This document shows, in pieces, positions 1 to 64,000 of a stretch of DNA of 64,000 nucleotides (position 1 is the stretch's first letter; each line of letters starts with the position of its first letter). Origin of the DNA: Minisyncoccota bacterium (GTDB lineage Bacteria > Patescibacteriota > Minisyncoccia > Phycocordibacterales > UBA1550). Under the pieces are notes generated by a model that was not told the origin of the DNA, ran no database searches, and was given only the letters and a program-made list of their open reading frames with translations. The stretch covers positions 325 to 64,324 of the forward strand of contig JALNYL010000007.1 of assembly GCA_023229865.1 (NCBI GenBank). Direction: 5' to 3'. Position numbers and translations under genes: made by a program.

Positions 1-620
1 ATGGTCGTGCGGGAGTAGATGTTGGCCGTGTGTTTGGTAGTTGGCAGGCAGATGAGTTGAAGAGTCACACTCACACCGCGTACGTAATGGCTCCTGGTGG
101 TTCGTATGCAGCTTATTCAAATATTGCAGGCCCTCAAACGGTCACCACTTCCGCAACGGGAGGATCCGAAACTCGCCCTCGCAACGTTGCGATGAACTAC
201 ATTATTAAGGCGGTAAACAACAGTGAAATGGTATTGGTTGGTGCAGGGGGCGGTGTTACGGGACTTACTGCAGGAACGGGAGTTACGCTTAACCCTGTTG
301 GTCCTGATGCAAAAGGGTTGGTGACCATAAGTGCGACACGAACAAGACTTACGGCAGGGGCAGGGATTACTCTTAGTCCGGCTGGCCCAAATGCGACCGG
401 GGATGTTACGATAAGCGCAACTGCATCTTCTGCTGGGGCCGTCACTGGTGGGTGTACTTTTGGTACGGGGTGGGGGACGGCAACAAATTGTGCACTAGGA
501 GCTGGGATGTCTTGCTCTGCGGGGAATACTGCCCGTGTCCTTGCTTATGCAGCAACAAATGGTGCTATGCAATGGAATGGTTCCGGGACGTATGCTCATG
601 GATTTTGTATAAGAAACTAA
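1..620 (+). CDS. Phage tail collar-domain protein with Gly/Thr-rich repeats and Cys-rich C-terminus. 5' partial: the frame is open to the window start
   Basis: The frame is open from position 1. The motif ...SETRPRNVAMNYIIKA resembles the C-terminal signature of the phage tail collar (microcystin-dependent protein) domain. It is followed by repeats GVTGLTAGTGVTLNPVGP / GAGITLSPAGP. Confidence 0.45.
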   Translation, partial: GRAGVDVGRVFGSWQADELKSHTHTAYVMAPGGSYAAYSNIAGPQTVTTSATGGSETRPRNVAMNYIIKAVNNSEMVLVGAGGGVTGLTAGTGVTLNPVGPDAKGLVTISATRTRLTAGAGITLSPAGPNATGDVTISATASSAGAVTGGCTFGTGWGTATNCALGAGMSCSAGNTARVLAYAATNGAMQWNGSGTYAHGFCIRN

Positions 621-718
621 GAAACAATTTATAGGATAATCACTGGTCTTACTGGTGTTAACCTAAGTCTAGGGGCTCAAACAAAAACACCACGATCAAC
701 TCGCGGTGTTTTTGTTTT

Positions 719-1762
719 TTATAGCAAACGAAGATTCGTGTCTTCGGGATAATCAAAACCTAAATGCTCATAGGCTCGTCTTGTTGCGAGGCGACCACGC
801 GGGGTGCGCTCGATGAGGCCGAGTTGGAGAAGGTAGGGCTCATTTACTTCTTCGAGGGTGGCCATTTCCTCAGAAAGTGCAGCAGCGATTGTGGAAAGCC
901 CAACGGGTCCACCTTTGTATTTCTCAATAATTACATCAAGGATTTTGCGATCAAGCGCATTAAGTCCGAGCTCGTCTATTTCAAGGAGAGCAAGAGCGTC
1001 AGCGACGTATTTTGGAGAGAGATCGCCTTTGTGCACCTGCGCAAAGTCGCGCGCGCGCTTTAAAAGGTAGTTTGCGGTGCGGGGAGTTGCGCGACTGCGG
1101 CGGGCAATCTCGCGTGCTGCGTCGTCGGAGAGTGTAATGCCGAGGATTTGCGCAGAACGCTTCACGATTTTCTCGATTTCCTCTTCCGTATAAAACTCCA
1201 AACGGAAAGTTCCACCCGAGAAACGCGAGCGAAGTGGTGACGAGATGAGTGCGACGCGCGTTGTCGCCGCAATCATAGTAAAAGGAGGAAGGTCGAGCTG
1301 GATGGTGCGTGCGCTTGGTCCTTTGCCGATAATAATATCGAGCACGCCTGACTCCATGGCAGGATAGAGGACTTCCTCAATCATTTTATTGAGACGATGA
1401 ATCTCGTCGATAAAGAGAACATCCCCAGGAGCCAAGTTGGTAAGGATAGATGCAAGATCACCAACCTTTTCAATGGCAGGACCCGAGGTGGACTTGACTT
1501 GACAGCCCATCTCATTTGCAATAAGATGTGCCAACGTCGTTTTTCCGAGACCAGGAGGTCCGTAAAAAAGGATGTGTTCAGGTGGATGCGCGCGCTCTTT
1601 TGCAGCCTGAAGAAGAATTTTTAGGTTCTGTTTGATGGTTTCTTGCCCGATGTATTCATCAAAACGACTCGGTCGAAGTGTTTGATCGAGGAAAGAAAAA
1701 TCTTGTGGATTTTCAAGGCCATTTTCAGATTCTTCAAGATTGTTTTGCTGGGGGCTTGACAT
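719..1762 (-). CDS. ruvB: Holliday junction branch-migration ATPase RuvB
   Basis: Walker [21 protein letters not shown] and a RuvB-type AAA+ fold with a C-terminal winged helix. Length 347 aa. Confidence 0.9.
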
Positions 1763-2297
1763 AAAAATTGTTTTGTGCTAAGATATCCTCATCGATAGTT
1801 GAAACACTATCGAGTTCATTCAAAAGATCCTATACATAAGCCTCTCTTAGTTGGGTCCTTCGGGACTTACATGGTTGCGAACGAGGACGAGTTGGTACTT
1901 CGCTATATGCGACGACCACTGACTCCATCCTTAGATCGCTCCCTAACTCAGCATCCTTGTGGTGTTGAGAACTACCTGGGGTTTATGTGTGGGATTTTTT
2001 AATTCTTGTTTGGCTGGTGTATTTCTGCGTTGCTTCGTTCGTTTTTTCCCGCGTAGTATTACTTATACAACTTGGTCAAAAGCCTCACTTGCGCCTTGAA
2101 CTACACTCAGTCAAACAAGAATTAATATTTGGTTGTTTAACTAAGAGCTTCATTCAAATTGTATCGGGTTTGAGCTCAAAAAACAATCAGATAAAAAACG
2201 TTGACTCTCAGCCGCTTCTCTGGTAAGGTTTCGTTTGGAATAGAAATGGGATACTCGCCCCGAAATGCGAGTTTGTTTTTTACGAAAGGAAGTAAAG

Positions 2298-2699
2298 ATG
2301 GGAAAAGGAAGCAATGCTGGAAAGAAGAAAGTTTTGGTCTTGGGATTCCCTGTGGATCGTCAGGCGGAACTCGAATTCGCGCTCAGCGAAGAGCTCAAGG
2401 ACACCTGTAGCGTCGTGTTTACTGCAACCCCCGAAGAAGCCATAATGAAAGTTGCTGGCTCAGACGTGGTGGCTGCAAATGTCGACACCTGCGGAGACTT
2501 TTTCGAAAAGCTGTTCAGTCGTGGTTATGAGGGGCACGTCGTCCCGATGACCTCGCGCAGGGCTCAGATGACCAAGGCTGTTACTTCCACAGGAAGGAAG
2601 GCTGTGTACCCGACTACGTTCCGCGGCGCTGCTGATGAAATCATCACTGCGCTCTCGAAGGTGAACCCTCGTTCTTCTGAAGATCTGGCAATCGCATAA
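2298..2699 (+). CDS. Hypothetical small protein, possibly a degenerate CheY-like fold
   Basis: An ATG follows GGAAGTAAAG. No diagnostic motif. Higher GC than neighbours. Confidence 0.3.
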   Translation: MGKGSNAGKKKVLVLGFPVDRQAELEFALSEELKDTCSVVFTATPEEAIMKVAGSDVVAANVDTCGDFFEKLFSRGYEGHVVPMTSRRAQMTKAVTSTGRKAVYPTTFRGAADEIITALSKVNPRSSEDLAIA

Positions 2700-2732
2700 A
2701 AGCGGAAGCACCCAGTTGCTGCCAAAAGAAAA

Positions 2733-2763
2733 GCCCGATGTCGCGAAGCGACATCGGGCTTTA
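2733..2763. terminator. Bidirectional hairpin terminator between the 2298 gene and pilB
   Basis: AAAGCCCGATGTCGCGAAGCGACATCGGGCTTT with T-runs on both sides. Confidence 0.55.
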
Positions 2764-2770
2764 TGTTTTT

Positions 2771-4450
2771 TTACCCCTCTCTCTCGAGATCGACCACGCG
2801 CTCGACTTCATCAAACGCAGTTGCTCCTGCAAGAATTTTTTCAATACCATCTTCGCGCATCGTGAGAATACCCTGCTTTGCGGCGATGAGACGAATCTCG
2901 CGCTCAGAAGGAACAGTATCAAGAAGTTCCTCAATCTCTGCATTCATAAGTACTGCCTCAAAGACACCGACGCGACCGCGATATCCAGTGTTGTTACATT
3001 TATCACAACCGACAGCGCGCCATACTTTTTTTGTCTGCACATCCTCACCAACTTTTTGTTTGATGAGCACAGCAACCTCGTCGATGATTTTTTGTTCACG
3101 CTCATTGGGTACGTCTTCCTTTTTACATTCGAGACAAAGTTTGCGCGCGAGACGCTGCGCGAGGGCTACGGTAAGTGATGAGCCAATAATTTTTGGGGTG
3201 ACACCGAGATCGATGAGGCGGGGGATTGCACCTGCGGCGGTGTTGGTGTGAAGCGTTGAGAACACCATGTGTCCTGTGAGAGCGGCGTTGATAGCCACCT
3301 TCGCTGTTTCGCCATCGCGGATTTCACCGATCATAATAACGTCAGGGTCCTGACGCATTGCAGCACGAAGTCCTTCGAGAAAGGTGTACCCTTTTCCTGC
3401 TTCAACCTGTGTCTGTGAAATTCCCTTCAAATGATATTCGATAGGGTCTTCAATGGTCATCATCTTGATTTCAGATGAGTAGATTCGCTTAAGAAACGAA
3501 TACAACGTTGTCGTCTTACCAGACCCCGTAGGACCAGTGTTCAAAATCATTCCGTGAGGCTTCTTGATCTCACGATCGATAATAGCGAGAAGACGTGGAG
3601 ACATACCAAGATCCTCGAGGGTAACATTGAGAGAAAGCGGGTTCAAAATACGCATCACCACTCCTTCGCCATACGAACCAGGAATTACCGACACGCGCAT
3701 TTCAATCTCTACGTCTGCGATTTTAATACTAAAACGTCCATCCTGGCTTTCGGTACCTACGTTGAGTTTGAGCCCCGCGAGGAGTTTGAGACGAGAACTA
3801 AAGAGGCGATAGATCTCAGAAGGAAGTGTCGCTACTTCGTGGAGGACGCCGTCGACGCGATAGCGGATATGCACCGAGTCTTCTGCTGGTTCGATGTGAA
3901 TATCAGAAGCGTGGATACCAATCGCTCCTGCCATGATCACATTAAAAATATTTGAAATATGACGCGCTGTTTTTTCAGTTACCGTCGCTTGAAGAGCTTT
4001 TGATACATCAGAGAGGGAAGTAAATCTTTTAATAAGACCCTCCATATTGTCTCCAGAAATGTCGACCATCCCCGCCTCACTTTTTGTGGCGCCAGAAATT
4101 TCGCGATAACGTTCCCATACTGTCTCGAGGCTTGCGTGAGAGACGAGGTACTGCTCAATCTTGTATCCGCGCTCTGCAAGAGAAGCGAGAATTTCTTTTG
4201 TATTACTTTGTGTTGGTGAAAAAAGTCCAACCTTCAGTTTTTTATTTGCGATTTCAAAAGGAGCGATAAGAGCAGCGCGCGCAGCATCTTCTTTGATGAG
4301 GCCAACTGCAGAGGTGTCCACAGGGACCCCTGTCAAATCAGCGTAGGGGATACCGTGCTTGCTCGCCATAACCTGCAAAAACTCCTCCTCTTCTTTTTGG
4401 TGGAGCTTCGCGAGTTGTTCGTCTCGAGTGTTTTCGTCAAAGCGCAACAT
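2771..4450 (-). CDS. pilB: Type IV pilus assembly ATPase PilB (GspE family)
   Basis: Walker A LNTGPTGSGKTTTLYS. N-terminal T2SSE_N domain (MLRFDENTRDEQ...). True start ATG at 4450; the tracked 771-aa ORF carries a spurious N-terminal extension. Confidence 0.88.
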   Translation of the reverse strand: MLRFDENTRDEQLAKLHQKEEEEFLQVMASKHGIPYADLTGVPVDTSAVGLIKEDAARAALIAPFEIANKKLKVGLFSPTQSNTKEILASLAERGYKIEQYLVSHASLETVWERYREISGATKSEAGMVDISGDNMEGLIKRFTSLSDVSKALQATVTEKTARHISNIFNVIMAGAIGIHASDIHIEPAEDSVHIRYRVDGVLHEVATLPSEIYRLFSSRLKLLAGLKLNVGTESQDGRFSIKIADVEIEMRVSVIPGSYGEGVVMRILNPLSLNVTLEDLGMSPRLLAIIDREIKKPHGMILNTGPTGSGKTTTLYSFLKRIYSSEIKMMTIEDPIEYHLKGISQTQVEAGKGYTFLEGLRAAMRQDPDVIMIGEIRDGETAKVAINAALTGHMVFSTLHTNTAAGAIPRLIDLGVTPKIIGSSLTVALAQRLARKLCLECKKEDVPNEREQKIIDEVAVLIKQKVGEDVQTKKVWRAVGCDKCNNTGYRGRVGVFEAVLMNAEIEELLDTVPSEREIRLIAAKQGILTMREDGIEKILAGATAFDEVERVVDLEREG

Positions 4451-4491
4451 AATGTCCCTATAGTATAAGGGTTTTCCGCCCCAATCGCTAC

Positions 4492-4519
4492 TTGACAAAA
4501 GCATTAGAATATGTATAAT
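4492..4519 (+). promoter_or_regulatory. Near-consensus sigma70 promoter for the 4580 lipoprotein gene
   Basis: TTGACA, 16-nt spacer, TATAAT. Confidence 0.5.
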
Positions 4520-4579
4520 ATACCCCAGAAGGATTCGCACTTGGCGAATGTGTAAATTTAAAAAAGAAAGGAAACGATC

Positions 4580-5218
4580 ATGAAGAAATTCATGTGGTTG
4601 CTGGTGGGTCTCGTAATCCTCTCGGGTTGCGCAAGTCCCAATTCTCGCACGAAAAATCCGCATGCCGAAAACGCCCTCGTTTGGGGCGCGACAGCTGCTG
4701 GGGCTACTGCTGGCTATCGCTATGCAGGCCCTGTCGGTGGTGTCGTCGGTGGTGTGTTTACCATGTTGGGGATGAAGGCTGTTCTCTGGGAGCCTCCCGC
4801 GGAGCCTGAAGCGCGATACGTCGTCGTTTCTGGCGATGGGCAGACTCGTGGCGGTGGTTCGCAATCGTACGTGGTTAACTGGAAAAGACCCGGTGGCCAA
4901 AAGGCTGCAAAAAAAGACCCTCGCCTGACGGTTGAAAATTATCAAACCGTGGACGAGAATGGTCTCGGTGCTGTCCCTGAAGATTGCCGCACAGGCAACT
5001 GGGGGATGGATAGCAGTTGCCTCCGCAAGTGGTCGGCAAAGCTCGACACCTATCAAGCTCGTTGCGTGAAAGAAAGCCGGATCCATGATTCCGACTGTCT
5101 CAAGCGCCCTGGCATTCTTGCAGGGGAGTACTCCATTCTTGCTGACAAGCTCGAAAAGTACGAAAAAGGGGCACGCGCTGGTGTGACGTACGACAGGCTC
5201 ACCGGCCTTTCCCGGTAG
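4580..5218 (+). CDS. Lipoprotein, hypothetical
   Basis: Signal peptide with lipobox LILSGC. RBS AAAGGAAA. Confidence 0.5.
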   Translation: MKKFMWLLVGLVILSGCASPNSRTKNPHAENALVWGATAAGATAGYRYAGPVGGVVGGVFTMLGMKAVLWEPPAEPEARYVVVSGDGQTRGGGSQSYVVNWKRPGGQKAAKKDPRLTVENYQTVDENGLGAVPEDCRTGNWGMDSSCLRKWSAKLDTYQARCVKESRIHDSDCLKRPGILAGEYSILADKLEKYEKGARAGVTYDRLTGLSR

Positions 5219-5240
5219 CGGAAGTCTTTTCCGCGCAAAA

Positions 5241-5272
5241 CAAAGCCCAGGGGCAACCCTGGGCTTTTCTTT
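5241..5272 (+). terminator. Intrinsic terminator
   Basis: AAAGCCCAGGGGCAACCCTGGGCTTTTCTTTT. Confidence 0.6.
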
Positions 5273-5279
5273 TTACCTC

Positions 5280-5307
5280 TTGACAATTTTACATAATGTG
5301 CTATACT
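5280..5307 (+). promoter_or_regulatory. Sigma70-like promoter immediately upstream of the 5316 start; the transcript may be leaderless
   Basis: TTGACA, 16 nt, TATACT. The ATG lies 8 nt downstream of the -10 element. Confidence 0.4.
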
Positions 5308-5315
5308 TTCCACAT

Positions 5316-6023
5316 ATGAATATCATTATTTTTCAAGCATTTCGTGCGACAGTGGTTCTTGGAATTGCGATCTTTGCGTTCGCGAGCGATGCTCTTGCAG
5401 CACCGGTTCTTACTCCTGCGACTGCAACACGTGTTACGGAGAATAGTGCAACTATTATTGGGCACGTTTCAAATCCTCAAAAGAACTCAACAGTTTGGTT
5501 TGAACTTTTTAACAAGTCAGGTGCGGTGACCGCTGTTGCCGTGCAGGGCATCTGGAACGACGGAACCTTTGAGTGGAATCTCCGTGATTTGAATCAGGGG
5601 GAAACTTACTCTTTTCGTTCTGCTGCGATGGAAGGCGGAGTAACGGTATATTCTCCAACCTCTTCATTTACCACCGTTGTCCCTAAGGTTGCGGTCCCGG
5701 TAACGACAACCACAAGTCCTTCTGGTGTTTCAACACCAACCTCTGCAACAAAGACAACAAAAGCAGTGGAAACTACAACAGTAGAAAAGAAGGCAACAGC
5801 AACCCCCGTAGTAACGAGTGAAGGTTTTACGAACAACAACTCTGCTGCAATCATTGGAGCAGGAAGTGGTTTGTTCCCCACGACACTCATTGGATGGATT
5901 ATTCTCATCATTGCAATTCTTGCAGTGGTCCTCCTTGGACAGATGGTAAACGAGTCTATTGAAAAGCGCAAAAAGATTGCTGAAGAAAAAAAGAAAGAAG
6001 AAGCAGGCGAAGATATCGAGTAA
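5316..6023 (+). CDS. Secreted/cell-surface protein with an Fn3-like domain, Thr/Pro linker, C-terminal TM helix and KKEE tail
   Basis: Signal peptide MNIIIFQAFRATVVLGIAIFAFASDALA. A WFE..YSF beta-sandwich pattern like the 7028 protein. C-terminal motif GSGLFPTTLIGW followed by a hydrophobic helix. Confidence 0.5.
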   Translation: MNIIIFQAFRATVVLGIAIFAFASDALAAPVLTPATATRVTENSATIIGHVSNPQKNSTVWFELFNKSGAVTAVAVQGIWNDGTFEWNLRDLNQGETYSFRSAAMEGGVTVYSPTSSFTTVVPKVAVPVTTTTSPSGVSTPTSATKTTKAVETTTVEKKATATPVVTSEGFTNNNSAAIIGAGSGLFPTTLIGWIILIIAILAVVLLGQMVNESIEKRKKIAEEKKKEEAGEDIE

Positions 6024-6087
6024 AAATTAAAAATTTTTTTGCAAAATTGAAGATAAAAGCAACCCCTCATCGGATAGCGGTGGGGGG

Positions 6088-6115
6088 TTGACTTTTTTAT
6101 TAAATATGCTACAAT
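6088..6115 (+). promoter_or_regulatory. Sigma70-like promoter, followed by a leader hairpin
   Basis: TTGACT, 16 nt, TACAAT. Then GGTGACAAgtgttttTTGTCACC plus a T-run at 6124-6150, ahead of RBS GGAGG. Confidence 0.4.
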
Positions 6116-6176
6116 GGTGCGAGGTGGTGACAAGTGTTTTTTGTCACCTTTGAACATTTAAATGTGGAGGTGTGAG

Positions 6177-6878
6177 ATGGCTGAAAACCAGCAAGGGAAA
6201 CCCAAGGGCTTCCCCGTGTTCCGTTGGCTGACAATCCTCCTGATTTTCCTCGTTGTGTCCGGAATCGGACTGTACGAGGTCTATCGGGCCAAGCAAAACG
6301 CAGTGCCTGTGGCTGCTCCTCGGGACACAATCCCGAACGCGGCAAAGACTCTGTGCGATTGCGCAAAGGATAAGTCGAAGCCGGCAGTAAGGAATACCCA
6401 AGGAAGAAGGAAGGCGGATACGAAGCAGGTGACTGCTCCTCCTCCGCCTGTTCCTAAAGCGGCTCCTGTTGCTTCGGCTCCGCCGCCCGCGCAAAAAGCT
6501 CCCGAACAACAAAAGGAACTTCTCGCGGGGGTCAATCCTGACTTCAATCGGACGAAGTTTGTTCCGAACGAAGAACCCAAGGAAGTCGTGGTGGTCGAGA
6601 AGAGGGTCGTTGATATCGAACCCCCTCATCATCATGGCCCCTGCAGGACTGGCTATCACGACTGTTGGACGGGCACGGGGTATTCCGGGGGTTCGTACTG
6701 GGGACCGTCGTATGTTTACAATGGTCCTTATGGCGCAGATAATCAACGGATCGTCGGCGGGCAAGTCTATCCGCCCGCTCCCGTGAATCCGCCCGCCGGT
6801 TCTCCTCCCACTGGATACACCGGTGGTGGACCTGCTAATCCTGGCGGGACTCCTCCCGCGGGGAACACTGGCGGTTAA
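6177..6878 (+). CDS. Membrane-anchored Pro/Gly-rich low-complexity protein
   Basis: GGAGG RBS. One N-terminal TM helix. PPPPVPKAAPVASAPPPAQKAP and a C-terminal GGTPPAGNTGG stretch. GC-rich. Confidence 0.4.
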   Translation: MAENQQGKPKGFPVFRWLTILLIFLVVSGIGLYEVYRAKQNAVPVAAPRDTIPNAAKTLCDCAKDKSKPAVRNTQGRRKADTKQVTAPPPPVPKAAPVASAPPPAQKAPEQQKELLAGVNPDFNRTKFVPNEEPKEVVVVEKRVVDIEPPHHHGPCRTGYHDCWTGTGYSGGSYWGPSYVYNGPYGADNQRIVGGQVYPPAPVNPPAGSPPTGYTGGGPANPGGTPPAGNTGG

Positions 6879-7027
6879 AAGCCACCTCAAACACAGGAGG
6901 GAAGTAAAATCCCCCTCCTGTATTTTTTAAAGTCATACAAGGGCATGTTACCGCTTTTATGGTTTTAAAAAGTAGACTGCAAAGTCACTTTGAATAGTAA
7001 GGTTTATGTTTAAAAATATTAAAAAAT

Positions 7028-8896
7028 ATGAAAAACAAAATTAAAATGTTGGGCGTTGGTATGATTGCTCTCGTTGGGCTTTTTGTTGGTGCAAACATTG
7101 CATCTGCACAGACAGCTCCTGTGACTACTTGTACCACTGCGACGATTTATGGCACCCTCACCAGTACTGGCGGGGCTGTTACCAGTGTTTGGTTTGAGTG
7201 GGGTCCTACACAGACTCTCGGGTACACTACGGCTTCACAGTCTCTTAGCGCACCTCAGACTTTTAGTCAGTATCTCTCGGGGCTTACTCAGAATACGACA
7301 TATTATTATCGTGCCGTGTTTGCAAACGCATACGGAAGCACACAGGGAAGCGTTCTTTCTTTTGTGACTCCTTCATGTCAGGCAAATAACGTTACGCCAA
7401 CCGTAACCACAAACAATGCAAATGTTAATTCTCAGACATCTGCAACATTGAACGGTTTTGTAAACGCAAACGGTTCAAATGGTACTGCGTGGTTTGAGTA
7501 CGGTACAACACAGTCTTTTGGTCAGCAGACCTCAAGCGTAACGTACGGCAATACCTCAATGAGCTTCACGGGCTCAGCGTATGGTCTCGCTCAAAACACA
7601 ACGTACTACTATCGCGCAGTTGCGCAGAGTGCACAGGGTGGAGCGTTTGCATACGGAAGCACGCTTTCGTTTACAACGATGGGAAACAATAATAATGGAA
7701 ACATTGTTTCTGTAAGCACCCGCAATGCGGATGTTTCAGGAAGCTATGCATCACTCAATGGTTATGTAGATCCAAACTACTCGAGCGATACTGTTCGTTG
7801 GTTTGAATACGGGACTACTCAGTCACTTGGATACACAACCACAATGCTTTCTCATGGAACTGTTGCGTCTATTTTTAGCGCACCAATTACAAACCTTACT
7901 TCAAACACAACTTACTACTACCGCGCTGTAGCGCGTAACTCACAGGGAACCGTATACGGAAGCACCCTCTCATTCACTACCTCATACCAGCCAGGATATA
8001 CATCAGGAGTTGCTCCTGCAGTAACAACCCTCCTTGCAACAGAGACAACAGCATCGACAGCACGTTTGAACGGACTCGTCTTTGCTTCAAATGGTCAGTC
8101 TTCAAACGCATGGTTTGAGTGGGGTTCAAATTCAAGTTTGGGCAACAAGACACAGACATCTGGTGTCGGCGCGCTTCCAACCGTGAAGCACTCAGACTAT
8201 ATCAGTGGTTTGACAGCAGGGCAGACATATTACTATCGTATTGTTGCTGAAAACTCATACGGCAAGGAATACGGCACCGTGAACACATTTGTCGCAGAGG
8301 CAAGTACGTATGTTGCTCCCGTAACACCAACACCTATTGTGTACAAGCCAGTGACTACGGTGGTCACAAGTGGTGGCACAACACAGTCATTGGTAATGCT
8401 CACTATCGAAGGTGGAGCAGAAATGATTATGAGCGGCGAGAAGCGCACCTACCGTGTAACTTGGAAGAACACAAGCGCACAGGCTCTCAGCAATGTAGTA
8501 CTCCGTGTGACATTCCCAAAGACAATGAATGTTGAAAGCGCAACAAAGGGAACATTCTCAAGCGCAGACAACTCAGTTGTTGTTGATTTGAAAACTCTTG
8601 CAGCGGGCGAAAGCGGAGATACCTTCATCTTTGCTACTGCGGGTCGCGGACTTAAATCAGGAGACCTCTTGGTTGTCCCAGCAAACATGGTCTACACCAA
8701 TAAGAGTGGTGTACAAGGAGACGCTCTTGCGTACGTAACGCATCGCGCAGAGGTAGCACAAAATGCCTTCGGTGCGAGCGTGTTTGGGGCAGGAAGCTTC
8801 ACCCCAACAACCCTTCTTGGGTGGGTGAGCCTCCTCGGACTCGTGCTCGTCCTCGTGCTTTTGGGGAACCATTTGTACGGACGTTTTACGGACTAA
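7028..8896 (+). CDS. Large cell-surface protein with about five tandem Fn3-like repeats, a DUF11-like domain and a C-terminal TM anchor
   Basis: Signal peptide. Repeated WFEYGTTQS...NTTYYYRAV units. C-terminus GAGSFTPTTLLGW plus a hydrophobic helix. Confidence 0.55.
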   Translation: MKNKIKMLGVGMIALVGLFVGANIASAQTAPVTTCTTATIYGTLTSTGGAVTSVWFEWGPTQTLGYTTASQSLSAPQTFSQYLSGLTQNTTYYYRAVFANAYGSTQGSVLSFVTPSCQANNVTPTVTTNNANVNSQTSATLNGFVNANGSNGTAWFEYGTTQSFGQQTSSVTYGNTSMSFTGSAYGLAQNTTYYYRAVAQSAQGGAFAYGSTLSFTTMGNNNNGNIVSVSTRNADVSGSYASLNGYVDPNYSSDTVRWFEYGTTQSLGYTTTMLSHGTVASIFSAPITNLTSNTTYYYRAVARNSQGTVYGSTLSFTTSYQPGYTSGVAPAVTTLLATETTASTARLNGLVFASNGQSSNAWFEWGSNSSLGNKTQTSGVGALPTVKHSDYISGLTAGQTYYYRIVAENSYGKEYGTVNTFVAEASTYVAPVTPTPIVYKPVTTVVTSGGTTQSLVMLTIEGGAEMIMSGEKRTYRVTWKNTSAQALSNVVLRVTFPKTMNVESATKGTFSSADNSVVVDLKTLAAGESGDTFIFATAGRGLKSGDLLVVPANMVYTNKSGVQGDALAYVTHRAEVAQNAFGASVFGAGSFTPTTLLGWVSLLGLVLVLVLLGNHLYGRFTD

Positions 8897-8912
8897 GGGC
8901 CAAAACAGAGAA

Positions 8913-8944
8913 AAAGGCGGGCGCCGCAAGGCGCCCGCCTTTTT
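8913..8944 (+). terminator. Intrinsic terminator
   Basis: AAAAAGGCGGGCGCCGCAAGGCGCCCGCCTTTTT. Confidence 0.6.
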
Positions 8945-8977
8945 CTCTGTTTCGGCCCAAAGTGGTAAGATAGGGGA

Positions 8978-9436
8978 GTGAAAAAAGAAGTTAAAAATCT
9001 TGAGGAATTGCAGGCGGCCGCGGGGGCATTTTTGAAAAATCTCTCAAAATTACCACAGAAAAATAGCGCTACGGTTGTGGGGCTCTCGGGCGATCTCGGG
9101 GCGGGGAAGACGGCGTTTACGAAGTGCGTCGCGTCACTCTTGGGAATTACCGAGACGGTCACGAGTCCGACATTCATTCTCGAAAAGATTTATGATATTT
9201 CGTCGCCAATTTTTGGTGAGCGTTTTACAAAACTTGTGCACATTGATGCGTATCGTCTCGAAGGGGGAGATGAGATGGCAGCACTTGGCTGGGAGGCATT
9301 GCTTGCCGATAGCCATAATCTCATTTTAATAGAATGGCCTGAGCAAGTAGAGAGCGCGCTTCCTAAAGATATTATTCGCCTCTCGTTCAAATATATAGAT
9401 GAAGGAATTCGCAGCGTGGAGGGGGAACTAATTTAA
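8978..9436 (+). CDS. tsaE: tRNA t6A37 biosynthesis ATPase TsaE (YjeE)
   Basis: P-loop VVGLSGDLGAGKTAFTK and a YjeE-like length. GTG start. Confidence 0.75.
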   Translation: MKKEVKNLEELQAAAGAFLKNLSKLPQKNSATVVGLSGDLGAGKTAFTKCVASLLGITETVTSPTFILEKIYDISSPIFGERFTKLVHIDAYRLEGGDEMAALGWEALLADSHNLILIEWPEQVESALPKDIIRLSFKYIDEGIRSVEGELI

Positions 9437-9439
9437 ATT

Positions 9440-11788
9440 ATGGCAAAAGACAATAACAAGAAAACACTCATCATCCTCGACGCACACGCGATTCTTCATC
9501 GCGCATATCATGCGCTTCCTGATTTTTCTTCAAGCAAGGGAGAGCCTACGGGGGCACTCTATGGGCTCTCGACAATGATTATGAAAATCATTAAGGACCT
9601 GAAGCCAGACTATATCGTCGGGTGTTTTGATATGCCACACCCAACCTTTCGTCATGAAGCCTATGAAGCATACAAGCTCGGTCGTGCGAAAGCAGAAGAC
9701 GATCTCGTGCATCAGATCAAACGCTCGCGCGATGTGTTTGTGGCACTCAACATCCCCGCATACGAGCTCCCTGGTTTTGAGGCTGACGACCTTCTCGCAA
9801 CTATTGTGGAAAAAACAAAGAAGGAAAAAGATTTGCGTGTCATCATTGCGTCGGGGGATATGGACACACTGCAGCTTGTCGACGACGATCGTGTCCTTGT
9901 GTACACACTCAAGAAGGGAATCAATGACACTATTTTGTACAACGAAAAAGCGGTGGTCGAGCGTTTTGGATTTGTGCCAGCACTTTTGCCAGACTACAAA
10001 GGCCTCCGCGGTGATCCGTCGGACAACATCATCGGCATCAAAGGCATTGGGGAAAAAACAGCGACGACCCTCATCACTACATTTGGTTCCGTTGAGGACA
10101 TGTATAAAAAATTAAAAAAGAGCCCAGAAGCTTTTAAAGAAGCTGGACTCACCCCACGCATCATCAAACTCCTTGAAGACGGAGAAGAGGAAGCACTCTT
10201 TTCAAAAACACTTGCGACCGTCCGCCGTGATGCGCCTATTGAATTTGAGTTGCCAAAGAAAATTTGGAAAGAAAGTTTTGAGCCCGCAAAGGCAGAGACA
10301 CTCTTTGCTGACCTTGATTTCCGTGGGCTCCGTGACCGCTTACATGAGCTTGTTGGTATTGTGCGTGAGGCACCCGCAAAAGAAAAGGAGGCAGAGATTG
10401 TTGATCCCACTCTTTTTAAACAAGCACAAATTGCATTATGGCTCCTTAACTCTGAGCTCACAACACCGTCGCTTGAAGACATTCTCCACCACACAAAGAA
10501 AGATAATTTTGCTGACGCCTTTGAAGAGCTCGAGGCGCGCATTGGCAAGGAGGGGCTCGGGGGTGTGTATCGTGATATTGAGCTTCCTATCGTTCCTATT
10601 ATTGAAGAGGCACAAAAATACGGCATCATCGTCGACAAGAAACACCTTGAGAAGCTTTCAAAGAAATACCACACTGAGCTCGATAAAATCACGGGACGCA
10701 TTTATGAATACGCGGGTGGTGAGTTTAATATGAATTCACCTAAGCAGCTTGGGGAAATTCTTTTTGATAAATTGAAGCTCGAAGTGAAGGGGCTCAAGAA
10801 GACAGAAGGTGGCGCGCGCTCCACGCGCGAGTCAGAACTCGTGAAGCTCCGCGAAGTACACCCGATTATTGAAGACATCCTCCTGTATCGCGAACTTCAA
10901 AAACTTCTTTCGACATACATCGACAATCTCCCCCTTCTCGTCGCAGAAGATGGACGCCTCCATACGACACTCAACCAAGCAGGGACCACAACAGGAAGAA
11001 TGTCCTCATCAAATCCAAACCTCCAGAATATCCCTGTGCGCGGAGAAATGGGGGTGGCTATCCGCGATGCCTTTGTGGCAAGGGAAGGTTCGACGCTTGT
11101 CGGTTTTGACTATTCACAGATCGAGATGCGCGTACTCGCTGCGCTCTCACAGGACGAGCATTTGATGGAAGTATTTCGCACGGGGGTTGATGTACACACA
11201 TCGGTTGCTTCGCGCGTGTTTAAGGTTGCCGAAAAAGATGTGACGACTGAGATGCGTCGCCGCGCGAAGGTAATCAACTTTGGTATCGTGTACGGTATGG
11301 GAGTGAATGCGCTCAAGGATAATCTCGGCTCGACGCGCGCTGAGGCTCAAACATTTTATGATAACTATTTTGCAACGTTCCCGAAGATTGCAAACTATTT
11401 TGAAGAAGTGAAATCACATGCAAAGAAAGATGGGTTTACGACGACGTACTTCGGTCGCCATCGTTTCTTTGCGGGGCTCAAGTCATCGATACCGTTTATC
11501 CGTGCGAGCGCTGAGCGCATGGCGATGAACGCACCTCTTCAAGGGACGGCAGCGGATATCATTAAAATTGCGATGAAGCGTGCACACGATGGGCTCGAAA
11601 AAGCAGGGCTTCTCTCGAAAGCGCATCTTATTCTCCAGATTCACGACGAACTTCTTTTTGAAGTAGAAGAGGGGAGCGTAGAAAAAGTGCGTGAAGTAGT
11701 GCGCGAGGCGATGGAGCACGCGGTGGATTTCCCTGTTCCTACCACGGTGTCTATCGAAGAAGGGGAGCGTTGGGGATCAATGAAATAA
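9440..11788 (+). CDS. polA: DNA polymerase I (5'-3' exonuclease plus polymerase domains)
   Basis: N-terminal 5' nuclease region. Polymerase motifs RRRAKVINFGIVYGMG (motif B) and LQIHDELLFEV (motif C). Confidence 0.9.
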   Translation: MAKDNNKKTLIILDAHAILHRAYHALPDFSSSKGEPTGALYGLSTMIMKIIKDLKPDYIVGCFDMPHPTFRHEAYEAYKLGRAKAEDDLVHQIKRSRDVFVALNIPAYELPGFEADDLLATIVEKTKKEKDLRVIIASGDMDTLQLVDDDRVLVYTLKKGINDTILYNEKAVVERFGFVPALLPDYKGLRGDPSDNIIGIKGIGEKTATTLITTFGSVEDMYKKLKKSPEAFKEAGLTPRIIKLLEDGEEEALFSKTLATVRRDAPIEFELPKKIWKESFEPAKAETLFADLDFRGLRDRLHELVGIVREAPAKEKEAEIVDPTLFKQAQIALWLLNSELTTPSLEDILHHTKKDNFADAFEELEARIGKEGLGGVYRDIELPIVPIIEEAQKYGIIVDKKHLEKLSKKYHTELDKITGRIYEYAGGEFNMNSPKQLGEILFDKLKLEVKGLKKTEGGARSTRESELVKLREVHPIIEDILLYRELQKLLSTYIDNLPLLVAEDGRLHTTLNQAGTTTGRMSSSNPNLQNIPVRGEMGVAIRDAFVAREGSTLVGFDYSQIEMRVLAALSQDEHLMEVFRTGVDVHTSVASRVFKVAEKDVTTEMRRRAKVINFGIVYGMGVNALKDNLGSTRAEAQTFYDNYFATFPKIANYFEEVKSHAKKDGFTTTYFGRHRFFAGLKSSIPFIRASAERMAMNAPLQGTAADIIKIAMKRAHDGLEKAGLLSKAHLILQIHDELLFEVEEGSVEKVREVVREAMEHAVDFPVPTTVSIEEGERWGSMK

Positions 11789-11789
11789 T

Positions 11790-12503
11790 ATGCTACACAT
11801 TATTTACGGCAACGATAGAGAGAAAGGACGTGCGAAGTTTCGCGCACTACTGACTCAGCAGAGTCACGCCTTGGGCGCAGAAGTGAGACACGTTCTCGAA
11901 GGTGAAATGAGTGACGGGTTTCTCGACACCCTCGCTGCTTCGCAAGGCCTCTTTGGTGACACTACACTTTTTGTTTTTGATTGTGTGTTTGATAAAAAGG
12001 CTGAACAAGAAATGCTCCTCGCACACGTGGAAAGCCTCAAGGAGTCACCCAACTTTTTCCTTGTCTTTGAACCACTCCTTGAGAAGAGTGTGGCGGGGGG
12101 GCTGAAAGATGCAAATGTGGAAGTCGAAGAATGTGTTGCGAAAAAAGCAGGCTATAACCCTGATTTTAATATTTTCTCACTTGGGGATGCGCTCGGTGCA
12201 CGCAACAAAAAGGAGCTCTGGGTTTTGTATCAAGAAGCTCTCGATAATGGGCTCTCTGCGGAAGAAATTTCCGGGACACTATTTTGGGCGGTAAAAAATA
12301 TTGCACTTATGAAAAATGCCAAGCCGGGGGATGACTGCGGGATGAGTCCATATGTCGCAAAAAAGGCACGCGGGTTTGCGACAAAATATTCAGATGAGGA
12401 AATCGTCAATCTCTCGCGTTCGCTCACGACTATGTATCACGAGGCTCATCGTGGGGGAGAACCTATGGAGGTTGCGCTCGAGAGATTCATCTTGGAATTA
12501 TAA
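11790..12503 (+). CDS. Putative DNA polymerase III delta subunit-like protein (HolA-like, short)
   Basis: Start overlaps the polA stop. The pattern IIYGND...LFGDTTLFVF...LSAEEISGTLFWAVKNIALMK resembles HolA. Confidence 0.35.
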   Translation: MLHIIYGNDREKGRAKFRALLTQQSHALGAEVRHVLEGEMSDGFLDTLAASQGLFGDTTLFVFDCVFDKKAEQEMLLAHVESLKESPNFFLVFEPLLEKSVAGGLKDANVEVEECVAKKAGYNPDFNIFSLGDALGARNKKELWVLYQEALDNGLSAEEISGTLFWAVKNIALMKNAKPGDDCGMSPYVAKKARGFATKYSDEEIVNLSRSLTTMYHEAHRGGEPMEVALERFILEL

Positions 12504-13043
12504 AAAAGAAAAAGCAGAATTAGAAAAAGCCGCACTTGGTGCGGCTTTTTTTGAATTTGGCGTCTATATGAGACGGAATGTGCTAAAAGAACAAGTACAG
12601 AGTTTCGGCGCCGTGTCTGGCGCAAGGAACAAGTGATGACTGTGCGAATACTCCCACAGATTAGATCATAAGCGATCAGCTTTGGAGTTGCGAGTCAACT
12701 AATAAAGGTCTGCATTTATTATACGCGAGTGAAGTTGCTCCTGCAAGACAACCCTGTGGATAACTTTACTCGCGCTTCTTTAGTTGCTTCCTTTTGAGAT
12801 AAAAAATTGCTTTCATCCTACGTTTTTTGGTAAGCCTTCTTTTTCTCACATTGAACCCTCCTGTAAATATAACAATATCCTCCCCTATGGTACGTGCTTG
12901 GAGGCGTAAAGTCAAAAAATTTGAAAAAACGGGGTTTTGTGGTAGTATTTTCCCATCAGTTTTGCCCCAATAGCTGTTTTGGTAGGCCCAGAGAGAGTGG
13001 CTTCCAAAGGAGCGACAGAGGGTAAATTGTTAAAATTTGTAAT

Positions 13044-13116
13044 GCCCCTATAGCTCAGTCGGTAGAGCAGCTCCCTTTTAAGGAGACGGTCGTTGGTTCG
13101 ATTCCAACTGGGGGCA
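13044..13116 (+). tRNA. tRNA-Lys (anticodon TTT)
   Basis: Cloverleaf GCCCCTA...TGGGGGC+A. Anticodon loop CTTTTAA. T-loop GGTTCGATTCC. Confidence 0.85.
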
Positions 13117-13123
13117 CACTCGC

Positions 13124-13157
13124 AAAAAGGCGGCAGGGGATTACCCCGCCGCCTTTT
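13124..13157. terminator. Bidirectional hairpin shared by tRNA-Lys and the convergent element
   Basis: AAAAAGGCGGCAGGGGATTACCCCGCCGCCTTTT. Confidence 0.6.
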
Positions 13158-13165
13158 GCTATGAG

Positions 13166-13267
13166 TGTGCCCCCAGTTGGAATCGAACCGGAGGCCCACC
13201 ATTTTAAAGGAGCGAAGCGACTATTAAAATGGATGGTCTCGACTGGAAGGAGAGGCGATTCCAACTG
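13166..13267 (-). repeat. tRNA-3'-end-mimic element, family A (Lys partner)
   Basis: Its 3' 24 nt are the inverted duplicate of the tRNA-Lys 3' end. The body GGAATCGCCTCTCC...CATCCATTTTAA...TTAAAATGG recurs at 18937-19046. 12-nt terminal inverted repeat CAGTTGGAATCG. Confidence 0.5.
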
Positions 13268-13362
13268 CAAGAAATATACTTAGTGATTTGTGACCACACT
13301 TAAAACGCATGGTCTCGACTGAAAGGAGAGGCGATTCCTATTTTTTCTGCTACAATTATCTT

Positions 13363-13797
13363 ATGAACAAAAAAGAACTTGCCCGCATGAGTTTTTCGAA
13401 GAAAAATTCTGGTGGGTTTACGAGCATTCTATTTCTTCTCGCTATTGTCGCCCTTGTGGGGACTGCGGGGTACATTACATTTACGAAAGATGATTCCGCG
13501 CCAACGGTCTCAGAAAACACACTTGCTCCCGTCGCGACGACAACAGAAGAGATAACCACCCCGATTTTTGTAGATACTCCAACCACCCCAGTCACCCCAG
13601 GTTCTTCAGCTACAAAACTTTTACAAGATTGTCCTGAGACTTGGTTTGATAACCAAATGCCGATGATCATTGATCCTGGACAGCCTCGCCCTGTGACACA
13701 GTATTTTATCTACAAAGGTGAACGACGAGAACTTGCCGAGTTTGATATGAAGTGGGTGAGCGCAAACTGCCCAGTGCAACCATCGGCAGTTTACTAG
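13363..13797 (+). CDS. Hypothetical membrane-anchored protein
   Basis: N-terminal TM helix GFTSILFLLAIVALVGTAGYITF. Confidence 0.35.
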   Translation: MNKKELARMSFSKKNSGGFTSILFLLAIVALVGTAGYITFTKDDSAPTVSENTLAPVATTTEEITTPIFVDTPTTPVTPGSSATKLLQDCPETWFDNQMPMIIDPGQPRPVTQYFIYKGERRELAEFDMKWVSANCPVQPSAVY

Positions 13798-13877
13798 GGT
13801 TTGACCAAAAAGTGTTTTTATGGAAGTATCTCAATTAGAGATACTTTTTGTTTTTTTAACTACTGATGGAGGTCGTC

Positions 13878-14435
13878 ATGCAACTTATTCTCCCGAAGAA
13901 CTTTGTTGAGGTTGGGGCGGATTCGTTTTATGCAAAAACGCCACTGTTTTTCTTGGCTGGGCCAGTGCTTGGTGGTGGGGATTGGCAGAGGAAAATGCTC
14001 CACCTTATCAATCAACGCCAAGAGCATTGCCTCGTCGCAATCCCTTGTCGGTATCCCGAGGAGGATGAGATTCGCAGGCTCCATGTCCCCAATTATGCGC
14101 AAAATGTTTTTGCGCATCAGACGCATTGGGAGCGCTGTTATCTCAGGCACGCCGCTCAAAAGGGATGCATTATCTTTTGGCTCGGAGAGGAAGATAAATT
14201 CAACCCACGAGATGACGGCGAGCCATATGCGCGGGACACCAGGGGTGAGATTGGTGCGTGGGGGGTGCATCTCAAATATGTCCCATCGTTTAGAGTTGTT
14301 GTTGGCGCTGAGCCAGGCTTCCCAGGACTCAGTGTTATCAAGCGCAACCTCGACGACGAGCTTGGTTATGACTTCCCGATATATTCCACCATGGAAGACA
14401 CGGTGAAAGCGGCGGTGCGAAAGTTGTACGAGTAG
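13878..14435 (+). CDS. Rossmann-like protein, possibly a nucleoside 2-deoxyribosyltransferase/LOG-like fold
   Basis: GGAGG RBS. N-terminal LFFLAGPVLGGGDWQ resembles the NDT YLAGP motif. Confidence 0.3.
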   Translation: MQLILPKNFVEVGADSFYAKTPLFFLAGPVLGGGDWQRKMLHLINQRQEHCLVAIPCRYPEEDEIRRLHVPNYAQNVFAHQTHWERCYLRHAAQKGCIIFWLGEEDKFNPRDDGEPYARDTRGEIGAWGVHLKYVPSFRVVVGAEPGFPGLSVIKRNLDDELGYDFPIYSTMEDTVKAAVRKLYE

Positions 14436-14542
14436 TTTGATTCAAAAAGGAGGTCATCGAGACCTCCTTTTCTTTTTGGTATATTTATGTAAGTATAACG
14501 GCAGAAACATCCCTGTTGTTTAATTGTTACAAGGAGACAGAA

Positions 14543-14971
14543 ATGACCGACGATAATCGCTTGATTTACAAAGAGCCTCTCTCGGTAAAAATAGCGCGGT
14601 ATTTAAAGCAGAAGGGGTTCCAGGCCGCATCTATTCATTCTGGTGCAGCCATGGACTCTCTAGCGGGGGCGTCCTGCTTTGGTGTGTTATATCAAGACCC
14701 CGCCATAAAACAGAAGACGTATTTCTGGGGGCTCATCAAGGGGGACACGCCCAGGAGAATTTATCTTGGGGACATTTACATCGACGGGGGAAACCCTCGT
14801 TCGAGCGCGGACCACTGGCGTTTCGAAATGTACGGCAAAGAATATTTCGAGATTGCAAAAGGGTTGGCGAGTGAACTCGTTAAAGAGTTCAATGTCAAAA
14901 TCACGTTTAAGGTTGCTGAAGACTGTGTGAAGCACGAGGGATTCCCCTCCGATTCAGATCCTGGGTGGTGA
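14543..14971 (+). CDS. Hypothetical protein
   Basis: AGGAGA RBS. No motif recognised. Confidence 0.3.
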   Translation: MTDDNRLIYKEPLSVKIARYLKQKGFQAASIHSGAAMDSLAGASCFGVLYQDPAIKQKTYFWGLIKGDTPRRIYLGDIYIDGGNPRSSADHWRFEMYGKEYFEIAKGLASELVKEFNVKITFKVAEDCVKHEGFPSDSDPGW

Positions 14972-15026
14972 CAAATAACACCGAGCTGAAATTGAGCTCG
15001 GTGTTTTCTTTTTGTGCTCTTTAGGA

Positions 15027-15440
15027 TTATAGTGGCAAGTCGACAGCGAACGCTCCTGCGCCAAAGAAGAGGAGAGAGAATGACGCGACCGCGAGGAGAA
15101 TATAAAACTCAGTTGTGTTGTGGGGAAGAGCAGATGGTTTGCGCCACTTGATAAGTGACATGATCATCATGATTGCTCCCATTGCAATAGCTGCCCCTTG
15201 GGTGTAGAAACCGACCACAAGAAGTGCGCCTGCGATTCCCAAAAGAGATGAAATGACAGTCGCGAAAACTTTTGCGGGGCGGAGGCCAAGCTTTTCGTAG
15301 AAATGAATTTGTTCAGACTTCTCGCTCGTTGCTTGCTTGTACCAAAGAGACACAAAAATAAACCCAAGGACAACGCGAAGCAAAAAGACGCCAAGCATTT
15401 GATAATCAAAAAAAGCGGGGAAGAGAGATACTGTTTGCAT
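15027..15440 (-). CDS. DoxX-family membrane protein
   Basis: Four predicted TM helices with DoxX-like spacing. Confidence 0.55.
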   Translation of the reverse strand: MQTVSLFPAFFDYQMLGVFLLRVVLGFIFVSLWYKQATSEKSEQIHFYEKLGLRPAKVFATVISSLLGIAGALLVVGFYTQGAAIAMGAIMMIMSLIKWRKPSALPHNTTEFYILLAVASFSLLFFGAGAFAVDLPL

Positions 15441-15516
15441 TGGTTCATTGTAACAAACTTACCCCTCGTTGCCAAAAGAAAAAGACCGCCAGCGGATGCG
15501 GGCGGTCTGAGATAAA

Positions 15517-15993
15517 TTACTTCTGGTATTTCGAGATATCTATCCCGATATCGAGGGGGCCAAAGGCGAGAGGGAGTAGTTCCTTTATGGATGTGATAAT
15601 GATTTTATCCATCTTCGTTGTCGAAAGAACAAACCCGAAATCTCCGCCAGAGACTTGAGACAGTTCGTAGAGCATTTGGCGGCAACTTCCACAAGGCGCC
15701 GTGACAGTGTTGGTGTCAAAGGTTTCCCCTCGCGCAATGATAGCAATGCCACGAAATTTTCGTAACCCTACTGCGTTTGCAGCTAAAATTGCTGCACGTT
15801 CTGCGCATATCGTTGACCCATATGCTGCATTTTCAACATTTGAGCCAGAGATAAGGGTCCCGTCTTCTGCAATAAGTGTCGCTCCTACATAGAAATGAGA
15901 GTAGGGGTTGTAGGCGTTTTCCATTGCTTCAGCTGCAGCGAGAAGTGCGTTTTGTTGGATTTGAGACAACTCATCAAAAAAGATGTTTCGCAT
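15517..15993 (-). CDS. cdd: Cytidine deaminase
   Basis: Zinc-ligand motifs CAERAAI and PCGSCRQ. Confidence 0.85.
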   Translation of the reverse strand: MRNIFFDELSQIQQNALLAAAEAMENAYNPYSHFYVGATLIAEDGTLISGSNVENAAYGSTICAERAAILAANAVGLRKFRGIAIIARGETFDTNTVTAPCGSCRQMLYELSQVSGGDFGFVLSTTKMDKIIITSIKELLPLAFGPLDIGIDISKYQK

Positions 15994-16121
15994 GGGTTTC
16001 TCCGTTTGTTTGTTAAGAACAGTGACCTTTCACAAAACTACTCTTTTGGGGGAGGGAAGTCAAATAGGGGAATAATTACAAAAGGGCGCGCGCTTCATCC
16101 GAAGCGCGCGCCCTTTTGTAA

Positions 16122-17390
16122 TTATTTCTTGAACCCGAGTTTTATAAGTTCTTCTTTTGCGACGGTCGCGTCATCCCATGGAGTCTTGGTGCCATTGGGT
16201 CCCATGATGTAGGGGTCGGTGCCTTTACCGGTGATAATGACTGCGTCGCCTGTTTTTGCGAAGGAGAGTGCCTTTGCTATGGCAGCACGGCGGTCCATAA
16301 TGATTTCAACTTTCCCCTCCTCGATGCCTTCTCGTATTTCCTCAACAATTTTTTGTGGGTCTTCGTCGTAAGGGTCTTCATCAGTGAGAATGATTTCGTC
16401 GCAGTGTGCACTCGCGATTGCTCCCATTGCGGGGCGCTTCCATGAGTCACGTCCGCCACCCGTGCCACCAAGCACACAAATCTTTCGCGAGTCTTGGAAA
16501 ACCTCGTACACTTTTTCGAGTGAGTCGGGAGTGTGTGCGTAGTCGACGACGACATCAAATTCCTGCCCTTGATTTACGCGCTCGACGCGGCCACGAATGC
16601 CGTGGAATTTTTCGAGGGCACGACGGATGACCTCAGGGGCGATATTCTGTGTGCGCGCAAAGGAGATTCCTGCAAGAATGTTTGAAAGATTGAACGCGCC
16701 CGAAAGGTGTGCCTCGAGAGGTGCCCCCATAAAGGTAAATGTTGTATCGTCTTTTTTGAGCGTGTACGGCTCTGCATCTTTGAGGGAGTAGGTTGTTTTT
16801 GTTTCTGCGTCAACTGCGAGAAATTCTTTTGCATATTCATTGTCAGCGTTTGCAACAATGATGCGTGGGCGCTTTGGGGATTTTGCGAGAGCTTGCGCGA
16901 TGGAAAGTTTTGCCTCTTTGTAATTCTCAAATGAGCCATGTGACTCGATGTGTTCAGGGGAGAGGTTGGTAAAAATGAGCGCATCAAAATCAATGAATTT
17001 GTGACGGAACTGACGTGCCCCTTCAGAAGTCATCTCAATGATTACCCAATCACATTTCGCATTTACAGCGCGACGCAAAAAACGCTGCACAAAAAAACGT
17101 CCCGGGATTGTCATCTTGTAGAGATTGCGCTCCTCATCCTCTCCGATCTTAAAACGAAGGGTCCCTGCGAGTGCGGTGCGGTATCCCGCCTCCTCAAGGA
17201 TAGCACTCACGATCTCTGTGGTTGATGTTTTCCCTTTTGTGCCTGTGATGGCAATGACGCCAATATGGCGAGAGGGGAAGCGGTATATGGTCGCAGCAAG
17301 AAGCGCAAAGAGATAATGATATGCAGGTTGAAATGCGCGGAAGATATTGCGCGGAATTATTTTTTTAATAATGCGGAGAATGTTTTCCAT
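16122..17390 (-). CDS. Mur ligase family protein (MurE/MurT-like)
   Basis: ATP site VIAITGTKGKTSTTE. DYAHTPDSLEKV motif. Confidence 0.65.
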   Translation of the reverse strand: MENILRIIKKIIPRNIFRAFQPAYHYLFALLAATIYRFPSRHIGVIAITGTKGKTSTTEIVSAILEEAGYRTALAGTLRFKIGEDEERNLYKMTIPGRFFVQRFLRRAVNAKCDWVIIEMTSEGARQFRHKFIDFDALIFTNLSPEHIESHGSFENYKEAKLSIAQALAKSPKRPRIIVANADNEYAKEFLAVDAETKTTYSLKDAEPYTLKKDDTTFTFMGAPLEAHLSGAFNLSNILAGISFARTQNIAPEVIRRALEKFHGIRGRVERVNQGQEFDVVVDYAHTPDSLEKVYEVFQDSRKICVLGGTGGGRDSWKRPAMGAIASAHCDEIILTDEDPYDEDPQKIVEEIREGIEEGKVEIIMDRRAAIAKALSFAKTGDAVIITGKGTDPYIMGPNGTKTPWDDATVAKEELIKLGFKK

Positions 17391-17402
17391 AAATAGTTAA
17401 TA

Positions 17403-17981
17403 TTATTTTCCGAGTTGCTTCAGAGCTTCTTTGATACGTGCACTCGTTCCCTTGATATCTGCGGGAACTTGTTTGAGTGCCTCACGTGCGGCACGTTCTG
17501 CGTAGCCGAGTGCGACGAGGCCTTCGATCGCATCACGTTCGCCACTGAGCATTGTCTCTCCGGTAATGCTCTCATCGCCACCGAGTTTTTCGCGGAGCTC
17601 GAGAATGATCTTCTGCGCACTCTTTGAGCCAATCCCTGAAACTTTTGTCAGCGCTCCCGTGTCGCCCATAGCAATCGCCTCCTTGAGGTGTTCGACGGGG
17701 GCGACGTTGAGAATCCCGAGCGCACTCTTGGGGCCGATGCCCGAGACGCTAATAAGGAGCTCAAAGAAATCGAGCTCGCTTTGGTGTTCAAACCCGTACA
17801 AATCGAGGGCGTCTTCGCGGACAACCGTGTAAATCCAAAGGGACGCTTTTTTGTCGGCGTTCTTTTTGAGAGTAATGAGGGTGTCGACCGTGGTGCGGAC
17901 CTTGTATCCCACCCCTGCGGTTTCGATGATGATATATTTGTCTCCCGCAAAGAGAATAGTGCCAGAAAGATGAGCGATCAT
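17403..17981 (-). CDS. ruvA: Holliday junction DNA helicase RuvA
   Basis: MIAHLSGTI... N-terminus. Two HhH motifs. C-terminal domain III. Confidence 0.85.
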   Translation of the reverse strand: MIAHLSGTILFAGDKYIIIETAGVGYKVRTTVDTLITLKKNADKKASLWIYTVVREDALDLYGFEHQSELDFFELLISVSGIGPKSALGILNVAPVEHLKEAIAMGDTGALTKVSGIGSKSAQKIILELREKLGGDESITGETMLSGERDAIEGLVALGYAERAAREALKQVPADIKGTSARIKEALKQLGK

Positions 17982-18263
17982 AGGTACATAATAACGGAAA
18001 GGGGCAGGAAAGGCGAATTCTTGCAGCTATCCCGTTTGTGTGGTAGATTGTTGGAGTCTCAGTGCCGAGTTCAAAAAATTACTCGGTTTGAGCCTATCCC
18101 AAAAGGAACTTTCCTACTTCGCCCCGCAATCGTCGGTGCAAATGAATAAATCTTTTGTCGCCTTATCTCGATAAGGCTTCGCAAGTTTTATTCATTTTCA
18201 CTCGACGATATCGTGGCTCGTGACGGAGGCCCTTTCGGGACAGGCTCTTAATAAATTTAAGTT

Positions 18264-18527
18264 ATGCCAATTATTAAATCAGCAAAACGCAATATTCGTA
18301 GCTCAGCTCGCAAGGCGGTTTATAACACACGCCGCAGCAAGGCTATGAAGGAAGTGGTTAAGGAAGTGCGCACCCTCGTTGCTTCAAAGGACAAGAAGTC
18401 CGCAGAGGCTCTCCTTTCAAAAGCCTACAAGGCAATCGACAAGGCAGCAAAGGGAAACACTATCAAGAAAAACACTGCATCTCGCAAGAAGTCACGCCTC
18501 GCAAAGGCAATCAAGAAAATCGCGTAA
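18264..18527 (+). CDS. rpsT: 30S ribosomal protein S20
   Basis: MPIIKSAKRNIRSSARKAVYN... Followed by the terminator at 18528-18563. Confidence 0.9.
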   Translation: MPIIKSAKRNIRSSARKAVYNTRRSKAMKEVVKEVRTLVASKDKKSAEALLSKAYKAIDKAAKGNTIKKNTASRKKSRLAKAIKKIA

Positions 18528-18581
18528 AGCACAAAAAACCGACCTTTTGAAAAGGTCGGTTTTTTGTTATTATATATTGAT

Positions 18582-18896
18582 ATGAAAAAGATTAATCCCG
18601 TAGAAGCTCAAGTGCTTGTTGGAAAAGGAGAGGTTGTCGTTCTTGATGTTCGCACTCTAGCAGAATTTGCTGAAGGACACATCGCGGGCGCAAAAAATAT
18701 TGATATTTACAGTGATGAATTTTCGGAAGCTGTGCGCACGCTTCCTGCTGACGCGACGTATGTAGTGAACTGTCGCAGTGGCGCGCGTTCATCCCAGGCA
18801 TGTTCATTTATGGAGGAGCTTGGTTTTAGAAATGTAATGAATCTCGAAGGGGGAATCATGGCGTGGATGAGTGCTGGGTTGGCAACGGAGAAGTAA
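18582..18896 (+). CDS. Rhodanese-domain protein
   Basis: Active-site CRSGARS loop. Confidence 0.75.
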   Translation: MKKINPVEAQVLVGKGEVVVLDVRTLAEFAEGHIAGAKNIDIYSDEFSEAVRTLPADATYVVNCRSGARSSQACSFMEELGFRNVMNLEGGIMAWMSAGLATEK

Positions 18897-18936
18897 GCGG
18901 GTCTCCATGTGGTCCTAGTCCTGCTGAAAGCAAAGC

Positions 18937-19046
18937 AGTTTGTTGATTCGGAATCGCCTCTCCTTTCAGTCGAGACCATCCATTTTAATAGTCGCTGCGC
19001 TCCTTTAAAATGGTGGGCCTTCGGTTCGATTCCTACCGAGAGCACA
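18937..19046 (+). repeat. tRNA-3'-end-mimic element, family A (Arg-GCG partner)
   Basis: Same body as 13166-13267 in the opposite orientation. The last 24 nt GGTTCGATTCCTACCGAGAGCACA are identical to the 3' end of the convergent tRNA. Confidence 0.5.
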
Positions 19047-19051
19047 AAAGC

Positions 19052-19076
19052 AAAAACACCCTTCCGGGTGTTTTTT
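19052..19076. terminator. Bidirectional hairpin
   Basis: AAAAACACCCTTCCGGGTGTTTTTT. Confidence 0.6.
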
Positions 19077-19080
19077 CCTG

Positions 19081-19152
19081 TGCTCTCGGTAGGAATCGAA
19101 CCTACATCGTGGGTACCGCAAACCCATATCCTATCCATTGAACGACGAGAGC
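19081..19152 (-). tRNA. tRNA-Arg (anticodon GCG as read from the 7-nt loop TTGCGGT)
   Basis: Acceptor GCTCTCG/CGAGAGC. T-arm GTAGGTTCGATTCCTAC. Perfect 5-bp anticodon stem TGGGT/ACCCA. Confidence 0.6.
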
Positions 19153-19295
19153 AATTTGTTCTATTTGATTAACTTTGCCCCCGTGCCTTTTGCGAGGTCT
19201 TATTCAGACTAAGCATAACAACGACGAGAGCGTTTTTCGAACCCACACACTCTACCATAAAACTCAGAAAAAGCAAAAAATCAGATGACCCCAGC

Positions 19296-19775
19296 TTAGA
19301 AGCCAATCTTGCGCATGAGGCGCTCAGGGAGAGGCTCTACCTGGTGTTCCTCAGGAAGCATGTGTGTAAAAATTTGATGGATCTCATCAAGGTCAGTCCC
19401 ATGAAGAGAGAGAACAATGTGCGGCATAAAAGTTTTCTTTGAGGTGATGAGGATTTTTGGGTCACGATGATACTTCACACTGTCGTCTCCCTCAAGTACC
19501 CAAAACGAAGCGAGGGTGTCCCATGGGTAAAGTGTTTTACCTGCCGTCACCCCTTTGTTGGAGAGGCTGTAATCGATCATTCGTGGTGGATGCTTTGAGT
19601 ACAGGAGAAGTGTCCCCATACCAACAATGATGATGACCGAGAGGAGAGTGTTGCCAACAATGATAAACGCAACCGCGAGTGCTACAGAAATAATTCCCAC
19701 AGCCCAATACCAATCAGCGCTGTGATCGCGGTGCTCGTATTCAGGGGCAGTCCAGGAGATGATGTGTTCGTCCAT
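19296..19775 (-). CDS. Hypothetical membrane protein
   Basis: Two TM helices near the N-terminus. Confidence 0.3.
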   Translation of the reverse strand: MDEHIISWTAPEYEHRDHSADWYWAVGIISVALAVAFIIVGNTLLSVIIIVGMGTLLLYSKHPPRMIDYSLSNKGVTAGKTLYPWDTLASFWVLEGDDSVKYHRDPKILITSKKTFMPHIVLSLHGTDLDEIHQIFTHMLPEEHQVEPLPERLMRKIGF

Positions 19776-19829
19776 ATACTAGTAGTGTACCAAAGCGATT
19801 GCATCTTCGCTACCCCATAAGGTACAATA

Positions 19830-20549
19830 TTGAACACGATGAATGATATGACTCTTTTTCTTGCGTTTGGTGCGGGGTTTGTTTCTTTCCTTGCGCCGTG
19901 CGTGCTCCCTTTGGTCCCTGGCTTCATTGCATATCTGGGAGGAATCGCTGTTGATAAAAAAGCTCCTACAGCGATCCGGTCGCGCTTTGCGATGCTTCAC
20001 GCAAGTTTGTTTTTCGTGCTTGGTTTTACCGCCGTCTTTGCGATCCTCGGGCTCTTGCTTCATGGAGCGCTCGTGCAAGTGAATCACGAATTTCAGGTGT
20101 ACCTCGCGCGTTTTGGTGGCGCAATCATTATTTTCTTTGGGCTCTATTTGATGGGACTCATCAAACTTTCGTTCCTTGAAAAGACACGACACATCTCGAT
20201 TCATAAAAGATTTTCATCCCGCGCAGTGACGTCGTTTGTGTTTGGTGCGGCGTTTGCGGCGGGGTGGACACCATGCGTCGGTGCGGCCCTCGGGGCGATC
20301 CTCGGACTCGCGGCACTCGCTCCCGCAAAAACATTTTTCCTTCTCATTGCGTATGCACTCGGACTCGGGGTGCCATTTCTCATCATCGGTGCTTTCGCAG
20401 GGGAGATTGAAAAATATCTCGCGCGCAATCTTGCGTGGGTTCAGTACGTGAATATTATTTTCGGGGGCGTACTTGTGTGGCTCGGCGCGATGTCGTTTAC
20501 GCAAAATCTCTCGGTGTGTCGTGATGTATTGTGGACGTTCCCGTTTTAG
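19830..20549 (+). CDS. ccdA: Cytochrome c biogenesis / thiol-disulfide transporter CcdA (DsbD TM domain)
   Basis: Conserved Cys in TM1 (LAPCVLPLVPGF) and TM4 (GWTPCVGAALG). Six TM helices. Confidence 0.75.
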   Translation: MNTMNDMTLFLAFGAGFVSFLAPCVLPLVPGFIAYLGGIAVDKKAPTAIRSRFAMLHASLFFVLGFTAVFAILGLLLHGALVQVNHEFQVYLARFGGAIIIFFGLYLMGLIKLSFLEKTRHISIHKRFSSRAVTSFVFGAAFAAGWTPCVGAALGAILGLAALAPAKTFFLLIAYALGLGVPFLIIGAFAGEIEKYLARNLAWVQYVNIIFGGVLVWLGAMSFTQNLSVCRDVLWTFPF

Positions 20550-20597
20550 TCTGGTAAAGAAAAAGCCGCTCCACAAAAATATGCGAGCGGCTGAATG

Positions 20598-21140
20598 TTA
20601 GCGATGCTTGTTGTCGATATGATGAATCGTGTCGACGGTCAACTTGCCACCATCCAAACAAAGAAGCGCAACGTTGTTGAAAGGGAACACGAACTCAGGA
20701 ACTTGTTTTTTGTTTACGTATTCCCATATCGCCCAAAACTTTTCATCAACACCTTTTGCGACGGTGATGTGAAAATGTTTGCGTGACTCATGTGCTTTCC
20801 ATGAGGTTTCAGGAATTTGTTTGCGAATAGCATTACGCAGCCCTTCGACCGCGCGCTCTGTTTCTCGCGGCAGACTTACATCGAGGAAGATAGTGTCAGT
20901 CTCGAAGTGTCCAAAACCGTGGACAACAAAGGGGTGCGGGTGATGCGCTCGCGCAAATTTTTCAAGTTCTATTTTTGTCAGCATTAAGTCGGCTTTTTCA
21001 AACGGAGACTTAAGGGTGACGTGTGTGGGGAAAAATTCTGTGTTCACACTGAGGCTGAAGCGTTTCGCTATGTCTTGAACGAGTGCGTAATGATACCTTT
21101 TGACTGTTCCTTCTGGTAAATGAACTATGGAATAGCGCAT
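20598..21140 (-). CDS. 2H phosphoesterase superfamily protein (LigT / 2'-5' RNA ligase-like), copy 1
   Basis: Two H-x-T/S-x motifs: PTHVTLK and HFHITVA. AAGGAGG RBS. Confidence 0.6.
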   Translation of the reverse strand: MRYSIVHLPEGTVKRYHYALVQDIAKRFSLSVNTEFFPTHVTLKSPFEKADLMLTKIELEKFARAHHPHPFVVHGFGHFETDTIFLDVSLPRETERAVEGLRNAIRKQIPETSWKAHESRKHFHITVAKGVDEKFWAIWEYVNKKQVPEFVFPFNNVALLCLDGGKLTVDTIHHIDNKHR

Positions 21141-21250
21141 GAGATCCTCCTTAATAAGTACAGTACTATTTACAATCTATGCCTAGAGGTGGGCTTTGTC
21201 AAACAGGAAAAAATAAAGCCGCTCCACAATAAAGTGTGAGCGGCTGAAGG

Positions 21251-21796
21251 CTACAAAGGAGTTGCGTATTGGCTATCGACAACCCACGCGTCGTTTTCTT
21301 TGCGAAGTAATACGATGTTGTCGAGTGAACGATGGAACGCGGGAGTCTCTTTTTGTTTGAGATATTCCCAGACCTTGTCGAACTTCGGCTCGATATCTTT
21401 TTTCGCGAGCGTGATGTGAAGATGCATGATCGGCTCATGGCTACCCCAAGTGAGGAAGGGGATTGCCTTGAGTTTTTTGATCAGCCGGTCATGCATATAT
21501 TCGGCTTCGCGCGAGTGAACCACGTCGAGCGTGATGACGCGTCGTCCCAAGTGCCCAAACCCACAAATGGTGTACCCTGGGGCCACAGATGTTTGTGTGG
21601 TTTCTTGGAGTGCTTGTCGAACAGCAGGAATCTCCTCGTCGTCAGCCTCGAAAGGTGCCTTGAGGGTGATGTGTGTGGGGAAGTACCCGCTGCTCATCTT
21701 GAGGTCAAACTTTTCCGCGAGCTCACGCACGAGCCCTTCGTGATATTTTGCAACAGGGGCTGCAAGCAGGTGGGCAATGAAATAACGATTACGCAT
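21251..21796 (-). CDS. 2H phosphoesterase superfamily protein, copy 2 (tandem paralog)
   Basis: PTHITLK and HLHITLA. Similar promoter and terminator to copy 1. Confidence 0.6.
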   Translation of the reverse strand: MRNRYFIAHLLAAPVAKYHEGLVRELAEKFDLKMSSGYFPTHITLKAPFEADDEEIPAVRQALQETTQTSVAPGYTICGFGHLGRRVITLDVVHSREAEYMHDRLIKKLKAIPFLTWGSHEPIMHLHITLAKKDIEPKFDKVWEYLKQKETPAFHRSLDNIVLLRKENDAWVVDSQYATPL

Positions 21797-21879
21797 GATA
21801 TTTTCCTCTCTGTATGTACAAAAGCTACTCACAATCTATGCTGATGAGTAGCTTTTGTCAAACGGTATAAAGTCATCGG

Positions 21880-22206
21880 TTACTTCATTGTTGGCGAACA
21901 TTTCCCCCAGTTCACGAGTTCCCACGCATCGCACAAGCGCCCATCTTTGAGTTGGCACACAGCGTATTTGGTGCCGTCAGCACGTGCCGCTGTTTCGTAG
22001 GTGCCACCGAGTCTGACGCAGTGTGACACAGCGGGGCTACCGAGCTCGGGTTCGCTAGGAAGGTTCTCAGGGGCCCTCTCGGCTATTTCGACAGTGGGCG
22101 TAGAGTTTTCTGTGGGAGCCTGCTCGTTAATCGACTGCTGATAAAGATACAGGGTTCCTGCGCAAAAAAGAATCAAAAAGGGAACACTGATTATTAATTT
22201 TTTCAT
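21880..22206 (-). CDS. Small secreted DUF333-like (putative hemolysin family) protein
   Basis: Signal peptide. CVRLGGTYE...CQLKDGRLCDAWE pattern. Confidence 0.4.
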   Translation of the reverse strand: MKKLIISVPFLILFCAGTLYLYQQSINEQAPTENSTPTVEIAERAPENLPSEPELGSPAVSHCVRLGGTYETAARADGTKYAVCQLKDGRLCDAWELVNWGKCSPTMK

Positions 22207-22329
22207 ACATATAGTATCCCACAAAAAGTGCTGTTGTTTGCGTGAGGATATCCACAGGGGGAAAAGGCAACGGGGGGCGCGACCTGCGGTCGCGCCCCCC
22301 GTTGCTCATAGAGCAAAGTATCTCGTGAT

Positions 22330-23787
22330 TTACTTCACACTAATCTTTGTTGCGATGACAGAGCCATCAGCGTAGCGATCTCCAGAAAAGAGAACCTCAA
22401 GTCCGATTGCAAATGTTCCTGTGATTACTGTTGAAGCAGTGTACGAAACTTTTGTCGTTTCGAGCATGATGAATCCGTTTCCGATTTCTGTAATCTTGCC
22501 ACCTTCATCCACGACAGGGACCGGAGGAGTCACGGTTGCCGCCTTGATCACGAGGGTGACCAATCCTTCCGTAAACACACCATCAGCATCCATTGCAGAA
22601 AGGATAATTGTGTAAGTTCCTGCAACGGTAGGTTTGCCTGAGAGTACCCCTGTTGCCGAAACGGTCATCCCCGCAGGAACATCAAATGCTTCTACTGTCG
22701 CGGTTCCTGTGGTAAGAAGGTTTGTTGCTGTGTAGTTTGACCCCACTTTCCCACTAGGAAGCGTAGTAATAAGCGTTACAGGGATAACAGGAGGTACTGC
22801 AGGTTCTACCACATTGATGGTTACTGTCCCAAAACCGTTATCACCAATGATTGAGTCAGCGCGAAGATATGCCGCGAGTGATATCGTGTAGGTACCCGGT
22901 GTCGTTGGTGTTCCCGACAAAACGCCAGTTCCAGAAACACTCATTCCTGCTGGTACTCCTCCCGTCGCGTATACCACACCAAGAAGAAGAGTTGATGGAT
23001 TAACAAGATTTACGGGTGTGTATTCATACCCTGCTTCGGCATCATTAAGACTTGAAACAAAGGTAAATCTTTCTGGGCTCAAATCAATGAGACGATAATA
23101 GTGGTCACCCTTCATTGCGTTAGCGATAGGCCATACTACTGCGGCAGAGGTGGTATTGTCGTTAATAACATACTCTTTGTTTACAACACCGCTTAAGACG
23201 GCACTTCCACCAGCAAAGATGCCACCCCAAAGAGGGATCGAAGAATATACCCATCCACGACGAGATTTTTTCTGTGTCACTTGAGTCCCAATAGGGGCAC
23301 CACCTGTCACAGTAGGTACGATGTAGCTACCACCTGCAGTTGCAGGAGTTGCAACACTAATAGTGTAACTATCGCCGATAGTAAAATTGATTCCTGCGTC
23401 GCGATAATTAGTTTCTACGAAACCACGGAAGCATTCAGGGAGATTGTAGTCTGCTGAGTGGAGTAGGTTTGCAGGATCAGTTCCTTCGCCACTGTAGAGG
23501 TTGAGAGTTACTGTTGTTGCGAAACTGCAGTTAGCAAGTTTCTCTGCGTATGTTGCGCCAGTAAAATTCTTCTCAAGGAAAAGCCCAACAGTTGCCTCTG
23601 TTGCGTTGGCGGTAAACGACTGCCCGTACTCGGACCCAGGTGCAAGGAGGTTCCCTGTAAGAGGGAGTTGAACCTCTGAAAGAGGTAGCCCGTTAGGATA
23701 AGCAACATCCACATTCTTTGCGAGTGCTGCCTGAGCCGAAAAGCACATTGCAAGCACTGCAGTAGAAACAAATATTTTCTGCTTCAT
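22330..23787 (-). CDS. Secreted protein with putative Ig (He_PIG-like) domains
   Basis: Signal peptide. Repeats VPAGMSVSGTGVLSGTPTTPGTYTI and VPAGMTVSATGVLSGKPTVAGTYTI. Confidence 0.5.
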   Translation of the reverse strand: MKQKIFVSTAVLAMCFSAQAALAKNVDVAYPNGLPLSEVQLPLTGNLLAPGSEYGQSFTANATEATVGLFLEKNFTGATYAEKLANCSFATTVTLNLYSGEGTDPANLLHSADYNLPECFRGFVETNYRDAGINFTIGDSYTISVATPATAGGSYIVPTVTGGAPIGTQVTQKKSRRGWVYSSIPLWGGIFAGGSAVLSGVVNKEYVINDNTTSAAVVWPIANAMKGDHYYRLIDLSPERFTFVSSLNDAEAGYEYTPVNLVNPSTLLLGVVYATGGVPAGMSVSGTGVLSGTPTTPGTYTISLAAYLRADSIIGDNGFGTVTINVVEPAVPPVIPVTLITTLPSGKVGSNYTATNLLTTGTATVEAFDVPAGMTVSATGVLSGKPTVAGTYTIILSAMDADGVFTEGLVTLVIKAATVTPPVPVVDEGGKITEIGNGFIMLETTKVSYTASTVITGTFAIGLEVLFSGDRYADGSVIATKISVK

Positions 23788-23938
23788 AATTATGTTACAC
23801 ACTAAATAGTTAGCGCACGTAATAAAATGAGAGGTAGTTACGTAATATACCCCTCAATGTTTAAGACGGAAGACAATGAGAAATCTTGCAAAAAATAGTA
23901 AAAATATACAGAGTTCGTATTGGTGGTAGAATAGGCCT

Positions 23939-25093
23939 ATGGAACCACTCGCATCGAAAATTCGCCCCAAGAAACTCAAGGACTATATAGGCCAGAGCCA
24001 TCTCGTCGGCGAGGGCAAGCCTCTTCGTATCGCCATTGAGAAAAAGCATCTATTCTCGTTCATCCTCTGGGGCACGCCCGGTGTAGGGAAGACGACGCTC
24101 GCACGTATGTATGCCGAGGCACTCGATGCAGACTTTTACGAACTCTCAGCTGTGTCCGCAGGCAAAGACGACATACGAAAAATAATTGCCGAAGGGAAAG
24201 GCGAGCTCGCACTCAAGTCTCGCCCCAAGATTCTCTTCCTCGACGAGATTCATCGTTTCAATAAAAGCCAGCAGGATTTTCTCTTGCCATATGTGGAGTC
24301 GGGAGAGCTCACGCTTATTGGTGCCACTACTGAGAACCCAAGTTTTGAAGTCATTGCACCGCTTCTTTCACGTTGTCGTGTGTTTGTATTGAACGAGCTC
24401 TCTCATGACGAGATGAAACTCATCGTCTCTCGTGTAGAAAAAAGTGAAAAGATAAAAATCGACAAAAGTGCAAAAGAGTGGCTCATCAGTATGGCCAACG
24501 GCGATGCACGCCAAGCTATCGCAATGCTCGAAGCAACACTCAACCTCTATGGTCTCATCGACGTGCACAATCTCACCGAGACACTACAGTCGAAGTTCTT
24601 GCGTTACGACAAGAAAGGGGAGGAGCACTACAATACTATCAGTGCATTTATAAAAAGCATGCGGGCGAGTCAGCCTGATGCTGCTCTTTACTACCTCGCA
24701 CGAATGATTGACGCAGGTGAGGATCCAAAGTTTATCGCGAGGCGTATGGTGATATTTGCGAGCGAAGATGTGGGCCTCGCGCAACCGACTGCACTCGTGG
24801 TGGCGAATGAAGTTTTTCGCGCGGTAGAAACTATTGGACTTCCCGAAGCGGGGATCAATCTCGCGCATGGCGTCGCGTATCTTGCGCAGGCGAAAAAAGA
24901 TCGCTCCGCATATGATGCGTTCAACTCTGCAATGGCCGATGTAAAAAATTTCGGCAATCTCCCCATCCCGCTCAAAATAAGAAACGCCCCCACGAAACTT
25001 ATGAAAGACCTCGACTACGGCAAGGGATACGAGATGTACACGAAGGAAGATTTGCTACCGGAGAAACTGAAGAAGAAGAAGTATCTGGGGTAA
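23939..25093 (+). CDS. rarA: Recombination factor RarA/MgsA (AAA+ ATPase)
   Basis: Walker [13 protein letters not shown]. Walker [12 protein letters not shown]. MgsA C-terminal domain. Confidence 0.85.
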
Positions 25094-25129
25094 CATGCAA
25101 TTCCTCCCACCGTCTGTTAGTATGTAATT

Positions 25130-26557
25130 ATGAAACGCGCTCTTGTTATTGCCACGCTCTTTTTGCTCATTCCTCAGGGGGCTTTTGCGGCGCGCTCGCT
25201 TTCGCTTGGGATGTCGGGTACTGATGTAAAAGCTCTTCAAACAGCACTTATTTCAAAAGGATATTTGGCGGCGGGCAAAAACACGGGGACGTTTGGGGCA
25301 ATGACACAGACAGCACTCCAGAAATTTCAATGCGCGCAGAAGATTGCGTGTGGGGGTATGACGACAGGCTACGGTGTGTATGGACCCAAGACACAAGTCG
25401 CACTCGCAAACAGTATTGCTTCCACAAATGCTTCAAGAGCAAAGGATCTTGAATTCTCTGGATGGATTCCGTATTGGCGCACCGCGACAGGGACCAAAGA
25501 TGTTTTGCCTCACCTCGCGCAACTCTCAAGCGTGATGCCTTTTGGCTACACGATGCACAACGATGGGACGCTTGCTGACACGGCGCACCTCACTGAGGAG
25601 CCTTGGGTAAGTTTCATCGCTGAAGCAAAAAAGCAGGGGGTGAAAGTGGTGCCGAGTGTGATGTGGGGGAATGGCGACAACATTCACCGTATCCTGAGCA
25701 ACACAAAGACACGCATCGCGCTTGAAGATGAAATCGCGAAAGTGGTGAAGGACAACAATTTCGACGGCATCGATATCGACTTCGAGGCGAAGAAGCATGA
25801 GACGATGGAATACTTCTCACTTTTTTTAAAAGGCCTCTATCAGCGTATGGGTAAGAAACTCGTGTACTGTACGATTGAAGCGCGTATGCCGATCACTGAT
25901 CGCTATCTTGAAGGGCAGACGGTGCCCGCTGATGCGATGGACTACGCAAATGACTACAAAGCACTCAATAAATATTGTGACCGCGTGGAGATAATGGCGT
26001 ACGACCAAGGAGTGATAGCGCGCCGTCTCAACAAAGCACGTATGGCACCATACGCGCCCGTCGCTGACCCTGCGTGGGTGGAGAGCCTCGTCACGCTCGC
26101 GATGAAAGATATTGATAAGAAGAAAATTATTATTGGGGTCGCGACATACGGATATGAATATGAAGTGACGCCAATCCCTGGCGATGGCTACAAGTACAAA
26201 GTGCTCTGGCCGTTTAACCCGAAGTACGCGACGGACATTGCCGCAAAGCTCGGCATTGCGCCAGCACGCAATAGCGCAGGGGAGATGGGTTTCTCGTATG
26301 ACCCAAGATTACTCGCAGCTGTCGCTCCTACGAATGGGCAAGTGACACAGACGCAACAGCAAGTTTCGACGGCTACGGTGATTGCGGAAAATGCTGGCTC
26401 GAGTAGTGACAATCAACCATTTAATTATTTCTCATGGAGTGATGCGCAAGCGATTGCCGACAAGGTGGCCCTCGCGCGCGAACTCGGCGTGCGTGGTGTT
26501 GCGGTGTTTAAATTCGACGGAGGAGAAGATCAGAAGATTTGGGAGGTGCTGAGGTAG
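25130..26557 (+). CDS. Secreted GH18-family glycosyl hydrolase with an N-terminal peptidoglycan-binding domain
   Basis: Signal peptide. PG_binding_1-like LSLGMSGTDVKALQTAL. GH18 catalytic motif FDGIDIDFE. Confidence 0.7.
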   Translation: MKRALVIATLFLLIPQGAFAARSLSLGMSGTDVKALQTALISKGYLAAGKNTGTFGAMTQTALQKFQCAQKIACGGMTTGYGVYGPKTQVALANSIASTNASRAKDLEFSGWIPYWRTATGTKDVLPHLAQLSSVMPFGYTMHNDGTLADTAHLTEEPWVSFIAEAKKQGVKVVPSVMWGNGDNIHRILSNTKTRIALEDEIAKVVKDNNFDGIDIDFEAKKHETMEYFSLFLKGLYQRMGKKLVYCTIEARMPITDRYLEGQTVPADAMDYANDYKALNKYCDRVEIMAYDQGVIARRLNKARMAPYAPVADPAWVESLVTLAMKDIDKKKIIIGVATYGYEYEVTPIPGDGYKYKVLWPFNPKYATDIAAKLGIAPARNSAGEMGFSYDPRLLAAVAPTNGQVTQTQQQVSTATVIAENAGSSSDNQPFNYFSWSDAQAIADKVALARELGVRGVAVFKFDGGEDQKIWEVLR

Positions 26558-26572
26558 GTGGTTAGTAGAATA

Positions 26573-26605
26573 GAAAAGGGCGACGCCGTACGGCGTCGCC
26601 CTTTT
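26573..26605. terminator. Bidirectional hairpin terminator
   Basis: AAAAGGGCGACGCCGTACGGCGTCGCCCTTTTCT. Confidence 0.6.
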
Positions 26606-26635
26606 CTGTTAAGTCTTTTTACAGACTACTGAAAA

Positions 26636-27604
26636 CTAGTTGAGCTCAATCTTTGAAAGAGTTACAGATGCGTCGGTGTTTTTAATACCTTTGTACTGTA
26701 CGCTTGCGCCGATAGAAGACAAGGCCCCGTAGTTGAGCGATGTTCTCGTTGTTGCTACAACACGAAGCACTACACCGTTAGTGAGTGTTATTGCTTTTGC
26801 AACTGAGTCGTATGATGCAATAACACCTGTTCCCTCAGCCTTCTTTCCTGTGCTTGTGTAAGAAGTAGTAGGTGCTGGTGTTGGAGTTACAACGGGTGCT
26901 GGGGCTGGGGTTACAACCGGAGCAGGAGTTGGAGTCACAACAGGAGCTGGTGTAGAAGATGGAGGAGGAACAACTACCACAGGAGCCGCACTCACTTGAA
27001 TCAAAATTGCGCTCGTTACACTGTTACCAATAGCATCTTTTGCGTAAACGGTAACATTGTACATGCCTACAGTTGTTGGTGTCCCAGAAAGGAATCCTGC
27101 AGCTGAGATTGTCATGCCTGCTGGCACATTGTAAGACTCAACTGTCCCAGGGAGATTTGCTGCTGCAACCTGAGCTGCTGTTGCAACGCGGGTGGTCACA
27201 GTGAACGGTGCAGTACCTGATGTCATAATGTTTGTGTCAGGAAGAGCAACCCCTACCTGAGCTGCAGTAGGAGCAAGAATAAACTTAATTGCTGGGTAAA
27301 CCGTCAAGTTTGTTGCTGTTGCTGATCCATCAAGATTTGTTGTTCCTGTGTATGTAGCATATTCGTGTGCCCATGCCTTGAGGGGAGCTGTTGTCCCGCC
27401 GAGGTATGTTGTCACTGCTGGTGTGTAAAATACCTGCTGATTTACACCAGTAGTACTGTCGCTAACGACAATGAAGTCAGCACCAACGGTGGTTATAAAG
27501 CCAGAGCCAGTAATGGTTGCTGCTTGCGCTGCTCCTGCAAAGAGGAACATTATCGCGAAGACTAATGAAGATACGTATTTGATCATATATATAATTGTGG
27601 GCAC
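26636..27604 (-). CDS. Secreted protein with a He_PIG-like Ig domain and a TPAPVV proline-rich repeat
   Basis: Signal peptide. VPAGMTISAAGFLSGTPTTVGMYNV. (TPAPVVTP)x4. Confidence 0.5.
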   Translation of the reverse strand: MPTIIYMIKYVSSLVFAIMFLFAGAAQAATITGSGFITTVGADFIVVSDSTTGVNQQVFYTPAVTTYLGGTTAPLKAWAHEYATYTGTTNLDGSATATNLTVYPAIKFILAPTAAQVGVALPDTNIMTSGTAPFTVTTRVATAAQVAAANLPGTVESYNVPAGMTISAAGFLSGTPTTVGMYNVTVYAKDAIGNSVTSAILIQVSAAPVVVVPPPSSTPAPVVTPTPAPVVTPAPAPVVTPTPAPTTSYTSTGKKAEGTGVIASYDSVAKAITLTNGVVLRVVATTRTSLNYGALSSIGASVQYKGIKNTDASVTLSKIELN

Positions 27605-27671
27605 GGTTAATAATTAACTCTACAACGTCGAAGACGTTGCAAGGGGTGAAATCTTACAGGAGCGTTCTTTT

Positions 27672-27839
27672 TGTATTTGGGTGAGATGCGGTCACGAGTT
27701 ACTAAGTCTGCTTAGGTGATTACACCTTGCGCGGACTAAGTACTCTCGACCCCGAGTCCAAGACACAAATCTGCTGATTCGTCGGCGTCTGAAATGCTTA
27801 CGCATTTCTCTGCCTCCGTCCTTCGAATCTCACCCTGCA
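27672..27839 (+). repeat. tRNA-3'-end-mimic element, family B (Ser partner), containing the 64-nt imperfect palindrome at 27690-27753
   Basis: Palindrome GGTCACGAGTTACTAAGTCTGCTTAGGTGATTACACCTTGCGCGGACTAAGTACTCTCGACCCC. The 3' end CTTCGAATCTCACCCTGCA mirrors the tRNA-Ser 3' end. Flanking inverted repeat GGGTGAGAT/ATCTCACCC. Confidence 0.5.
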
Positions 27840-27850
27840 TATAAACGCCA

Positions 27851-27881
27851 AAGCCCGATACCTATTAAAGGTATCGGGCTT
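27851..27881. terminator. Bidirectional hairpin
   Basis: AAGCCCGATACCTATTAAAGGTATCGGGCTT. Confidence 0.55.
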
Positions 27882-27889
27882 AGCCGTTG

Positions 27890-27976
27890 CGGATAGGGTG
27901 AGATTCGAACTCACGGTCCGGTTGCCCAGACTCCTGTTTTCAAGACAGGTGCATTCGACCACTCTGCCACCTATCC
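27890..27976 (-). tRNA. tRNA-Ser (anticodon TGA)
   Basis: Acceptor GGATAGG. Anticodon loop CTTGAAA. Long variable arm. T-loop GTTCGAATC. Confidence 0.85.
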
Positions 27977-28056
27977 AAGGTTGCGTGATCTGCTTGCCTA
28001 TCCTATCAAAAATTGCCAAAAACGCAATGTTTGGGGTGGTGTGCTATCATATCCCT

Positions 28057-28473
28057 ATGCGCTACTTAGGAATCGACTACGGGACGAAGCGAATTGGCCT
28101 TGCTATTTCAGACGAAGGCGGGACAATGGCTTTTCCGTATAGTATTCTAGAAAATGGCAAAGGAAGCTTGGGGGAAATAAAAACCATATGCGGGCACGAG
28201 TCAGTAGAGACTATTGTGATAGGCGAATCTGTTGATTATAAAGGTCAGCCGAATCTTGTAAAAAAGGAAATTGATAAATTTATTGTCACATTGCGCAAAT
28301 TGGTGAACCTGCCGATTTATGAAGAACGAGAATTTCTCACGACACAGCAGGCGCGATTTTATCAAACAAAAAGAAAGCGCGTCGATGACTCCGCCGCCGC
28401 ACTCATTTTGCAAAGCTACCTCGATAGAAAAAACAACAAACCAATAATGGAAACATTACACGACGATAATTAA
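28057..28473 (+). CDS. yqgF: RuvC-like Holliday junction resolvase-like protein YqgF/RuvX
   Basis: MRYLGIDYGTKRIGLAISD N-terminus. The tracked ORF carries an upstream extension over the tRNA. Confidence 0.8.
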   Translation: MRYLGIDYGTKRIGLAISDEGGTMAFPYSILENGKGSLGEIKTICGHESVETIVIGESVDYKGQPNLVKKEIDKFIVTLRKLVNLPIYEEREFLTTQQARFYQTKRKRVDDSAAALILQSYLDRKNNKPIMETLHDDN

Positions 28474-28485
28474 CAACAAACAATT

Positions 28486-28914
28486 ATGATTACCTTCGAC
28501 GAATTCAAAAAAGCAGAAATTAAAATCGGAACAATTCTTTCCGCAGAAAAAGTTCCTGAAGCGGACAAGCTCATCAAGCTCTCGATTGATCTCGGTCCAA
28601 AACCAAAGGCGCCTACGGTAGCCGACGTGGTCGCAGAGATTTTGCCAGAAGGGGAGGGTGCGCCCATTGTCCCCGAAGAAGTAAAAGAAGAAGTCGTAGA
28701 GCAAGACATCCGCCAGATTCTTTCTGGTATTGCCGAGCACTACCCTGACCCGTCAGTGCTCGTTGGCAAGCAGGTGCCTGTCCTCGCAAATCTCCCTACG
28801 CGTACGATTCGCGGTTATGAGAGCCAAGGGATGGTGCTCTATGCTGTTGGCGGAGATTTTCTTACGACAGTCAATCCAGATCGTGTGATCCCCAACGGTA
28901 CCAACGTTCAATAA
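28486..28914 (+). CDS. tRNA-binding (CsaA/Trbp111-like OB-fold) protein with an acidic insert
   Basis: KIGTILSAEKVPEADKLIKLSIDLG. The C-terminal region resembles the MetRS C-terminal domain. Confidence 0.55.
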   Translation: MITFDEFKKAEIKIGTILSAEKVPEADKLIKLSIDLGPKPKAPTVADVVAEILPEGEGAPIVPEEVKEEVVEQDIRQILSGIAEHYPDPSVLVGKQVPVLANLPTRTIRGYESQGMVLYAVGGDFLTTVNPDRVIPNGTNVQ

Positions 28915-28919
28915 TTTTT

Positions 28920-29525
28920 ATGCCGGATTTTCTTCATATCGACATTGCTAGTCTTGTGCAAGCGTTTGGGCTCCTTGGGCTCCTCGTCATCGTCTTTGTT
29001 GAGTCGGGTGTTTTCTTCGGTTTCTTTTTCCCGGGGGACAGTCTTCTTTTTACTGCGGGACTCCTTGCGTCACAGGGTTTTCTCAATATCTGGGCACTCC
29101 TCCTCCTTGTCCCCCTTGCGGCGATTCTCGGAGTTAACTTCGGCTATTGGTTTGGTAAAAAAGTTGGCCAGAAACTTTTTACGCGCGAGGATTCATTCTT
29201 TTTTGATAAGCAGCACATTGAACGTACGCGTGCCTTTTATGCAAAGCACGGCGTGAAGGCGATTGTACTTTCGCGTTTCACCCCCGTGGTGCGCACCTTC
29301 ACACCGATTCTCGCGGGGGTCGGAGAAATGCCCTACAAAATATTTATGAAGTTTAATATTCTTGGCGGACTCCTTTGGACGACGAGTATGCTCGGGCTCG
29401 GTTACTCTCTTGGAACCATTGTTCCTGATATCGATACGTATCTTTTGCCGATTGTTCTCCTTATCATTTTCATCTCTTTTTTGCCGGTAATCCGAGAGGT
29501 TGTTAAAAATAAACAAGGTAAATAA
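28920..29525 (+). CDS. DedA/VTT-family membrane protein
   Basis: GFFFPGDSLLFTAGLLAS motif. Confidence 0.75.
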   Translation: MPDFLHIDIASLVQAFGLLGLLVIVFVESGVFFGFFFPGDSLLFTAGLLASQGFLNIWALLLLVPLAAILGVNFGYWFGKKVGQKLFTREDSFFFDKQHIERTRAFYAKHGVKAIVLSRFTPVVRTFTPILAGVGEMPYKIFMKFNILGGLLWTTSMLGLGYSLGTIVPDIDTYLLPIVLLIIFISFLPVIREVVKNKQGK

Positions 29526-29572
29526 AGGGGAGGGGCTGTGCAAAAAGTGGGTGCGGAGGTATACTAAAGGAA

Positions 29573-30652
29573 ATGGCGCGCAGTAAATTTTACCAATTTT
29601 TTCCTCCACCACAGTTCGTTCAGATGCCTGCGGTGGGTCTCGACATCTCGGATACCTCGATGCGCTTTGTCGAGCTTGTTGAAAAGCGCAAGGGTTTTGT
29701 AATCGGTGCCTTTGGAGAATACGGGATTCCACAAGGGGTTATTGAATCAGGCGAAGTGAAAAAGCCAGAAGAGCTTCGCGCTCTTTTTCTTGAGCTCAAA
29801 AAAGAACACCCAGAGCTCGAATTCGTTTCCGTGTCGCTTCCTGAAGAAAAAGCGTATCTCTTTGAGTTGCGTTTGCCTATTATGAAGTACAGCGAGGTTC
29901 GTGGTTCTATTGAGTTTGGACTTGAAGAGCACGTCCCCCTCACTGCAGCCGAAGCACTTTTTGATTACGAGATTATCAAGGAGGACAATGCAAGTATCTA
30001 TGCGAGTGTTTCTGTCGTCCCCCGCACACTTGTCGAAGGATATCTAGAAGCGTTCAAGGAGACGGGGATTACCCCAATAGCGTTTGAGATGGAGGCGCAC
30101 TCTTTGGCTCGCGCGGTTATTCCGCGAGGGGATACAGAGACATGCATGATCGTTGATTTCGGTAAGACACGTACGGGGATCGCAATAATTTCCGACGGGG
30201 TTGTGCAATTTACATCGACCATCCCTGTCGGGGGAACCTCTCTCACTGAGTCCATTGCAAAAAATCTTAAGATTGCATACGATGAAGCAGAGAAAATAAA
30301 ACGAGAGAAGGGGATTTCGGGGAGTAGTGGAGACGAAAATCTTTTTCTCGCTGTAATGTCGACGATCTCGGTTCTTCGTGAGGAGATCAATAAACATCAG
30401 ACATATTGGCAAGAGCACGCAGATAGTTATGGCAACAGGCGCCTCCCTATCAAAAAAATATACCTTTGCGGAGGGGACTCAGTGCTCGCCGGTTTCCCCG
30501 GATTTCTTGCTACGGGACTTTCTTCTCCTGTTGAGCTTTCCAATACCATGGTGAATGTAAACACTCTTGAAGACTACATCCCAGAAATAAGTTTTAACGA
30601 TTCATTGCGTTATGCAGCAGCGCTCGGTCTTGCGTTGCGCCGTCCTCAATAA
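29573..30652 (+). CDS. pilM: Type IV pilus assembly protein PilM
   Basis: Actin-like ATPase fold. N-terminal VGLDISDTSMRFVEL. Confidence 0.7.
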   Translation: MARSKFYQFFPPPQFVQMPAVGLDISDTSMRFVELVEKRKGFVIGAFGEYGIPQGVIESGEVKKPEELRALFLELKKEHPELEFVSVSLPEEKAYLFELRLPIMKYSEVRGSIEFGLEEHVPLTAAEALFDYEIIKEDNASIYASVSVVPRTLVEGYLEAFKETGITPIAFEMEAHSLARAVIPRGDTETCMIVDFGKTRTGIAIISDGVVQFTSTIPVGGTSLTESIAKNLKIAYDEAEKIKREKGISGSSGDENLFLAVMSTISVLREEINKHQTYWQEHADSYGNRRLPIKKIYLCGGDSVLAGFPGFLATGLSSPVELSNTMVNVNTLEDYIPEISFNDSLRYAAALGLALRRPQ

Positions 30653-30660
30653 TTATCATC

Positions 30661-31224
30661 ATGCTCAATCTCCTCTCTACAGAAGAAAAGAAAAAAGTAT
30701 TGAATGAATATCGCCTTCGTCTTGCGGTTATTGTGACGCTTGCTGTCGGGGTGCTTGTCCTCGCAAGTTTTGAACTCCTCATTCCTTCATATGTGCTTGC
30801 TTCGTTGAAATATAGTAATGCGCAAAAAAATATTGTTGTCTTGGAAGAAAAATACGGAAGCAATGCTAAAGAAAAAGAATTGGCCGAGCAGGTGCGCAAC
30901 ACCAATATGAAGGTTGCGACGCTGACTGACACAACCGCGGATACCCGCCTCCTTTTCTCGCAGATTGTCGCGAACACACTAAAGGTTAAGGGGGACGAAA
31001 TCAAAATAACGGGATTTAGGTATGATGCTTCCTCAGCCCAGGAAAGAATATCTGTTTCGGGGACCGCACGTCATCGTGACAGTTTGGCTGCGTTTGTTGA
31101 TGCTCTCAAAAAAGACACAACATATTCCAGCGTCACCTTTCCGATTTCTAGTTATGTCAAAAGCGAAGATATTAGTTTTTCTGTAATATTGGACCGTAAG
31201 GCGGCAGCCACAAAAAAGAAATAA
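30661..31224 (+). CDS. PilN-like bitopic membrane protein
   Basis: Single TM helix after a short cytoplasmic N-terminus. Position after pilM. Confidence 0.45.
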   Translation: MLNLLSTEEKKKVLNEYRLRLAVIVTLAVGVLVLASFELLIPSYVLASLKYSNAQKNIVVLEEKYGSNAKEKELAEQVRNTNMKVATLTDTTADTRLLFSQIVANTLKVKGDEIKITGFRYDASSAQERISVSGTARHRDSLAAFVDALKKDTTYSSVTFPISSYVKSEDISFSVILDRKAAATKKK

Positions 31225-31225
31225 C

Positions 31226-31762
31226 ATGTTTAAAACAAAACAAAAAACATTAATTCTTTTGGGGATCGCATCGGTCTTTATGCTTGGAAGTATCGGAGGT
31301 TATGCTGCGCTCTTTTTTGCGATCAAAGATAAAACAATAGCAACCACCCCTCTCGTTGAAAAAATAGACGAGCTCTCAAATAGAGAAGCGCGCATCACTG
31401 CTTCTATTGCAACCCTGCGTGCTGAGAATGAAAAAGTAGAAAAACTTTTTGCCTACTTCTTTAAAGAAAATGATATCGTCACGTTTGCAAAAAAGATAGA
31501 GCTCCTGGGGATTGAGTCAGGGGCAGAAGTTACTCTTGATGGACTTGAACAAGCCATTGTCAACAAAACAACGCCCACACTCAGCTTCCGTATTTCTGCG
31601 TTAGGGGGATTTGATAACATTCAGCGACTCATGCTCCTCCTAGAAAATTTCCCCGGCAAACTAGAATGGAAATCAGCAAGCGTCACAAGGAGCAATCAGA
31701 CGCTCCCCGCAGAGTGGCGTTTTGATGCGTCGCTTACGATGCGTAATTTCCTTAATGAATAA
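31226..31762 (+). CDS. PilO-like bitopic membrane protein
   Basis: TM helix plus coiled coil. Operon position. Confidence 0.4.
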   Translation: MFKTKQKTLILLGIASVFMLGSIGGYAALFFAIKDKTIATTPLVEKIDELSNREARITASIATLRAENEKVEKLFAYFFKENDIVTFAKKIELLGIESGAEVTLDGLEQAIVNKTTPTLSFRISALGGFDNIQRLMLLLENFPGKLEWKSASVTRSNQTLPAEWRFDASLTMRNFLNE

Positions 31763-31766
31763 CATT

Positions 31767-32099
31767 ATGTTAAAAAAAGATTGGAAAAAAGAATTAAAAA
31801 AATTAACCTTCTCGCGTGGGAAAGATAGCCTTCGTATGGAGCTAACGCCTTTTCGTGATTGGCGTATCATTGTGGTTACCTTCTTCCTCTCCCTTTTTCT
31901 TTCTGTTGGGTTCAATATCTACATTTCTTCAGAAGCAAACCGCGATGCCTTCTTCTCTGCGGAGGCAAAGCAGACCGTTGGTGTTATAAAATTTAACCAA
32001 GACGCACTCGCTAAAGTTATTAAAGAGATAGATGACAAGGCGACGCGCTATGAAAAAGTGAAGACTGAGCAAATGTTACTGATTGACCCATCCCTTTAG
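31767..32099 (+). CDS. Hypothetical small membrane protein, fourth gene of the pilMNO operon
   Basis: ATG 4 nt after the PilO stop. One TM helix. Confidence 0.3.
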   Translation: MLKKDWKKELKKLTFSRGKDSLRMELTPFRDWRIIVVTFFLSLFLSVGFNIYISSEANRDAFFSAEAKQTVGVIKFNQDALAKVIKEIDDKATRYEKVKTEQMLLIDPSL

Positions 32100-32127
32100 T
32101 ATTGCTAGAGTGCTGAAAGGACAATCT

Positions 32128-32202
32128 GCCCCTGTAGTTAAATGGATATAACTGCGGACTTCTAAGCCGTTATTCGAGGTTCGATTCCTCGCGGGGGCAC
32201 CA
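32128..32202 (+). tRNA. tRNA-Arg (anticodon TCT), CCA encoded
   Basis: GCCCCTGTAGTTAAATGG... Loop CTTCTAA. T-arm CGAGGTTCGATTCCTCG. Acceptor CGGGGGC + ACCA. Confidence 0.8.
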
Positions 32203-32206
32203 AGGC

Positions 32207-32251
32207 AAAACAAAATACTACCCAAGTTTCACTTGGGTAGTATTTTGTTTT
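32207..32251. terminator. Long perfect bidirectional hairpin (about 19-bp stem)
   Basis: AAAACAAAATACTACCCAAGTTTCACTTGGGTAGTATTTTGTTTT. Confidence 0.6.
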
Positions 32252-32269
32252 AGCAAGCAACCTGCGTTG

Positions 32270-32464
32270 CTTGCGTGCCTTGGTGCCCCCGCGTGGAATC
32301 GAACGAGAAGGGGGTCGGGGAAACATCTGTTTTCCCGTGGAGGAAGGATTGGGAAAACCGTGGGTTTCCCAGGAGTGAGATAGCGAAGCGTCCACGCGGC
32401 GGGGTCGAGAGTACTTAGTCCGCGCAAGATGTAATCATCTGAGCAGACTTAGTAACTCGTGACC
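32270..32464 (-). repeat. tRNA-3'-end-mimic element, family B (Arg-TCT partner)
   Basis: The 3' end (window 32281-32305) is the inverted copy of the tRNA-Arg 3' end including CCA. The 5' end is the 64-nt palindrome at 32401-32464. Confidence 0.5.
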
Positions 32465-32570
32465 ACAAGGTACCTCTGCTATCTTCCAATTCGTCGCCAC
32501 TGATTTTTTCGTACCTCAAAAATCAGGCTTCGCGGCGACTCGGTTCGAACCCCTCATCGCCACACAAACA
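32401..32570 (+). repeat. tRNA-3'-end-mimic element (Val partner), sharing the palindrome at 32401-32464 back-to-back with the previous element
   Basis: The 3' end GGTTCGAACCCCTCATCGCCACA matches the tRNA-Val 3' end with one mismatch and one deleted nt. Confidence 0.4.
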
Positions 32571-32609
32571 AAAAGACGAGAACGCAGAAGCGTTCTCGTC
32601 TAATGTTTG

Positions 32610-32682
32610 TGGGCGATGAGGGATTCGAACCCCCGACCTTCGCTGTGTAAAAGCGCTGCTCTACCAACTGAGCTAATCGCCC
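32610..32682 (-). tRNA. tRNA-Val (anticodon TAC)
   Basis: GGGCGATTAGCTCAGTTGGTAGAGC... Loop TTTACAC. T-loop GGTTCGAATCC. Confidence 0.85.
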
Positions 32683-32771
32683 TCTATTTCCTTGGTTCCA
32701 ACACAATATCACGAACCTCATTTATCTTCAAGTCCTTGCGTTTTGGAGCTTGGCACGTTAGGGTAATTGAT

Positions 32772-33047
32772 ATGCAAAAGCGCCTTGAGTCAAAAATTGC
32801 TGGCCGTGTGCAGATGGTTATGTTTCGTGACTTCACGACGCGAAAGGCGCGAGCCCTAGGCCTCGTCGGCACTGTCCGCAACAATCCAGATAGCACCGTT
32901 TCAGTGATTGCAGAAGGAGAAGAAGAGAAACTTCAAGAACTCCTCAGGCTCTTAAAAAAAGGTTCCGTACTTTCGCGTGTCGACGAAGTGACCGAGAAGT
33001 GGTCGGAGTGCTTGGGGGGTTATAAGAATTTTGATATTCTGTATTAG
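32772..33047 (+). CDS. acyP: Acylphosphatase
   Basis: GRVQMVMFRDFT motif. Length 91 aa. The upstream ORF extension lies over the tRNA. Confidence 0.8.
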   Translation: MQKRLESKIAGRVQMVMFRDFTTRKARALGLVGTVRNNPDSTVSVIAEGEEEKLQELLRLLKKGSVLSRVDEVTEKWSECLGGYKNFDILY

Positions 33048-33190
33048 TAGTCGCCCACGCATCCACAGCTACTTTGTTGCAGGTGTACAATTTTTTGTCA
33101 CCATAGCAAAAGTATGGCTCCAGAAAATTATACACCTGCGCCTCGTACCTGTGGCGCCTGAGCAACTACATTTTAGGAGAAAATATTTAC

Positions 33191-33871
33191 ATGTCAGAAC
33201 AAAAAATCAATTGTGTCGCGGTCATCATGGACGGCAATCGCCGCTGGGCCCGCGCACACAACAAACCAACTCTCGAGGGACACAGCGAAGGATACAAAAA
33301 ACTCCAAGATGTTGTCGGCTGGGCTCGTGAAGCAGGGGTCCCGCACATTATCGCATTCGCATTCTCCACAGAAAACTGGCAGCGCAGCGAAGATGAAGTC
33401 GGCTACCTCATGAAGCTCTTCAACTCAGTGCTTGAAAACGAAACAGAAAAAATGATTCGTGAGCGCATCCGCATTCGTTTTGTTGGCGACCGCGACCGCT
33501 TCGCGGAAGATGTGCGCGCAAAAATGGAGAAAATGGAAGAAGCGACTTCGAAAAATTTTGACATCACGCTTCATCTTGCAATGTCGTATGGTGGACGAGC
33601 AGAAATCCTTGCCGTGACAAATACCCTTATTGCAAAAGGGCAACCAGCTACCGAAGAAGATTTTTCAAAAGCGCTTTGGACAAGCGATATGCCCGACCCT
33701 GATATCCTTATTCGTACAGGAGGGGAGCATAGACTCTCGGGTTTCCTCCCGTGGCAGTCGGTGTATAGCGAGCTCTTTTTTGTGGACGCATATTGGCCAG
33801 AGTTTTCAGAAGAGATCTTTACTAATATTCTCAAAGAGTTCAAGGACCGTGAACGTCGCATGGGGAAGTAG
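33191..33871 (+). CDS. uppS: Undecaprenyl diphosphate synthase
   Basis: MDGNRRWA and DPDILIRTGGEHRLSGFLPWQ motifs. Confidence 0.9.
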   Translation: MSEQKINCVAVIMDGNRRWARAHNKPTLEGHSEGYKKLQDVVGWAREAGVPHIIAFAFSTENWQRSEDEVGYLMKLFNSVLENETEKMIRERIRIRFVGDRDRFAEDVRAKMEKMEEATSKNFDITLHLAMSYGGRAEILAVTNTLIAKGQPATEEDFSKALWTSDMPDPDILIRTGGEHRLSGFLPWQSVYSELFFVDAYWPEFSEEIFTNILKEFKDRERRMGK

Positions 33872-33882
33872 CTACTACTAAT

Positions 33883-34635
33883 ATGAACATCCCAATTTTA
33901 TACGAAGATGATGAAGTGCTCGCAATCAATAAACCTGCGGGGCTTGTTGTGCATCCCGATGGCCGCAGCTCAGAGCACACACTCTCTGATTGGCTCATTG
34001 AAAAGTACCCCAACATCCGTGGCGTAGGGGAAACGATCAACCTCACAAACGGGGGTGTGATTGAAAAGTGGGGCATCGTGCATCGCATTGATCGCGACAC
34101 CTCAGGTGTGCTTCTTGTCGCAAAGACACAGGAGTCATTTTTGAATTTGAAATCACAGTTTCAAGGGCGCACTATTAAAAAATCTTACCGCACGATTGCG
34201 CAGGGTTTTTTCAAGGAGAAATCAGGAACAATTAATCTTCCCATCGGTCGCTCAAAGAGCGATTTCCGTAGATGGTCGGCTGAGTATGGCGCTCGTGGCG
34301 AGCTTCGTGAAGCAGTGACGGATTACAAAGTGCTCGGAGAGGGGATGGTGACATTGCCAAAGAAAAAAGAAGTAGTGAGACTCACCTTCCTTGAGATAAA
34401 TCCTCACACGGGTCGCACCCACCAGATCCGCGTCCACCTAAAAGCCGTTGGGCACCCTATTTTGAGTGATGCGCTGTATTCACCAAAGTCGCCCAAGGTG
34501 CTTGGTTTTGAACGTATTGCCCTCCATGCTTTTTCTGTGGTTTTTAAAGGGCTCGATGGGGTGGAGCACAAGGTTGAAGCCCCTCTTCCTGACGATTTTT
34601 CCCGCGCTATTGCAGAACTTGGCCTCGTATGCTAG
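33883..34635 (+). CDS. RluA-family pseudouridine synthase
   Basis: Catalytic HRIDRDTSGVLLVAK. Confidence 0.85.
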   Translation: MNIPILYEDDEVLAINKPAGLVVHPDGRSSEHTLSDWLIEKYPNIRGVGETINLTNGGVIEKWGIVHRIDRDTSGVLLVAKTQESFLNLKSQFQGRTIKKSYRTIAQGFFKEKSGTINLPIGRSKSDFRRWSAEYGARGELREAVTDYKVLGEGMVTLPKKKEVVRLTFLEINPHTGRTHQIRVHLKAVGHPILSDALYSPKSPKVLGFERIALHAFSVVFKGLDGVEHKVEAPLPDDFSRAIAELGLVC

Positions 34636-34673
34636 AGTAGCCCAATATCTTTCAGGGAAAACTAATTAATAAT

Positions 34674-35099
34674 ATGGAAAATACAACGATTCAAATGAGC
34701 CCCGTAGCAGTAGCAAGCCGCAAGGATTTGCCTATTCGCGCTGGCGCAACCGTAAAGGTACACCTCAAGATTGAGGAAAAAGGTAAGGTTCGTATGCAGA
34801 TCTTTGAGGGCCTCGTACTTGCGGTAAAGGGTGGCAAGGGCAATGGTGCTATGTTCACCGTGCGCAAGGTTGCCTCAGGTGTAGGCGTTGAAAAGATTTT
34901 CCCCCTCTACTCACCATCAATCGAAAAGATTGAAATCGTTCGTCAGTCAGACGTTCGCCGTGCAAAGCTCTACTTCGTTCGCGGAAAGGTAGCTCGCGAT
35001 GTAAAGCGCAAGATGCGTCACACAAAGACTGGTGTAACCGTCCCTGTTCAGGAAGGAGAAGTTGCAGAGGAGGTGACTGCAGAGGAAGCGATTGCATAA
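34674..35099 (+). CDS. rplS: 50S ribosomal protein L19 with a C-terminal extension
   Basis: L19 core VKVHLKIEEKGKVRMQIFEGLVLAVKG... Confidence 0.85.
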   Translation: MENTTIQMSPVAVASRKDLPIRAGATVKVHLKIEEKGKVRMQIFEGLVLAVKGGKGNGAMFTVRKVASGVGVEKIFPLYSPSIEKIEIVRQSDVRRAKLYFVRGKVARDVKRKMRHTKTGVTVPVQEGEVAEEVTAEEAIA

Positions 35100-35109
35100 T
35101 TAAATCTCA

Positions 35110-35141
35110 GAAAAGGCGGTGCCGAGCGGCACCGCCTTTTT
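35110..35141 (+). terminator. Intrinsic terminator
   Basis: AAAAGGCGGTGCCGAGCGGCACCGCCTTTTT. Confidence 0.6.
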
Positions 35142-35200
35142 GCTTGAAAAATTTCGTCCTTTGGGGTATAGTGGCAAAACCTCAAGGACAGAAGAAATAT

Positions 35201-35284
35201 GCGCAGGTGGCGAAATTGGTAGACGCACTACCTTGAGGTGGTAGCGCCTTCACGGGCATGGAGGTTCAAGTCCTCTCCTGCGCA
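35201..35284 (+). tRNA. tRNA-Leu (anticodon GAG)
   Basis: Loop TTGAGGT. Long variable arm. Acceptor GCGCAGG/CCTGCGC. Confidence 0.85.
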
Positions 35285-35324
35285 CAAAATTAAAAGCCCC
35301 GACTCATGCGAGTCGGGGCTTTTA

Positions 35325-35485
35325 ATTTTGTGCGCAGGAAGCAAGACGCTGGTGCGTCTTGCGTGAGGACTTGAAAGCCGGAACCATACCGAGTGCAACG
35401 AGGTAGGTGAGGCGGGGTAGCGGATACTTAGTCCGCGGAAGGTGTAATCACCTGAGCAGACTTAGTAATCCGTGACCAAGTCCTC
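35325..35485 (-). repeat. tRNA-3'-end-mimic element, family B (Leu partner)
   Basis: Inverted tRNA-Leu 3' end at 35329-35379 carrying an inserted small hairpin. 64-nt palindrome at 35414-35477. Flanking inverted repeat GAGGACTTG/CAAGTCCTC. Confidence 0.5.
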
Positions 35486-35503
35486 CCTCCATTTCGTTAC
35501 CCC

Positions 35504-35532
35504 TTGCATTTTTCTGCAAATATGTCATAATT
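35504..35532 (+). promoter_or_regulatory. Sigma70-like promoter plus leader hairpin for the 35609 gene
   Basis: TTGCAT, 17 nt, ATAATT. Leader hairpin ATTAAGGC...GCCTTAAT. Confidence 0.4.
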
Positions 35533-35608
35533 TATCTCAGCATTAAGGCATCAATTTAGCCTTAATCCCAGATCTTTTTACAGTCAACAAACGAAAGAGG
35601 AGAACAAC

Positions 35609-36049
35609 ATGGGTATCAAAACTGCGCCTACTACTGACCACATTGATGTGGAAGGGCTCGTCAAAGAACTGCTCACTGCCTGCAACTTCGTGTCGATAGG
35701 GAAAAATGCCTGGCAGGCATTGCCTGTCGACAATTCCAAAAAGGTTCTCGGACGGGAGGCAAAATCCATTGGTGTGCGTATTCAGCGCATCAAGCCCCGG
35801 TATATCCCGACGACATGGTTCGGTAAGCTGATGCAGCGTATCAACAATGCCCTCGAGCCGGTCGTCGAAATCGAACCGCTCTATGTGCATGCGCGTCATC
35901 ATCAAGTGGTGACCAAGGTGGTCGTCGGGCGTCGGAAATTTTCGAATCCCAATGACTCGCTCTTGCTCTACCCGTTCCGCCGCGATCTCAGGGAAATTTT
36001 CGACAAGATCAATGATCTTCTCCCTTCCGACACGAAGACCATTTCGTGA
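35609..36049 (+). CDS. Hypothetical protein
   Basis: Strong RBS GAGGAG. The overlapping 180-aa minus-strand ORF (35543-36085) is judged spurious. Confidence 0.4.
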   Translation: MGIKTAPTTDHIDVEGLVKELLTACNFVSIGKNAWQALPVDNSKKVLGREAKSIGVRIQRIKPRYIPTTWFGKLMQRINNALEPVVEIEPLYVHARHHQVVTKVVVGRRKFSNPNDSLLLYPFRRDLREIFDKINDLLPSDTKTIS

Positions 36050-36165
36050 CTGTCGTAGCACCATAGTGACCCGCACACAAAACATCGTGTGCGGGTTTTT
36101 CTTATTTCAAAAATTTAAATAAGAAAAAGGGCGGTCGCTTGGCGACCGCCCTTAAATATTGCTAC

Positions 36166-36891
36166 CTAGTGTTTATGATCACAGTCATGATGGTGATCGT
36201 GAGGATCGCCGTGCGCGCATTTCTGCCCGCGCCAGATTCTTGGCGACAGGATGAACATCATGTATCCCGCAAGTCCAAGTGATGCGACGTAGTCAGTGAG
36301 CTGGATGAAAAATTCATACGACCCACTTTCTAAATCAAGCAAGGCGGCAAACATTGCAAGGACTGCAACCGTCGAAATGATCCCACTATGCCATGCATCT
36401 GAACGCGCATGCACAATGAGGCCTTCGAGATTGCTATTCCCAGAGTGCCTGTTTGCTTTTGAGAGCATTCTTAGGCGAATCAGGTCAATGGTAAGTCCAA
36501 AGATTCCCACGGCAAGGATTGCTGGTAGCCATACAGGGTAACTTCCACTGTTCCATCGGTCGTATGCCTCACTTCCGATAATGAAAGCCCCGAGAATTAA
36601 AAGAGAGGAAATTGCCTTGTTCCCAATTGCACGCCACTCCTCCTCTTTTTTGGGGTTTCCCGCTGCTTTCTTTTCAATAGCTACTCCGACAAAATCGGCG
36701 CTCCCATCAGAAAGCGCATGGAGAGCGTCTGACCCTGCTGCCATGCTGAAGCGGTATCCAACGAGCCATTGTGTGAACCCTGCGATGAGCGCCAGAGTCC
36801 CTGTTGTTGCAAGAAGATTTGTCTTGCATATGCAAGGGTTAGTGGGGGCCATACAATTACTGAGCTTCCCCTCTGTAATGATTTCAAACAT
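36166..36891 (-). CDS. Cation diffusion facilitator-like metal transporter with a His-rich C-terminus
   Basis: TM domain with HALSDGSADF (HxxxD) motif. C-terminus HGDPHDHHHDCDHKH. RBS AGGTAGGTG before MFEIIT. Confidence 0.5.
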   Translation of the reverse strand: MFEIITEGKLSNCMAPTNPCICKTNLLATTGTLALIAGFTQWLVGYRFSMAAGSDALHALSDGSADFVGVAIEKKAAGNPKKEEEWRAIGNKAISSLLILGAFIIGSEAYDRWNSGSYPVWLPAILAVGIFGLTIDLIRLRMLSKANRHSGNSNLEGLIVHARSDAWHSGIISTVAVLAMFAALLDLESGSYEFFIQLTDYVASLGLAGYMMFILSPRIWRGQKCAHGDPHDHHHDCDHKH

Positions 36892-37025
36892 GCGGCACCT
36901 ACCTTTCTTTGAATGTTCAAACCTAATCGCATTACAGCAAAATAGGGTAGCATTGTCAATTTGAGAAAAGTTTGTTAGAGTAGGAACTCTCAAGAGGGCC
37001 CAGCTCTTTTGAGGAGAGAAAACAT

Positions 37026-37098
37026 GGTGGCTATGGTGTAATGGTTAACACTAGAGTTTGTGGAGCTCTCGATCTGGGTTCGATTCCCAGTAGTCACC
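37026..37098 (+). tRNA. tRNA-His (anticodon GTG) with encoded G-1 and C73 discriminator
   Basis: G-1 precedes GTGGCTA. Loop TTGTGGA. Acceptor TAGTCAC + C. Confidence 0.85.
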
Positions 37099-37196
37099 CA
37101 AAAATGAAAAACTAGACTTCTTGTCCAGTTTTTCTGTTTTTACCACCCTAGATTTGATATACTTATCTCACGATTTAATAGATAATTTTTTATATT

Positions 37197-37958
37197 ATGG
37201 ATGTCCTTATCACATATGTAGCGATTGGTTTCGTAGCGATAATCATTTCAAGTATCAAGCAGGTGAACCAATGGGAACGTGGCGTGAAGTTTACCCTCGG
37301 GCGTTTTACAGGTGTGGTCAATCCAGGCTGGCGCATCATCCTCCCGGTCATTCAGGGGATGAAAAAAGTTGATATCCGTTTGAAGACGATCGACGTGCCG
37401 TCACAAGAGGCGATTACTAAAGACAACGTCTCAGCAAAGATCAACGCCGTGATCTACTATCAGGTGACCGATTCCGCAAAAGCGATTGTTGATATTCAGG
37501 ACATCGACTACGCCGTGCTCCAGCTCGCGCAGACAACGATGCGTAACATTGCCGGCTCGGTAACCCTCGATGAACTCCTCGCTGAGCGCCAGAAGATTTC
37601 TGAGCAGATTGAAACCATTGTTGATTCTGCGACAGAGACATGGGGCGTCAAAGTGACCGCCGTCGAGCTCAAGGACATCGAGCTTCCAGAAAGCATGGTG
37701 CGCACGATTGCAAAGCAGGCAGAAGCAGAGCGCGAGCGACGCGCGGTCATCATTAGTTCTGAAGGTGAAGTGTCAGCTGCAGAAAATCTCGCACAAGCTG
37801 CTCGTGTACTCTCAGCAAGCACCGGAGCGCTCCATCTCCGAACACTCAACTCCATCAACGACATCTCCTCAGATCAATCAAACACCGTAGTCTTTGCAGT
37901 ACCTCTCGAGATAATGCAGGCATTCACGGGCTATATGAAAGGGAAGAGCGGAAATTAG
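37197..37958 (+). CDS. SPFH/Band 7 (stomatin/prohibitin-like) protein
   Basis: N-terminal TM helix followed by a PHB domain (VIYYQVTD...VELKDIELPE) and a coiled coil. Confidence 0.8.
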   Translation: MDVLITYVAIGFVAIIISSIKQVNQWERGVKFTLGRFTGVVNPGWRIILPVIQGMKKVDIRLKTIDVPSQEAITKDNVSAKINAVIYYQVTDSAKAIVDIQDIDYAVLQLAQTTMRNIAGSVTLDELLAERQKISEQIETIVDSATETWGVKVTAVELKDIELPESMVRTIAKQAEAERERRAVIISSEGEVSAAENLAQAARVLSASTGALHLRTLNSINDISSDQSNTVVFAVPLEIMQAFTGYMKGKSGN

Positions 37959-38080
37959 GTACACGTGGGAATAGTTACTCAACAAGACTCATCGAGCAGC
38001 CCTCGATGAGTCTTGTTGTTCGTGACTTCTCGGGTGTTACTTGGTAGACTTTTTAATAAAGAAAATATAAACAACACATT

Positions 38081-38980
38081 ATGAACATCAAGCCAAATGA
38101 GGGGACAATCGATCGAATGATTCGAATTATTATCGCGGAAATCTTTTTTCTGCTTGCGTTCTTTTGGGTTAGTGGGGTGGCGCAAATCGTTCTTTATGTC
38201 GCTGCCGCTGGGACGCTCCTCACTGCGATCTCAGGTTTTTGCGGGCTCTATAAAATATTTGGAGTCGATACTGCTTCGACCATTAAGAAGTCCCCAACAA
38301 AAATAATTATCAGTTTTTTGTTTGTAGCAATCCTTGTAGCCGCGATGGGGGGCTACTACAGTAATTTCTTTACCAAAAAAATCTTTTTGGAAGATTACAA
38401 CAAGATGAATCAGTATTATAAACAAACACTATTTTATACGGGGCAAAATGCTCGCCCAGAGGCTGTGGCAAACTATGCGCTTCTTGGAGAAGAGTACGCG
38501 CTCTTCAACGCTAAATACCAGAAGTATCACCCCTATGCACTCCGTCGAGACAGTCAGCTCAATGGTGATTTGGTAAAAGTTTCAAATATTATTTCTGAAC
38601 TGAAGACCCAGATTGCCACGGGTGATTTGAAAATGGCACACACCACGCTTGAGGAAGTTCGCCCTGTCTTCCAAGATATTTTAAAAAGAAATGGATTTTC
38701 TCTTCTCGCTGTTGCTCTCGTTGATTTTCATGACGCCATGGAAAAAGTTATCGCAGCCGCCGACGCAAAGGATGCCGCAACCTTGATCGCTGTTTATCCA
38801 GAAGTGAGTGAAAAGCTTAAGGCCGTAGAGGATACTGCAAATGATTCTGAAATTCAGCTCATCAGGCAAAAACTCGAGGAAGTATTTCTTCTTGCAAAAG
38901 AGAATAAAGTCGAGCTATTGTCGGCGAAAGCCGCAGAGCTCAAAAGTGCTTTTGTAAAAGTGTATCTCAAGAGGGGATAG
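38081..38980 (+). CDS. Hypothetical membrane protein with a C-terminal soluble helical domain
   Basis: Three N-terminal TM helices. Confidence 0.3.
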   Translation: MNIKPNEGTIDRMIRIIIAEIFFLLAFFWVSGVAQIVLYVAAAGTLLTAISGFCGLYKIFGVDTASTIKKSPTKIIISFLFVAILVAAMGGYYSNFFTKKIFLEDYNKMNQYYKQTLFYTGQNARPEAVANYALLGEEYALFNAKYQKYHPYALRRDSQLNGDLVKVSNIISELKTQIATGDLKMAHTTLEEVRPVFQDILKRNGFSLLAVALVDFHDAMEKVIAAADAKDAATLIAVYPEVSEKLKAVEDTANDSEIQLIRQKLEEVFLLAKENKVELLSAKAAELKSAFVKVYLKRG

Positions 38981-39061
38981 TGGCCCCCAGGAATCCCCGC
39001 TTGACGCGGGGGTTCCTTTGATATATCATTCAAACATACATTTGAATGTATTTGTATCGCC

Positions 39062-39358
39062 ATGGCCACCAAACAGAAAACCAATGAGAGCATCGAAGCT
39101 CTCGCCAAGAAGCTCCAGACCGCTGGGGATATCAATAGGCTCAAGATTCTTTGCTATTTGTTTTCTGCGAAAAAGGCGTGTGTCACCGATATTGCGGACA
39201 ATATTGGGATGACCGTGGCGACTGCATCGCATCATTTACAGGCCCTCGCAAAGGAGGACCTCCTCGCCTCAGAGCGAGAGGGGAAGAAGATTTGCTACAA
39301 GCTCGGCGGCGCCGAAATCAACGCAGACCTTAAAAAGTTCATTTGCAAATATAAATAA
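39062..39358 (+). CDS. ArsR/SmtB-family transcriptional regulator
   Basis: HTH LKILCYLFSAKKACVTDIADNIGMTVATASHHLQAL. Confidence 0.75.
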   Translation: MATKQKTNESIEALAKKLQTAGDINRLKILCYLFSAKKACVTDIADNIGMTVATASHHLQALAKEDLLASEREGKKICYKLGGAEINADLKKFICKYK

Positions 39359-39371
39359 TCAAAATAAAAAT

Positions 39372-39611
39372 ATGAAAGAAAATAAAGTAATCGTGTATTC
39401 GACCCCAATCTGCCCCTACTGCATCTACGCAAAAGATTTTTTCAAAAAGAACAACGTGCCTTTTGAAGATGCGGATGTTTCTCGTGATCGCGCTCGCGCA
39501 GAAGAGATGATAAGGAAGAGTGGGCAGATGGGCGTACCAGTGATCGATATCAATGGCGAAATCATCGTCGGTTATCAGCCAGAAGTTTTTGCAGAACTTC
39601 TTTCAAAGTAA
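39372..39611 (+). CDS. Glutaredoxin/NrdH-like redoxin
   Basis: CPYC active site. GVPVI...G motif. Confidence 0.7.
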   Translation: MKENKVIVYSTPICPYCIYAKDFFKKNNVPFEDADVSRDRARAEEMIRKSGQMGVPVIDINGEIIVGYQPEVFAELLSK

Positions 39612-39618
39612 ATACATC

Positions 39619-40014
39619 ATGACAAAAGCTACAAAAAATATTGTTATCGGACTCGGTGTCCTCATTGTGTCTCTTGTCGTCATCTTCTCGTCGACGACAA
39701 AGGCGAGCGGTGGTCTCCTCGGGGCAGATGAGTTTATCACGAAGTACCAGAGTGCTCCTGGTGCGGTGCTCCTCGATGTGCGCACGCCGGGAGAGTTTGT
39801 GGCAGGGCACATCGCCACGGCGATAAACGTCGACTATGAAAATCCCAATTTCGTAGAAGAACTCAAAAAACTCGATCCGACAAAAACATATTTCATTTAC
39901 TGTCGTTCTGGCAATAGGTCTTCGAAAGCCCTCGTGCTCATGAAGCAGAATAATTTCCAAATGGTGTACGACTTGCGCGGGGGCGTGAGTGGATCGCCCC
40001 AGCTTTTGAAGTAG
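39619..40014 (+). CDS. Membrane-anchored rhodanese-domain protein
   Basis: N-terminal TM helix. Active-site CRSGNRS. Confidence 0.7.
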   Translation: MTKATKNIVIGLGVLIVSLVVIFSSTTKASGGLLGADEFITKYQSAPGAVLLDVRTPGEFVAGHIATAINVDYENPNFVEELKKLDPTKTYFIYCRSGNRSSKALVLMKQNNFQMVYDLRGGVSGSPQLLK

Positions 40015-40036
40015 GGGGGGGTAGCCAAAAACACCA

Positions 40037-40077
40037 AAACCCCACCGCGCGTTTTATTAACGCGCGGTGGGGTTTTG
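40037..40077 (+). terminator. Intrinsic terminator
   Basis: AAAACCCCACCGCGCGTTTTATTAACGCGCGGTGGGGTTTTGTTTT. Confidence 0.6.
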
Positions 40078-40202
40078 TTTTGAATTGTTGAGATGACCGA
40101 GTTCTATGCTTAATGCAGAAATTTGGTAGCTCGGAATCTTTGGGGGTTGTCCACATTTTCCTTTAGTAAAATTACGATAAAAGTGTTAGGCTTTTGTTAT
40201 CT

Positions 40203-41033
40203 ATGTCTAAAAATGAGACAATAAAATTTTCAGGTTATCATTTGATAATTAAAGGGAAGAAAACCTTTGATTTGTCATGTTTCTCTTTGGTAGAGAGTGA
40301 GCGGACAGAACGCCTTGTTATTTCAAGCGGAGAGCAAAAAGAAACTCTTCAAGTAACTAAACACAAGAAAGTAACACACTCTGAGCGTTTTTTGACGCTG
40401 TATTTTAATTCAGGGGAAAAATATCCATATTCACCGACAGTTATCGACGGTGAACTGCAAGAAACTGATAATCCGAGGAATCCCGAGCAGATCGAACTTG
40501 ATGAACAACTTTTTGTTTTGTTTGATACCGTAACGCAGAGAATGTGGATTTCAAATCAACGAAAGAAAAATTTTATAGTAGAGTGGATAGCCAAAAAAAC
40601 AAAATTTGAAATCTCTGTTAAATCCATCCTTGACGAAGAGACATTTTTGGAAAAAATTAAATCAGTTGAGGAGGTGTCTTTTTGTGTTGTGCCGAATTTA
40701 TTTAATACTTCTGGGCAAAATACATTATCAGGGCATTTAGCCCAGGATATTTATGGGTTTGGTGCAAGCAAGGCACGCATAGAACTCTCATATAAAGATA
40801 TTTCAATTAATGATAAAATAAAGACAAGGATAAGAGAGATGCTTGGTCGTAAATCAGATTTTCAAGATGTTAGTGTTGTGGGTAGAAGTGATGAGGGGTT
40901 AGATACAATTTTTAATTTGGAGGAAGTAATAAGTAGGATTCACGTAGAAGTTGTTGCGGATAATAAATCTAAACTACTTGATCCAGTGGAAGTATTCGAT
41001 TCTTTAATTAGTAATATAAATAAATATGAGTAA
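40203..41033 (+). CDS. Hypothetical protein A of the low-GC island (an alternative TTG start lies at 40194)
   Basis: Long ORF in an AT-rich segment. No recognisable motif. Confidence 0.4.
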   Translation: MSKNETIKFSGYHLIIKGKKTFDLSCFSLVESERTERLVISSGEQKETLQVTKHKKVTHSERFLTLYFNSGEKYPYSPTVIDGELQETDNPRNPEQIELDEQLFVLFDTVTQRMWISNQRKKNFIVEWIAKKTKFEISVKSILDEETFLEKIKSVEEVSFCVVPNLFNTSGQNTLSGHLAQDIYGFGASKARIELSYKDISINDKIKTRIREMLGRKSDFQDVSVVGRSDEGLDTIFNLEEVISRIHVEVVADNKSKLLDPVEVFDSLISNINKYE

Positions 41034-41487
41034 AAAATATTTCACGGCCACTGTGTTGTTCCTAGTATCTCTACTTGTTCAAATTAAATTCTTTTCTAAT
41101 ATTCAATTTAGTCTAAGTACAATAAGCGATATAGTTACGTTTTTGTCTATCTTGTTTGGCTTTTATGTAACTAGTCTTGCGATTTTTGTAACCTCCAAGT
41201 ATGTTTCAAGTCTGTATGAGATCGTGGACCGCAATAATAAGGGGGTTACATTGCTTGATACACTGACGAACAACTACAAATTTGGATTGATCCTCACTCT
41301 CTTGTCATTAATGTATTTTATTGGAGTTCAGTTTTTTATACCTTTACAACAAAGCACACTGTCTCTTGGCGACGGAATATTTTACCCCCTAATAGGATTT
41401 CTTGTTCTAGATTTTGTTTATTGTTTTGCAATGCTTAGTGATTTAATTAAAATTATTATTCAAGAAGGCAAAAGTCGCGCGGTCTAA
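41026..41487 (+). CDS. Hypothetical 4-TM membrane protein B of the island
   Basis: Start overlaps the stop of A (ATGAGTAA). Four hydrophobic helices. Confidence 0.45.
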   Translation: MSKKYFTATVLFLVSLLVQIKFFSNIQFSLSTISDIVTFLSILFGFYVTSLAIFVTSKYVSSLYEIVDRNNKGVTLLDTLTNNYKFGLILTLLSLMYFIGVQFFIPLQQSTLSLGDGIFYPLIGFLVLDFVYCFAMLSDLIKIIIQEGKSRAV

Positions 41488-41522
41488 ATTGTTATAATTA
41501 TTCGTTTGAATAAACAAAGATT

Positions 41523-42128
41523 ATGAATGAAGAAATTTTAGCAAGAACGGAGTCTCTTTATTTAATCAATTCAAACAAGGAAAAGTGCGCTGAATTGATT
41601 AGGGAATCTGACTTATCAGCAGAGGATATGATTGACATATTTATTAGTTTGCATATCGTTCTTGAGGTTGGGCTAAATGCATTTTTTAGAAACTTGTCTT
41701 TGTTGTCTATCAAAAAAGACGTTGACACTTTTGAGATTATAAGAAATGTTGACTCGGTCAATTTTATAGATAAAACAATTATGTTTATTTATAATTCGAA
41801 ATTTGATTTTTTGAGCGAAGAAGATCTGCATAGGGCTACTGCCTATCATAGTATTATTGGCCACTTAAAACATTTTTCAGCGATGCGCAATCGGCTACTC
41901 CATGGACATTCAATAAGCACTATATTTGATGGTGAGAGAAACAGACACTCGGGATTGAAAGAAGATATAAATTTGGAAAATCTTAAAAGACAAATTTTAA
42001 AATTCAGTTTTATTTTTGAGGGAATGAAATTTTATTTAGATAAATTAGATTCGCCTCTTACTGAATCTGGGAAAGAAAGTTTTAAGGCCGAATATTTAAG
42101 TGACGAATTTTTGCCAATATTGAGATAA
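41523..42128 (+). CDS. Hypothetical protein C with an Rx4H HEPN-like motif (candidate RNase)
   Basis: KHFSAMRNRLLHGHS carries an R-x4-H motif in an otherwise alpha-helical protein. Confidence 0.35.
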   Translation: MNEEILARTESLYLINSNKEKCAELIRESDLSAEDMIDIFISLHIVLEVGLNAFFRNLSLLSIKKDVDTFEIIRNVDSVNFIDKTIMFIYNSKFDFLSEEDLHRATAYHSIIGHLKHFSAMRNRLLHGHSISTIFDGERNRHSGLKEDINLENLKRQILKFSFIFEGMKFYLDKLDSPLTESGKESFKAEYLSDEFLPILR

Positions 42129-42301
42129 CTTATCCTTTTGCCCCTTAAATCGGCCATACCTCCACACTTACTTTTTAAAACCTGGTTATGCAATGGTGAT
42201 TCATCTTTCAATCCACCTCATTGACTCTCCTCAAACTTTAATATAGAACTAACGTAGTTGGATTTGGTCTTTTAATCAATTTACAGAAACGGAGGGTTCA
42301 A

Positions 42302-43327
42302 ATGGAAATTACTCTGCAAGACAGATTCCGCGGGGCGCTTGTTGGCGTCCTTGCGGGCGATGCGCTCGGGGCGCCGTATGAGCTGGGGAAGGCGGCAGAC
42401 ATTGACGCTGACTTCGCGAAGCGCGGCGGCCTCACGGCGTTTGGTTACCAAAATCCCTTTTACGGGAAGACGGAAGACATCAAAGAGTTTCCCGCAGGGC
42501 GACCGACGGATGATTCCGATCACACTGCAGCACTCGCGAAAAGCCTCATCGAAAGCAATGGTCTCGACGAAAAAGATTTGTTCTATCGTCTGCGCAGTAT
42601 CGTCGTGAATGGCTGGAGTCCTTTGTGGGGAGGGAAGGCAGTAGGCGCCGGCAGAACGACGCGCAAAATGCTCGCCCCCGAAACCTACGAAGAGTCGTAT
42701 GCGATTCCAAGCAAGGGAGCATTCCCGAGCAACGGAAGTCTCATGCGTTCGGCACCGATGGCACTCTATTTTGCGGCGACACGCCCTACGGGTGGTATCG
42801 ACCGCGATATGGTAGCAAGGATGTCGCGTGTAACACACCGTCATCCGCTCGCGGTGCGGTGCTGCGTTGCGTATGCCTCCATCCTTTACGAACTCCTCCT
42901 GGGGTATCATCGTGACGGTGCGAGTCAGAGAGCGATTCAGCTCGGGTATGACTGGGATCATGAGAGTGGAGTTCTCAATCTTCACCGCGAAGAGATTCCC
43001 TGGCAAGTCAGTCTCGCAGACATGCTTGCTGATCCTACAGTTCACCCGCGTGACCCCTGGGGAAAGCCGGGCATCGGTGATGTACTCCTCACGCTCCATG
43101 TTGCACTCTGGGCGCTCTACACTACTTCGAGTTTCCGCGAGGGGATTACGAAAGTCGTTGCGCTTGGTGGCGACACGGATACGTACGCTGCAGTGGCCGG
43201 GGGACTCCTCGGTGCATACTATGGCGAACAAGGTATCCCGCCCGAATGGAGGAACGTTCTCCTTGGGCGACAAGTGATGGAAAACCTCGCTGATGAATTC
43301 TGTATCTGGGCAAACCAAAGTGCGTAA
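42302..43327 (+). CDS. ADP-ribosylglycohydrolase (DraG/ARH family)
   Basis: GALVGVLAGDALGAPYE and DDSDHT motifs. C-terminal GGDTDTYAAVAGGLLGA. Confidence 0.75.
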   Translation: MEITLQDRFRGALVGVLAGDALGAPYELGKAADIDADFAKRGGLTAFGYQNPFYGKTEDIKEFPAGRPTDDSDHTAALAKSLIESNGLDEKDLFYRLRSIVVNGWSPLWGGKAVGAGRTTRKMLAPETYEESYAIPSKGAFPSNGSLMRSAPMALYFAATRPTGGIDRDMVARMSRVTHRHPLAVRCCVAYASILYELLLGYHRDGASQRAIQLGYDWDHESGVLNLHREEIPWQVSLADMLADPTVHPRDPWGKPGIGDVLLTLHVALWALYTTSSFREGITKVVALGGDTDTYAAVAGGLLGAYYGEQGIPPEWRNVLLGRQVMENLADEFCIWANQSA

Positions 43328-43499
43328 CAAACTGTACTTTTCAAACCGGCGAGCAATCGCCGGTTTTTGTTTTGAGTCCACAATCGAACCCTTGATTTTT
43401 CTACAATTTTGTGTTATAAGCAAATCAGGTAGCTGTTTGTAAAACTCGTCGCCCGACATTTTGTCAGGCGACAAACTATTAAAATAGAAAGGAATAACC

Positions 43500-44714
43500 A
43501 TGCAGGAAACCACACTGACAAAGTCTGGGGTGAACCGCAGGCTCTGGAATGCAATACGAATCCTCATGTCCTCGTTGGGGGAAAATGGTATGTACGCAGG
43601 CTCTGGCCCGCGCTACCGCAACCAATGCTGGACACGCGATGTATCCCTCGCACTTTTCCCCGCGCTCTACTCGATGTGTTCGCGGGGGATGAGTATGCCG
43701 GGGGCACCGACGGACAAGGCTTACCTTTTGGGGGTTCGCGAGAAACATCTCGCGCAACTCATGGAACGCCAAGGCCCGACCGGCGCCATCCCGATTCTTT
43801 ATGCGGACAACTTCGAGCAACTTCTGTTGTCGAAGCTGTCCAAAGCAAAGTGGGACGGCAAAACGCTCGATGTGAATGGTTCGTTTGTGGCCCGTCGTAT
43901 TCTCGACGGCTACTACGCGTCCCAGGGGCGGGGGGCGGAGTTCAGCGATTTCCCCAAGGATCGTGAGTGTGGCCTCTATCGCCTCACTCCGGGTACGACA
44001 GATAGCGAGCTCATGTTCGCGTATGCTGTCTACTCGCAAAAAGAATCCACGGAAATTCATCGCAACCACGCAGACCGCGCGATCAAGCATCTCGAAGATC
44101 GTTACGTTTGGAACGGCCTGCATAATGGCGCCGACTGGCGTGACACGATGGAAGTCTTCTTTCGCGACAAGCCGCTCCTCACCAACAACGCACTGCTCTA
44201 CGCCGTGTACAAGTTGTCGGGTAATGTGGAGAAGGCGGGCGCACTGAAGGCAGAAATCGAACGTGTTCTCTGGAACGGCGAGACCTATCTCGACTATCCT
44301 GAAGCAACGCGCTTCGATCCACTCGGTGGCGCACTCGGTGTTCTTCATGGGCTGATTCCTGAGGAACGCTATGCGTCGGTGCTGGCTGGCTTCAAGTCTG
44401 TCGACACGCCGCAGGGTGTGACGATCGAGTGCAAGCACAACCCGCACCAGTCAGGCGAAGCAGAAGTCATCGAACGTACGGGCGGCATTGTTGTGTGGCC
44501 ATTTGTTGTCGGCTTCACCATTCTTGCGGCTCTCGAAATGGGCGAACATGAATTTGCTCTCGAGCAGTTCAAAAAGTTCCACAACCTCGATGGCTTTGCA
44601 GAATGGTATGACCCCGCAGACGGAAGTAAGTGGGGCGAGCACGAGCAGGGCTGGAGCGCCGCACTCTATGTGCGTGTCGTCGAAGCCCTCACACAGCGTG
44701 GTCTCCTGCAATAA
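43500..44714 (+). CDS. Glycoside hydrolase of the (alpha/alpha)6-barrel type (GDE_C / GH100 / GH63-like)
   Basis: Helical repeats with conserved W/D/E acidic residues. Weak family assignment. Confidence 0.35.
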   Translation: MQETTLTKSGVNRRLWNAIRILMSSLGENGMYAGSGPRYRNQCWTRDVSLALFPALYSMCSRGMSMPGAPTDKAYLLGVREKHLAQLMERQGPTGAIPILYADNFEQLLLSKLSKAKWDGKTLDVNGSFVARRILDGYYASQGRGAEFSDFPKDRECGLYRLTPGTTDSELMFAYAVYSQKESTEIHRNHADRAIKHLEDRYVWNGLHNGADWRDTMEVFFRDKPLLTNNALLYAVYKLSGNVEKAGALKAEIERVLWNGETYLDYPEATRFDPLGGALGVLHGLIPEERYASVLAGFKSVDTPQGVTIECKHNPHQSGEAEVIERTGGIVVWPFVVGFTILAALEMGEHEFALEQFKKFHNLDGFAEWYDPADGSKWGEHEQGWSAALYVRVVEALTQRGLLQ

Positions 44715-44817
44715 CAGCGATAGTTACATTGGTACATTTGTAGTACAAGCCGGCGAGCAATCGCCGGTTTTTTGTTTTTTTAAATTTAATCCTGCTATAC
44801 TATTCACTATAACCCAG

Positions 44818-45987
44818 ATGGAGAAATACATACTGACAATTAATGGGGGATCATCGAGTATTAAGTTTGCGCTGTTTAATGCTGATGGTTCTTTTGCGGA
44901 GGTGATGACGGGCAAGATTGACCGCATCGGACTCGAGGGGTCTTTTCTCGCGTATAAGAAAGGTGCTACTGATGAGGTGGTGCAGGTGATGCCACTCCCA
45001 GATTTTGCAGCGGCAGTCGAGGCGCTCAACTCATTCCTCGGGCAGGAAGTGGATTTCAATAATATCGCTGTCGTCGGTCATCGTGTGGTGCACGGGCTCA
45101 AGCACGAGACACATATGGTGGTAACTCCCGAGCTCATCGCCGAGCTCAAGCAGACCATCCCGCTCGACCCCGAGCATCTACCTCTCGAGATTGCGATCAT
45201 TGAGACATTTGCAGAGCGACACGCCACACTCAAGCAGGTTGCGTGCTTCGACACCGTCTTCCATCACGATATGCCACGGGTTGCGCAGACGCTCCCGGTG
45301 CCGAGACGATTTGAGGCGCAGGGTGTGCACCGCTATGGGTTCCACGGACTTTCGTGTGCGTACATTATGGGAGAGCTTGCTCGTGTGGATCTCATGAATG
45401 CGGGAGGGCGGGTCATCATTGCGCATCTCGGCAATGGCGCAAGTATCACCGCGGTGAAGGAAGGCAAGAGTGTGGACACGAGTATGGGATTTACCCCTGC
45501 AGGCGGAATCCCTATGAGCACACGCATGGGCGACATTGACCCGGGGATGCTCTGGTACATTATGAAGAGCGAAGTGCTTACACTCGACGAACTCAATCAT
45601 CTCATCAATCACGAGTCGGGGCTCCTTGGTGTGTCTGAGACTACATCGGATATGCACGACCTACTCGAGAAGGAGGCGAGTGATATCCGTGCCAACGAAG
45701 CGGTGGGCCTCTTCTGCTATGAAGCAAAGAAGCGCATCGGCGCATACGCTGCGGCACTCGGCGGTATTGATACACTTATTTTTACGGGAGGAATGGGGGA
45801 GAACGCCCCGCGCATACGTAAGCGCATTTGTGAAGGGCTTCAATTTCTCGGGGTTACGCTAGATGATGCTGCAAACGAATCGAACAGAGAGATGATTGGA
45901 GCCCAGTCCGCACCCGTACGTGTGAGGGTTATGCACACCAACGAAGAGCTGATGATTGCACGCATTGCGAGCGATCTGGCGAAATAG
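44818..45987 (+). CDS. ackA: Acetate kinase
   Basis: ILTINGGSSSIKFALF N-terminus. ASKHG-type fold. Confidence 0.85.
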   Translation: MEKYILTINGGSSSIKFALFNADGSFAEVMTGKIDRIGLEGSFLAYKKGATDEVVQVMPLPDFAAAVEALNSFLGQEVDFNNIAVVGHRVVHGLKHETHMVVTPELIAELKQTIPLDPEHLPLEIAIIETFAERHATLKQVACFDTVFHHDMPRVAQTLPVPRRFEAQGVHRYGFHGLSCAYIMGELARVDLMNAGGRVIIAHLGNGASITAVKEGKSVDTSMGFTPAGGIPMSTRMGDIDPGMLWYIMKSEVLTLDELNHLINHESGLLGVSETTSDMHDLLEKEASDIRANEAVGLFCYEAKKRIGAYAAALGGIDTLIFTGGMGENAPRIRKRICEGLQFLGVTLDDAANESNREMIGAQSAPVRVRVMHTNEELMIARIASDLAK

Positions 45988-46053
45988 TTTGGCCCCACAA
46001 AATTTCTTGCTGGGAGAAACAAAATCATATTAAAAATTTTTACTTTCAAAACT

Positions 46054-48426
46054 ATGCACGAGACACAAACCCGACTCTCTCACGAGGAGCTCAACAAGAT
46101 GAACGCATATTGGCGAGCTGCAAACTATCTTTCGATTGCGCAGATTTATCTTTTTGATAACCCACTTCTCAAGGTACCCCTCGAGGCCTCACACGTGAAG
46201 CCTGTACTCCTTGGACACTGGGGGACGACCCCGGGGCAGAACTTTATCTACGTGCATCTCAATCGTGTCATCAAGAATTTTGATCTCAATATGATATATG
46301 TGTCAGGGCCAGGACACGGCGGACCTGCGCTCGTCGCCAACACATATCTTGAGGGTACGTATAGTGAGATTTATCCCAACATTTCACAAGATGAATTGGG
46401 GCTCAAGAAGCTTTTCACACAGTTTTCATTTCCGGGAGGAATCCCTAGTCACGTGTCACCTGAGTGCCCTGGCTCTATCCACGAGGGAGGCGAGCTCGGC
46501 TATTCTCTCAGTCACTCATTTGGTGCAGTGTTCGACAATCCCGACCTTATCGTCGCATGTGTCGTCGGTGACGGCGAAGCAGAGACGGGGCCACTCGCTA
46601 CATCGTGGCACTCAAATAAATTTTTGAATCCTATTTCCGATGGTGCGGTACTTCCGATACTTCACTTGAACGGGTACAAGATTGCGAACCCAACTATTTT
46701 TGCACGTATGGAGAGAGAGGAGCTCGACCAACTTCTCCGTGGATATGGATGGACGCCGTACTTCGTAGAGGGGAGCGACCCCTTGCTCATGCACGAGCTC
46801 ATGGCTGCGACACTCGACAAGGCGATCACTGAGATTAAACAAATTCAAGAGACTGCGCGCAAAACAGGCGAGCCTCATCGCCCACGTTGGCCGATGATCG
46901 TACTCCAATCGCCAAAAGGTTGGACGGGGCCAAAGATGGTGGACGGACTTCCTAATGAAAATTCTTTCCGTGCGCACCAAGTGCCCCTCACTATTGATAA
47001 AGATCATCCTGGACATCTCGCACTCCTCGAAGAGTGGCTCAAGAGCTACAAGCCTGAGGAACTTTTTGACGCAGAAGGAAAACTCATTCCCGAGCTCGCG
47101 GAGCTCGCACCAAAAGGCGAGAGGAGAATGGGTGCAAACCCTCATGCCAATGGCGGACTCTTGCTCAAGGATCTCATCATGCCTGAATATGAGAAGTATG
47201 CTGTCGATGTGCCGACACCGGGGTCAGTGCTCGCTTCGGATACGGGAGTGCTCGGAGGATTTCTCCGTGACATCATGGAGCTCAACAAGAAGGCGCGCAA
47301 TTTTAGAATCTTTGGACCTGATGAAACACTTTCAAATAAATTGAACGCAGTGTTCGATGTGACGAACCGCCAGTGGAACGCACGCACCCAAGAAGGGGAT
47401 GAGTTCCTTGCGACCGATGGTCGTGTGATGGAAATGCTCTCCGAGCACCAGTGTGAAGGGTGGCTCGAGGGCTACCTTCTCACGGGACGTCACGGACTCT
47501 TCAATAGTTATGAGGCATTTATTCATATCGTCGACTCAATGTTTAGCCAGCATGCAAAGTGGCTCAAGGTGACAAGTAAGCTCCCTTGGCGTCGTGATAT
47601 CGCATCGCTCAACTATCTCCTCGCATCGCACGTATGGCAGCAGGCGCACAATGGCTTCACCCATCAGGACCCAGGATTTATTGATCACGTGATAAATAAA
47701 AAAGCAGAAGTCGTGCGTGTGTATTTGCCACCAGATGCAAACAGCTTGCTCTCGGTGTATGACCATTGTCTCCGCAGTCGTCACTATGTGAACGTGGTTA
47801 TCGCAGGAAAATATATGGCACCGCAATGGCTCTCGATGGATGAGGCCAAGAAACATTGTACTGAGGGTATCGGTATTTGGCAGTGGGCAAGTAACGACCA
47901 AGGCAGTGAGCCTGATGTGGTGATGGTGAGCTGTGGTGATGTGCCGACCCGAGAAATCCTCGCAGCGATCATGATTCTCCGCGAGCATTTGCCTGAGATT
48001 AAAATTCGAATGGTGAATATCGTGGACCTCATGAAGATACAGCCACAATCAGAGCATCCACACGGACTCTCGGATGCGGACTTTGATTCTCTCTTTACGA
48101 AGGACAAGCATATTATGTTTGCGTTCCACGGATACCCATGGCTCATCCATCGCCTCACGTATCGTCGCAATAACCACGGCAATATCCACGTGCGTGGCTA
48201 CAAAGAAGAGGGGACGATCACGACTAACTTCGACATGACGGTAATGAATGATATGGATCGATACAATCTCGTCATTGATGTTATTAATCGTTTGCCACAG
48301 TTTGGCTCACGCGGTGACTATCTCAAGGAGTTCGCCCAGAATAAACTCATTGAGCACAAGGATTACATCAAGAAGCACGGCGAGGACATGCCGGAGATTC
48401 TGAATTGGAAATGGGAGAGGAAGTAA
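46054..48426 (+). CDS. xfp: Xylulose-5-phosphate/fructose-6-phosphate phosphoketolase
   Basis: 790 aa. N-terminal XFP signature [22 protein letters not shown]-binding region. Confidence 0.9.
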
Positions 48427-48441
48427 AAAGTTAAATTCAAA

Positions 48442-48849
48442 ATGCCACGCATTGATCGACGGGGGGTTATGAGATTTGTCCGCTATAGCGGTGTGGGGGT
48501 CGGGACATTTCTCATCGACCTCGTACTCCTGTTTCTCCTCACTGACTTTTTGCACGTGCAGTACGTGGTCGCTACAGGGATTGCTTTTGCTATTGCGGTG
48601 TCAATCAATTACGTCATTAGTCGCGCGACGGTTTTTCGAGGGACCGCGCGCACGCATGCGCGTGGTTATGCAAACTTCATCCTCTTCGCACTCCTTGGGA
48701 TGACGATATCGATGGGCGGAATGTATGTTTTCGTGTCGGTGTTTGGGCTCTATTATATTTACGCGCGCATCGCCATTGCGGGCTTTGTGGGTGTGTGGAA
48801 CTACTTGATGAATCTCTACGTAAACTTCGCCGTCGCAGGGAAGCACTAA
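48442..48849 (+). CDS. GtrA-family membrane protein
   Basis: Four TM helices. N-terminus MRFVRYSGVGVGTFLIDL. Confidence 0.65.
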   Translation: MPRIDRRGVMRFVRYSGVGVGTFLIDLVLLFLLTDFLHVQYVVATGIAFAIAVSINYVISRATVFRGTARTHARGYANFILFALLGMTISMGGMYVFVSVFGLYYIYARIAIAGFVGVWNYLMNLYVNFAVAGKH

Positions 48850-48873
48850 AATTTTTGGCAAAGAAAAACTCCC

Positions 48874-49671
48874 CTAGGGGAGTTCAACGAAGTTGAGAAT
48901 AGGACCATCTTCGGTAATCGTTACAAATGAGCAAAGGTTTTTAACCCAGCACCCTGTATTGATATACTCGATGTCGGTTTCTCGTTGTCGCAGTGCCTCG
49001 TGGGTGTGCCCACAAAAGATTACGTCGACATTTTTCTCTCTTCCGTATTTCAGCGCCCCGAGAGCGACCATAGCTGATTCTCTGCGCCATTCACCACTTT
49101 TGCGTGCAAGCCAGCTTTCGATGTGGCGATGATGAGGGTCGAGAATTTGAACGATGCTGTGTAGGGCAACAATTATTTTTGTCATCAGGGGGCGGTCGTT
49201 AACAAAGTGATCAAACTGGTCGCCATGAATCGCCAAGTAGCGCTTTCCTCCGCACTCCCAGATGAACTCATTGAGAACTTCTATGCCGATGAAATAGCGG
49301 AAGATATCAATGGTCGCATTGTCATGATTGCCACGAATCCACACTTCTGTAAGTGGGAGATCAGGGTCAGTGAGTTTGCGTATCCGTGAAATGACTTTCC
49401 ATTGTGCGCCCGAGATCCGCTTGAACTCAAGATCGTGGAAGATGTCTCCCAGAAGAATGAGATGACCTTCTATCCAAAAAGTATTGAGCATTGCAAGGAG
49501 TGCTCGTGCGCGACAGGCCGCTGTCCCAAAATGCAAATCAGAAATAATGAGCGAATGAACAGTCCTGCGCCCTTCTTTTGGTGGTGCCTGATTGAGTTCC
49601 CCAGAATCATTATCGACGAATCGCCAATATGACACCCCGGGCTCATCACGAAGATGAATTAATGATTTCAT
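48874..49671 (-). CDS. Calcineurin-like metallophosphoesterase (LpxH-like)
   Basis: ISDLHFG, GDIFHD, GNHD and GHTH motifs. AGGAGG RBS. The upstream part of the tracked ORF is excluded. Confidence 0.65.
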   Translation of the reverse strand: MKSLIHLRDEPGVSYWRFVDNDSGELNQAPPKEGRRTVHSLIISDLHFGTAACRARALLAMLNTFWIEGHLILLGDIFHDLEFKRISGAQWKVISRIRKLTDPDLPLTEVWIRGNHDNATIDIFRYFIGIEVLNEFIWECGGKRYLAIHGDQFDHFVNDRPLMTKIIVALHSIVQILDPHHRHIESWLARKSGEWRRESAMVALGALKYGREKNVDVIFCGHTHEALRQRETDIEYINTGCWVKNLCSFVTITEDGPILNFVELP

Positions 49672-49810
49672 TGAATGCCTCCTGAAAAGTAAGCAAAAAG
49701 TACGATTACCGTGTATATGGTTACAGAAATATATTTGTTTTGCAAGGTGATTTTCTTGATGCTGGGAGCTGCTTATCAAGAACCCACATTCTGCGTTATA
49801 CTGTCTGGTA

Positions 49811-50596
49811 ATGGACGTACATCTATTTGCGATATCGATACTAGAAGGGCTAACAGAGTTTCTCCCCATCTCCTCGACGGCACACCTCATCCTTGCGTCA
49901 AAGGTTTTTTCTGTTGATCTGACGACTTCGTATATTAAATTTTATCTGCTCTTCATTCAGCTTGGCGCACTCGGGGCGGGAGTTTTTATTTTTGCGAAAA
50001 AGATATTTACCGATAGGCAACTTTTTATAAATATTTGCGTGAGTTTTTTGCCGAGCGCGGCAGTGGGATTTATTTTTTATAAATTATTCAAAAAACTTTT
50101 GGAGGGGAACATGCTCCTCCTTGCCACGATGCTCGCACTTGGGGGACTCGTCTTCATCTATCTCGAGAAGGTGTTTATGAAGCGCGGGGGAGTGAGTGAT
50201 GTGGGTGAATTTGGGAAGAGTGAAATTTCAAAAACGGATGCGTTTATTGTTGGGCTCGCGCAAGCAGTCGCTATTATACCTGGAGTCTCGCGCTCGGGAG
50301 CGACTATTATCGCGGGGATTCTCCGTGGTATTAAAAAAGAGACTATTATTGAGTACACGTTTATTTTGGCATTGCCAACTCTCGGCGCCGCGGTTCTCTA
50401 TGACGCATACAAGTCGCGCGCCCTCCTCGAGAATATCGCAAGCTATCAGGAGTTGCTGTTTGGGTTTGTGATATCTTTTATTGTCGCAACTATTACCCTC
50501 TATCTTTTGAAAAAATATCTTTCACGATTGTCGCTCGTATTTTTCGGCTGGTATCGTATTCTCCTCGCAGTTTGCGTAGTAATATTTTTTCTTTAG
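49811..50596 (+). CDS. uppP: Undecaprenyl-diphosphatase
   Basis: N-terminal LEGLTEFLPISSTAHL. Eight TM helices. Confidence 0.85.
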   Translation: MDVHLFAISILEGLTEFLPISSTAHLILASKVFSVDLTTSYIKFYLLFIQLGALGAGVFIFAKKIFTDRQLFINICVSFLPSAAVGFIFYKLFKKLLEGNMLLLATMLALGGLVFIYLEKVFMKRGGVSDVGEFGKSEISKTDAFIVGLAQAVAIIPGVSRSGATIIAGILRGIKKETIIEYTFILALPTLGAAVLYDAYKSRALLENIASYQELLFGFVISFIVATITLYLLKKYLSRLSLVFFGWYRILLAVCVVIFFL

Positions 50597-50638
50597 TAAA
50601 AAATGAAAGCCCCTCGTTCGGCTGAACGAGGGGCGTGG

Positions 50639-50974
50639 TTATTTAACTACGTGGAGAATCGGCGGATGACTCACCTCGGGGGATACCATTTCTTTGATCT
50701 CCGCGGAGGTGCGAATCATGTCGCTGGTCGGAGGGCCCCAGACGCCGAGATTGTTTGGTATTGCGTAGTATTCCTCGCTACATAGTTTGCAACAGAGGAA
50801 GTTGCCGTTGGATGTTTTTCCGTATGGAGTTGAGGTCCAGACATCATGTTTTTTCATCAGGCAGGGACGGGCTGGGATGGTTTCGATCGCAGGAATTTCT
50901 TTGATCTGCTTTTTCTCCTTTTCCTTGTTCAGGTCTCCCTTCCCTTGTTTCAATGCACTGTTTCCTTTGGACAT
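50639..50974 (-). CDS. Hypothetical Cys-rich small protein
   Basis: Lys-rich N-terminus. CLMKKH...CCKLC cysteine cluster. Confidence 0.3.
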   Translation of the reverse strand: MSKGNSALKQGKGDLNKEKEKKQIKEIPAIETIPARPCLMKKHDVWTSTPYGKTSNGNFLCCKLCSEEYYAIPNNLGVWGPPTSDMIRTSAEIKEMVSPEVSHPPILHVVK

Positions 50975-51085
50975 TGGTGGCGCCTTTCTTTCGTAGAAAA
51001 AGTACAATTCCCCGTTAAGGGTCCTACACAATTATAAGTAGTATATTGAGAAAAGTCAACCCCTGAGCAAAAAAACAAATCCCCC

Positions 51086-51505
51086 TCATTGCGAGGGGGA
51101 TTGAGTGGGGCGATTTTCGGGATCACGCTTTCGTGCGGTTTCGCGTCGTGTGTCCAGTTCGTTAATGTATTGTTTACGGAGAACGCGAGGGAGCTTGTTT
51201 AGTTTGTCCATCGTAGCGTCCTTTTGAGCTGTTGTTTCGCGTATTCCGAATGCAGCCCTCGTGTTCATTTTGAGTCGCATCTTGAATCGCTCCCAGTTAA
51301 CCAACTTTTCAAAAGCTAGGGTATCAGGGAGGAAAGATGGATGGAGAATATCCTTCCGCACCCACAAGGCACACCACCAGAGGCGGAAGTACCAAGGGGT
51401 TCTCGTGCAGAGCGCGCGGTCGATTTGATCCCATTCTTGAACGACCCAGATTGCGCCTGCTGCCGCTCCTGCAATGAGGAACAAAAACAATATGACAATA
51501 TTCAT
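51086..51505 (-). CDS. Hypothetical membrane protein
   Basis: GGAGG RBS before MNIVILF. One TM helix. Confidence 0.3.
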   Translation of the reverse strand: MNIVILFLFLIAGAAAGAIWVVQEWDQIDRALCTRTPWYFRLWWCALWVRKDILHPSFLPDTLAFEKLVNWERFKMRLKMNTRAAFGIRETTAQKDATMDKLNKLPRVLRKQYINELDTRRETARKRDPENRPTQSPSQ

Positions 51506-51603
51506 CTTGCCTCCAAGGGTTGATTTCGGTAGGAACTTGCTGAAGAGAACCATACCACAGAGCTTCTATTTGCGCAATGGTTTAAGACTGATATAATAAC
51601 GGG

Positions 51604-52452
51604 ATGAAAACCATTTTCGAAACATTTAAAAAGAGTATTTATAATCCAGCTTTTTATCAGGAAGCCGCAAACGCTCCCCTCGGAGAGATTGTGAAGTATT
51701 ATGTGAAGGCAATCTCTGTCCTCACTGTCTTCCTTGTTGTGGTGATTAGTATCTTCTTGATTCCTCAAGGGATATCATTTGTAAAAGAGCGCGCTCCGTA
51801 TCTTGTAAAGGCGTACTACCCACAAGAGCTCTCTGTCCACGTCGAAGATGGCATCGCTTCAGCAAATGTCCCTATGCCATACATTGTTTCGCTCAAGTCA
51901 TTGTCAAAGGCAACCACTACGGGAGCGATAGAGAATATGCTCGTCATTAATACGTCAGAGGATTTCGATAAAAATAAATTTGAAGAGTACAAAACATTTG
52001 CGCTTCTCACGAAGAATGATCTCGTGACAAGGGACAACGGGGGAGCGATCACGATTCAGTCGCTCAAGCCCATGCCGACAACAACCATAGATCAAAGCGT
52101 TCTCCTTGGCTGGGTGGCAACTACCCAGGATTACTTGTGGAAGATCGCAACCTTTGTGTTTGTCGCTTCGCTCCTCTTGGTTTTTTCTGGGTACATTATG
52201 TACCTTATCCCACTCCTTATCTTTGCCCTCATTCCTAAGTTTGTCGCGTACATCAAGCGCACAGAACTTTCTTATGCTTCTGCGTACAAGATGAGTTTGT
52301 ATGCTATTGTGCCCGCGCTCGCGCTCAAGACGTTACTCAATGTGATGGGAATCTTCTTCCTTCCATCGTATTTCACACTTCTTGTGTTTATGCTTATTAT
52401 CTCGATCAATATGCGCAATGTAGAACAGCCGACGTTATTCGAAAACAAATAA
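51604..52452 (+). CDS. Hypothetical polytopic membrane protein (DUF1189-like)
   Basis: Several TM helices. Confidence 0.3.
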   Translation: MKTIFETFKKSIYNPAFYQEAANAPLGEIVKYYVKAISVLTVFLVVVISIFLIPQGISFVKERAPYLVKAYYPQELSVHVEDGIASANVPMPYIVSLKSLSKATTTGAIENMLVINTSEDFDKNKFEEYKTFALLTKNDLVTRDNGGAITIQSLKPMPTTTIDQSVLLGWVATTQDYLWKIATFVFVASLLLVFSGYIMYLIPLLIFALIPKFVAYIKRTELSYASAYKMSLYAIVPALALKTLLNVMGIFFLPSYFTLLVFMLIISINMRNVEQPTLFENK

Positions 52453-52465
52453 TTATAAAAATCAT

Positions 52466-53080
52466 ATGTCATACGAGCAAATCGCATCAGATGAAGTAAT
52501 CGCAAAAGTTGTCGCAGCTCTCAAGGAGCGCAACGTGACCGCTGTTGTGGTCGACACAAAAGAGCAGGCACTCGAAGAAATAAAAAAGCTTATTCCGGCG
52601 GGTGGCTCAGTGATGAATGGTTCGTCGACCACACTAAATGAGATTGGCTTCGTGGATTACTTGAAGGCGGGCGAGCATGGCTGGGATAATGTGCATAAAA
52701 ATATTTTGGAAGAAAAAGATGCTGCAAAAAAAGAAGAACTTCGTAAGCAGTCGGTGCTCGCTGATTATTTCCTCGGCTCTGTGCATGCTATCACCGAAGC
52801 AGGGCAACTCCTCATCGCTTCAGCGTCGGGCAGTCAGCTCCCGAGCTATGCTTTTTCTTCGGATAATGTGATCTGGGTTGCGAGTGCAAATAAAATCGTC
52901 GCTGATCGCGAAGCCGCTTTTAAGCGCATTGAAGATTATGTATTTCCTCTTGAAAACAAGCGTATGCAAGGCGTGGGGTACCCGGGTAGTACTATTGGTC
53001 GCGTGCTCGTCTTTGAACGTGAAATAATGCCAAACCGTCACCTCACGATGATTTTAGTAAAGGAGAAACTAGGGTACTAG
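52466..53080 (+). CDS. LUD-domain protein (LutC/YkgG family)
   Basis: LUD_dom-like alpha/beta pattern. No metal-binding cysteines. Confidence 0.5.
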   Translation: MSYEQIASDEVIAKVVAALKERNVTAVVVDTKEQALEEIKKLIPAGGSVMNGSSTTLNEIGFVDYLKAGEHGWDNVHKNILEEKDAAKKEELRKQSVLADYFLGSVHAITEAGQLLIASASGSQLPSYAFSSDNVIWVASANKIVADREAAFKRIEDYVFPLENKRMQGVGYPGSTIGRVLVFEREIMPNRHLTMILVKEKLGY

Positions 53081-53218
53081 GAAGAGTATTTCAAAAGCCC
53101 CGCCAATGATTGGGCCCAATCATTGGCGGGGCTTTTCTTTTGCGTGCTTTACATCAGTAAAAAAGAGGTATAGGATTCTTGTTGGATTTAAATCTTTGTA
53201 CAACCGAAGGAGCCTCAA

Positions 53219-53671
53219 ATGAAATTCATAGAATGGTTTAAGGGGGAGAGGTCATACCTCGCTAATTTTTTTAGCCCAACCCTTGTAGCAACTATTTGTA
53301 ATCATGAGACGAAAAGGACGGGGCCCGTCACTATTAACGGGAAAACTTCAATCCTAACGCTGGTGGTCGGTGAAAATGGACGCCCTTCGTATTGTTTGGA
53401 TTGCCTCGGGAAGATGTCTGTTCGTTGCGTGCTTTGCGAAAAAGAGATTCGTGTCGAAGATAGCATCAGACTTTATAAAGCATCCTGCTTCCCGGTGCTT
53501 CCTCCTCATGCGGTGCGGTACAGGTATGACGAGAGTTATGTGATCGGCTGCATTCGTCCAAGTTGTGCGGACACTGAAATCATTCCTCTTCCATCACCGC
53601 TTTTGACCCCAGAACTTTCTCCTTATGGGAGAGAGATTTTGACAGCCCACCGTTTGCGCAGAAATCAGTAA
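53219..53671 (+). CDS. Hypothetical protein with a CxxC...CxxC zinc-ribbon-like motif
   Basis: CLDCLGKMSVRCVLCEK. Confidence 0.3.
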   Translation: MKFIEWFKGERSYLANFFSPTLVATICNHETKRTGPVTINGKTSILTLVVGENGRPSYCLDCLGKMSVRCVLCEKEIRVEDSIRLYKASCFPVLPPHAVRYRYDESYVIGCIRPSCADTEIIPLPSPLLTPELSPYGREILTAHRLRRNQ

Positions 53672-53706
53672 AAATTAAAAACCCGCCATTTCGGCGGGTT
53701 TTGTTT

Positions 53707-54180
53707 TTATGCAGTAGTTTTTAATTTTTTCCAAACGACTATTCCAAGGAGGAAGAGAAGTGTCGATACAAGTGCAGAGAGGAGGCAGTAAACACAAAAT
53801 GCCCCGATGAGAAATTTTTGTACATAAATAAAGTAACACGAAGAAAGGAACCCAGCGGTCGTCGCGAGGGGGATTAGTTTTGCAACGAGAAGATTTTTTG
53901 TGTCGATATAGAGAAGCGTGAGAAAACCGATACCGAGATAAAATACAACACCCCAGAGCGAGAGAGGGACTCCAAAGAGGACTGAGAGGGGAGACTTTGA
54001 AACCTCATCGCATCCTGAGGTGATGAAGCAAGGGATGGGTGTCCCTGAGAGGCGTTTCGCAAGGAGGAAAGCTGAGTCAGTAAAGCCAATGAGCGCAAGC
54101 GCAATGATTGCCCAAATTATCCAATTAGGGAGTTGTCCTATAAGTGTGCGAGGCGAAGTTGTTGATTCGTTGTTAAACAT
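53707..54180 (-). CDS. Vitamin K epoxide reductase (VKOR)-family membrane protein
   Basis: Four or five TM helices. Active-site CFITSGC. Loop cysteine. Confidence 0.7.
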   Translation of the reverse strand: MFNNESTTSPRTLIGQLPNWIIWAIIALALIGFTDSAFLLAKRLSGTPIPCFITSGCDEVSKSPLSVLFGVPLSLWGVVFYLGIGFLTLLYIDTKNLLVAKLIPLATTAGFLSSCYFIYVQKFLIGAFCVYCLLSALVSTLLFLLGIVVWKKLKTTA

Positions 54181-54200
54181 GAGAGTGTGTTTAAGAAATA

Positions 54201-54881
54201 TTATTTCACTTGCTCGCTTTCTTTGGTTCCCTGTGCGATTGCGTATTCAATGAGAGCAGTCAACTCTTCTTTTGAGCGAGGGTTTTCTGCCATCTTTCCA
54301 TTAATAAAGAATGTTGGTGTGTGATCGATTGCCGAAAGCTCACCGCTTTTCTTGCTGCGCTCAACGCGAGCTTTTGTGGCGTCGCTCATCACGTCAACTT
54401 TGTACTTTGAGATATCGAGTCCGAGTTTTGTTGCGTATCCTTCAAAAAATGTTTCTGGCTTAGAAACTTCTGACCACTCACTCTGGTTTTTAAAAAGCAT
54501 ATCTGCCATCTCCCAGAATTTTCCCTGGTTGCCAGCTGCTTCCGCTGCGTATGCTGCCGCGAGCGCGTTCTGGTGTTGAGGGAGGGGGAAGTGTCGATAG
54601 GTGAAAGAAATTTTGTCTTTGTACTCAGCAAACACTGCTTCAAGGAGTGGGTGATATGCGCCACAAGCAGGGCACTGGAAATCACTGTACTCAACGAATG
54701 TTACTTTTGGAGTTTTGCTTCCTTTGGTTTGATCCGTCTCATCAAGAGGAAGATTCATGGTGCCGTCTTTGCGGGGAAGCTCTGTGGGGCCGTTTGTGGC
54801 AACCTGATAAGCACCAATAGCAGCAATACCAACTACGAGCGCCGCCGAAAGCCAAACAATCATTCTTTTTTGTGTATCCAT
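54201..54881 (-). CDS. DsbA-like thiol:disulfide oxidoreductase (membrane-anchored)
   Basis: N-terminal TM helix. CPAC active site within EYSDFQCPACGAYHP. Confidence 0.8.
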   Translation of the reverse strand: MDTQKRMIVWLSAALVVGIAAIGAYQVATNGPTELPRKDGTMNLPLDETDQTKGSKTPKVTFVEYSDFQCPACGAYHPLLEAVFAEYKDKISFTYRHFPLPQHQNALAAAYAAEAAGNQGKFWEMADMLFKNQSEWSEVSKPETFFEGYATKLGLDISKYKVDVMSDATKARVERSKKSGELSAIDHTPTFFINGKMAENPRSKEELTALIEYAIAQGTKESEQVK

Positions 54882-54951
54882 AGTATTCGTATGGTAGCAA
54901 GGTTTTTGGTGTTTGGGAAGTTTGTCATTTGTCGTGTAGAATGTAGGTATT

Positions 54952-56253
54952 ATGAAATACCAGGGATACATGAATGAAGGGGCGGGGGTAGTAGACTCCT
55001 CGCGTGCGAGCGAATACATTGCGACCATGCGTCGTGCGATGAGTGATAGCTCGTACGCTCTCCCCGAGGCATCACTTCGTTTGCCTTTTGATGAAGAGCT
55101 TCTTAAAAAATCAAAAACGCTTGCGGTAAAACTCGCAACACCGAAACTCTCTTACATTCTTGATATTGGGATTGGAGGATCAAACCTTGGTGCGAAGGCG
55201 CTCTATGAAGCGACAGCGGGTGTGATGGATCCACACACGCCTTTTGCCCCCAAGATGATTTTTGCGGACACATGTTCACCCGAGCTCCTTTCGGATATTA
55301 CCGAGCTCCTCCTTAACGATGTGATGGACAAGGAGGAACTCATTATTATTGTCGCAAGCAAATCAGGGACAACCACAGAAACTATTCTCAACGCATCCGT
55401 CCTCGTGAGAGCACTTGAGGAAAAATTTGGACCGCTCGCTGATCGCATTGTGTGCATTACTGATGAAGGGTCACCTTTGTGGCAAGTAGGGGAGAAGCAG
55501 GGTTTCCATTTGTTGCCTGTGCCGAAAAAAGTGGGCGGCCGTTACTCAGTGTTTTCTCCTGCAGGAGTGTTCCCTCTTATGTGCGCAGGGATGGACGTCG
55601 AGCCACTTATGCGCGGAGCGCAGTCTGCTATCGACGACACTATTGAGAGAGGGATTGAGAGTAATGCATTTCGTGCAGCGCAAGATATCGTCACGTGGCA
55701 CGCGAAAGGTGCGGTTGTTTTTGATTTCTTTGTATTTCATCCCGAGCTCGAGTCCGTGGGCAAGTGGTATCGTCAGCTCTTTGCAGAAAGTATCGGCAAA
55801 GAAACAACGATTGACGGAGCGCTAACGACGCATCGCATGGTGCCGACGGTATCTATCGGCTCGACCGATCTTCACTCTGTTGAGCAGATGAATCTTGCGC
55901 AGCCAAGTGTGAGTGCGCGATTTCTCGTGCGTGCGCATGAGCCACACTGGGAACATGAGTTTCTCGCAGAAGATAAAATATTTGCGCCACTTGTTGCGGG
56001 AGTTTCTCGTCGTGCGCCATGCGAAATTCTCGATGCTATTTATAAAGGGGTTGCTGAGACGTATCAGAAGCGTGGTGTTTCGTATGGAGAAATTTCTCTT
56101 ACTGATCTTGACCCTGAGTCATTGGGAACCCTGCTTCAATTTATGATGTGCACGGTGATGCACCTCGCAAGGGAGCTCAATATCAACGCTTTTGACCAGC
56201 CAAACGTGGAGGAGTACAAGGAGGCGACACGTCGCATCCTAAGTGGGAAGTAA
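54952..56253 (+). CDS. pgi: Glucose-6-phosphate isomerase (short type)
   Basis: SIS motif SKSGTTTETI. Pgi C-terminal catalytic region. Confidence 0.85.
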   Translation: MKYQGYMNEGAGVVDSSRASEYIATMRRAMSDSSYALPEASLRLPFDEELLKKSKTLAVKLATPKLSYILDIGIGGSNLGAKALYEATAGVMDPHTPFAPKMIFADTCSPELLSDITELLLNDVMDKEELIIIVASKSGTTTETILNASVLVRALEEKFGPLADRIVCITDEGSPLWQVGEKQGFHLLPVPKKVGGRYSVFSPAGVFPLMCAGMDVEPLMRGAQSAIDDTIERGIESNAFRAAQDIVTWHAKGAVVFDFFVFHPELESVGKWYRQLFAESIGKETTIDGALTTHRMVPTVSIGSTDLHSVEQMNLAQPSVSARFLVRAHEPHWEHEFLAEDKIFAPLVAGVSRRAPCEILDAIYKGVAETYQKRGVSYGEISLTDLDPESLGTLLQFMMCTVMHLARELNINAFDQPNVEEYKEATRRILSGK

Positions 56254-56322
56254 GGAGTTCTTTTTGTGTTCGTCATGATATAATAGTTACATTAATAGGT
56301 TTGCTTTATATACTTACAAATT

Positions 56323-57120
56323 ATGGAAAACAGCAAGGCAAAATTGTTCCAGGCGCTCACCGTGTTCGCAATGCTCGGTGCAGTACTCGTTGGCTCAATG
56401 ATTATTTCTGAAGTTAAGGGTTATCGTTTTATTGGAGGTGGGGTTTCTGCTTCTAATACGATTTCTGTTTCAGGGGAAGGTGAAGTTTTTGCAGCACCTG
56501 ATATCGCAAATATTTCATTCACGATTCGCGAGAGTGCCGCGAAAGTCTCCGACGCTCAGGACAAGGTATCTACAAAAGTAAAAGCAGCACTCGCTGTTGC
56601 ACGCAAGGCTGCAGCTGACAAAGATATTAAAACTCAAAACTACAACTCATATCCAAAGTATGAATGGCAGGAAGGGACTCCTTATTGTGCAGGGATAGAA
56701 TGCCCACAGTATCGCCCCGGGAAGCAGGTGATTGTTGGTTATGAAGTTTCTCAGACAGTGACGATCAAAGTGCGTGATCTCGAGAAGGTAAACACACTCG
56801 TTGATGGTCTTGCAGGAGCGGGTGTCACTGAGATGCAGGGACCAAACTTCGCTATCGACAATGAAGACAGTCTCAAAGCAGAGGCAAGAAAGATTGCTAT
56901 CGATAAGGCACGCGCAAAGGCAGAAGTGCTTGCTCGCGATCTCGGTGTTGACCTTGTGCGCATCGTCTCATTCTCAGAAGGTGGCAACTATCCAATCTAC
57001 GCGCGTGAAATGATGGTAAGCGCAAAGTATGACAGCGCCGGAGGTGCTCCAGCTCCAGAACTTCCTCGTGGAGAAAACCAAATTGTTTCAAACGTTACGG
57101 TTACGTACGAGATTAGATAG
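56323..57120 (+). CDS. SIMPL-domain (DUF541) secreted protein
   Basis: Signal anchor. ISVSGEGEVFAAPDIANISFTI. Confidence 0.65.
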   Translation: MENSKAKLFQALTVFAMLGAVLVGSMIISEVKGYRFIGGGVSASNTISVSGEGEVFAAPDIANISFTIRESAAKVSDAQDKVSTKVKAALAVARKAAADKDIKTQNYNSYPKYEWQEGTPYCAGIECPQYRPGKQVIVGYEVSQTVTIKVRDLEKVNTLVDGLAGAGVTEMQGPNFAIDNEDSLKAEARKIAIDKARAKAEVLARDLGVDLVRIVSFSEGGNYPIYAREMMVSAKYDSAGGAPAPELPRGENQIVSNVTVTYEIR

Positions 57121-57211
57121 TAGGGGAGGGAGAATATTTAAAATTAAAAAAAGAGCGGGCGCCTTGCGGCGCCCGCTCTTTTTTGTGTGAGATTTGTAGA
57201 TCTGGGAGCCA

Positions 57212-57239
57212 TTGACAAAACAGTTAAAATATGTATAAT
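57212..57239 (+). promoter_or_regulatory. Near-consensus sigma70 promoter, almost identical to the one at 4492
   Basis: TTGACA, 16 nt, TATAAT. 26 of 29 nt identical to 4492-4520. Confidence 0.5.
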
Positions 57240-57305
57240 ATAACAAGCTTTTAATAAGTACTTTTACAGTAATTTCCTACAACTGTTCTCAAAAGGAGAA
57301 TCGAA

Positions 57306-58274
57306 ATGGCAAAAGGCAACGGTAACAAGAAGGGTGGCAAAGACAAGGGTGGCAACAAGGGCGATGCCAACACCAAGAAGGTCAAGAAGGGTCAGGGCAA
57401 ACCTCCCGCTTCCGCCGAAGTGGTGGTCAGGCAGAAGGGCCCCGCGCCCAAAAGCTACAAGCCGGCAGCAAAGATTTCCGAGACGATGCAAACTGTCGCG
57501 GGGACATATAACGGATTTTGCGGCCTGGTGAAGGTGCACGACATGCAGTTCCGTTTTTCTGCCGAGACCTCCGAAGACGGCGGAAAGTTCAACGTCGTTC
57601 GCCTGGTCTACGCCCCTCCCTCTACTGAGCTCTGCAAGGTTAAGGATTTCAAGACGGGCGTCAAGCTCGAAAGCCTGAAGAGCGCGGTGTTCGTCTCGGA
57701 TTACGAGAAGGGGACCGAGCAGTACGAACTGCAGGCGAAGATCTGGAAGTTCTGGACCCGCGTTTACTCGAAGGAGGGCCTCCACATTTATTCAACGAAA
57801 AAGGTCGCCCCTGCCAAGGCCCCCGCTGTCGAAGTGAAAGCCTCGGCTTCGGTCGCGGATTTCGTCTCCTACAAGAAGGGTGCGTACAGCTTCGAAGCTT
57901 CGGGGCCGAAGGTGGTCGTGTTGATCGAGGGTTGTTCCGCTGCTCCGTGTGCCCCGCAGTTTGGCGCTACGGGCAAGTCGACCCACAAGATCAAGCTCAT
58001 CTCGGTCGATGAGGGTCACTCGCTCTCTGGTTGCAAGGTTGGTACGTTCTTGTACTACCGCGACGACCTCTTCTCTGGCAAAACCCCGACGTTCACGGGT
58101 TCGTCTGCGAAGGATTGCGGTAAACTCTACGCTTATCTGGCGAATGTGCTCATGCTCTATCGTCGCGCCGTTGTGGACAAGATCGTTTCCTCTCAGGACG
58201 CATCGCAAGGTGCCGTCGTTGGGGAGAAGGTCGCCGCCAAGTTGGCTCATCGTCGCGTCGCACAGGCTGCCTGA
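57306..58274 (+). CDS. Hypothetical protein with a Lys/Gly-rich basic N-terminal tail. GC-rich.
   Basis: AAGGAG RBS. MAKGNGNKKGGKDKGGNKGD... Confidence 0.4.
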   Translation: MAKGNGNKKGGKDKGGNKGDANTKKVKKGQGKPPASAEVVVRQKGPAPKSYKPAAKISETMQTVAGTYNGFCGLVKVHDMQFRFSAETSEDGGKFNVVRLVYAPPSTELCKVKDFKTGVKLESLKSAVFVSDYEKGTEQYELQAKIWKFWTRVYSKEGLHIYSTKKVAPAKAPAVEVKASASVADFVSYKKGAYSFEASGPKVVVLIEGCSAAPCAPQFGATGKSTHKIKLISVDEGHSLSGCKVGTFLYYRDDLFSGKTPTFTGSSAKDCGKLYAYLANVLMLYRRAVVDKIVSSQDASQGAVVGEKVAAKLAHRRVAQAA

Positions 58275-58431
58275 GCGGGAAATTGCTTCAAAATCACACC
58301 CCACGGTCTATCCGTGGGGTGTTTTTCTTTATACACAGTATTTACTTGGGGACATTGACTTTTTGCGTCTAAAAGAGTACAGTAAGCGAAAGCCCTGCGG
58401 GGCTGTTTTTTAAACAAGAACTAATAATACC

Positions 58432-58614
58432 ATGTCATTCATCGAATATATTAAGGAGTCAAAAGGCGAACTCGCCCACGTATCTTGGCCAACACGCAGC
58501 CAGGCTATTGCGTTTACTGTGCTTGTTATTGTGCTTTCAGTTTTGACATCGTTCTACCTCGGTGCGTTTGATACTTTGTTCACAACCCTCATTAAAAAGT
58601 TCATCGTTCGTTAA
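58432..58614 (+). CDS. secE: Preprotein translocase subunit SecE
   Basis: 60 aa, single TM helix. Position before nusG. Confidence 0.8.
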   Translation: MSFIEYIKESKGELAHVSWPTRSQAIAFTVLVIVLSVLTSFYLGAFDTLFTTLIKKFIVR

Positions 58615-58634
58615 TAATTTTTAATTTTAACTAA

Positions 58635-59180
58635 ATGGCAAAACAAGAAACAACCGGCGAGCGCAATTGGTACGCGATCCACACCTATGTGGGTTACGAA
58701 AACGCAGTGCTCCGCAATTTGAAGCAGCGTATTGAGTCTCTCGGAATGGAGGACAAGATTTTCAACGTGCTCATCCCTATGGAGAAGAAGATTAAAGTGA
58801 AGGGGACAAAGCGCGTAGAGGTGGAGGAAAAGATTTTCCCTGGTTACATTCTCGTAGATATGATTGTGACCGATGACTCATGGTATGTAGTGCGCAATAC
58901 TCCTCGTGTGACTGGTTTCGTGGGTGCGGGTGTGACTCCAGTGCCTCTCGCAAAAGCAGAAGCAGATATGCTCTTCAGCCGTATGTCAGACAATAAGCCA
59001 AAGCACAACATTGACCTTATCGTCGGTGATGTAGTGACTATTGTTGACGGACCTTTCAAGGATCTTGAAGGCAAGGTTGCAGAAGTGGATGGTGAGCGTG
59101 GTCGCGCAAAGGTTCTCGTTTCGATGTTTGGTCGCGAGACACCAGTAGAACTCGATTTCCTTCAGATTCACAAGATTTAA
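58635..59180 (+). CDS. nusG: Transcription termination/antitermination factor NusG
   Basis: NGN domain NWYAIHTYVGYEN. KOW motif. Confidence 0.9.
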   Translation: MAKQETTGERNWYAIHTYVGYENAVLRNLKQRIESLGMEDKIFNVLIPMEKKIKVKGTKRVEVEEKIFPGYILVDMIVTDDSWYVVRNTPRVTGFVGAGVTPVPLAKAEADMLFSRMSDNKPKHNIDLIVGDVVTIVDGPFKDLEGKVAEVDGERGRAKVLVSMFGRETPVELDFLQIHKI

Positions 59181-59230
59181 TTACCCGACTTGAAAAATAT
59201 CCTGAACTAGGGTAGACTCAAAAAACTATT

Positions 59231-59656
59231 ATGGCAAAGAAAATAACAAAAAAAGTAAAAGTAGTCGTTCCTGCGGGAAAGGCAACACCAGCGCCTCCTT
59301 TGGGGCCTGCGCTTGGACAAGCGGGTGTAAACATTGGTGAGTTCGTTACCAAGTTCAACGCCGCAACCGCTGACAAGATGGGGGACATGGTTCCTGTAGT
59401 CATCACTGTTTACGAGGATCGTACATTCGACTTCGTAATGAAGACACCTCCCGCATCAGGACTTGTGAAGAAGGCAGCAGGACTCGCAAGTGGTTCAAAG
59501 AAGCCTGGCTCAAGCAAGGCAGGATCAATCACAAGCGCTCAGCTCCGCGAGATCGCCGAGAAGAAGATGCCTGACCTCTCAGCAAACGATGTTGAGGCAG
59601 CAATGAAGATCATTGCAGGAACAGCACGTTCAGCAGGTATCGAGATCAAGGGATAA
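59231..59656 (+). CDS. rplK: 50S ribosomal protein L11
   Basis: [26 protein letters not shown]. Confidence 0.9.
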
Positions 59657-59671
59657 TACCCTAAAAAGAAA

Positions 59672-59700
59672 AAACCGTTCATGCGAACGGTTTTTTCTTT
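59672..59700 (+). terminator. Intrinsic terminator directly after rplK (no rplA follows)
   Basis: AAAAAACCGTTCATGCGAACGGTTTTTTC. Confidence 0.6.
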
Positions 59701-59818
59701 TGCAAATTTTAGTTTTAGTAAACGATGGATAGACCTTTACATTTAGCTTTTTCTAAAGTAGTATCCAATTTAGAAAGTGTAGTTGTTATTTCAATCAACG
59801 AACGAAAGTGAGGGACAC

Positions 59819-60424
59819 ATGTCTGCCCAAAACATCAAGAGTATTTTGTCTCAAAGTGCTTCTTTTGAAGACCGTTTTATTCCGGACTTGGAACATCTCA
59901 AGGTCGTTACAAAAAACCTTCAGGACGCTGGTTATAAGGTCGTCCTTACCCAAGGCGTTTACGACTTGCTCCATGAGGGTCATGGTAAGTATCTTGAACT
60001 GGCGAAGGCCCAAGGCGACATCTTGATTGTCGGCGTCGACACCGACGAGTATACGCGTAAACGCAAGGGGGACAATCGCCCCATAGTGCCAGAATCTGAG
60101 CGTCTCCGGATGCTGACATTTTTGCGCTCTGTGGACATCGTTACATTGCGTACGCTCCCAGCGTCTGAAAAAGATATTGATTACTTGCATAAGGCGCTTC
60201 GGCCCGATGTCTTTGTTATGTCGACGACGACGAAAGATTTTCCTCAGGAAAAACGAGCTGAGATAGAGCGGTATGTCGGCAAGGTCGAGATTTTTGAGCC
60301 ACAGGCGGAAACTTCAAGCACTGCTCGGATTCGTCACCTAATGATCGACGGAGCCTCGGAACTCGTCAAACGTCTCAATTCAATAACGCAGCAATTCATC
60401 GATGAAATGCGGGGGAAACCATGA
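59819..60424 (+). CDS. Cytidylyltransferase-family nucleotidyltransferase
   Basis: HxGH motif GVYDLLHEGH. RBS GAGGG. Confidence 0.55.
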   Translation: MSAQNIKSILSQSASFEDRFIPDLEHLKVVTKNLQDAGYKVVLTQGVYDLLHEGHGKYLELAKAQGDILIVGVDTDEYTRKRKGDNRPIVPESERLRMLTFLRSVDIVTLRTLPASEKDIDYLHKALRPDVFVMSTTTKDFPQEKRAEIERYVGKVEIFEPQAETSSTARIRHLMIDGASELVKRLNSITQQFIDEMRGKP

Positions 60425-61263
60425 GCAATATTGTTATCGCGTTTATCCCGGTGCTTCATCGCGGGTATCTAGACTTCCTCAAGCAAAGCGGGGCAAAGGA
60501 TATCTATCTGCTCAGCGCAGAGGATACTCCTGAGCTCTCGTACCTTTCTCGCGAAATGCGAGCGCTTCATTTTGATGAAGTGGAAGTGATGTTGAGCGGG
60601 TATGGTTTCAGGGTGTACCGTTTCTCTTCCGAAGTCGAAAGACTTAAGGTGGGAGACTTCGACATCCTTATGCCTGACGAAGACATCACACGTGCTGTCT
60701 ACAAGAAGCACTTCGAAGGGAAGCAGGTGAAGTTCATCAACACCTTCTTGCGTTGGGACTGGGCGAAGTCAACTGCTTTTACTCCGGTGGCTCCCGAGGC
60801 TGACAGGGTTCTCTCAATAGGGGACATTGAAGCGGAAATCGTTTCGCGGAACTTCCGGTTACTTTTTCAGGAGCTCACAAAAAGTTCCGATTGGTGGCGG
60901 CAAGTGTCTGCGATGGCTGTTTGCAAAAGCGGCGAGGTTATCGTTGCGTACAACAAGCATTTCCCAAACGAGTACGTTCCCTATATTGATGGTGACCCTC
61001 GGAACAATTTTGGACCGGGGGAATTCATCGAAGTGTCATCAGCTCTGCATGGTGAAATCGCAGTTATTGCAGAAGCTGCAAGACAGGGGGTCTCTCTGGA
61101 AGATGCAGATTTGTTGGTCACTACATTTCCTTGTTGTGGCTGCGCAGCTGCCGTCTCTGTCTCAGGCGTTCAGCGTGTATTTTTCACAGGCGGGTATTCT
61201 AATCTCAATGGGGTAAAGGACTTGCGTGATCGTGGAATTGAAATCATTTACGTAGAACTCTAG
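60421..61263 (+). CDS. Two-domain protein: unknown N-terminal domain fused to a CMP/dCMP deaminase zinc-binding domain
   Basis: C-terminal HGEIAVI...PCCGCAAAV (H-x-E and PCxxC). Start overlaps the upstream stop (ATGA). Confidence 0.55.
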   Translation: MSNIVIAFIPVLHRGYLDFLKQSGAKDIYLLSAEDTPELSYLSREMRALHFDEVEVMLSGYGFRVYRFSSEVERLKVGDFDILMPDEDITRAVYKKHFEGKQVKFINTFLRWDWAKSTAFTPVAPEADRVLSIGDIEAEIVSRNFRLLFQELTKSSDWWRQVSAMAVCKSGEVIVAYNKHFPNEYVPYIDGDPRNNFGPGEFIEVSSALHGEIAVIAEAARQGVSLEDADLLVTTFPCCGCAAAVSVSGVQRVFFTGGYSNLNGVKDLRDRGIEIIYVEL

Positions 61264-61343
61264 CGTCGTTTATGACGCAACAAAGGCCAGCAGATATTTT
61301 GCTGGCCTTTTAATTTGCATATTAAAATAACAAACGCAAACTA

Positions 61344-61814
61344 TTATTTTTTAGTTTTATATCCAGCGTACAAGAGAAGTGGCTCAGAGTCTTTTCTTTT
61401 CTTTGTTCCAAGGACATAGTGAGCGTGTAGGTGACTAACGCTTCCGCCTGTGTAATCAGTGTCGCCAAATCGGAACAAGAAAACGCCAGCAGGGAGAGAA
61501 AGATCTTTCTCAAGTTTTTTTGTAATGTCGAGAAATTCTTTTAAAGCCGCTGGTGTTAACTCAGTAAAAGAGACTATGTGCCTTCGGTGTACAAACATTA
61601 AGTGGTGTTTTGCGCCTTTATAGGGGTTAAAGTTTTCTGTTACCACCCAATGCTTTCCTTGAACAAGAGCGGGTTTATTGTGGTACACAAATGACTCTCG
61701 TTTTTTCGAAAAGTCTACGCAAAAAGGGCAAGCTTCATCCTTTATTATTTTTTCGTACACGTCTTTTTTTTCTCTCGCGTGGCTAATGTTGACCAAGGGT
61801 TTCATAATATTCAC
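61344..61814 (-). CDS. HIT-family protein
   Basis: Histidine triad HLHAHYV. CPFC zinc motif. Confidence 0.7.
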   Translation of the reverse strand: MNIMKPLVNISHAREKKDVYEKIIKDEACPFCVDFSKKRESFVYHNKPALVQGKHWVVTENFNPYKGAKHHLMFVHRRHIVSFTELTPAALKEFLDITKKLEKDLSLPAGVFLFRFGDTDYTGGSVSHLHAHYVLGTKKRKDSEPLLLYAGYKTKK

Positions 61815-61866
61815 AGCATAACAAAAAGCCTCCCCTTTGTGAAAGGGGAGGCAAAAGTACTGTTTG

Positions 61867-62784
61867 TTATACCGGCGTCGGGATGTTCATTTTTTCATGA
61901 GCCGTGTATTCAGACAACGTGAAATGCTTCGCACGAAAGTCGTGAATATTGGTAATACCTTTCTCGAGGGTGATAATCGGGAAGGGGAACGGCTCGCGCG
62001 CGATGAGCTCTTCAGCGGCTTGGTACTGGCATCCATAGAGATGCACATCGGAGAATGTTTGAACAAACTCCACAAATGTGTAACCAAGGATTTGCGCCAG
62101 CATCATCCCCATTGTGGTGTACTGAATCATGTTGAATACAACACCGACAAGAAGGTCGCCTTTGTGCTGCACGTGATGCAGGGTGAGTTCCTTGCGTTCG
62201 GGGTCGAGCAGTATGTGCACGTCCCCGTGACACGGAGATACTACAACCTTCCTTGTCCCGAGGGGGCCGAAAATCTCGGGAGGATACCAGTTAGAGAGAC
62301 GGTGTGTCCGCAGGTGCGGTGCGCGTTTCATCTGTTCGATAATTGCATCGATTTGATTAAACTCACCACCGCCCCTCATGGGGAATCTCGTCCAGACTGC
62401 GCCGTATGACGCAGTCCCGAGGTCGCCTTCTGGGAGTCCGAAGATAGCGCATTTTTCCTTCGTAACCCATGGTGCCCACCATTTTGGATTAAGTCCGTAT
62501 GCAACCAGCTCTTCGAGGGTTTGAGCCCCGTTCAAGAAACCGATTTCTTCCGAGATTGCTCCATGAAAGAGGCCCGACAGGTCACGCAAGTTCATGACGG
62601 GTGCGCCGTTTGCCATATCGAAATGGAACTGCGCCCCCACAACCATTCTTGCTTCGCCGCCTTGAATAGGATGAACCGTGCGCCCCTTTGTCAGGATGCG
62701 CTCGATTAAATCTCTGAATTGATAATCCGGAACCCTTTGTTCGAGGGGGAGATAGTTTACAACAGGTGGTTTTTCTTGCATCAC
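61867..62784 (-). CDS. Divergent thymidylate synthase (ThyA)-family protein, possibly a pyrimidine hydroxymethylase
   Basis: Catalytic SPCH. RLSNWYP (compare SAWNP). C-terminal VHLYGCQY...REPFPFP (compare DAHIY...REPRPFP). Lacks the canonical DRTGTG motif. Confidence 0.5.
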   Translation of the reverse strand: MMQEKPPVVNYLPLEQRVPDYQFRDLIERILTKGRTVHPIQGGEARMVVGAQFHFDMANGAPVMNLRDLSGLFHGAISEEIGFLNGAQTLEELVAYGLNPKWWAPWVTKEKCAIFGLPEGDLGTASYGAVWTRFPMRGGGEFNQIDAIIEQMKRAPHLRTHRLSNWYPPEIFGPLGTRKVVVSPCHGDVHILLDPERKELTLHHVQHKGDLLVGVVFNMIQYTTMGMMLAQILGYTFVEFVQTFSDVHLYGCQYQAAEELIAREPFPFPIITLEKGITNIHDFRAKHFTLSEYTAHEKMNIPTPV

Positions 62785-62903
62785 GTGCCTCCGTTTTGTG
62801 TGAAAGTATCTATTAAGGTGCTTTGTTTCCTGAGTGATTTATATCAGAAAATTAGGCATTGTCAATCTTTCGTAAAGAGAGACGCGTGGTAATATTCAAT
62901 TAT

Positions 62904-63326
62904 ATGGAACTCAATATTAAAAAACTTCACCCGAGCGCTATGGTGCCAACGTATGCACACGATGGCGATGCGGGATTTGATTTGTGCGCGATTGAAAATG
63001 TGATCATCAAGGCAGGGGAGCGCACGCTTGTGCGTACGGGGATTGCAATGGAAATCCCTTTTGGTTACGTGGGGCTCATTTGGGACAAGAGCGGACTCTC
63101 GATGAATCACGGGCTCAAGACACTCGGTGGCGTCGTAGATGCGGGGTATCGCGGAGAAGTCACGGTGGGCATTATTAATCTGAGTACGAGTGATTACACC
63201 TTCGTCGCGGGGCACAAAGTTGCGCAAATGCTTATTCAAAAAGTTGAACGAGTAGAAATAAAAGAAGCTGAGGAGCTTTCTGGTACCACGCGCGGGGAGA
63301 GCGGATATGGCAGTACGGGGAAGTAA
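62904..63326 (+). CDS. dut: dUTP diphosphatase
   Basis: GDAGFDL, GLIWDKSG, GYRGEV and RGESGYGSTG motifs. Confidence 0.8.
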   Translation: MELNIKKLHPSAMVPTYAHDGDAGFDLCAIENVIIKAGERTLVRTGIAMEIPFGYVGLIWDKSGLSMNHGLKTLGGVVDAGYRGEVTVGIINLSTSDYTFVAGHKVAQMLIQKVERVEIKEAEELSGTTRGESGYGSTGK

Positions 63327-63379
63327 GTCTTGATTTAATCTTTTGGCAGGTGGAACATCGCATGCTATGATGCGCTTAT

Positions 63380-64000
63380 ATGATGAGTGAAAAGCTAGAA
63401 ACATTGGTACGTGAGGCACTCGGAGCGCTTGGTATTGAGGCGACGACGGTTACCATCGAACGTCCTGCAGATATTACCCACGGCGACTATTCGACCAACG
63501 CCGCTCTTGCGTATGCAAAGGTTGCTGGTGTTTCACCGCGCGAACTCGCAGGGAAACTCATGGAGAAAATTTTGGAAGAACCAACCGAAGAGGTGAAGGA
63601 GCTTGAGATTGCAGGGCCTGGGTTTATCAATTTCCGACTTTCGGATGAGGTAATAAGAAAAGAAAACTCAAGGGAAAAAGTTGATCTCAAAACTATTTAT
63701 TCAGGAAAGAATATTCTTGTCGAGCATTCATCCCCAAACCTCTTTAAGCCATTTCACATTGGACACCTTATGAACAATATTGTGGGGGAGTTTGTTGCGC
63801 GCGCGATGACGAAAGGTGGAGCCTCTGTGCAGACAGTCGCGTTCCCGTCTGATATTTCACTCGGTATCGCAAAGGCTATCTACGTACTCCAAAAGGATGG
63901 GGGAACTTCGCAGCAGATATTTAAAGACATGACGACCTCAGGAGATTTTGAGGATAAAACAAAAGTAGTTAATTATCTCGGGGAGTGCTACACGCGTGGC
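63380..64000 (+). CDS. argS: Arginyl-tRNA synthetase, 3' truncated by the window end
   Basis: N-terminal Arg_tRNA_synt_N-like domain. HIGH motif SSPNLFKPFHIGHL. Confidence 0.8.
   Translation, partial: MMSEKLETLVREALGALGIEATTVTIERPADITHGDYSTNAALAYAKVAGVSPRELAGKLMEKILEEPTEEVKELEIAGPGFINFRLSDEVIRKENSREKVDLKTIYSGKNILVEHSSPNLFKPFHIGHLMNNIVGEFVARAMTKGGASVQTVAFPSDISLGIAKAIYVLQKDGGTSQQIFKDMTTSGDFEDKTKVVNYLGECYTRG

Follow-up and report, generated by a model that had tools for sequence, protein, structure and literature searches.

Integration through a hairpin att site, as in CTXphi with XerCD or with IntI, leaves attL, a loop, an inverted att copy, the element and attR. Elements that target tRNA genes leave direct repeats of the tRNA 3' segment, restore the tRNA and stack (general logic as in the tycheposon preprint). 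Here we describe short elements at tRNA genes that can be set beside both systems, and for which no description was found in Rfam or in the searched literature.

The window, that is, the whole stretch of 64,000 nucleotides that was analysed, comes from an ultra-small (CPR/Patescibacteria) bacterium. ARAGORN and Rfam agree on seven tRNA genes in it, all of which score complete by both. A first-pass annotation had reported that six of the seven are followed, on the opposite strand and just past the terminator hairpin, by an inverted copy of their last 20-26 nt. These copies of the last ~25 nt are real and lie 30-90 nt downstream, except that the one at tRNA-Ser is shorter and is without the acceptor part. 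The features are listed below; in the sense of the tRNA, c is the tRNA 3' end, b' the inverted copy and a' the far direct repeat. Window cassettes were compared by blastn (type A at Arg-GCG, the Arg-TCT composite and type C at Val).

13044..13117, plus strand: tRNA-Lys(TTT), positions 54-73 of which are copy c
13118..13165, no strand: palindromic bidirectional terminator of tRNA-Lys and its cassette
13166..13267, minus strand: type A cassette at tRNA-Lys (b 13166-13189; body 13190-13255; a 13256-13267)
13268..13338, minus strand: debris of older cassettes past the Lys cassette
13268-13299: type-B-like hairpin fragment (GGTCACAAATCACTAAGTA) in the Lys debris
13300-13338: second copy, 39 nt long, of the 5' part of type A in the Lys debris
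18950..19046, plus strand: type A cassette at tRNA-Arg(GCG) (a 18950-18956; b 19023-19046)
19047..19152, minus strand: common terminator (19047-19079) and tRNA-Arg(GCG) (19080-19152)
27679..27836, plus strand: type B cassette at tRNA-Ser(TGA) (a 27679-27687; body with conserved P2 hairpin 27690-27759, then variable P3; b 27822-27836)
27837..27976, minus strand: terminator and tRNA-Ser(TGA) (27889-27976)
32128..32275, plus strand: tRNA-Arg(TCT) (32128-32202), its own terminator and a small hairpin
32276..32472, minus strand: composite cassette at tRNA-Arg(TCT) (b 32276-32305; type D body 32306-32390; a (CCGCGTGGA) 32391-32399; type B P2 hairpin 32395-32464)
32467..32564, plus strand: type C element at tRNA-Val (b 32542-32564; a copy no longer present)
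32565..32682, minus strand: terminator (32574-32601) and tRNA-Val(TAC) (32609-32682)
35201..35329, plus strand: tRNA-Leu(GAG) (35201-35285) and terminator with perfect 30-nt arms
35330..35485, minus strand: type B cassette at tRNA-Leu (acceptor part of b 35330-35339; 25-nt inserted hairpin 35340-35364; T-loop/T-stem part of b 35365-35375; P3, then P2 at 35408-35477; a 35477-35485)
37027..37099, plus strand: tRNA-His(GTG), unoccupied site

The mirror covers 24 of 24 nt at both tRNA-Lys (13166-13189) and tRNA-Arg(GCG) (19023-19046), ~25 nt with one mismatch (CCACG vs CCTCG) at tRNA-Arg(TCT) (32276-32305) and ~22 nt with two differences at tRNA-Val (32542-32564). At tRNA-Leu it consists of 11 nt and 13 nt with the 25-nt hairpin between them (35330-35375), and at tRNA-Ser of the 15 nt TTCGAATCTCACCCT (27822-27836), which represent the T-loop and T-stem only. 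As had been observed at the outset, tRNA-His has no such partner: none was found downstream, and the site is unoccupied. In one relative (L074) a type-B-like model match lies 121 nt downstream of tRNA-His in convergent orientation, a weak match (18.2 bits, E 0.024), and other relatives have acceptor-only stubs there. The mirrored segments are not tRNAs, the seven genes listed being the only true ones by ARAGORN and Rfam. At gathering thresholds, Rfam returned only these seven from the whole window, and E-value scans of the Ser, Arg-GCG and Arg-TCT/Val regions gave chance-level matches only.

Because the mirror and the tRNA end pair with each other over the intervening terminator, each locus forms the long palindrome that had been described as perfect; it is long but mostly imperfect, with arms of 29-48 nt at 79-100%. 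The terminator hairpin alone does not account for it, since the symmetry reaches 15-24 nt into the tRNA and is joined to conserved bodies; a bare bidirectional terminator is what empty sites show. The pattern recurs widely beyond the six loci, the point raised by the refuting condition in the first-pass annotation. In a scan of the kind that the first-pass annotation had suggested, 45 of 87 tRNA/tmRNA genes had an inverted match of at least 10 nt downstream, and the same search upstream found none of that length in 86 genes (maximum 9 nt).

The mirror was said to be fused to a conserved 5' body. It is indeed fused to conserved bodies, but these fall into at least four families and not one. In the window, type A is found at Lys and Arg-GCG (93% identity between the two copies), type B at Ser, Arg-TCT and Leu, type D nested at Arg-TCT and type C at Val. 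Overall, type A was found at Lys, Arg-GCG and Leu. The type B core hairpin has 54 loci in the genome collection, every one of them in Patescibacteria, where it faces tmRNA and more than 15 tRNA species in convergent orientation. The type B sequence is extremely conserved across classes and its pairing covaries: 97.3% of cells in the alignment are paired, 11 pairs are changed on both sides, and none of 500 shuffles scored as high. Of the 25 matches to the type B covariance model, 23 have a convergent tRNA within 500 nt, and where tRNA-Val is inverted the adjacent type-B-family match remains convergent with it. At Leu, the complete type B element has a three-way junction fold (z = -7.0). Several new conserved structured elements are hereby defined in a phylum almost unstudied experimentally. 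A phage origin was rejected, as IMG/VR (2.9 million viral contigs) contains neither the type A nor the type B core. The AAGCAGTT hairpin loop was considered as an uptake sequence and discarded, with no enrichment in the window (2 matches vs 3.1 expected).

In the sense of the tRNA, the order c, terminator, b', structured body, a' is constant in the window and at more than 60 loci. The cassettes measure 100-250 bp and are without ORFs; tmRNA genes also serve as sites, and the genes adjoining the window cassettes are housekeeping genes. Boundaries are sharp: in 49 of 71 cases the first tRNA position of b is 53/54, that of a' is 56 (23 cases), 57 (7) or 60 (8), and the insertion junction maps to T-loop position 55/56, leaving the tRNA gene intact. 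The boundary sequence is the GTTCRA T-loop, with C at position 4. Terminal repeats vary between copies, each being equal to its neighbouring tRNA. The short repeats initially placed at the far boundaries are present (13256-13267, 27679-27687, 35477-35485), but they are direct repeats of the tRNA 3' segment, not just an inverted T-loop; at tRNA-Lys, for example, a is the complement of tRNA positions 56-67 and thus a direct repeat in tRNA sense. Window a copies are degenerate (7-12 nt). In relatives, a' copies of 17-21 nt, the acceptor strand included in repeats of up to 21 nt, bound the insert as direct repeats of the tRNA 3' segment.

Presence and absence at orthologous tRNA genes, a comparison also suggested at the start, revealed empty, stub, scar and filled sites in the relatives. 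For example, only a 36-40 nt terminator lies between tRNA-Arg and tRNA-Val at two loci (L067, L080), and at two others (L087, L063) this terminator is directly adjoined by an a copy of 17-21 nt without mismatch, after which come the body, b, another terminator and the gene. In filled sites a' occupies the place of the tRNA end in empty sites. The orthologous tRNA-Leu(GAG) site is, among ~30 relatives, empty, marked by a 3-11 nt stub or a scar, or filled, and the filled sites carry one of at least four body families and also tandem arrays. Stacking is seen as palindromes of the form c-T-b' and a'-T'-b'2, plus arrays, adjoining the fixed site. The terminators after a' and after c are alike in only 2 of 26 pairs, which excludes a terminator-including target duplication as a general rule, and at L076 and L056 c and b' are without an encoded CCA whereas a' and the next b' retain it. 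The cassette therefore arrives as a unit, and the tRNA tail is replaced. A model of insertion into a mirrored pseudo-T-arm was also rejected, because a holds the acceptor-strand complement, which that model cannot yield.

Larger cargo is found at the same sites, namely an OLD-family nuclease with an HTH protein (L036) and an ADP-ribosyltransferase (L010); no integrase family was present among the ORFs scanned in these larger inserts. Likewise, no recombinase, transposase or reverse transcriptase adjoining the copies was found in the scanned flanks, and no recombinase family among the 20 window ORFs scanned (10 against NCBIfam only), the scanned tRNA-locus neighbours included. Neither a free or circular form of a cassette nor recent transposition within one genome was seen.

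We favour, with moderate confidence, the reading that the elements are small protein-less (non-autonomous) integrative cassettes in the tRNA and tmRNA genes of Patescibacteria. A cassette would join the gene inside the T-loop and keep it whole, bringing a replacement tRNA segment (c, from T-loop position ~56 to the 3' end), a bidirectional terminator, the inverted copy b' and a structured non-coding body of one of several families. The original tRNA 3' end would be pushed downstream and persist as a', repeated insertions would stack into arrays, and deletions would leave stubs and scars. As to how integration occurs, our preferred guess is that a folded or palindromic att hairpin recombines with the T-loop in the manner of CTXphi or integron attC; alternatively, homology-facilitated recombination might follow DNA uptake. 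Some findings count against such cassettes. Among these are the absence of a recombinase, transposase or reverse transcriptase from the scanned flanks and the fact that neither free or circular forms nor recent transposition was seen. The arms must match the tRNA, yet one body family sits at differing tRNAs, and many loci have acceptor-length mirror stubs only. Near-identical terminators flank some arrays (L056; partly L080), so local duplication fits too. Moreover, the terminators of the genome are unusually long palindromes, and together with the acceptor-only stubs this means that palindrome growth could supply part of the mirror symmetry.

A local replication error would involve one template switch at the terminator hairpin, making b', and a second at the self-complementary TTCGAA, making a'; the outcome would be a direct-inverted-direct triplication, with bodies copied from other loci via T-loop microhomology. 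This could account for arms fitted to any tRNA with no need for an element specific to it, and boundaries exactly at the T-loop (b 53/54, a' 56/57), long, near-perfect palindromic terminators genome-wide and near-identical terminators after c and a' (L056, partly L080; L069, L081 and L083 by eye) are in line with it. At Arg-TCT, the acceptor part of b equals the resident tRNA and the T-stem part an older variant, which suggests conversion outward from the palindrome centre. We nevertheless judge an error origin distinctly unlikely, given that 24 of 26 well-preserved cases have unrelated terminators after a' and c, that c and a' differ in encoded CCA while each agrees with its own mirror, that no b'-a' junction without an intervening body was seen, and that the extreme cross-class conservation of type B is unexpected of error by-products. 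Decayed scars (~150 bp) of integrase-encoding islands or prophages are highly unlikely, even though direct repeats of the tRNA 3' segment, tRNA restoration and stacking are their classic footprint and larger cargo occurs at the same sites. The short bodies are conserved families with covariation and not random remnants, the inverted copy and fixed orientation are foreign to such scars, no scanned flank held an integrase fragment, and the viral contigs lack the type A and B cores.

The first-pass annotation had taken the elements for convergent RNA genes, perhaps with processing at a tRNA-like end. They would then be resident small-RNA genes whose bidirectional terminators also serve the tRNAs, and selection on the RNA would maintain the tRNA-like 3' end with its 5' complement, either as a mini-helix mimic to which the CCA-adding enzyme, RNase P or RNase Z is drawn or as a decoy for factors specific to that tRNA. 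Structure and conservation are both seen in the bodies, as in the three-way junction at Leu, and the mirror pairs with the displaced end to give a closing stem around the body, in which the pairing of a with b rebuilds the acceptor and T-stem stack of the adjoining tRNA. In addition, a at Arg-TCT agrees with b and not with the tRNA, and 21 of 45 elements have the 25-nt hairpin precisely where acceptor and T-stem meet in b. However, a and b decay separately (36 b-only, 50 a-only and 0 compensated differences from the tRNA across 49 elements), leaving the closing stem without independent support for RNA-level selection. No promoter-like site was found upstream in the element sense, where a often abuts a terminator, and folding scores are alike on both strands. 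Empty sites and family turnover show the partner to be dispensable for the tRNA, and the position of a exactly at the empty-site tRNA end would be left unexplained. Small-RNA genes are thus unlikely, and the comparative data favour DNA insertion at the T-loop.

If integrative cassettes are the correct reading, they would represent a novel route by which very small genomes acquire and shuffle DNA, in which gene-less cassettes land on the universally conserved T-loop and mend the tRNA that they interrupt. They would account for tRNA annotation artefacts and debris of partial tRNAs in CPR genomes, and would offer a concrete model of how cassettes and palindromic att sites originate, which for integrons is still an open question. 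Defence genes are present at these sites as well, which may therefore be the principal variable islands of these reduced genomes. A more speculative proposal, possible but doubtful, is a 'tRNA integron', in which any tRNA/tmRNA T-loop would be a docking site for a folded palindromic att derived from the tRNA tail; the bodies B, D, E and A would be cis-acting or RNA parts recognised by recombination or reverse-transcription machinery, and defence genes would gather there too.

Among known systems, the tRNA-like domain of tmRNA, YrlA (bacterial Y RNA) and mascRNA resemble the elements in a 3' end that imitates T-arm and acceptor and in a long 5'/3' stem. Unlike these RNAs, the elements have no intact T-arm or D-arm analogue and no Rfam match, and mimic a specific neighbouring tRNA via DNA duplication. 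With MITEs, Correia, REP/BIME and PATE they share being short, multi-copy, protein-less, intergenic, hairpin-rich and often near terminators. They differ from these repeats in that their terminal inverted repeats copy the target and not the element, they are T-loop-specific, their orientation is fixed and the 17-21 nt 'target duplication' begins at a fixed tRNA position; terminal inverted repeats common to all copies, as in MITEs, are absent.

Like tyrosine-integrase elements (P4-like islands, ICEs, tycheposons), the cassettes use the 3' part of tRNA or tmRNA genes, supply a new 3' end, keep the displaced partial tRNA and stack. In contrast to them, they are 100-250 bp, gene-less and with no integrase found nearby; one body family uses more than 15 tRNA species, and there is an extra inverted att copy and an own terminator. 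The differences from integrons lie in the tRNA-specific arms, the core GTTCRA in place of GTTRRRY / RYYYAAC or dif, and the structured non-coding cargo; no adjacent intI was found among the scanned ORFs. As at integron attC and CTXphi sites, promoter-less cassettes form arrays with imperfect palindrome ends and the newest beside the fixed site, and there is an extra-helical feature in one arm, which in the present elements is the 25-nt hairpin. With CTXphi-type hairpin integration, finally, the cassettes share the layout of attL, loop, inverted att copy, element and attR.

The seven tRNA genes in the window were called concordantly by ARAGORN and Rfam, and the remaining genes are bacterial housekeeping genes (PolA, MurE, RarA, PilM, phosphoketolase, acetate kinase, L19, UppS, RuvX and rhodanese). 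No integrase, transposase or reverse-transcriptase family was found among the 20 window ORFs scanned, 10 of which, the ORFs next to the tRNA loci among them, were searched against Pfam. The first-pass annotation proposed that six of the seven tRNA genes face an element ending in a mirrored copy of the tRNA's own 3' terminus, and this was borne out. In each case a hairpin terminator comes after the tRNA, and beyond it the opposite strand carries a copy of the T-loop, the 3' strand of the T-stem and the 3' strand of the acceptor stem:

tRNA-Lys: mirror copy of 24/24 nt
tRNA-Arg-GCG: mirror copy of 24/24 nt
tRNA-Ser: mirror copy of 15 nt, acceptor part absent
tRNA-Arg-TCT: mirror copy of about 25 nt, with 1 mismatch
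tRNA-Val: mirror copy of about 22 nt, with 2 differences
tRNA-Leu: mirror copy of 11 nt + 13 nt, with a 25-nt hairpin between the parts

The same inverted-match search found no mirror copy downstream of tRNA-His. In a control search, 45 of 87 tRNA or tmRNA genes had an inverted match of at least 10 nt downstream, and none of 86 had one upstream, where the longest match was 9 nt.

All elements share one order in the tRNA sense: the tRNA 3' end (c), a terminator, the inverted copy (b'), a body and, last, the tRNA 3' segment repeated in direct orientation (a'). Of 71 b segments, 49 start at tRNA position 53/54 and the remainder are acceptor-only copies that start at 64-66. For a' the starting positions are 56 (23 cases), 57 (7 cases) and 60 (8 cases). 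Of 45 elements, 21 have b split by an insertion of 23-27 nt, and 17 of these insertions measure exactly 25 nt; in the other elements b is contiguous. The insertion falls exactly at the junction of T-stem and acceptor stem, and it folds as a hairpin in the examples read. This hairpin of almost exactly 25 nt (ACGCAAG..GCAG..CTTGCT in the element sense, with a covarying stem; at 35340-35364 in the window) is present in the mirror copy only, and is common to different body families and tRNAs, tmRNA included. Since a is complementary to b, the two can pair and so enclose the body in a three-way junction.

Several other features of these sites were seen. The T-loop motif TTCGAR has become TTCTCR in the mirror copies of five loci from other genomes (L003, L022, L027, L045 and L048), which involve five tRNAs, and the true tRNA retains TTCGA in all five. 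Downstream of a tRNA-Cys at another compared locus (L008:4662-4735), a terminator is followed by a mirror of the whole T-arm and acceptor strand, forming a bare palindrome that lacks both body and direct repeat. Terminators across the window are palindromes of unusual length, nearly perfect, with arms of 22-34 nt (8892-8963, 16071-16126, 53093-53136 and 35276-35339); a process that lengthens hairpins or makes them more perfect may be at work throughout the genome. An 89-nt inverted repeat of 71% identity (1331-1419 and 24231-24319) lies within two ORFs on opposite strands, one encoding a RarA-like ATPase, and is probably paralogous coding sequence.

The bodies between b' and a' fall into families, four of which occur in the window:

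Type A: 97 nt, two copies 93% identical, facing tRNA-Lys and tRNA-Arg-GCG
Type B: core hairpin of about 68 nt, copies 87-94% identical, facing tRNA-Ser, tRNA-Arg-TCT and tRNA-Leu
Type C: a distinct kind of element, at tRNA-Val
Type D: a second module within the tRNA-Arg-TCT element

None of these four had a match in Rfam, even at permissive E-values. Further families (D, E, F and variants of type B) were found at other loci with an identical overall design. The type B element at tRNA-Leu has a folding z of -7.0, and its opposite strand folds equally well (z of -6.8). Both type A bodies carry a promoter-like TTTAAA-16-TAAAAT on the strand running in the tRNA direction (13203-13230, plus strand; 19009-18982, minus strand), which may be a chance product of an A+T-rich hairpin.

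The type B core was searched for as an exact pattern in a collection holding one genome per species (185,579 species). It matched 54 stretches, all 54 in Patescibacteria MAGs, with hosts among Saccharibacteria, Paceibacterota, Nomurabacteria and Yonathbacteria. The mirror-copy phenomenon spans this phylum. A convergent tRNA, drawn from more than 15 isoacceptors, lies 80-320 nt downstream of about 35 of 57 type B copies, and several copies that had seemed orphan face the 3' end of a tmRNA gene. A search of IMG/VR viral contigs found no type A core and no type B core. When a type B covariance model was run on the window and on loci chosen independently of the elements, 23 of its 25 matches had a convergent tRNA no more than 500 nt away. 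Covariation of the type B hairpin is strong, with 97.3% of its cells paired and changes on both sides of 11 pairs; none of 500 shuffles scored as high, and slid controls were 25-42% paired. Across classes 29 columns are invariant, 24 of them preset by the search pattern. Conservation of the bodies is too high for debris, so something must recognise them, in the form of either RNA or single-stranded DNA.

Comparison of empty and filled sites was made possible by about 30 syntenic loci from relatives, anchored on L19, the gene adjoining tRNA-Leu (80-97% identical), a set independent of the elements. Among its tRNAs, 26 of 70 had an inverted copy of at least 10 nt and 18 of 70 a direct copy. At two loci (L067 and L080), only a palindromic terminator of 36-40 nt separates tRNA-Arg-TCT from tRNA-Val. 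At two others (L087 and L088), the terminator 3' of tRNA-Arg is similar in its flanks to that of the empty site L080, and is followed by an abutting, perfect 17-nt a of the tRNA-Val 3' end, a type B variant body, b, a second, unrelated terminator and tRNA-Val; L063 has the same arrangement with an a of 21 nt, CCA included. Thus a occupies the position of the tRNA end in the empty site, and the inserted block comprises the body and b together with a terminator and a tRNA tail that are both new. Orthologues of tRNA-Leu(GAG) include empty sites, mirror stubs of 3-11 nt and one deletion scar, as well as sites filled with type B, type B variant, type A or type F cassettes or with tandem arrays. The cassette arrives as one unit: the terminator that follows a' usually has no relation to the one that follows c, only 2 of 26 pairs being alike, and in L076 and L056 an encoded CCA is missing from c and its mirror and retained in the displaced a' and the next mirror.

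Encoded CCA is gained and lost between close relatives (window 32199-32202; L057-L064, L076 and L056), following the cassette that supplies the current 3' end. Orientation also varies: in a comparison of L056, L068, L070, L073, L074 and L076 with the window (32609-32682), tRNA-Val is opposite in some close relatives. The adjoining type-B-family model match remains convergent with the reversed gene, which suggests inversion by recombination between inverted copies of the tRNA tail.

On balance, we lean towards reading the elements as non-autonomous integrative cassettes, each of which would recombine at the tRNA T-loop and replace the tRNA tail with a new one. When a folded hairpin att integrates in CTXphi, the product reads att, loop, inverted att, element, att, and by analogy the same order in the cassettes could be the outcome of such an event; the cassettes may likewise be compared with integron attC arrays. 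An alternative for the integration step is spread by DNA uptake and homology-facilitated recombination. A purely RNA-level role is argued against by the independent drift of a and b from the tRNA (36 b-only, 50 a-only and no compensated differences in 49 distinct elements), although by eye the window Arg-TCT element is an exception, its a agreeing with b and differing from the tRNA. Nor was a sigma-70-like promoter found upstream of the elements, whereas one precedes four of the seven tRNAs (those for Lys, Arg-TCT, Leu and His), and in several loci a directly abuts a terminator.

A difficulty for the cassette reading is that one body family occurs at many tRNAs with arms perfectly matched to each. 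This would be accounted for by the main rival, a direct-inverted-direct triplication arising during replication, for which the terminator hairpin and the self-complementary T-loop TTCGAA would act as seeds; the element boundaries are also consistent with it. However, triplication is contradicted by CCA differences between copies and by the unrelated terminators after c and a'. It is possibly the route by which cassettes first arise.

Larger cargo was seen at the same kind of site at three other loci: an OLD-family AAA/TOPRIM nuclease and an HTH protein before an array of at least three cassettes (L036:4665-7700), a protein with an ART-PolyVal ADP-ribosyltransferase domain (L010:3026-5000) and an 813-aa protein of unknown function (L086:2685-6450). 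In each case the cargo has a tRNA on one side, that tRNA's old cassettes on the other and tRNA-tail repeats as flanks, and no integrase family was found among the ORFs scanned. These sites look like defence islets.

Full-text searches turned up no description of these elements; the closest published parallel is the way in which tRNA islands that carry an integrase, such as tycheposons, are organised. The cassettes would belong among the integrative elements of tRNA genes, with several features that lack precedent: a cassette without a gene, an att segment whose mirror is obligatory, a fixed 25-nt hairpin within the mirror copy, conserved structured cores, and a single body family on many tRNA species.

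Follow-up and report, generated by a model that had tools for sequence, protein, structure and literature searches.

A hairpin-forming repeat family in the 3' flanks of tRNA genes of a Minisyncoccota bacterium

The repeat copies and their host tRNA genes

The window analysed here, a 64,000-nt stretch of DNA from a Minisyncoccota bacterium, contains an inverted repeat with arms at 13166-13262 and 18950-19046, 97 nt each and 93% complementary. This repeat, which we call Family A, is confirmed as real, and its two full copies in opposite orientation are longer than a first-pass annotation had stated. Each full copy lies 39-54 nt 3' of a real tRNA gene, tRNA-Lys(UUU) or tRNA-Arg(GCG), with a terminator hairpin in between (Table 1). 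Only three positions of the 73-nt body differ between copy 1 and copy 2, the identity being 96% over the compared 79 nt, and a 28-nt core pattern has three exact matches in the window against an expectation of 0 (100 shuffles).

At its outer end each arm repeats, exactly and in inverted orientation, 24-27 nt of the adjacent tRNA 3' end, a feature missed in the first-pass annotation. For copy 1 the copied span of tRNA-Lys comprises the T-loop, the 3' strands of the T-stem and acceptor, the discriminator and five trailer nucleotides. The palindromes are unbroken between T-loop and terminator loop, trailer included, and the extent of the arms differs from copy to copy. The hairpin behind tRNA-Lys forms the centre of such a tRNA-tail palindrome; a simple terminator scan gave no call for it.

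Table 1. Features of the window associated with the Family A repeat and with other tRNA-flank modules
Feature	Position	Strand	Description	Basis
tRNA-Lys(UUU)	13044..13117	+	host of Family A copy 1	ARAGORN; Rfam tRNA 70.3 bits
Terminator-like hairpin	13124..13157	.	bidirectional: A-tract, GGCGGCAGGGG/CCCCGCCGCC, T-tract	read from sequence
Anti-tail of copy 1	13163..13189	+	exact 27-nt inverted copy of tRNA-Lys 13095-13121	longest exact inverted match
Family A copy 1	13172..13269	+	sense to tRNA-Lys	covariance model R1, 115 bits; fold; alignments A1-A5
Type B-like fragment	13271..13299	+	like 3' end of 'type B' module (ATACTTAGTGATTTGTGACCACAC)	sequence
Third copy	13300..13338	+	short form, right-end module only	pattern match; nhmmer
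Family A copy 2	18943..19040	-	sense to tRNA-Arg(GCG)	covariance model R1, 117.9 bits; fold
Anti-tail of copy 2	19023..19046	-	exact 24-nt inverted copy of tRNA-Arg 3' end (19079-19102)	longest exact inverted match
Terminator hairpin	19052..19075	.	bidirectional, AAAAACACCC-GGAA-GGGTGTTTTT, between tRNA-Arg and copy 2	terminator scan
tRNA-Arg(GCG)	19080..19152	-	host of Family A copy 2	ARAGORN; Rfam
Module behind tRNA-Ser(UGA)	27690..27850	-	15-nt anti-tail 27822-27836; type B long hairpin 27690-27751
Module behind tRNA-Arg(UCU)	32276..32475	+	anti-tail, different body, degenerate direct tail TCCACGCGGCGGGG, type B hairpin 32403-32464
Short module behind tRNA-Val(UAC)	32476..32565	-	anti-tail and hairpin
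Module behind tRNA-Leu(GAG)	35318..35480	+	anti-tail; type B hairpin 35416-35477

In copy 1 a closing helix of 12 bp (CAGTTGGAATCG/CGATTCCAACTG) is followed by the invariant block CGAACCG-N-AGG and a variable hairpin whose loop is GCGAAGC. The right half carries TCTCGACTG-N-AAGGAGAGGCG as a second invariant block, then the pseudo-T-loop CGATTCC, and a direct tail of 5 nt (AACTG). The closing helix of copy 2 has just 7 bp (GGAATCG/CGATTCC) and the direct tail is absent. Neither window copy has a complete direct tail, and therefore duplicative insertion is visible in relatives only.

A partial third copy also exists, with 39 nt and 92-95% identity to the other two (nhmmer, E=3e-9), although it begins at 13300 and not at 13297 as first annotated, and the gap to copy 1 is 37 nt rather than 30. 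Its parts are one stem half, TCTCGACTGAAAGGAGAGGCG and the pseudo-T-loop GATTCC; a tail is lacking. Because the same short form (TCTCGACTGNAAGGAGAGGCG plus pseudo-T-loop, after a unit ending GTGACCACAC) recurs in the related loci L002, L084 and L096, we regard the third copy as a right-end module, shared among loci, within a mosaic array; it is not obviously a footprint of excision or slippage. The terminus of the type B-like fragment is likewise present in L002, L006, L084 and L096.

Modules of a shared architecture lie downstream of six of the seven tRNA genes in the window. The anti-tail of the tRNA-Arg(UCU) module includes the encoded CCA and the trailer, and in the tRNA-Leu(GAG) module a GC hairpin splits the anti-tail exactly at the junction of acceptor and T-stem; a GC hairpin at this junction was seen behind Arg, Lys, Leu and Ser tRNAs. 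The GC skew is positive over the entire window, yet the modules lie on both strands, each in sense to its own tRNA.

Structure, strand and classification

The alignment of Family A has 97.9% of its stem cells paired, versus 82.9% in shuffles, and slid controls gave 36-48%. Changes on both sides were found in 16 of 27 pairs, and the covariation score of 0.338 (0.115 in shuffles) was reached by none of 500 shuffles. Compensatory change is strong in the central hairpin, two sequence blocks are invariant and there is an invariant G.U pair. One of the invariant blocks is predicted to form a hairpin that contains tandem G.A pairs and is capped by a GNA triloop, the middle base of the triloop being the sole variable position. 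The internal hairpin CCAUCCAUUUUAA/UUAAAAUGGUGG described earlier is also predicted in both window copies.

The repeat had first been read on the strand opposite to the tRNA; folding gave the contrary result, the tRNA-sense strand being more stable in 15 of 15 Family A copies by a mean of -5.2 kcal/mol. On this strand the stems hold 26 G.T and only 2 A.C cells, and the type B hairpins behave alike (19/19 more stable in tRNA sense, 33 G.U versus 11). The element GGAATCGCC, at the 5' end in the first orientation, reads GGCGATTCC on the tRNA-sense strand, a pseudo-T-loop that in relatives runs on into the direct copy of the tRNA tail.

Several known classes were considered and rejected. ARAGORN and the Rfam model RF00005 called just the seven real tRNAs in the window, and neither gave a tRNA call within 13166-13262 or 18950-19046, even at E<=10. 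A cloverleaf on the strand first proposed would retain 2-3 of 5 T-stem pairs and lacks the 5' strand of the acceptor. For tmRNA there was no ARAGORN call, the sole Rfam match being beta_tmRNA with 6.8 bits. A group I intron in a tRNA gene had no Rfam match, and the elements lie outside complete tRNA genes. The peptide shared between copies was indeed found in ORF 18909-19172; however, this ORF and 12912-13202 each overlap a real tRNA gene and are therefore read as six-frame artefacts, as had been suspected. A protein-coding gene is also contradicted by the differences between copies, which are paired stem changes and hairpin indels.

No Rfam family was matched at threshold, and the only non-trivial match of the window copies was GA-cis (RF02987). 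Both copies match it on the sense strand, the aligned part taking in the GCGAAGC loop as well as the tandem-GA 3' hairpin, with E-values of 0.4-3.5; the scores of 14.9 and 13.5 bits are below the gathering score of 34.7, and membership was rejected. GA-cis members at gathering score were also absent from nine related loci, and we take the similarity as a lead only. Our search for a published description or database family for such tRNA-flank elements found none.

Occurrence in relatives and metagenomes

Further copies were found in relatives and in metagenomes. In 80 related Parcubacteria loci about 15-20% of tRNAs have such modules, with none upstream. Over these loci together with the window, the T-arm of 30 of 200 tRNAs recurs in inverted form within 400 nt downstream of its own gene, versus 0 of 200 upstream, and a direct 13-nt copy of the tail lies downstream of 24 of 216 tRNAs versus 1 upstream. 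All 20 covariance-model matches with upstream sequence sit 21-265 nt behind a same-strand tRNA. The Family A hosts in metagenomes are nine tRNA species, and the arms usually fit their own host tRNA. Copies behind tRNA-Leu and tRNA-Asn (L086, L093, L097) are 92-95% identical to those of the window, and megablast found nothing shared between their flanks and the window's.

Copies within one genome (M1 versus M2) are 96% identical, whereas same-position copies in a relative are 64-76% identical, a pattern of concerted evolution. The site at tRNA-Arg-GCG is empty in L001 and L003 and occupied in L002, L008, L089 and the window. In L089 direct repeats of about 20 nt flank the insertion, and a comparison of L003 with L006 revealed a 182-nt insertion with a 13-nt tail repeat at its flanks, after which comes the older trailer AACGTAAAGAAAAAC, itself conserved. 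Relatives thus have the tRNA 3' end directly repeated around the insertion (13-22 nt), as at an att site or CIME, and the window copies do not, with none or only 5 nt of such a repeat. Units have accreted in tandem in L052, L076 and L030, and some begin just 17-22 nt after the tRNA, with the terminator absent (L083, L103). In L094 and L098 the unit tails are non-cognate to the host tRNA, which shows that arms can travel with a unit; that arms elsewhere mirror lineage-specific tRNA substitutions shows homogenisation in place.

Nature and origin of the units

Since the arms are exact copies of the host tRNA 3' end, the apparent tRNA mimicry is copied tRNA-gene DNA rather than an evolved mimic. 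Of the earlier label 'tRNA-mimic element', a non-coding multi-copy family with tRNA-derived sequence stands and a free-standing mimic does not. Our preferred reading, held with a probability of about 0.5, is that Family A represents one of the body types in a modular, non-autonomous repeat class specific to tRNA 3' flanks, selfish DNA that enters at the tRNA T-loop-to-3'-end and whose arms are homogenised with the host tRNA. The class is best read as small (about 55-120 nt), non-coding, hairpin-forming and restricted to the immediate 3' flank of Parcubacteria (Paceibacterota) tRNA genes, on the same strand. In tRNA-sense order a full unit starts with the tRNA, a short trailer or terminator hairpin and the anti-tail, an inverted tRNA 3' end that closes with the reverse-complemented T-loop GGAWTCGAACC. 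It continues with G-N-AGG, the variable hairpin, the second invariant block and a pseudo-T-loop AWTCC, and ends with 0-20 nt of directly repeated tRNA tail ahead of the tRNA's older trailer and terminator.

With regard to insertion chemistry, we infer that a unit would enter at the T-loop-to-3'-end in a Campbell-like or duplicative manner, leaving the tail duplicated, and that gene conversion acting locally, or correction of the quasi-palindrome across the terminator hairpin, would keep the arms identical to the host tRNA. Because it is the tRNA-sense strand whose structure is under selection, transcription that runs through the tRNA terminator probably extends into the units, possibly as a tRNA trailer RNA.

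As selfish DNA the class resembles MITE/REP/BIME-type repeats (E. coli REP/BIME, Neisseria Correia, Rickettsia RPE), which are likewise short, non-coding, multi-copy, hairpin-forming and intergenic, with mosaic arrays, truncated copies and within-genome homogenisation. Terminal inverted repeats are present (12 and 7 bp in copies 1 and 2, as many as 19 bp in L083), but unlike those of such repeats they are the host tRNA 3' end and vary with the host; the class also differs in lying only in tRNA 3' flanks and only in sense. It appears to lack a short target-site duplication of fixed length, and no cognate transposase was found among the window ORFs. No transposase or recombinase domain, reverse transcriptase or autonomous element was found in the 50 ORFs scanned of the 70 in the window with at least 110 aa, which weighs against the preferred reading, as do the lack of long-range tail repeats in 1.4 Mb of loci and of viral, phage or plasmid matches; nor was an excised form, a within-population polymorphism or a transcript seen. 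A speculative comparison is with integron attC and the CTX phage attP, which like the units are imperfect bulged palindromes with structure kept over sequence and strand-specific folding; if a unit were circularised, its tail, terminator and anti-tail might pair into a hairpin reproducing the double-stranded target. Unlike in those systems, no integron integrase or Xer-type partner was found, and orientation follows the tRNA and not the replication strand; IS200/IS605-derived palindromic elements (PATE), for which an orientation tied to the replication strand (lagging-strand template) would be expected, were rejected on the latter ground.

Possible, although we think it unlikely, is that the units work as structured RNAs transcribed together with the tRNA. 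The helix of anti-tail and direct tail (12-19 bp) would copy acceptor plus T-stem and might serve for excision by RNase P/RNase Z (tRNA punctuation, 't-element'), or the anti-tail might target tRNA precursors made by read-through, for instance by forming a fail-safe RNase III duplex; other module types have a hairpin at the very point at which the D and anticodon domains would leave the helix. Plant mitochondrial t-elements, mascRNA-type structures and tRNA punctuation offer a parallel, in that a potential acceptor plus T-stem helix may close the unit RNA, with a junction hairpin in some module types, and could in principle be a substrate of these enzymes. This proposal is favoured by the sense orientation of all 20 matches, which tracks the tRNA and not the replication strand, by the sense-strand folding and G.U bias of both Family A and type B, by the precise position of the GC hairpins, by the terminator-free units of L083 and L103 and by the weak GA-cis match of both window copies. 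Invariant blocks in distant metagenomes, one with tandem G.A pairs and a GNA triloop, together with the invariant G.U pair and sense-strand selection, are no less compatible with a functional RNA than with selfish DNA. However, a strong terminator hairpin precedes most units, and in contrast to tRNA-like processing signals the helix exactly reproduces the tail of the neighbouring tRNA and is missing in many copies. Where the direct tail is lacking, as in the window copies and many others, an acceptor-like helix cannot form; copy 1 is predicted to have it in part and copy 2 not at all. Presence at the same tRNA also varies between close relatives, and within-genome homogenisation with mosaic and truncated arrays is repeat-like and not gene-like.

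It is considerably less probable that the units are scars or miniature, CIME-like derivatives of phages or integrative elements at the tRNA T-loop-to-3'-end, in which case the attL/attR identity block would survive as the direct tail and remnants of attP arms as the bodies. The T-loop-to-3'-end, reportedly a classical sublocation of integration in tRNA genes, is duplicated directly with the displaced older trailer after it, and tandem accretion is also shared with such elements. Against this, the units are 55-250 nt, gene-free and marked by conserved structure and compensatory change, and an inverted tail copy and strict sense-strand structure are foreign to att sites. No integrase was found in the 50 window ORFs, 1.4 Mb of loci contained no long-range tail repeats of island-sized integrated elements, neither scan gave a full-length parent element, and no viral, phage or plasmid matches were obtained.

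Very improbable is the earlier proposal that the repeat is a tRNA-mimic RNA gene in its own right, encoded opposite to the tRNA, ending in a T-arm and an acceptor-like 3' tail and sharing a terminator with the tRNA gene, on which it converges. Its 3' end does carry the T-loop consensus GGTTCGATTCC together with the acceptor 3' strand, directly before a bidirectional terminator, and the pyrimidine-rich CCUCUCCUU would fall in an unpaired bulge on that strand. Nevertheless, no cloverleaf was called by ARAGORN or Rfam, the 5' strands of T-stem and acceptor are missing, and that strand folds worse in every copy, with the conserved G.U turning into an A.C mismatch. The tail varies with the neighbouring tRNA (Lys versus Arg) and takes in trailer bases, which argues for a DNA palindrome and not for a mimic.

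Equally hard to credit is a pure mutational by-product, in which template switching would lengthen tRNA terminator hairpins into long palindromes with no element and no selection: the unbroken palindromes and the differing arm extents are in accord with it, but it leaves the invariant blocks, the non-cognate tails, the compensatory changes in the body hairpin and the 92-95% identical bodies behind unrelated tRNAs of different organisms unexplained, and as a complete explanation it is largely refuted by the compensatory change and shared bodies. Template switching may, however, explain how the arms stay matched.

Tail copies in the arms of the repeat

The repeat described in the first-pass annotation is genuine. 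A repeat search of the window found its two full copies as inverted arms that are 93% complementary and a short third copy with 92-95% identity to the others, and a 28-nt core has three exact matches in the window versus none expected by chance. The internal hairpin reported earlier is predicted in both full copies. The shared peptide that had been pointed out is present in an ORF, but both ORFs covering the Family A copies overlap real tRNA genes.

Each full copy follows a tRNA gene, and at both sites a terminator made of an A-tract, a GC hairpin and a T-tract lies between the tRNA and the copy. The outer part of the arm is an exact inverted copy (the anti-tail) of a segment of the neighbour that runs from the T-loop through the 3' strands of T-stem and acceptor to the discriminator and the first trailer bases. 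The tail-copy parts of the two arms differ at four positions, which are the positions at which tRNA-Lys and tRNA-Arg themselves differ. Because of this coincidence, and because the outer parts of the arms are exact inverted copies, the "tRNA-like" signal is copied tRNA-gene DNA forming a palindrome around the terminator, and the idea that Family A is an independent mimic of a tRNA is not supported. Of the same-direction (direct) tail, copy 1 keeps 5 nt (AACTG); copy 2 and the short copy have none.

Positions of the tRNA genes, repeat parts and neighbouring features in the window
Feature	Position	Strand	Remark
tRNA-Lys(UUU)	13044-13117	+	copy 1 is 45 nt downstream
tRNA-Arg(GCG)	19080-19152	-	copy 2 is 33 nt downstream
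Anti-tail of tRNA-Lys	13163-13189		27 nt, exact inverted match to 13095-13121
Anti-tail of tRNA-Arg	19023-19046		24 nt, exact inverted match to 19079-19102
Inverted repeat arms	13166-13262 / 18950-19046		97 nt
Short third copy	13300-13338		39 nt
GA-cis match	13189-13266	+	aligned part includes GCGAAGC loop and tandem-GA hairpin
GA-cis match	18946-19020	-	aligned part includes GCGAAGC loop and tandem-GA hairpin
Other module types	27690-27850, 32276-32565, 35318-35480		behind tRNA-Ser, Arg(UCU), Val and Leu
ORFs without Pfam match	13363-14971	+	three, between tRNA-Lys array and DoxX
Palindrome, perfect, 26 nt	16071-16126		between cytidine deaminase and Mur ligase genes
LigT paralog	20598-21140	-	Pfam E=1.6e-17
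LigT paralog	21251-21832	-	Pfam E=2.8e-15
Run of five ORFs	40194-44714		153-428 aa, none with Pfam match

Classical att sites are rejected since the tail copies in the window are inverted, not direct, and a retroviral-type primer-binding site since the anti-tail of copy 1 matches the trailer of the gene (CAC) instead of the CCA of the mature tRNA. The view that Family A duplicates, in inverted form, the 3' half of tRNA-Lys as far as the anticodon loop is unconvincing, with identity of only about half beyond the 27 exact bases.

The short copy, for which an excision footprint had been considered, gives no evident sign of one. It is the right-end module only, placed after a fragment ending GTGACCACAC, and because the same arrangement recurs in L002, L084 and L096 (L numbers denote the related Parcubacteria and metagenome loci used for comparison) we read it as one module within a mosaic array. 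The idea that the two full copies bound a 5.9-kb island or invertible segment was likewise rejected, as the genes between them (RuvA, S20, Mur ligase, cytidine deaminase) are housekeeping genes syntenic with those of relatives.

The same region holds a perfect palindrome (AATAATTACAAAAGGGCGCGCGCTTC / GAAGCGCGCGCCCTTTTGTAATTATT). Relatives L002-L008 lack, at the corresponding place, the three ORFs that follow the tRNA-Lys array, and their tRNA-Lys module has an orientation relative to the flanking genes opposite to that in the window.

Anatomy, strand and fold of the units

A metagenome scan with the conserved core gave 25 loci, and a covariance model built from five copies gave 25 strong hits. 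For all 20 hits having upstream sequence, a same-strand tRNA precedes the unit at a distance of 21-265 nt (21-61 nt in most cases), and the hosts are tRNA-Asn, Arg-GCG, Arg-UCU, Lys, Leu-UAA, Tyr, Val, Ser-GCU and Ser-CGA. In tRNA-sense direction a unit runs from the trailer or terminator through the anti-tail, GGAWTCGAACC, G-N-AGG and a variable hairpin, often with a GCGAAGC-type loop, to TCTCGACTG-N-AAGGAGAGGCG, a pseudo-T-loop (AWTCC) and a direct tail of 0-20 nt. Two blocks, CGAACCG-N-AGG and TCTCGACTG-N-AAGGAGAGGCG, are invariant. The sequence GGAATCGCC, which had been taken for the 5' end, corresponds to the pseudo-T-loop read on the complementary strand; in L008, L089, L083, L090 and L103 the pseudo-T-loop runs on into the direct tRNA-tail copy and then a second terminator.

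The fold is well supported by covariation. In an alignment of 20 distinct sequences 97.9% of cells are paired versus 82.9% in shuffles, a large margin even though the alignment was fitted to the model, which favours the structure. Changes on both sides occur in 16 of 27 pairs, the covariation score is 0.338 versus 0.115 (reached by none of 500 shuffles), and control structures with slid partners are 36-48% paired. The tRNA-sense strand folds more stably than the opposite strand, on which the first-pass annotation had read the element, in 15 of 15 distinct full copies (mean 5.2 kcal/mol), and that choice of strand is accordingly reversed. One G.U pair is found in 17 of 18 sequences, and the non-Watson-Crick cells comprise 26 G.T versus 2 A.C, or 9 versus 2 without this conserved pair. 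The long hairpin of type B, another common module, behaves in the same way: all 17 distinct copies having upstream sequence follow a same-strand tRNA, and the sense strand is more stable in 19 of 19 distinct copies, with 33 G.U versus 11.

The invariant 3' block is predicted to fold alone (UCUC-GA-CU-GNA-AG-GA-GAG), forming tandem G.A pairs and a triloop; the only position that varies in the block is the middle base of this triloop. Short forms lacking the 5' partner retain the block, which speaks for an independent module. A promoter inside the hairpin was rejected, given that copies whose hairpins differ in sequence do not retain TTTAAA-16-TAAAAT.

Every 4-kb bin of the window shows a positive GC skew, and modules occur on both strands; their orientation therefore follows the tRNA and not replication. 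The window, with a GC content of 47.5%, falls entirely within one replichore whose leading strand is +.

Occupancy and homogenisation at tRNA genes

The organism is a Parcubacteria (Paceibacterota) bacterium whose closest relatives are Candidatus Yonathbacteria MAGs (Mur ligase 83-86% identical). Modules are found at six of the seven tRNAs in the window and at about 15-20% of tRNAs across 80 related loci. Behind the window's tRNA-Ser, Arg(UCU), Val and Leu an inverted copy of the own T-arm and tail lies 50-90 nt downstream with other bodies, and no inverted copy of its own tail was found downstream of tRNA-His. One component of these other module types is a conserved long hairpin (GGTCGCGAGYACTTA…TTAGTRAYTYGTGACC); in the module of tRNA-Leu a GC hairpin interrupts the inverted tail precisely where acceptor and T-stem meet.

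In the 80 loci plus the window, an inverted copy of the own T-loop and T-stem (12 nt with no more than one mismatch, within 400 nt) lies downstream of 30 of 200 tRNAs versus 0 of 200 upstream, and a direct 13-nt copy of the own tail lies downstream of 24 of 216 versus 1 upstream; 43 of 206 tRNAs have one or the other. Entry of the tail together with an encoded CCA was discarded, encoded CCA and module presence not being associated (Fisher p=0.49).

The two window copies are 96% identical to each other, whereas the L008 copies at the same tRNAs have 64-76% identity to them and 80% to each other. Family A behind tRNA-Leu (L086, L097) and tRNA-Asn (L093) is 92-95% identical to the window copies, with flanks that share nothing by megablast. 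The tRNA-Arg-GCG site is empty in L001 and L003 and holds units in L002, L008, L089 and the window; in L089 direct repeats of about 20 nt flank the insertion. L003 versus L006 differ by a 182-nt insertion with a 13-nt tail repeat at its bounds; the second tail is followed by the conserved older trailer.

In most cases the arms match the host tRNA, and they mirror even lineage-specific tRNA substitutions (CCAAC/TGGGGGC in the window versus CCTAC/TGGGCGC in relatives; also L083 versus L090). In L094 (1407-1506) and L098 (589-689) the direct tail of Family A fits a tRNA other than the one followed (another tRNA-Ser, and the Arg-GCG/CCG type), which suggests that arms may travel with a unit. Non-cognate tails and mirrored substitutions together indicate that both carriage with the unit and homogenisation in place occur.

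At L065 (8054-8127) and L073 (7127-7200), in the place of the tRNA-Lys(UUU) of relatives, ARAGORN calls a tRNA whose anticodon, UUA, would read the UAA stop; it also has a downstream module.

Nature of the modules

Family A can securely be described as a non-coding hairpin repeat that is confined to the region 3' of tRNA genes, in tRNA-sense orientation, with ends that are copies of the host tRNA tail. No tRNA, tmRNA, group I intron or other Rfam family was called at it, the sole Rfam match being a weak one on the sense strand to the GA-cis motif (RF02987; 14.9 and 13.5 bits versus a gathering score of 34.7). Phage, plasmid and viral-contig searches, including pattern scans, gave no match, no island-sized tail repeats were found in 1.4 Mb of loci, and no recombinase, transposase or reverse transcriptase was found among 50 of the 70 window ORFs of at least 110 aa.

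The likeliest mechanism, with a probability of about 0.5, is that Family A is selfish non-autonomous DNA. Units would enter at the tRNA segment from T-loop to 3' end, by a putative enzyme and insertion chemistry, entry would duplicate the tRNA tail, and the arms would be homogenised with the tRNA across the terminator palindrome. The main rival is a functional sense-strand RNA, presumably expressed, acting as tRNA-like punctuation or in read-through control; we consider it rather unlikely as the explanation, and the two readings are compatible with each other. A guide RNA of the TnpB/IscB type or an IS110 bridge RNA is dismissed, as there is no associated ORF and both arms are copies of a single target segment that pair with one another.

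Literature searches found no published description of such elements. We tentatively propose that the units form a class, not recognised before, of parasites or companions of tRNA genes in the candidate phyla radiation (CPR), the large group of uncultured bacteria that includes Parcubacteria. It could be a mobile hairpin cassette, in which the folded palindrome of tail, terminator and anti-tail would mimic a double-stranded tRNA 3' end and act as attachment site, specificity would be re-templated from whichever tRNA the cassette lands behind, and a circular or hairpin junction would join …GGAGAGGCG to the AWTCC-tail. Alternatively, it could be a structured RNA family freed from tRNA transcripts by tRNA-like punctuation. 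Either version, if true, would be a new use of the universal T-loop and acceptor module.

If this is correct, a substantial share of tRNA genes in a major uncultured lineage bear structured modules around copies of their own 3' ends. For annotation, the modules create artefacts in these flanks, both six-frame ORFs and "tRNA-like" signals; for MAG assembly, the flanks carry long palindromes and near-identical repeats, beside every other tRNA. The modules would also represent concerted evolution with an essential gene, in very small genomes thought poor in mobile DNA, and may influence how tRNA precursors are terminated and processed at the 3' end. With the invariant blocks and target-matched arms there is a concrete starting point for identifying a protein partner that would read these blocks, such as a recombinase, an HUH enzyme or an RNA-binding protein.

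Elsewhere in the window, a run of five ORFs lacks Pfam matches, and two tandem paralogs of the LigT / 2H-phosphoesterase family (2'-5' RNA ligase) lie 1.4 kb from tRNA-Arg-GCG.

Follow-up and report, generated by a model that had tools for sequence, protein, structure and literature searches.

The window, meaning the whole 64-kb stretch of DNA analysed, contains three copies of a 64-nt repeat, hereafter hpA, amid housekeeping genes. Each copy lies in its canonical orientation (GGTCAC...GACCCC) on the strand opposite a tRNA gene: copy 1 (27690..27753, plus strand) opposite tRNA-Ser(TGA) (27889..27976, minus), copy 2 (32401..32464, minus) opposite tRNA-Arg(TCT) (32128..32202, plus), and copy 3 (35414..35477, minus) opposite tRNA-Leu(GAG) (35201..35285, plus). 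The distances from hpA to the tRNA 3' ends are 136, 199 and 129 nt, respectively. Pairwise identity of the copies is 87-94%; copies 1 and 2 are reverse complements with 68-nt arms that are 94% complementary, and identity is 87% between 32398-32465 and 35411-35478 and 88% between 27690-27754 and 35413-35477. A covariance model built from 71 seeds, mainly unrelated metagenomic copies and two window units, gave strong matches in the window at these three places only (91.5, 76.9 and 73.3 bits; E-values 1e-25 to 2e-19). The positions of the copies, and the opposite orientation of the first two, are those given in the earlier note. Three hpA-type copies within 64 kb are far beyond what chance can account for.

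Each hpA copy is part of a larger unit, and six of the seven tRNA genes in the window carry such a unit. In the Ser unit, the 5' strand of the closing helix P1 (GGGTGAGAT, 27679..27687, plus) pairs with 27827-27835 and is a remnant of a reverse-complement copy of the tRNA-Ser 3' end. Next to hpA is the hpB region (27754..27820, plus), with a closing pairing of the GAG...GTC type and two inner hairpins, followed by T' (CGAATCTCACCCT, 27824..27836, plus), where the strand opposite the gene carries a sense-like copy of tRNA-Ser positions 56-68. Between this unit and tRNA-Ser lies a terminator-like hairpin with short T runs (27850..27881), for which the terminator scan made no call.

In the Arg unit, the tRNA gene is followed by a bidirectional terminator hairpin (32206..32250), a small 'AGCAG-loop' hairpin module (32252..32273, GCAAGCAACGCAGGTTGCTTGC on the minus strand) that also occurs in other units with covarying stems, and T' (32276..32304, minus), a 29-nt inverted copy of the tRNA-Arg 3' end that is 97% complementary to 32179-32207. 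The scaffold beyond it (32305..32400, minus) is orthologous to the Arg element of locus L008 and terminates in ACGCGGCGGGG, the distal tRNA 3'-end copy in degenerate form. Compared with that orthologous element, the hpA core at 32405-32463 (59 nt) is an extra insertion in the window. Copy 2 was previously thought to serve Arg and Val elements placed back to back, but this is not borne out: its Val-side orientation scores only 18.6 bits, the score of the fourth-ranked match in the window. The tRNA-Val gene (32609-32682, minus) has a separate unit (32468..32608, plus) that directly adjoins the hairpin of the Arg unit and has a different hpB variant, its own T' (GGTTCGAACCCCTCATCGCCACA) and its own terminator (32574-32601).

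The Leu unit includes a perfect 30+30-nt palindrome (35276..35339) formed by the tRNA-Leu acceptor 3' strand, the terminator and an inverted copy (T'b). A small hairpin module (35341..35362, minus) sits between the T-stem and acceptor parts of T', and is followed by T'a (TTCAAGTCCTC on the minus strand) with hpB (35365..35413, minus). The P1 5' strand of this unit (GAGGACTTG on the minus strand, 35477..35485) is again a remnant of a reverse-complement copy of the tRNA-Leu 3' end. The hairpins appear to behave as separately insertable modules.

The general order of a unit on the anti-tRNA strand is a reverse complement of the tRNA 3' end, hpA, hpB, the tRNA 3' end again as a degenerate copy in sense orientation, a bidirectional terminator and the tRNA gene. 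The hpA and hpB arms make a three-way junction, whose closing helix is formed by the inverted copy with the distal direct one. Read on the tRNA strand, an occupied site consists of the tRNA up to position 55, a complete new 3' end running from C56 to C74, the bidirectional terminator, the inverted degenerate copy, hpB, hpA, a direct repeat that is the old 3' end of the tRNA, and the old terminator. On this strand the unit appears as an insertion between T55 and C56. The direct repeats are perfect from C56 onward, with 16/16 nt in five genome loci, 19/19 nt or longer in 19 metagenomic units and 18 nt in one more, and the distal copy adjoins the orthologous original terminator. A minority class of units is joined at 71|72.

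The repeat mirrors the tRNA gene rather than the mature CCA-tailed tRNA, CCA being absent where the gene has none; in L008, L046 and L120 CCA is retained in the distal copy and missing from the proximal one. The distal copy measures only 6-9 nt in about half of the units. The inverted copy matches the tRNA of its own unit over the distal copy (112 versus 37 differing positions). Units of one genome have a common hpA and differing hpB and terminators, so that a putative exchange of modules or gene conversion would be needed; element-borne sequence alone does not explain their spread to 19 tRNA isotypes.

We considered whether template switching during replication, at the palindromes of terminators, could have left the units as a by-product; fold-back synthesis would triplicate the tRNA 3' end in direct-inverted-direct order, and unrelated hairpin repeats would invade later. 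Without hpA and hpB, what is left is indeed a direct copy, a terminator, an inverted copy, a short loop and a direct copy; in family A the inverted similarity runs 48 nt into the anticodon arm of tRNA-Lys, and the inverted copy tracks the adjacent tRNA. However, the T55|C56 5' boundary is identical across dozens of tRNAs and in tmRNA, the tRNA-proximal terminator is new and the old one displaced, and the scaffolds are conserved across isotypes. We regard this origin as very unlikely.

The hpA repeat folds into about 23 bp in five stacked segments, with one internal loop (2x2), one bulged nucleotide and one 1x1 mismatch interrupting them. The earlier note gave a bulged hairpin of about 24 bp with a loop of about 15 nt; the apex is instead a 4-nt loop (AUUA) capping a 5-bp tip helix. 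The differences between copies are mostly compensatory, as had been noticed, with swaps such as GAG/CTC to CGG/CCG and GATG/CATC to GGTG/CACC. As DNA, both strands fold equally (-13.4 to -14.5 kcal/mol, z -3.7 to -5.4). Compensatory substitutions were also found in a covariation test: pairing is kept in 90.5% of cells, against 72.5% after shuffling, and 449 cells are changed on both sides versus 155, a value that none of 500 shuffles reached; slid controls gave 35-42%. The closing triplet of hpB exists in six Watson-Crick versions. This covariation supports the predicted fold.

Such a fold could belong to DNA or to RNA. The unit might encode a functional small RNA mimicking the acceptor and T arm of tRNA, and made by terminator read-through on the tRNA-sense strand, with an acceptor-like 5' strand, an optional hairpin, a T-like helix leading into the hpB/hpA junction, and the genuine tRNA 3' end. 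This RNA could be processed by RNase P and the 3'-end machinery, and its role might be that of a decoy, sponge or cofactor dedicated to its own tRNA. The conserved, covarying three-way junction is consistent with it, as is the presence of a unit at nearly every tRNA of the window. The sense strand of the L021 Ser unit has a cloverleaf-like fold with a 9-bp acceptor-like helix. With RNA energies, the tRNA-sense strand folds better in 94 of 96 cores, and the conserved internal loops on it are rich in purines (GGA/GA and GA/GU, tandem G·A-type); both would suit a structured RNA.

Several observations argue against a small RNA. With 59 G·U and 42 A·C pairs, the wobble counts are nearly symmetric and show no RNA-like asymmetry. 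Whichever way one reads, a terminator-shaped hairpin stands between tRNA and unit, and in several units it is a good intrinsic terminator. On the opposite strand, the segment 5' of the hairpin directly adjoins the old terminator of the neighbouring gene, which leaves no room for a promoter. A distal copy of no more than 6-9 nt makes an acceptor helix impossible. The presence of units is patchy among close relatives, and no Rfam family matches the unit or the repeat, in agreement with the earlier failure to assign one. We therefore find a functional RNA doubtful; the proposal that hpA is the 5' module of a tRNA-mimic RNA fares poorly given the missing promoter space, the symmetric census and a match that follows the gene.

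A guide RNA gene, either an omega-RNA of TnpB/IscB or a bridge RNA of IS110, would use the tRNA-matching segments as guides, and a conserved scaffold flanked by 16-19 nt matching the neighbouring tRNA gene on both strands resembles this layout. But neither the window nor the surroundings of the copies yielded an ORF for TnpB, IscB or IS110, no omega-RNA or HEARO family of Rfam matches, the distal copy is an ancestral tRNA end rather than a designed guide, and the wobble count is symmetric. We give this interpretation hardly any credence.

A metagenome scan with the hpA-base pattern yielded more than 120 matches, so the further copies looked for do exist and are tied to tRNA genes. Among 129 occurrences, 91 adjoin a convergent tRNA (19 isotypes), six adjoin tmRNA, and 14 are cut by contig ends; 97 of the 115 assessable copies adjoin a tRNA or tmRNA gene. 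The tRNA lies a median of 119 nt away. The window belongs to a chromosome of Candidatus Yonathbacteria/Paceibacterota (CPR), and the closest rplS loci are those of Yonathbacteria/Paceibacterota MAGs. The orthologous Arg/Val site is empty in L021, and has an Arg unit in L008 and a Val unit in L019. The tRNA-Ser site is occupied in the window and L021, and empty in L001, L007, L019 and L022. Tandem and nested unit copies occur, and in some genomes small gene cassettes are bounded by the same units (an array with a Zeta toxin in L043, a 3-kb stretch in L090, an ORF in L146). These comparisons of loci point to mobile DNA. No excised or circular form was observed, nor any polymorphism within a population, where the sole near-identical contig found is 976 nt long.

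The cargo-bearing versions would also be expected if the units were scars left by larger elements, either prophages or genomic islets, that entered by classical double-stranded attP x attB recombination with a tyrosine integrase and were mostly deleted later, the hairpins being remains of att arms. One integrase normally serves one att sequence, but one hpA base sequence is found at 19 isotypes; an internal inverted copy is foreign to double-stranded att recombination; every cargo-bearing example seen lacks an integrase gene; and covarying hairpins fit a selected fold, not decaying arms. Scars of this kind are unlikely in our view.

We hold with moderate confidence that the 64-nt repeat is the hpA hairpin of a modular non-coding insertion element that moves at the DNA level and resides at tRNA and tmRNA 3' ends in Paceibacterota/Yonathbacteria (CPR). 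It is best read as a site-specific insertion element of REP/MITE-like kind, based on hairpins and served by a putative enzyme acting in trans. The likeness to REP, PATE and MITE repeats suggested earlier is thus favoured, given the empty and occupied sites, the 19/19-nt direct repeats, the tandem and nested copies, and the hairpin insertion relative to L008. The element would move as DNA, either as a hairpin-forming single strand or as a folded duplex mimic of the target, and would be joined at T55|C56, or at 71|72 in the minority class, by an enzyme encoded elsewhere than nearby. Since a 3' end and a terminator come with the element, the tRNA would remain functional. Candidate enzymes are a tyrosine recombinase that would carry out single-strand exchange of the tRNA gene with a folded hairpin site, and an HUH Y1 enzyme of the RAYT/TnpA kind. 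Single-strand exchange by a tyrosine recombinase would predict the order direct copy, loop, inverted copy, cargo and direct copy. A Pfam scan of 57 window ORFs revealed no recombinase, transposase, RT, TnpB or IscB, and none of these recurs near the metagenomic copies; a check for RAYT, TnpA and TnpB among annotated window ORFs was also negative. Counting against this reading are also the inverted copy that tracks its own tRNA, the differing hpB and terminators within one genome, the RNA-favourable sense strand and the lack of excised forms among the sequences seen. The presence of units at nearly every tRNA of a reduced genome could mean that they are useful rather than selfish.

We found no published description of this element, although parts of it resemble known systems. 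Tyrosine-integrase elements use tRNA and tmRNA 3' ends as their targets, and a T-loop sublocation was reportedly described for them by Williams in 2002. Likewise, the units target the segment from the T-loop to the 3' end, bring a replacement 3' end that turns the old one into a direct repeat, form tandem arrays and carry cargo genes. Unlike these elements, they are gene-less and 150-300 bp long, no integrase was found, one scaffold family serves 19 isotypes, and an internal inverted copy of the att segment is always present with two conserved hairpins.

Folded single-strand recombination sites are known in CTXphi, where attP(+) is used by XerCD, and in integrons, where attC is used by IntI. 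The units show the order that single-strand exchange with a folded hairpin predicts (direct site, loop, inverted arm, cargo and direct site), and share with these systems imperfect palindromes with conserved bulges and mismatches, and cassette-like arrays growing at one anchor site. In contrast, the anchor is the tRNA T-loop rather than dif or attI, the R''/R' boxes (RYYYAAC/GTTRRRY) and IntI of attC systems are absent, and the enzyme and single-strand intermediate of the units are inferred.

REP/BIME elements go with RAYT, and PATEs derive from IS200/IS605. Like them, the units are short imperfect palindromes with compensatory changes, form modular extragenic mosaics near terminators, are presumably mobilised in trans, and resemble each other within a genome. 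They differ in the length of hpA (45-70 or more nt), in the lack of a GTAG-type 5' tetranucleotide, in being tied to tRNA and tmRNA 3' ends rather than dispersed, and in that no Y1 transposase was seen in the sequence examined. MITEs, BOX and Correia elements are small, non-autonomous, structured and multi-copy, as are the units, which also show presence/absence polymorphism; the unit ends, however, have no terminal inverted repeats, and the duplication is a defined functional 19-nt segment of the target gene rather than a short staggered-cut duplication. Finally, casposons insert into the 3' ends of tRNA genes and duplicate 14-15 bp of target, and the units share this target and a long duplication. 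Casposons are large, carry Cas1 and a polymerase, and owe their duplication to staggered integration, whereas the proximal copy of the units differs from the distal one in its CCA status.

The 64-nt hairpin repeat that the earlier note had placed at 27690-27753, 32401-32464 and 35414-35477 is present at all three positions. The copy at 27690-27753 is the reverse complement of that at 32401-32464 (94% identity over 68 nt), and copies 32398-32465 and 35411-35478 are 87% identical. Each copy of this hairpin (hpA) has a stem of about 23 bp that folds on either strand and is broken by a 2x2 internal loop, a 1-nt bulge and a 1x1 mismatch; the DNA folding energies range from -13.4 to -14.5 kcal/mol (z from -3.7 to -5.4). 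Most changes between the copies are compensatory, as had been suggested. Instead of the proposed loop of about 15 nt, the predicted fold has a 4-nt loop atop a 5-bp tip helix. The 64-nt hairpin belongs to gene-less modular units located just 3' of the tRNA genes Ser-TGA, Arg-TCT and Leu-GAG, and its orientation is invariably GGTCAC...GACCCC on the strand opposite the tRNA (hereafter, the opposite strand).

The window is bacterial chromosomal DNA with housekeeping genes (pilM/N, uppS, a pseudouridine synthase gene, rplS, polA, ruvA/B and a Mur ligase gene), and the nearest rplS loci come from Candidatus Yonathbacteria/Paceibacterota MAGs (CPR). An exact rplS protein match for near-identical strains gave a single contig of 976 nt. 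ARAGORN and Rfam call seven tRNAs and no other RNA. Six of the seven are followed on the 3' side by a terminator-shaped hairpin and then by an inverted copy of their own 3' end. The tRNA-His gene (37027-37099) has no unit in the window; its orthologs in three related loci (L001, L005, L008) are occupied, which is a further presence/absence difference.

Several other features of the window were noted. Two tandem genes of LigT-like 2',5' RNA ligase / 2H phosphoesterase proteins (20598-21140 and 21251-21832) adjoin each other near tRNA-Arg(GCG), with duplicated flanking intergenic segments (repeats D11, D15 and D18). The GC content falls sharply at 40001-42000 (0.34 versus ~0.48 elsewhere), and this region may be a foreign islet; neither Pfam nor NCBIfam gave a match for three consecutive ORFs in it or for the large ORFs at 42281-44714. 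A 622-aa ORF (7028-8896) contains Ig-like/DUF11 and phosphatase N-terminal-like domains, and four tandem repeats of about 300-312 nt within it (7190-8142) are repeated domains of what is probably a surface protein. An NCBIfam search of ten family-less window ORFs gave nothing useful.

The unit consensus was derived by comparison of 23 related genome loci and 120 metagenome loci. On the opposite strand, the unit starts with the reverse complement of the last 19 nt of the tRNA, from C56 to C74 (AT). It is followed by hpA, with a conserved base (G)GTCACGAGTTACTAAGT...TAAGTACTCTCGACC, a variable tip and a CC linker, and by a second hairpin, hpB, of the form GNC-TC-[stem-loop]-TCC/TGC-GN'C with a YTT linker. 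Then comes T', a sense copy of the C56-C74 segment that is degenerate to a varying degree and is often interrupted, between its T-stem and acceptor parts, by a small hairpin whose loop is of AGCAG type. The arrangement ends with a bidirectional terminator and the tRNA gene. AT pairs with T' to form helix P1, and P1, hpA and hpB make a three-way junction.

Compensatory substitutions, which the earlier note had proposed to look for with a covariance model, support this fold. Among 71 non-redundant units, 90.5% of cells are paired versus 72.5% in shuffles and 35-42% in slid controls. Cells changed on both sides number 449 versus 155; none of 500 shuffles attained the observed value. The closing triplet of hpB occurs as GCC/GGC, GAC/GTC, GGC/GCC, ACC/GGT, GTC/GAC and AGC/GCT; the covariation in P1 is partly trivial, since both its strands derive from the same tRNA. 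In the window, the covariance model matches only 35366-35484(-), 27683-27831(+) and 32357-32471(-); it has 19 matches in Yonathbacteria loci and none in three outgroup loci. The ARAGORN and Rfam tRNA/tmRNA models detect no cloverleaf or tRNA-like domain in the units, only the seven bona fide tRNAs; the 5' strand of the T-stem is replaced in the unit by a strand that pairs with the T-loop. A split or permuted tRNA was rejected, as all seven window tRNAs are intact.

Read along the tRNA strand, the order is tRNA positions 1-55, X0, a new terminator, the reverse complement of T', hpB, hpA, X1 and an old terminator, where X0 and X1 are the proximal and distal copies of C56-C74. X1 is identical to X0 at 16/16 positions in five genome loci, and 19 metagenome units have an exact repeat of at least 19 nt, with one more of 18 nt; the repeat invariably starts at C56. 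It tracks the gene: CCA is absent where the gene has none, and therefore pairing to the mature tRNA is excluded as the cause. On the same ground we rejected a primer-binding site, that is, 18 nt complementary to the 3' end of the mature tRNA.

Empty and occupied sites can be compared directly. In one related locus (L021), tRNA-Arg and tRNA-Val are convergent and have one terminator in common. In L008, a block of 186 nt lies between the body of tRNA-Arg and a distal ...GGGGGCACCA, which is followed by the same terminator as in L021; in L019, an equivalent block is positioned at tRNA-Val. The tRNA-Ser site is occupied in L021 and in the window and empty in L001, L007, L019 and L022. In L008, L046 and L120, CCA is kept in the distal and not the proximal copy, and the opposite case was not seen. 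The ancestral 3' end of the tRNA is the distal copy. Units also occur in tandem or nested (L011, L013, L017, L042, L062, L145), and remnants of older hairpins lie directly upstream of newer ones. Judged from these comparisons, the unit looks like an insertion. Upstream of the Ser unit, the segment 27640-27678 (GGGGTGAAATCTTACAGGAGCG) is probably a remnant of an older unit, because it resembles the start of a further scaffold family (...CTTACAGGAGCAGTACAGG...) found in L002, L011, L062 and L145.

The search for further copies was positive: the hpA-base pattern was found in at least 120 metagenome stretches. Among the matches listed, 129 occurrences were analysed; 91 have a convergent tRNA within 500 nt (19 isotypes, median distance 119 nt), six adjoin the 3' end of a tmRNA gene, 14 are truncated by a contig end, and 18 are in other contexts, mostly tRNA 3' fragments followed by cargo. 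Thus, 97 of the 115 assessable hpA copies among these matches are at tRNA or tmRNA 3' ends. No copies were found in IMG/VR viral contigs, INPHARED phages or PLSDB plasmids. In six loci (L038, L103, L106, L117, L141, L126), the terminator of the unit is followed by the acceptor part of a tRNA 3' end alone, then by a motif resembling a degenerate T-loop (GGTTAGAAC, AGTTCGAA), beyond which the sequence is unrelated. ARAGORN and Rfam call no gene in these post-terminator regions, which may be decayed tRNA fragments at cassette boundaries.

The units fall into two classes. In class 1, the boundary is T55|C56, and either the distal copy has the full 19 nt and T' is split or degenerate, or the distal copy has just 6-9 nt and T' is uninterrupted and almost perfect. 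In class 2, the boundary is 71|72, the repeat is limited to CAC, CGC or GAC with a few bases of the trailer, and the palindrome arms consist of trailer sequence. The Arg-TCT unit of the window is of class 2; it is orthologous to the Arg unit of L008 across the whole scaffold, with an extra 59 nt (32405-32463) placed between GGGG and CAC of the distal copy. Units at different tRNAs of one genome have hpA in common, including its tip, and differ in hpB and terminator. The AGCAG-loop hairpin varies in presence and is fixed in its position within T'. The target motif of the hairpin modules seems to be YG|CCCC on the opposite strand. Since hpA and the AGCAG-loop hairpin vary as separate modules, the units are mosaics of small hairpin modules, in which they are similar to BIMEs and BOX elements.

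Other scaffold families with the same logic are present in the window. Family A units are located behind tRNA-Lys(TTT) (13163-13340, minus strand) and tRNA-Arg(GCG) (18950-19057, plus strand). They have in common a stretch of 97 nt, 93% identical as far as a common GGTTCGATTCC, after which each continues with the acceptor strand of its own tRNA (16/16). Within the Lys unit, a segment is duplicated in tandem (13224-13262 and 13300-13338); this unit also includes a B2-type hairpin fragment (GGTCACAAATCACTAAGT, 13278-13295), and its scaffold is similar to the inverted anticodon arm of tRNA-Lys. The tRNA-Val unit (32468-32608) has its own hpB variant, TTCGTCGCC...GGCGACTCGG, which is also found in L013, L017 and L064. 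Because the Val unit has no hairpin in the canonical orientation and abuts the hairpin of the Arg unit, the two appear to be nested back to back.

A function of the units as DNA is more likely than one as expressed RNA. There is no room for a promoter, since AT abuts the terminator of the neighbour. The tRNA and the unit are separated in both directions by a hairpin of terminator shape, which in several units is a good intrinsic terminator. In a scan for sigma-70-type promoters and terminators, the counts were not enriched over shuffles. DNA folding of either strand is equally good. The aligned pairs on the opposite strand include 59 G·U versus 42 A·C, a ratio that points to neither strand and is unlike the strong asymmetry of real RNAs. 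In favour of RNA, the tRNA-sense strand folds better by RNA energies in 94/96 cores, partly due to invariant purine-rich loops; in the variable parts, it is ahead in 79/96 cases for hpB and by 54 versus 27 in the tips. When folded on the tRNA-sense strand, the L021 unit adopts a cloverleaf-like shape with a 9-bp acceptor-like helix. Rfam 15, searched with the window and odd loci at gathering and permissive thresholds (E up to 5), gave no match to the units, in line with the earlier note, which could not place the 64-mer in a known RNA family; these searches returned only tRNAs and chance miRNA-like hairpin matches on terminator palindromes. Introns and retro-elements were dropped. The published study of tRNA introns in Patescibacteria describes a different phenomenon: the introns belong to group I and lie at position 35/36, and the study reports none of group II for the phylum. 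The ends of the units do not fit either: the terminus is ...GAC and not omega-G, and the start is not GUGYG.

Some metagenomic units are associated with cargo. In L043 (6100-9612), which belongs to the 31.9-kb contig JACCDR012200727.1, an array of one-gene cassettes, with a Zeta toxin gene and several unknown ORFs, is separated by five reverse-complement 3'-end fragments of tRNA-Tyr (GTGCGCCGAG... and a degenerate T-arm). At two cassette boundaries the unit is complete, and the cassette ends carry the short inverted repeats CTGGAGTTGGTTCGACACC and GGTGTCGAACTCCAG. In L090 (74-3084), a 3-kb stretch of small ORFs has an identical unit on either side; one of the ORFs (267 aa) looks DUF3800-like by eye. 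In L146 (1720-2650), tRNA-His and its unit are separated by a 273-aa ORF that has an HExxH-like motif, gives no Pfam match and is flanked by GGCACCCA repeats. No integrase was found in the cargo of these three loci, where the ORFs examined were the Zeta toxin and several without a family match.

Clustering of 1112 ORFs around metagenomic copies yielded no recombinase. It gave housekeeping neighbours (TypA/LepA-like GTPase, MiaA, CCA-adding enzyme, ClpB and YraN) and an HTH and LAGLIDADG-like ORF upstream of some tRNAs. The latter ORFs, about 220-240 aa long, combine an N-terminal HTH with a LAGLIDADG-like motif (e.g. IAGLALYWAEGYK). They were seen in five metagenome contigs that are unrelated to each other (L032 3543-4220, L055 2060-2743, L084 209-859, L104 5239-5901, L127 1021-1746), each time directly upstream of a tRNA gene, and might be homing endonucleases of the free-standing kind with a link to tRNA genes. 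YraN/UPF0102, a predicted endonuclease, recurs beside unit-bearing Gly/Pro/Arg tRNA clusters (L029, L055, L067, L078, L104, L127, L132), which is probably conserved synteny and not a functional link.

Several features are seen directly in the loci: the junction is precise and recurrent, the 3' end and terminator are replacements, an inverted copy lies inside the unit, the fold is conserved and modules turn over. When one strand is exchanged between a site folded as a hairpin and a duplex target, the product has the order of direct copy, loop, inverted copy, cargo and direct copy, as here, and we infer a mechanism of this kind. CTXphi/XerCD and attC/IntI operate by single-strand exchange with a folded hairpin site. 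Alternatively, an HUH Y1 enzyme might act at the hairpin feet. The enzyme would have to recognise a feature common to all tRNAs and tmRNA, namely the T-loop. No candidate was found among the annotated window ORFs or recurring near metagenomic copies; in particular, the 57 window ORFs scanned against Pfam include no Y1 transposase, and the RAYT, TnpA or TnpB envisaged in the earlier note did not appear there. T' agrees with the tRNA rather than with the distal copy at 112 versus 37 differing positions. The proposed mechanism accounts neither for the agreement of T' and the proximal copy with each new tRNA nor for the homogenisation of hpA within a genome. It is possible, and in our judgement rather unlikely, that tRNA and tmRNA genes anchor an integron-like system whose recombination sites are the units, with docking at T55|C56, attC-like hairpins recognised by structure, a host recombinase, and toxin- or defence-type cassettes stacked behind tRNA genes in genome-reduced CPR.

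If the units are mobile, a tiny structured DNA entering the most conserved loop of every tRNA and tmRNA would be an unusual site-specific design, in which the target is repaired by a spare 3' end and terminator borne by the element, and stacking and carriage of cassettes are possible. It would provide a new route for gain and shuffling of accessory genes in streamlined CPR genomes, and would imply an enzyme for T-loop DNA or folded hairpins, a possible tool for programmable or universal-site integration. If they are expressed instead, they would form a large new class of tRNA-specific acceptor-stem mimics. Under either reading, 3' ends and terminators are non-ancestral for most tRNA genes in these genomes, which bears on how tRNAs are annotated, how CCA encoding is inferred and how far tRNA flanks serve to mark islands.

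A full-text literature search found no description of this arrangement, and the unit fails at least one defining feature of each known system compared. REP/REPIN sequences are imperfect palindromes of 20-40 nt with a conserved GTAG-like 5' tetranucleotide, many dispersed extragenic sites and a cognate RAYT (Y1 HUH); in contrast, hpA has 45-70 or more nt, starts with GGTCAC and is concentrated at tRNA/tmRNA 3' ends. MITEs have terminal inverted repeats and a short target-site duplication, whereas the ends of the unit (trailer/terminator and ...CTCGTGAC) are not inverted repeats and its duplication is a 19-nt tRNA segment. IS200/IS605 PATEs and TnpB omega-RNAs are characterized by subterminal hairpins at both ends, no target duplication, TnpA/TnpB and an omega-RNA scaffold. 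The unit, however, has a target-derived repeat; no TnpA/TnpB was found among annotated window ORFs or near metagenomic copies, and Rfam gave no matches with E up to 5. Integron attC sites have R''-L''...L'-R' boxes (RYYYAAC...GTTRRRY) and extrahelical bases and form arrays beside intI/attI. Like them, hpA has bulges and mismatches, but it ends in GGTCACGAG/CTCGACC without GTTRRRY, no intI was seen, and the cassette-like array of L043 is anchored on tRNA-Tyr fragments. At att sites of tRNA/tmRNA integrases, direct repeats of the tRNA 3' segment flank the insert and the copy on the element restores the gene; both features are found here, but the units are gene-less and have no integrase. In its target and "repair" logic, the unit resembles tRNA/tmRNA-integrating islands; its folded-site topology is that of CTXphi and attC, and in size and modular palindromes it is similar to REP/BIME, PATE and MITE repeats. 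We rate it as a site-specific, non-autonomous insertion element.
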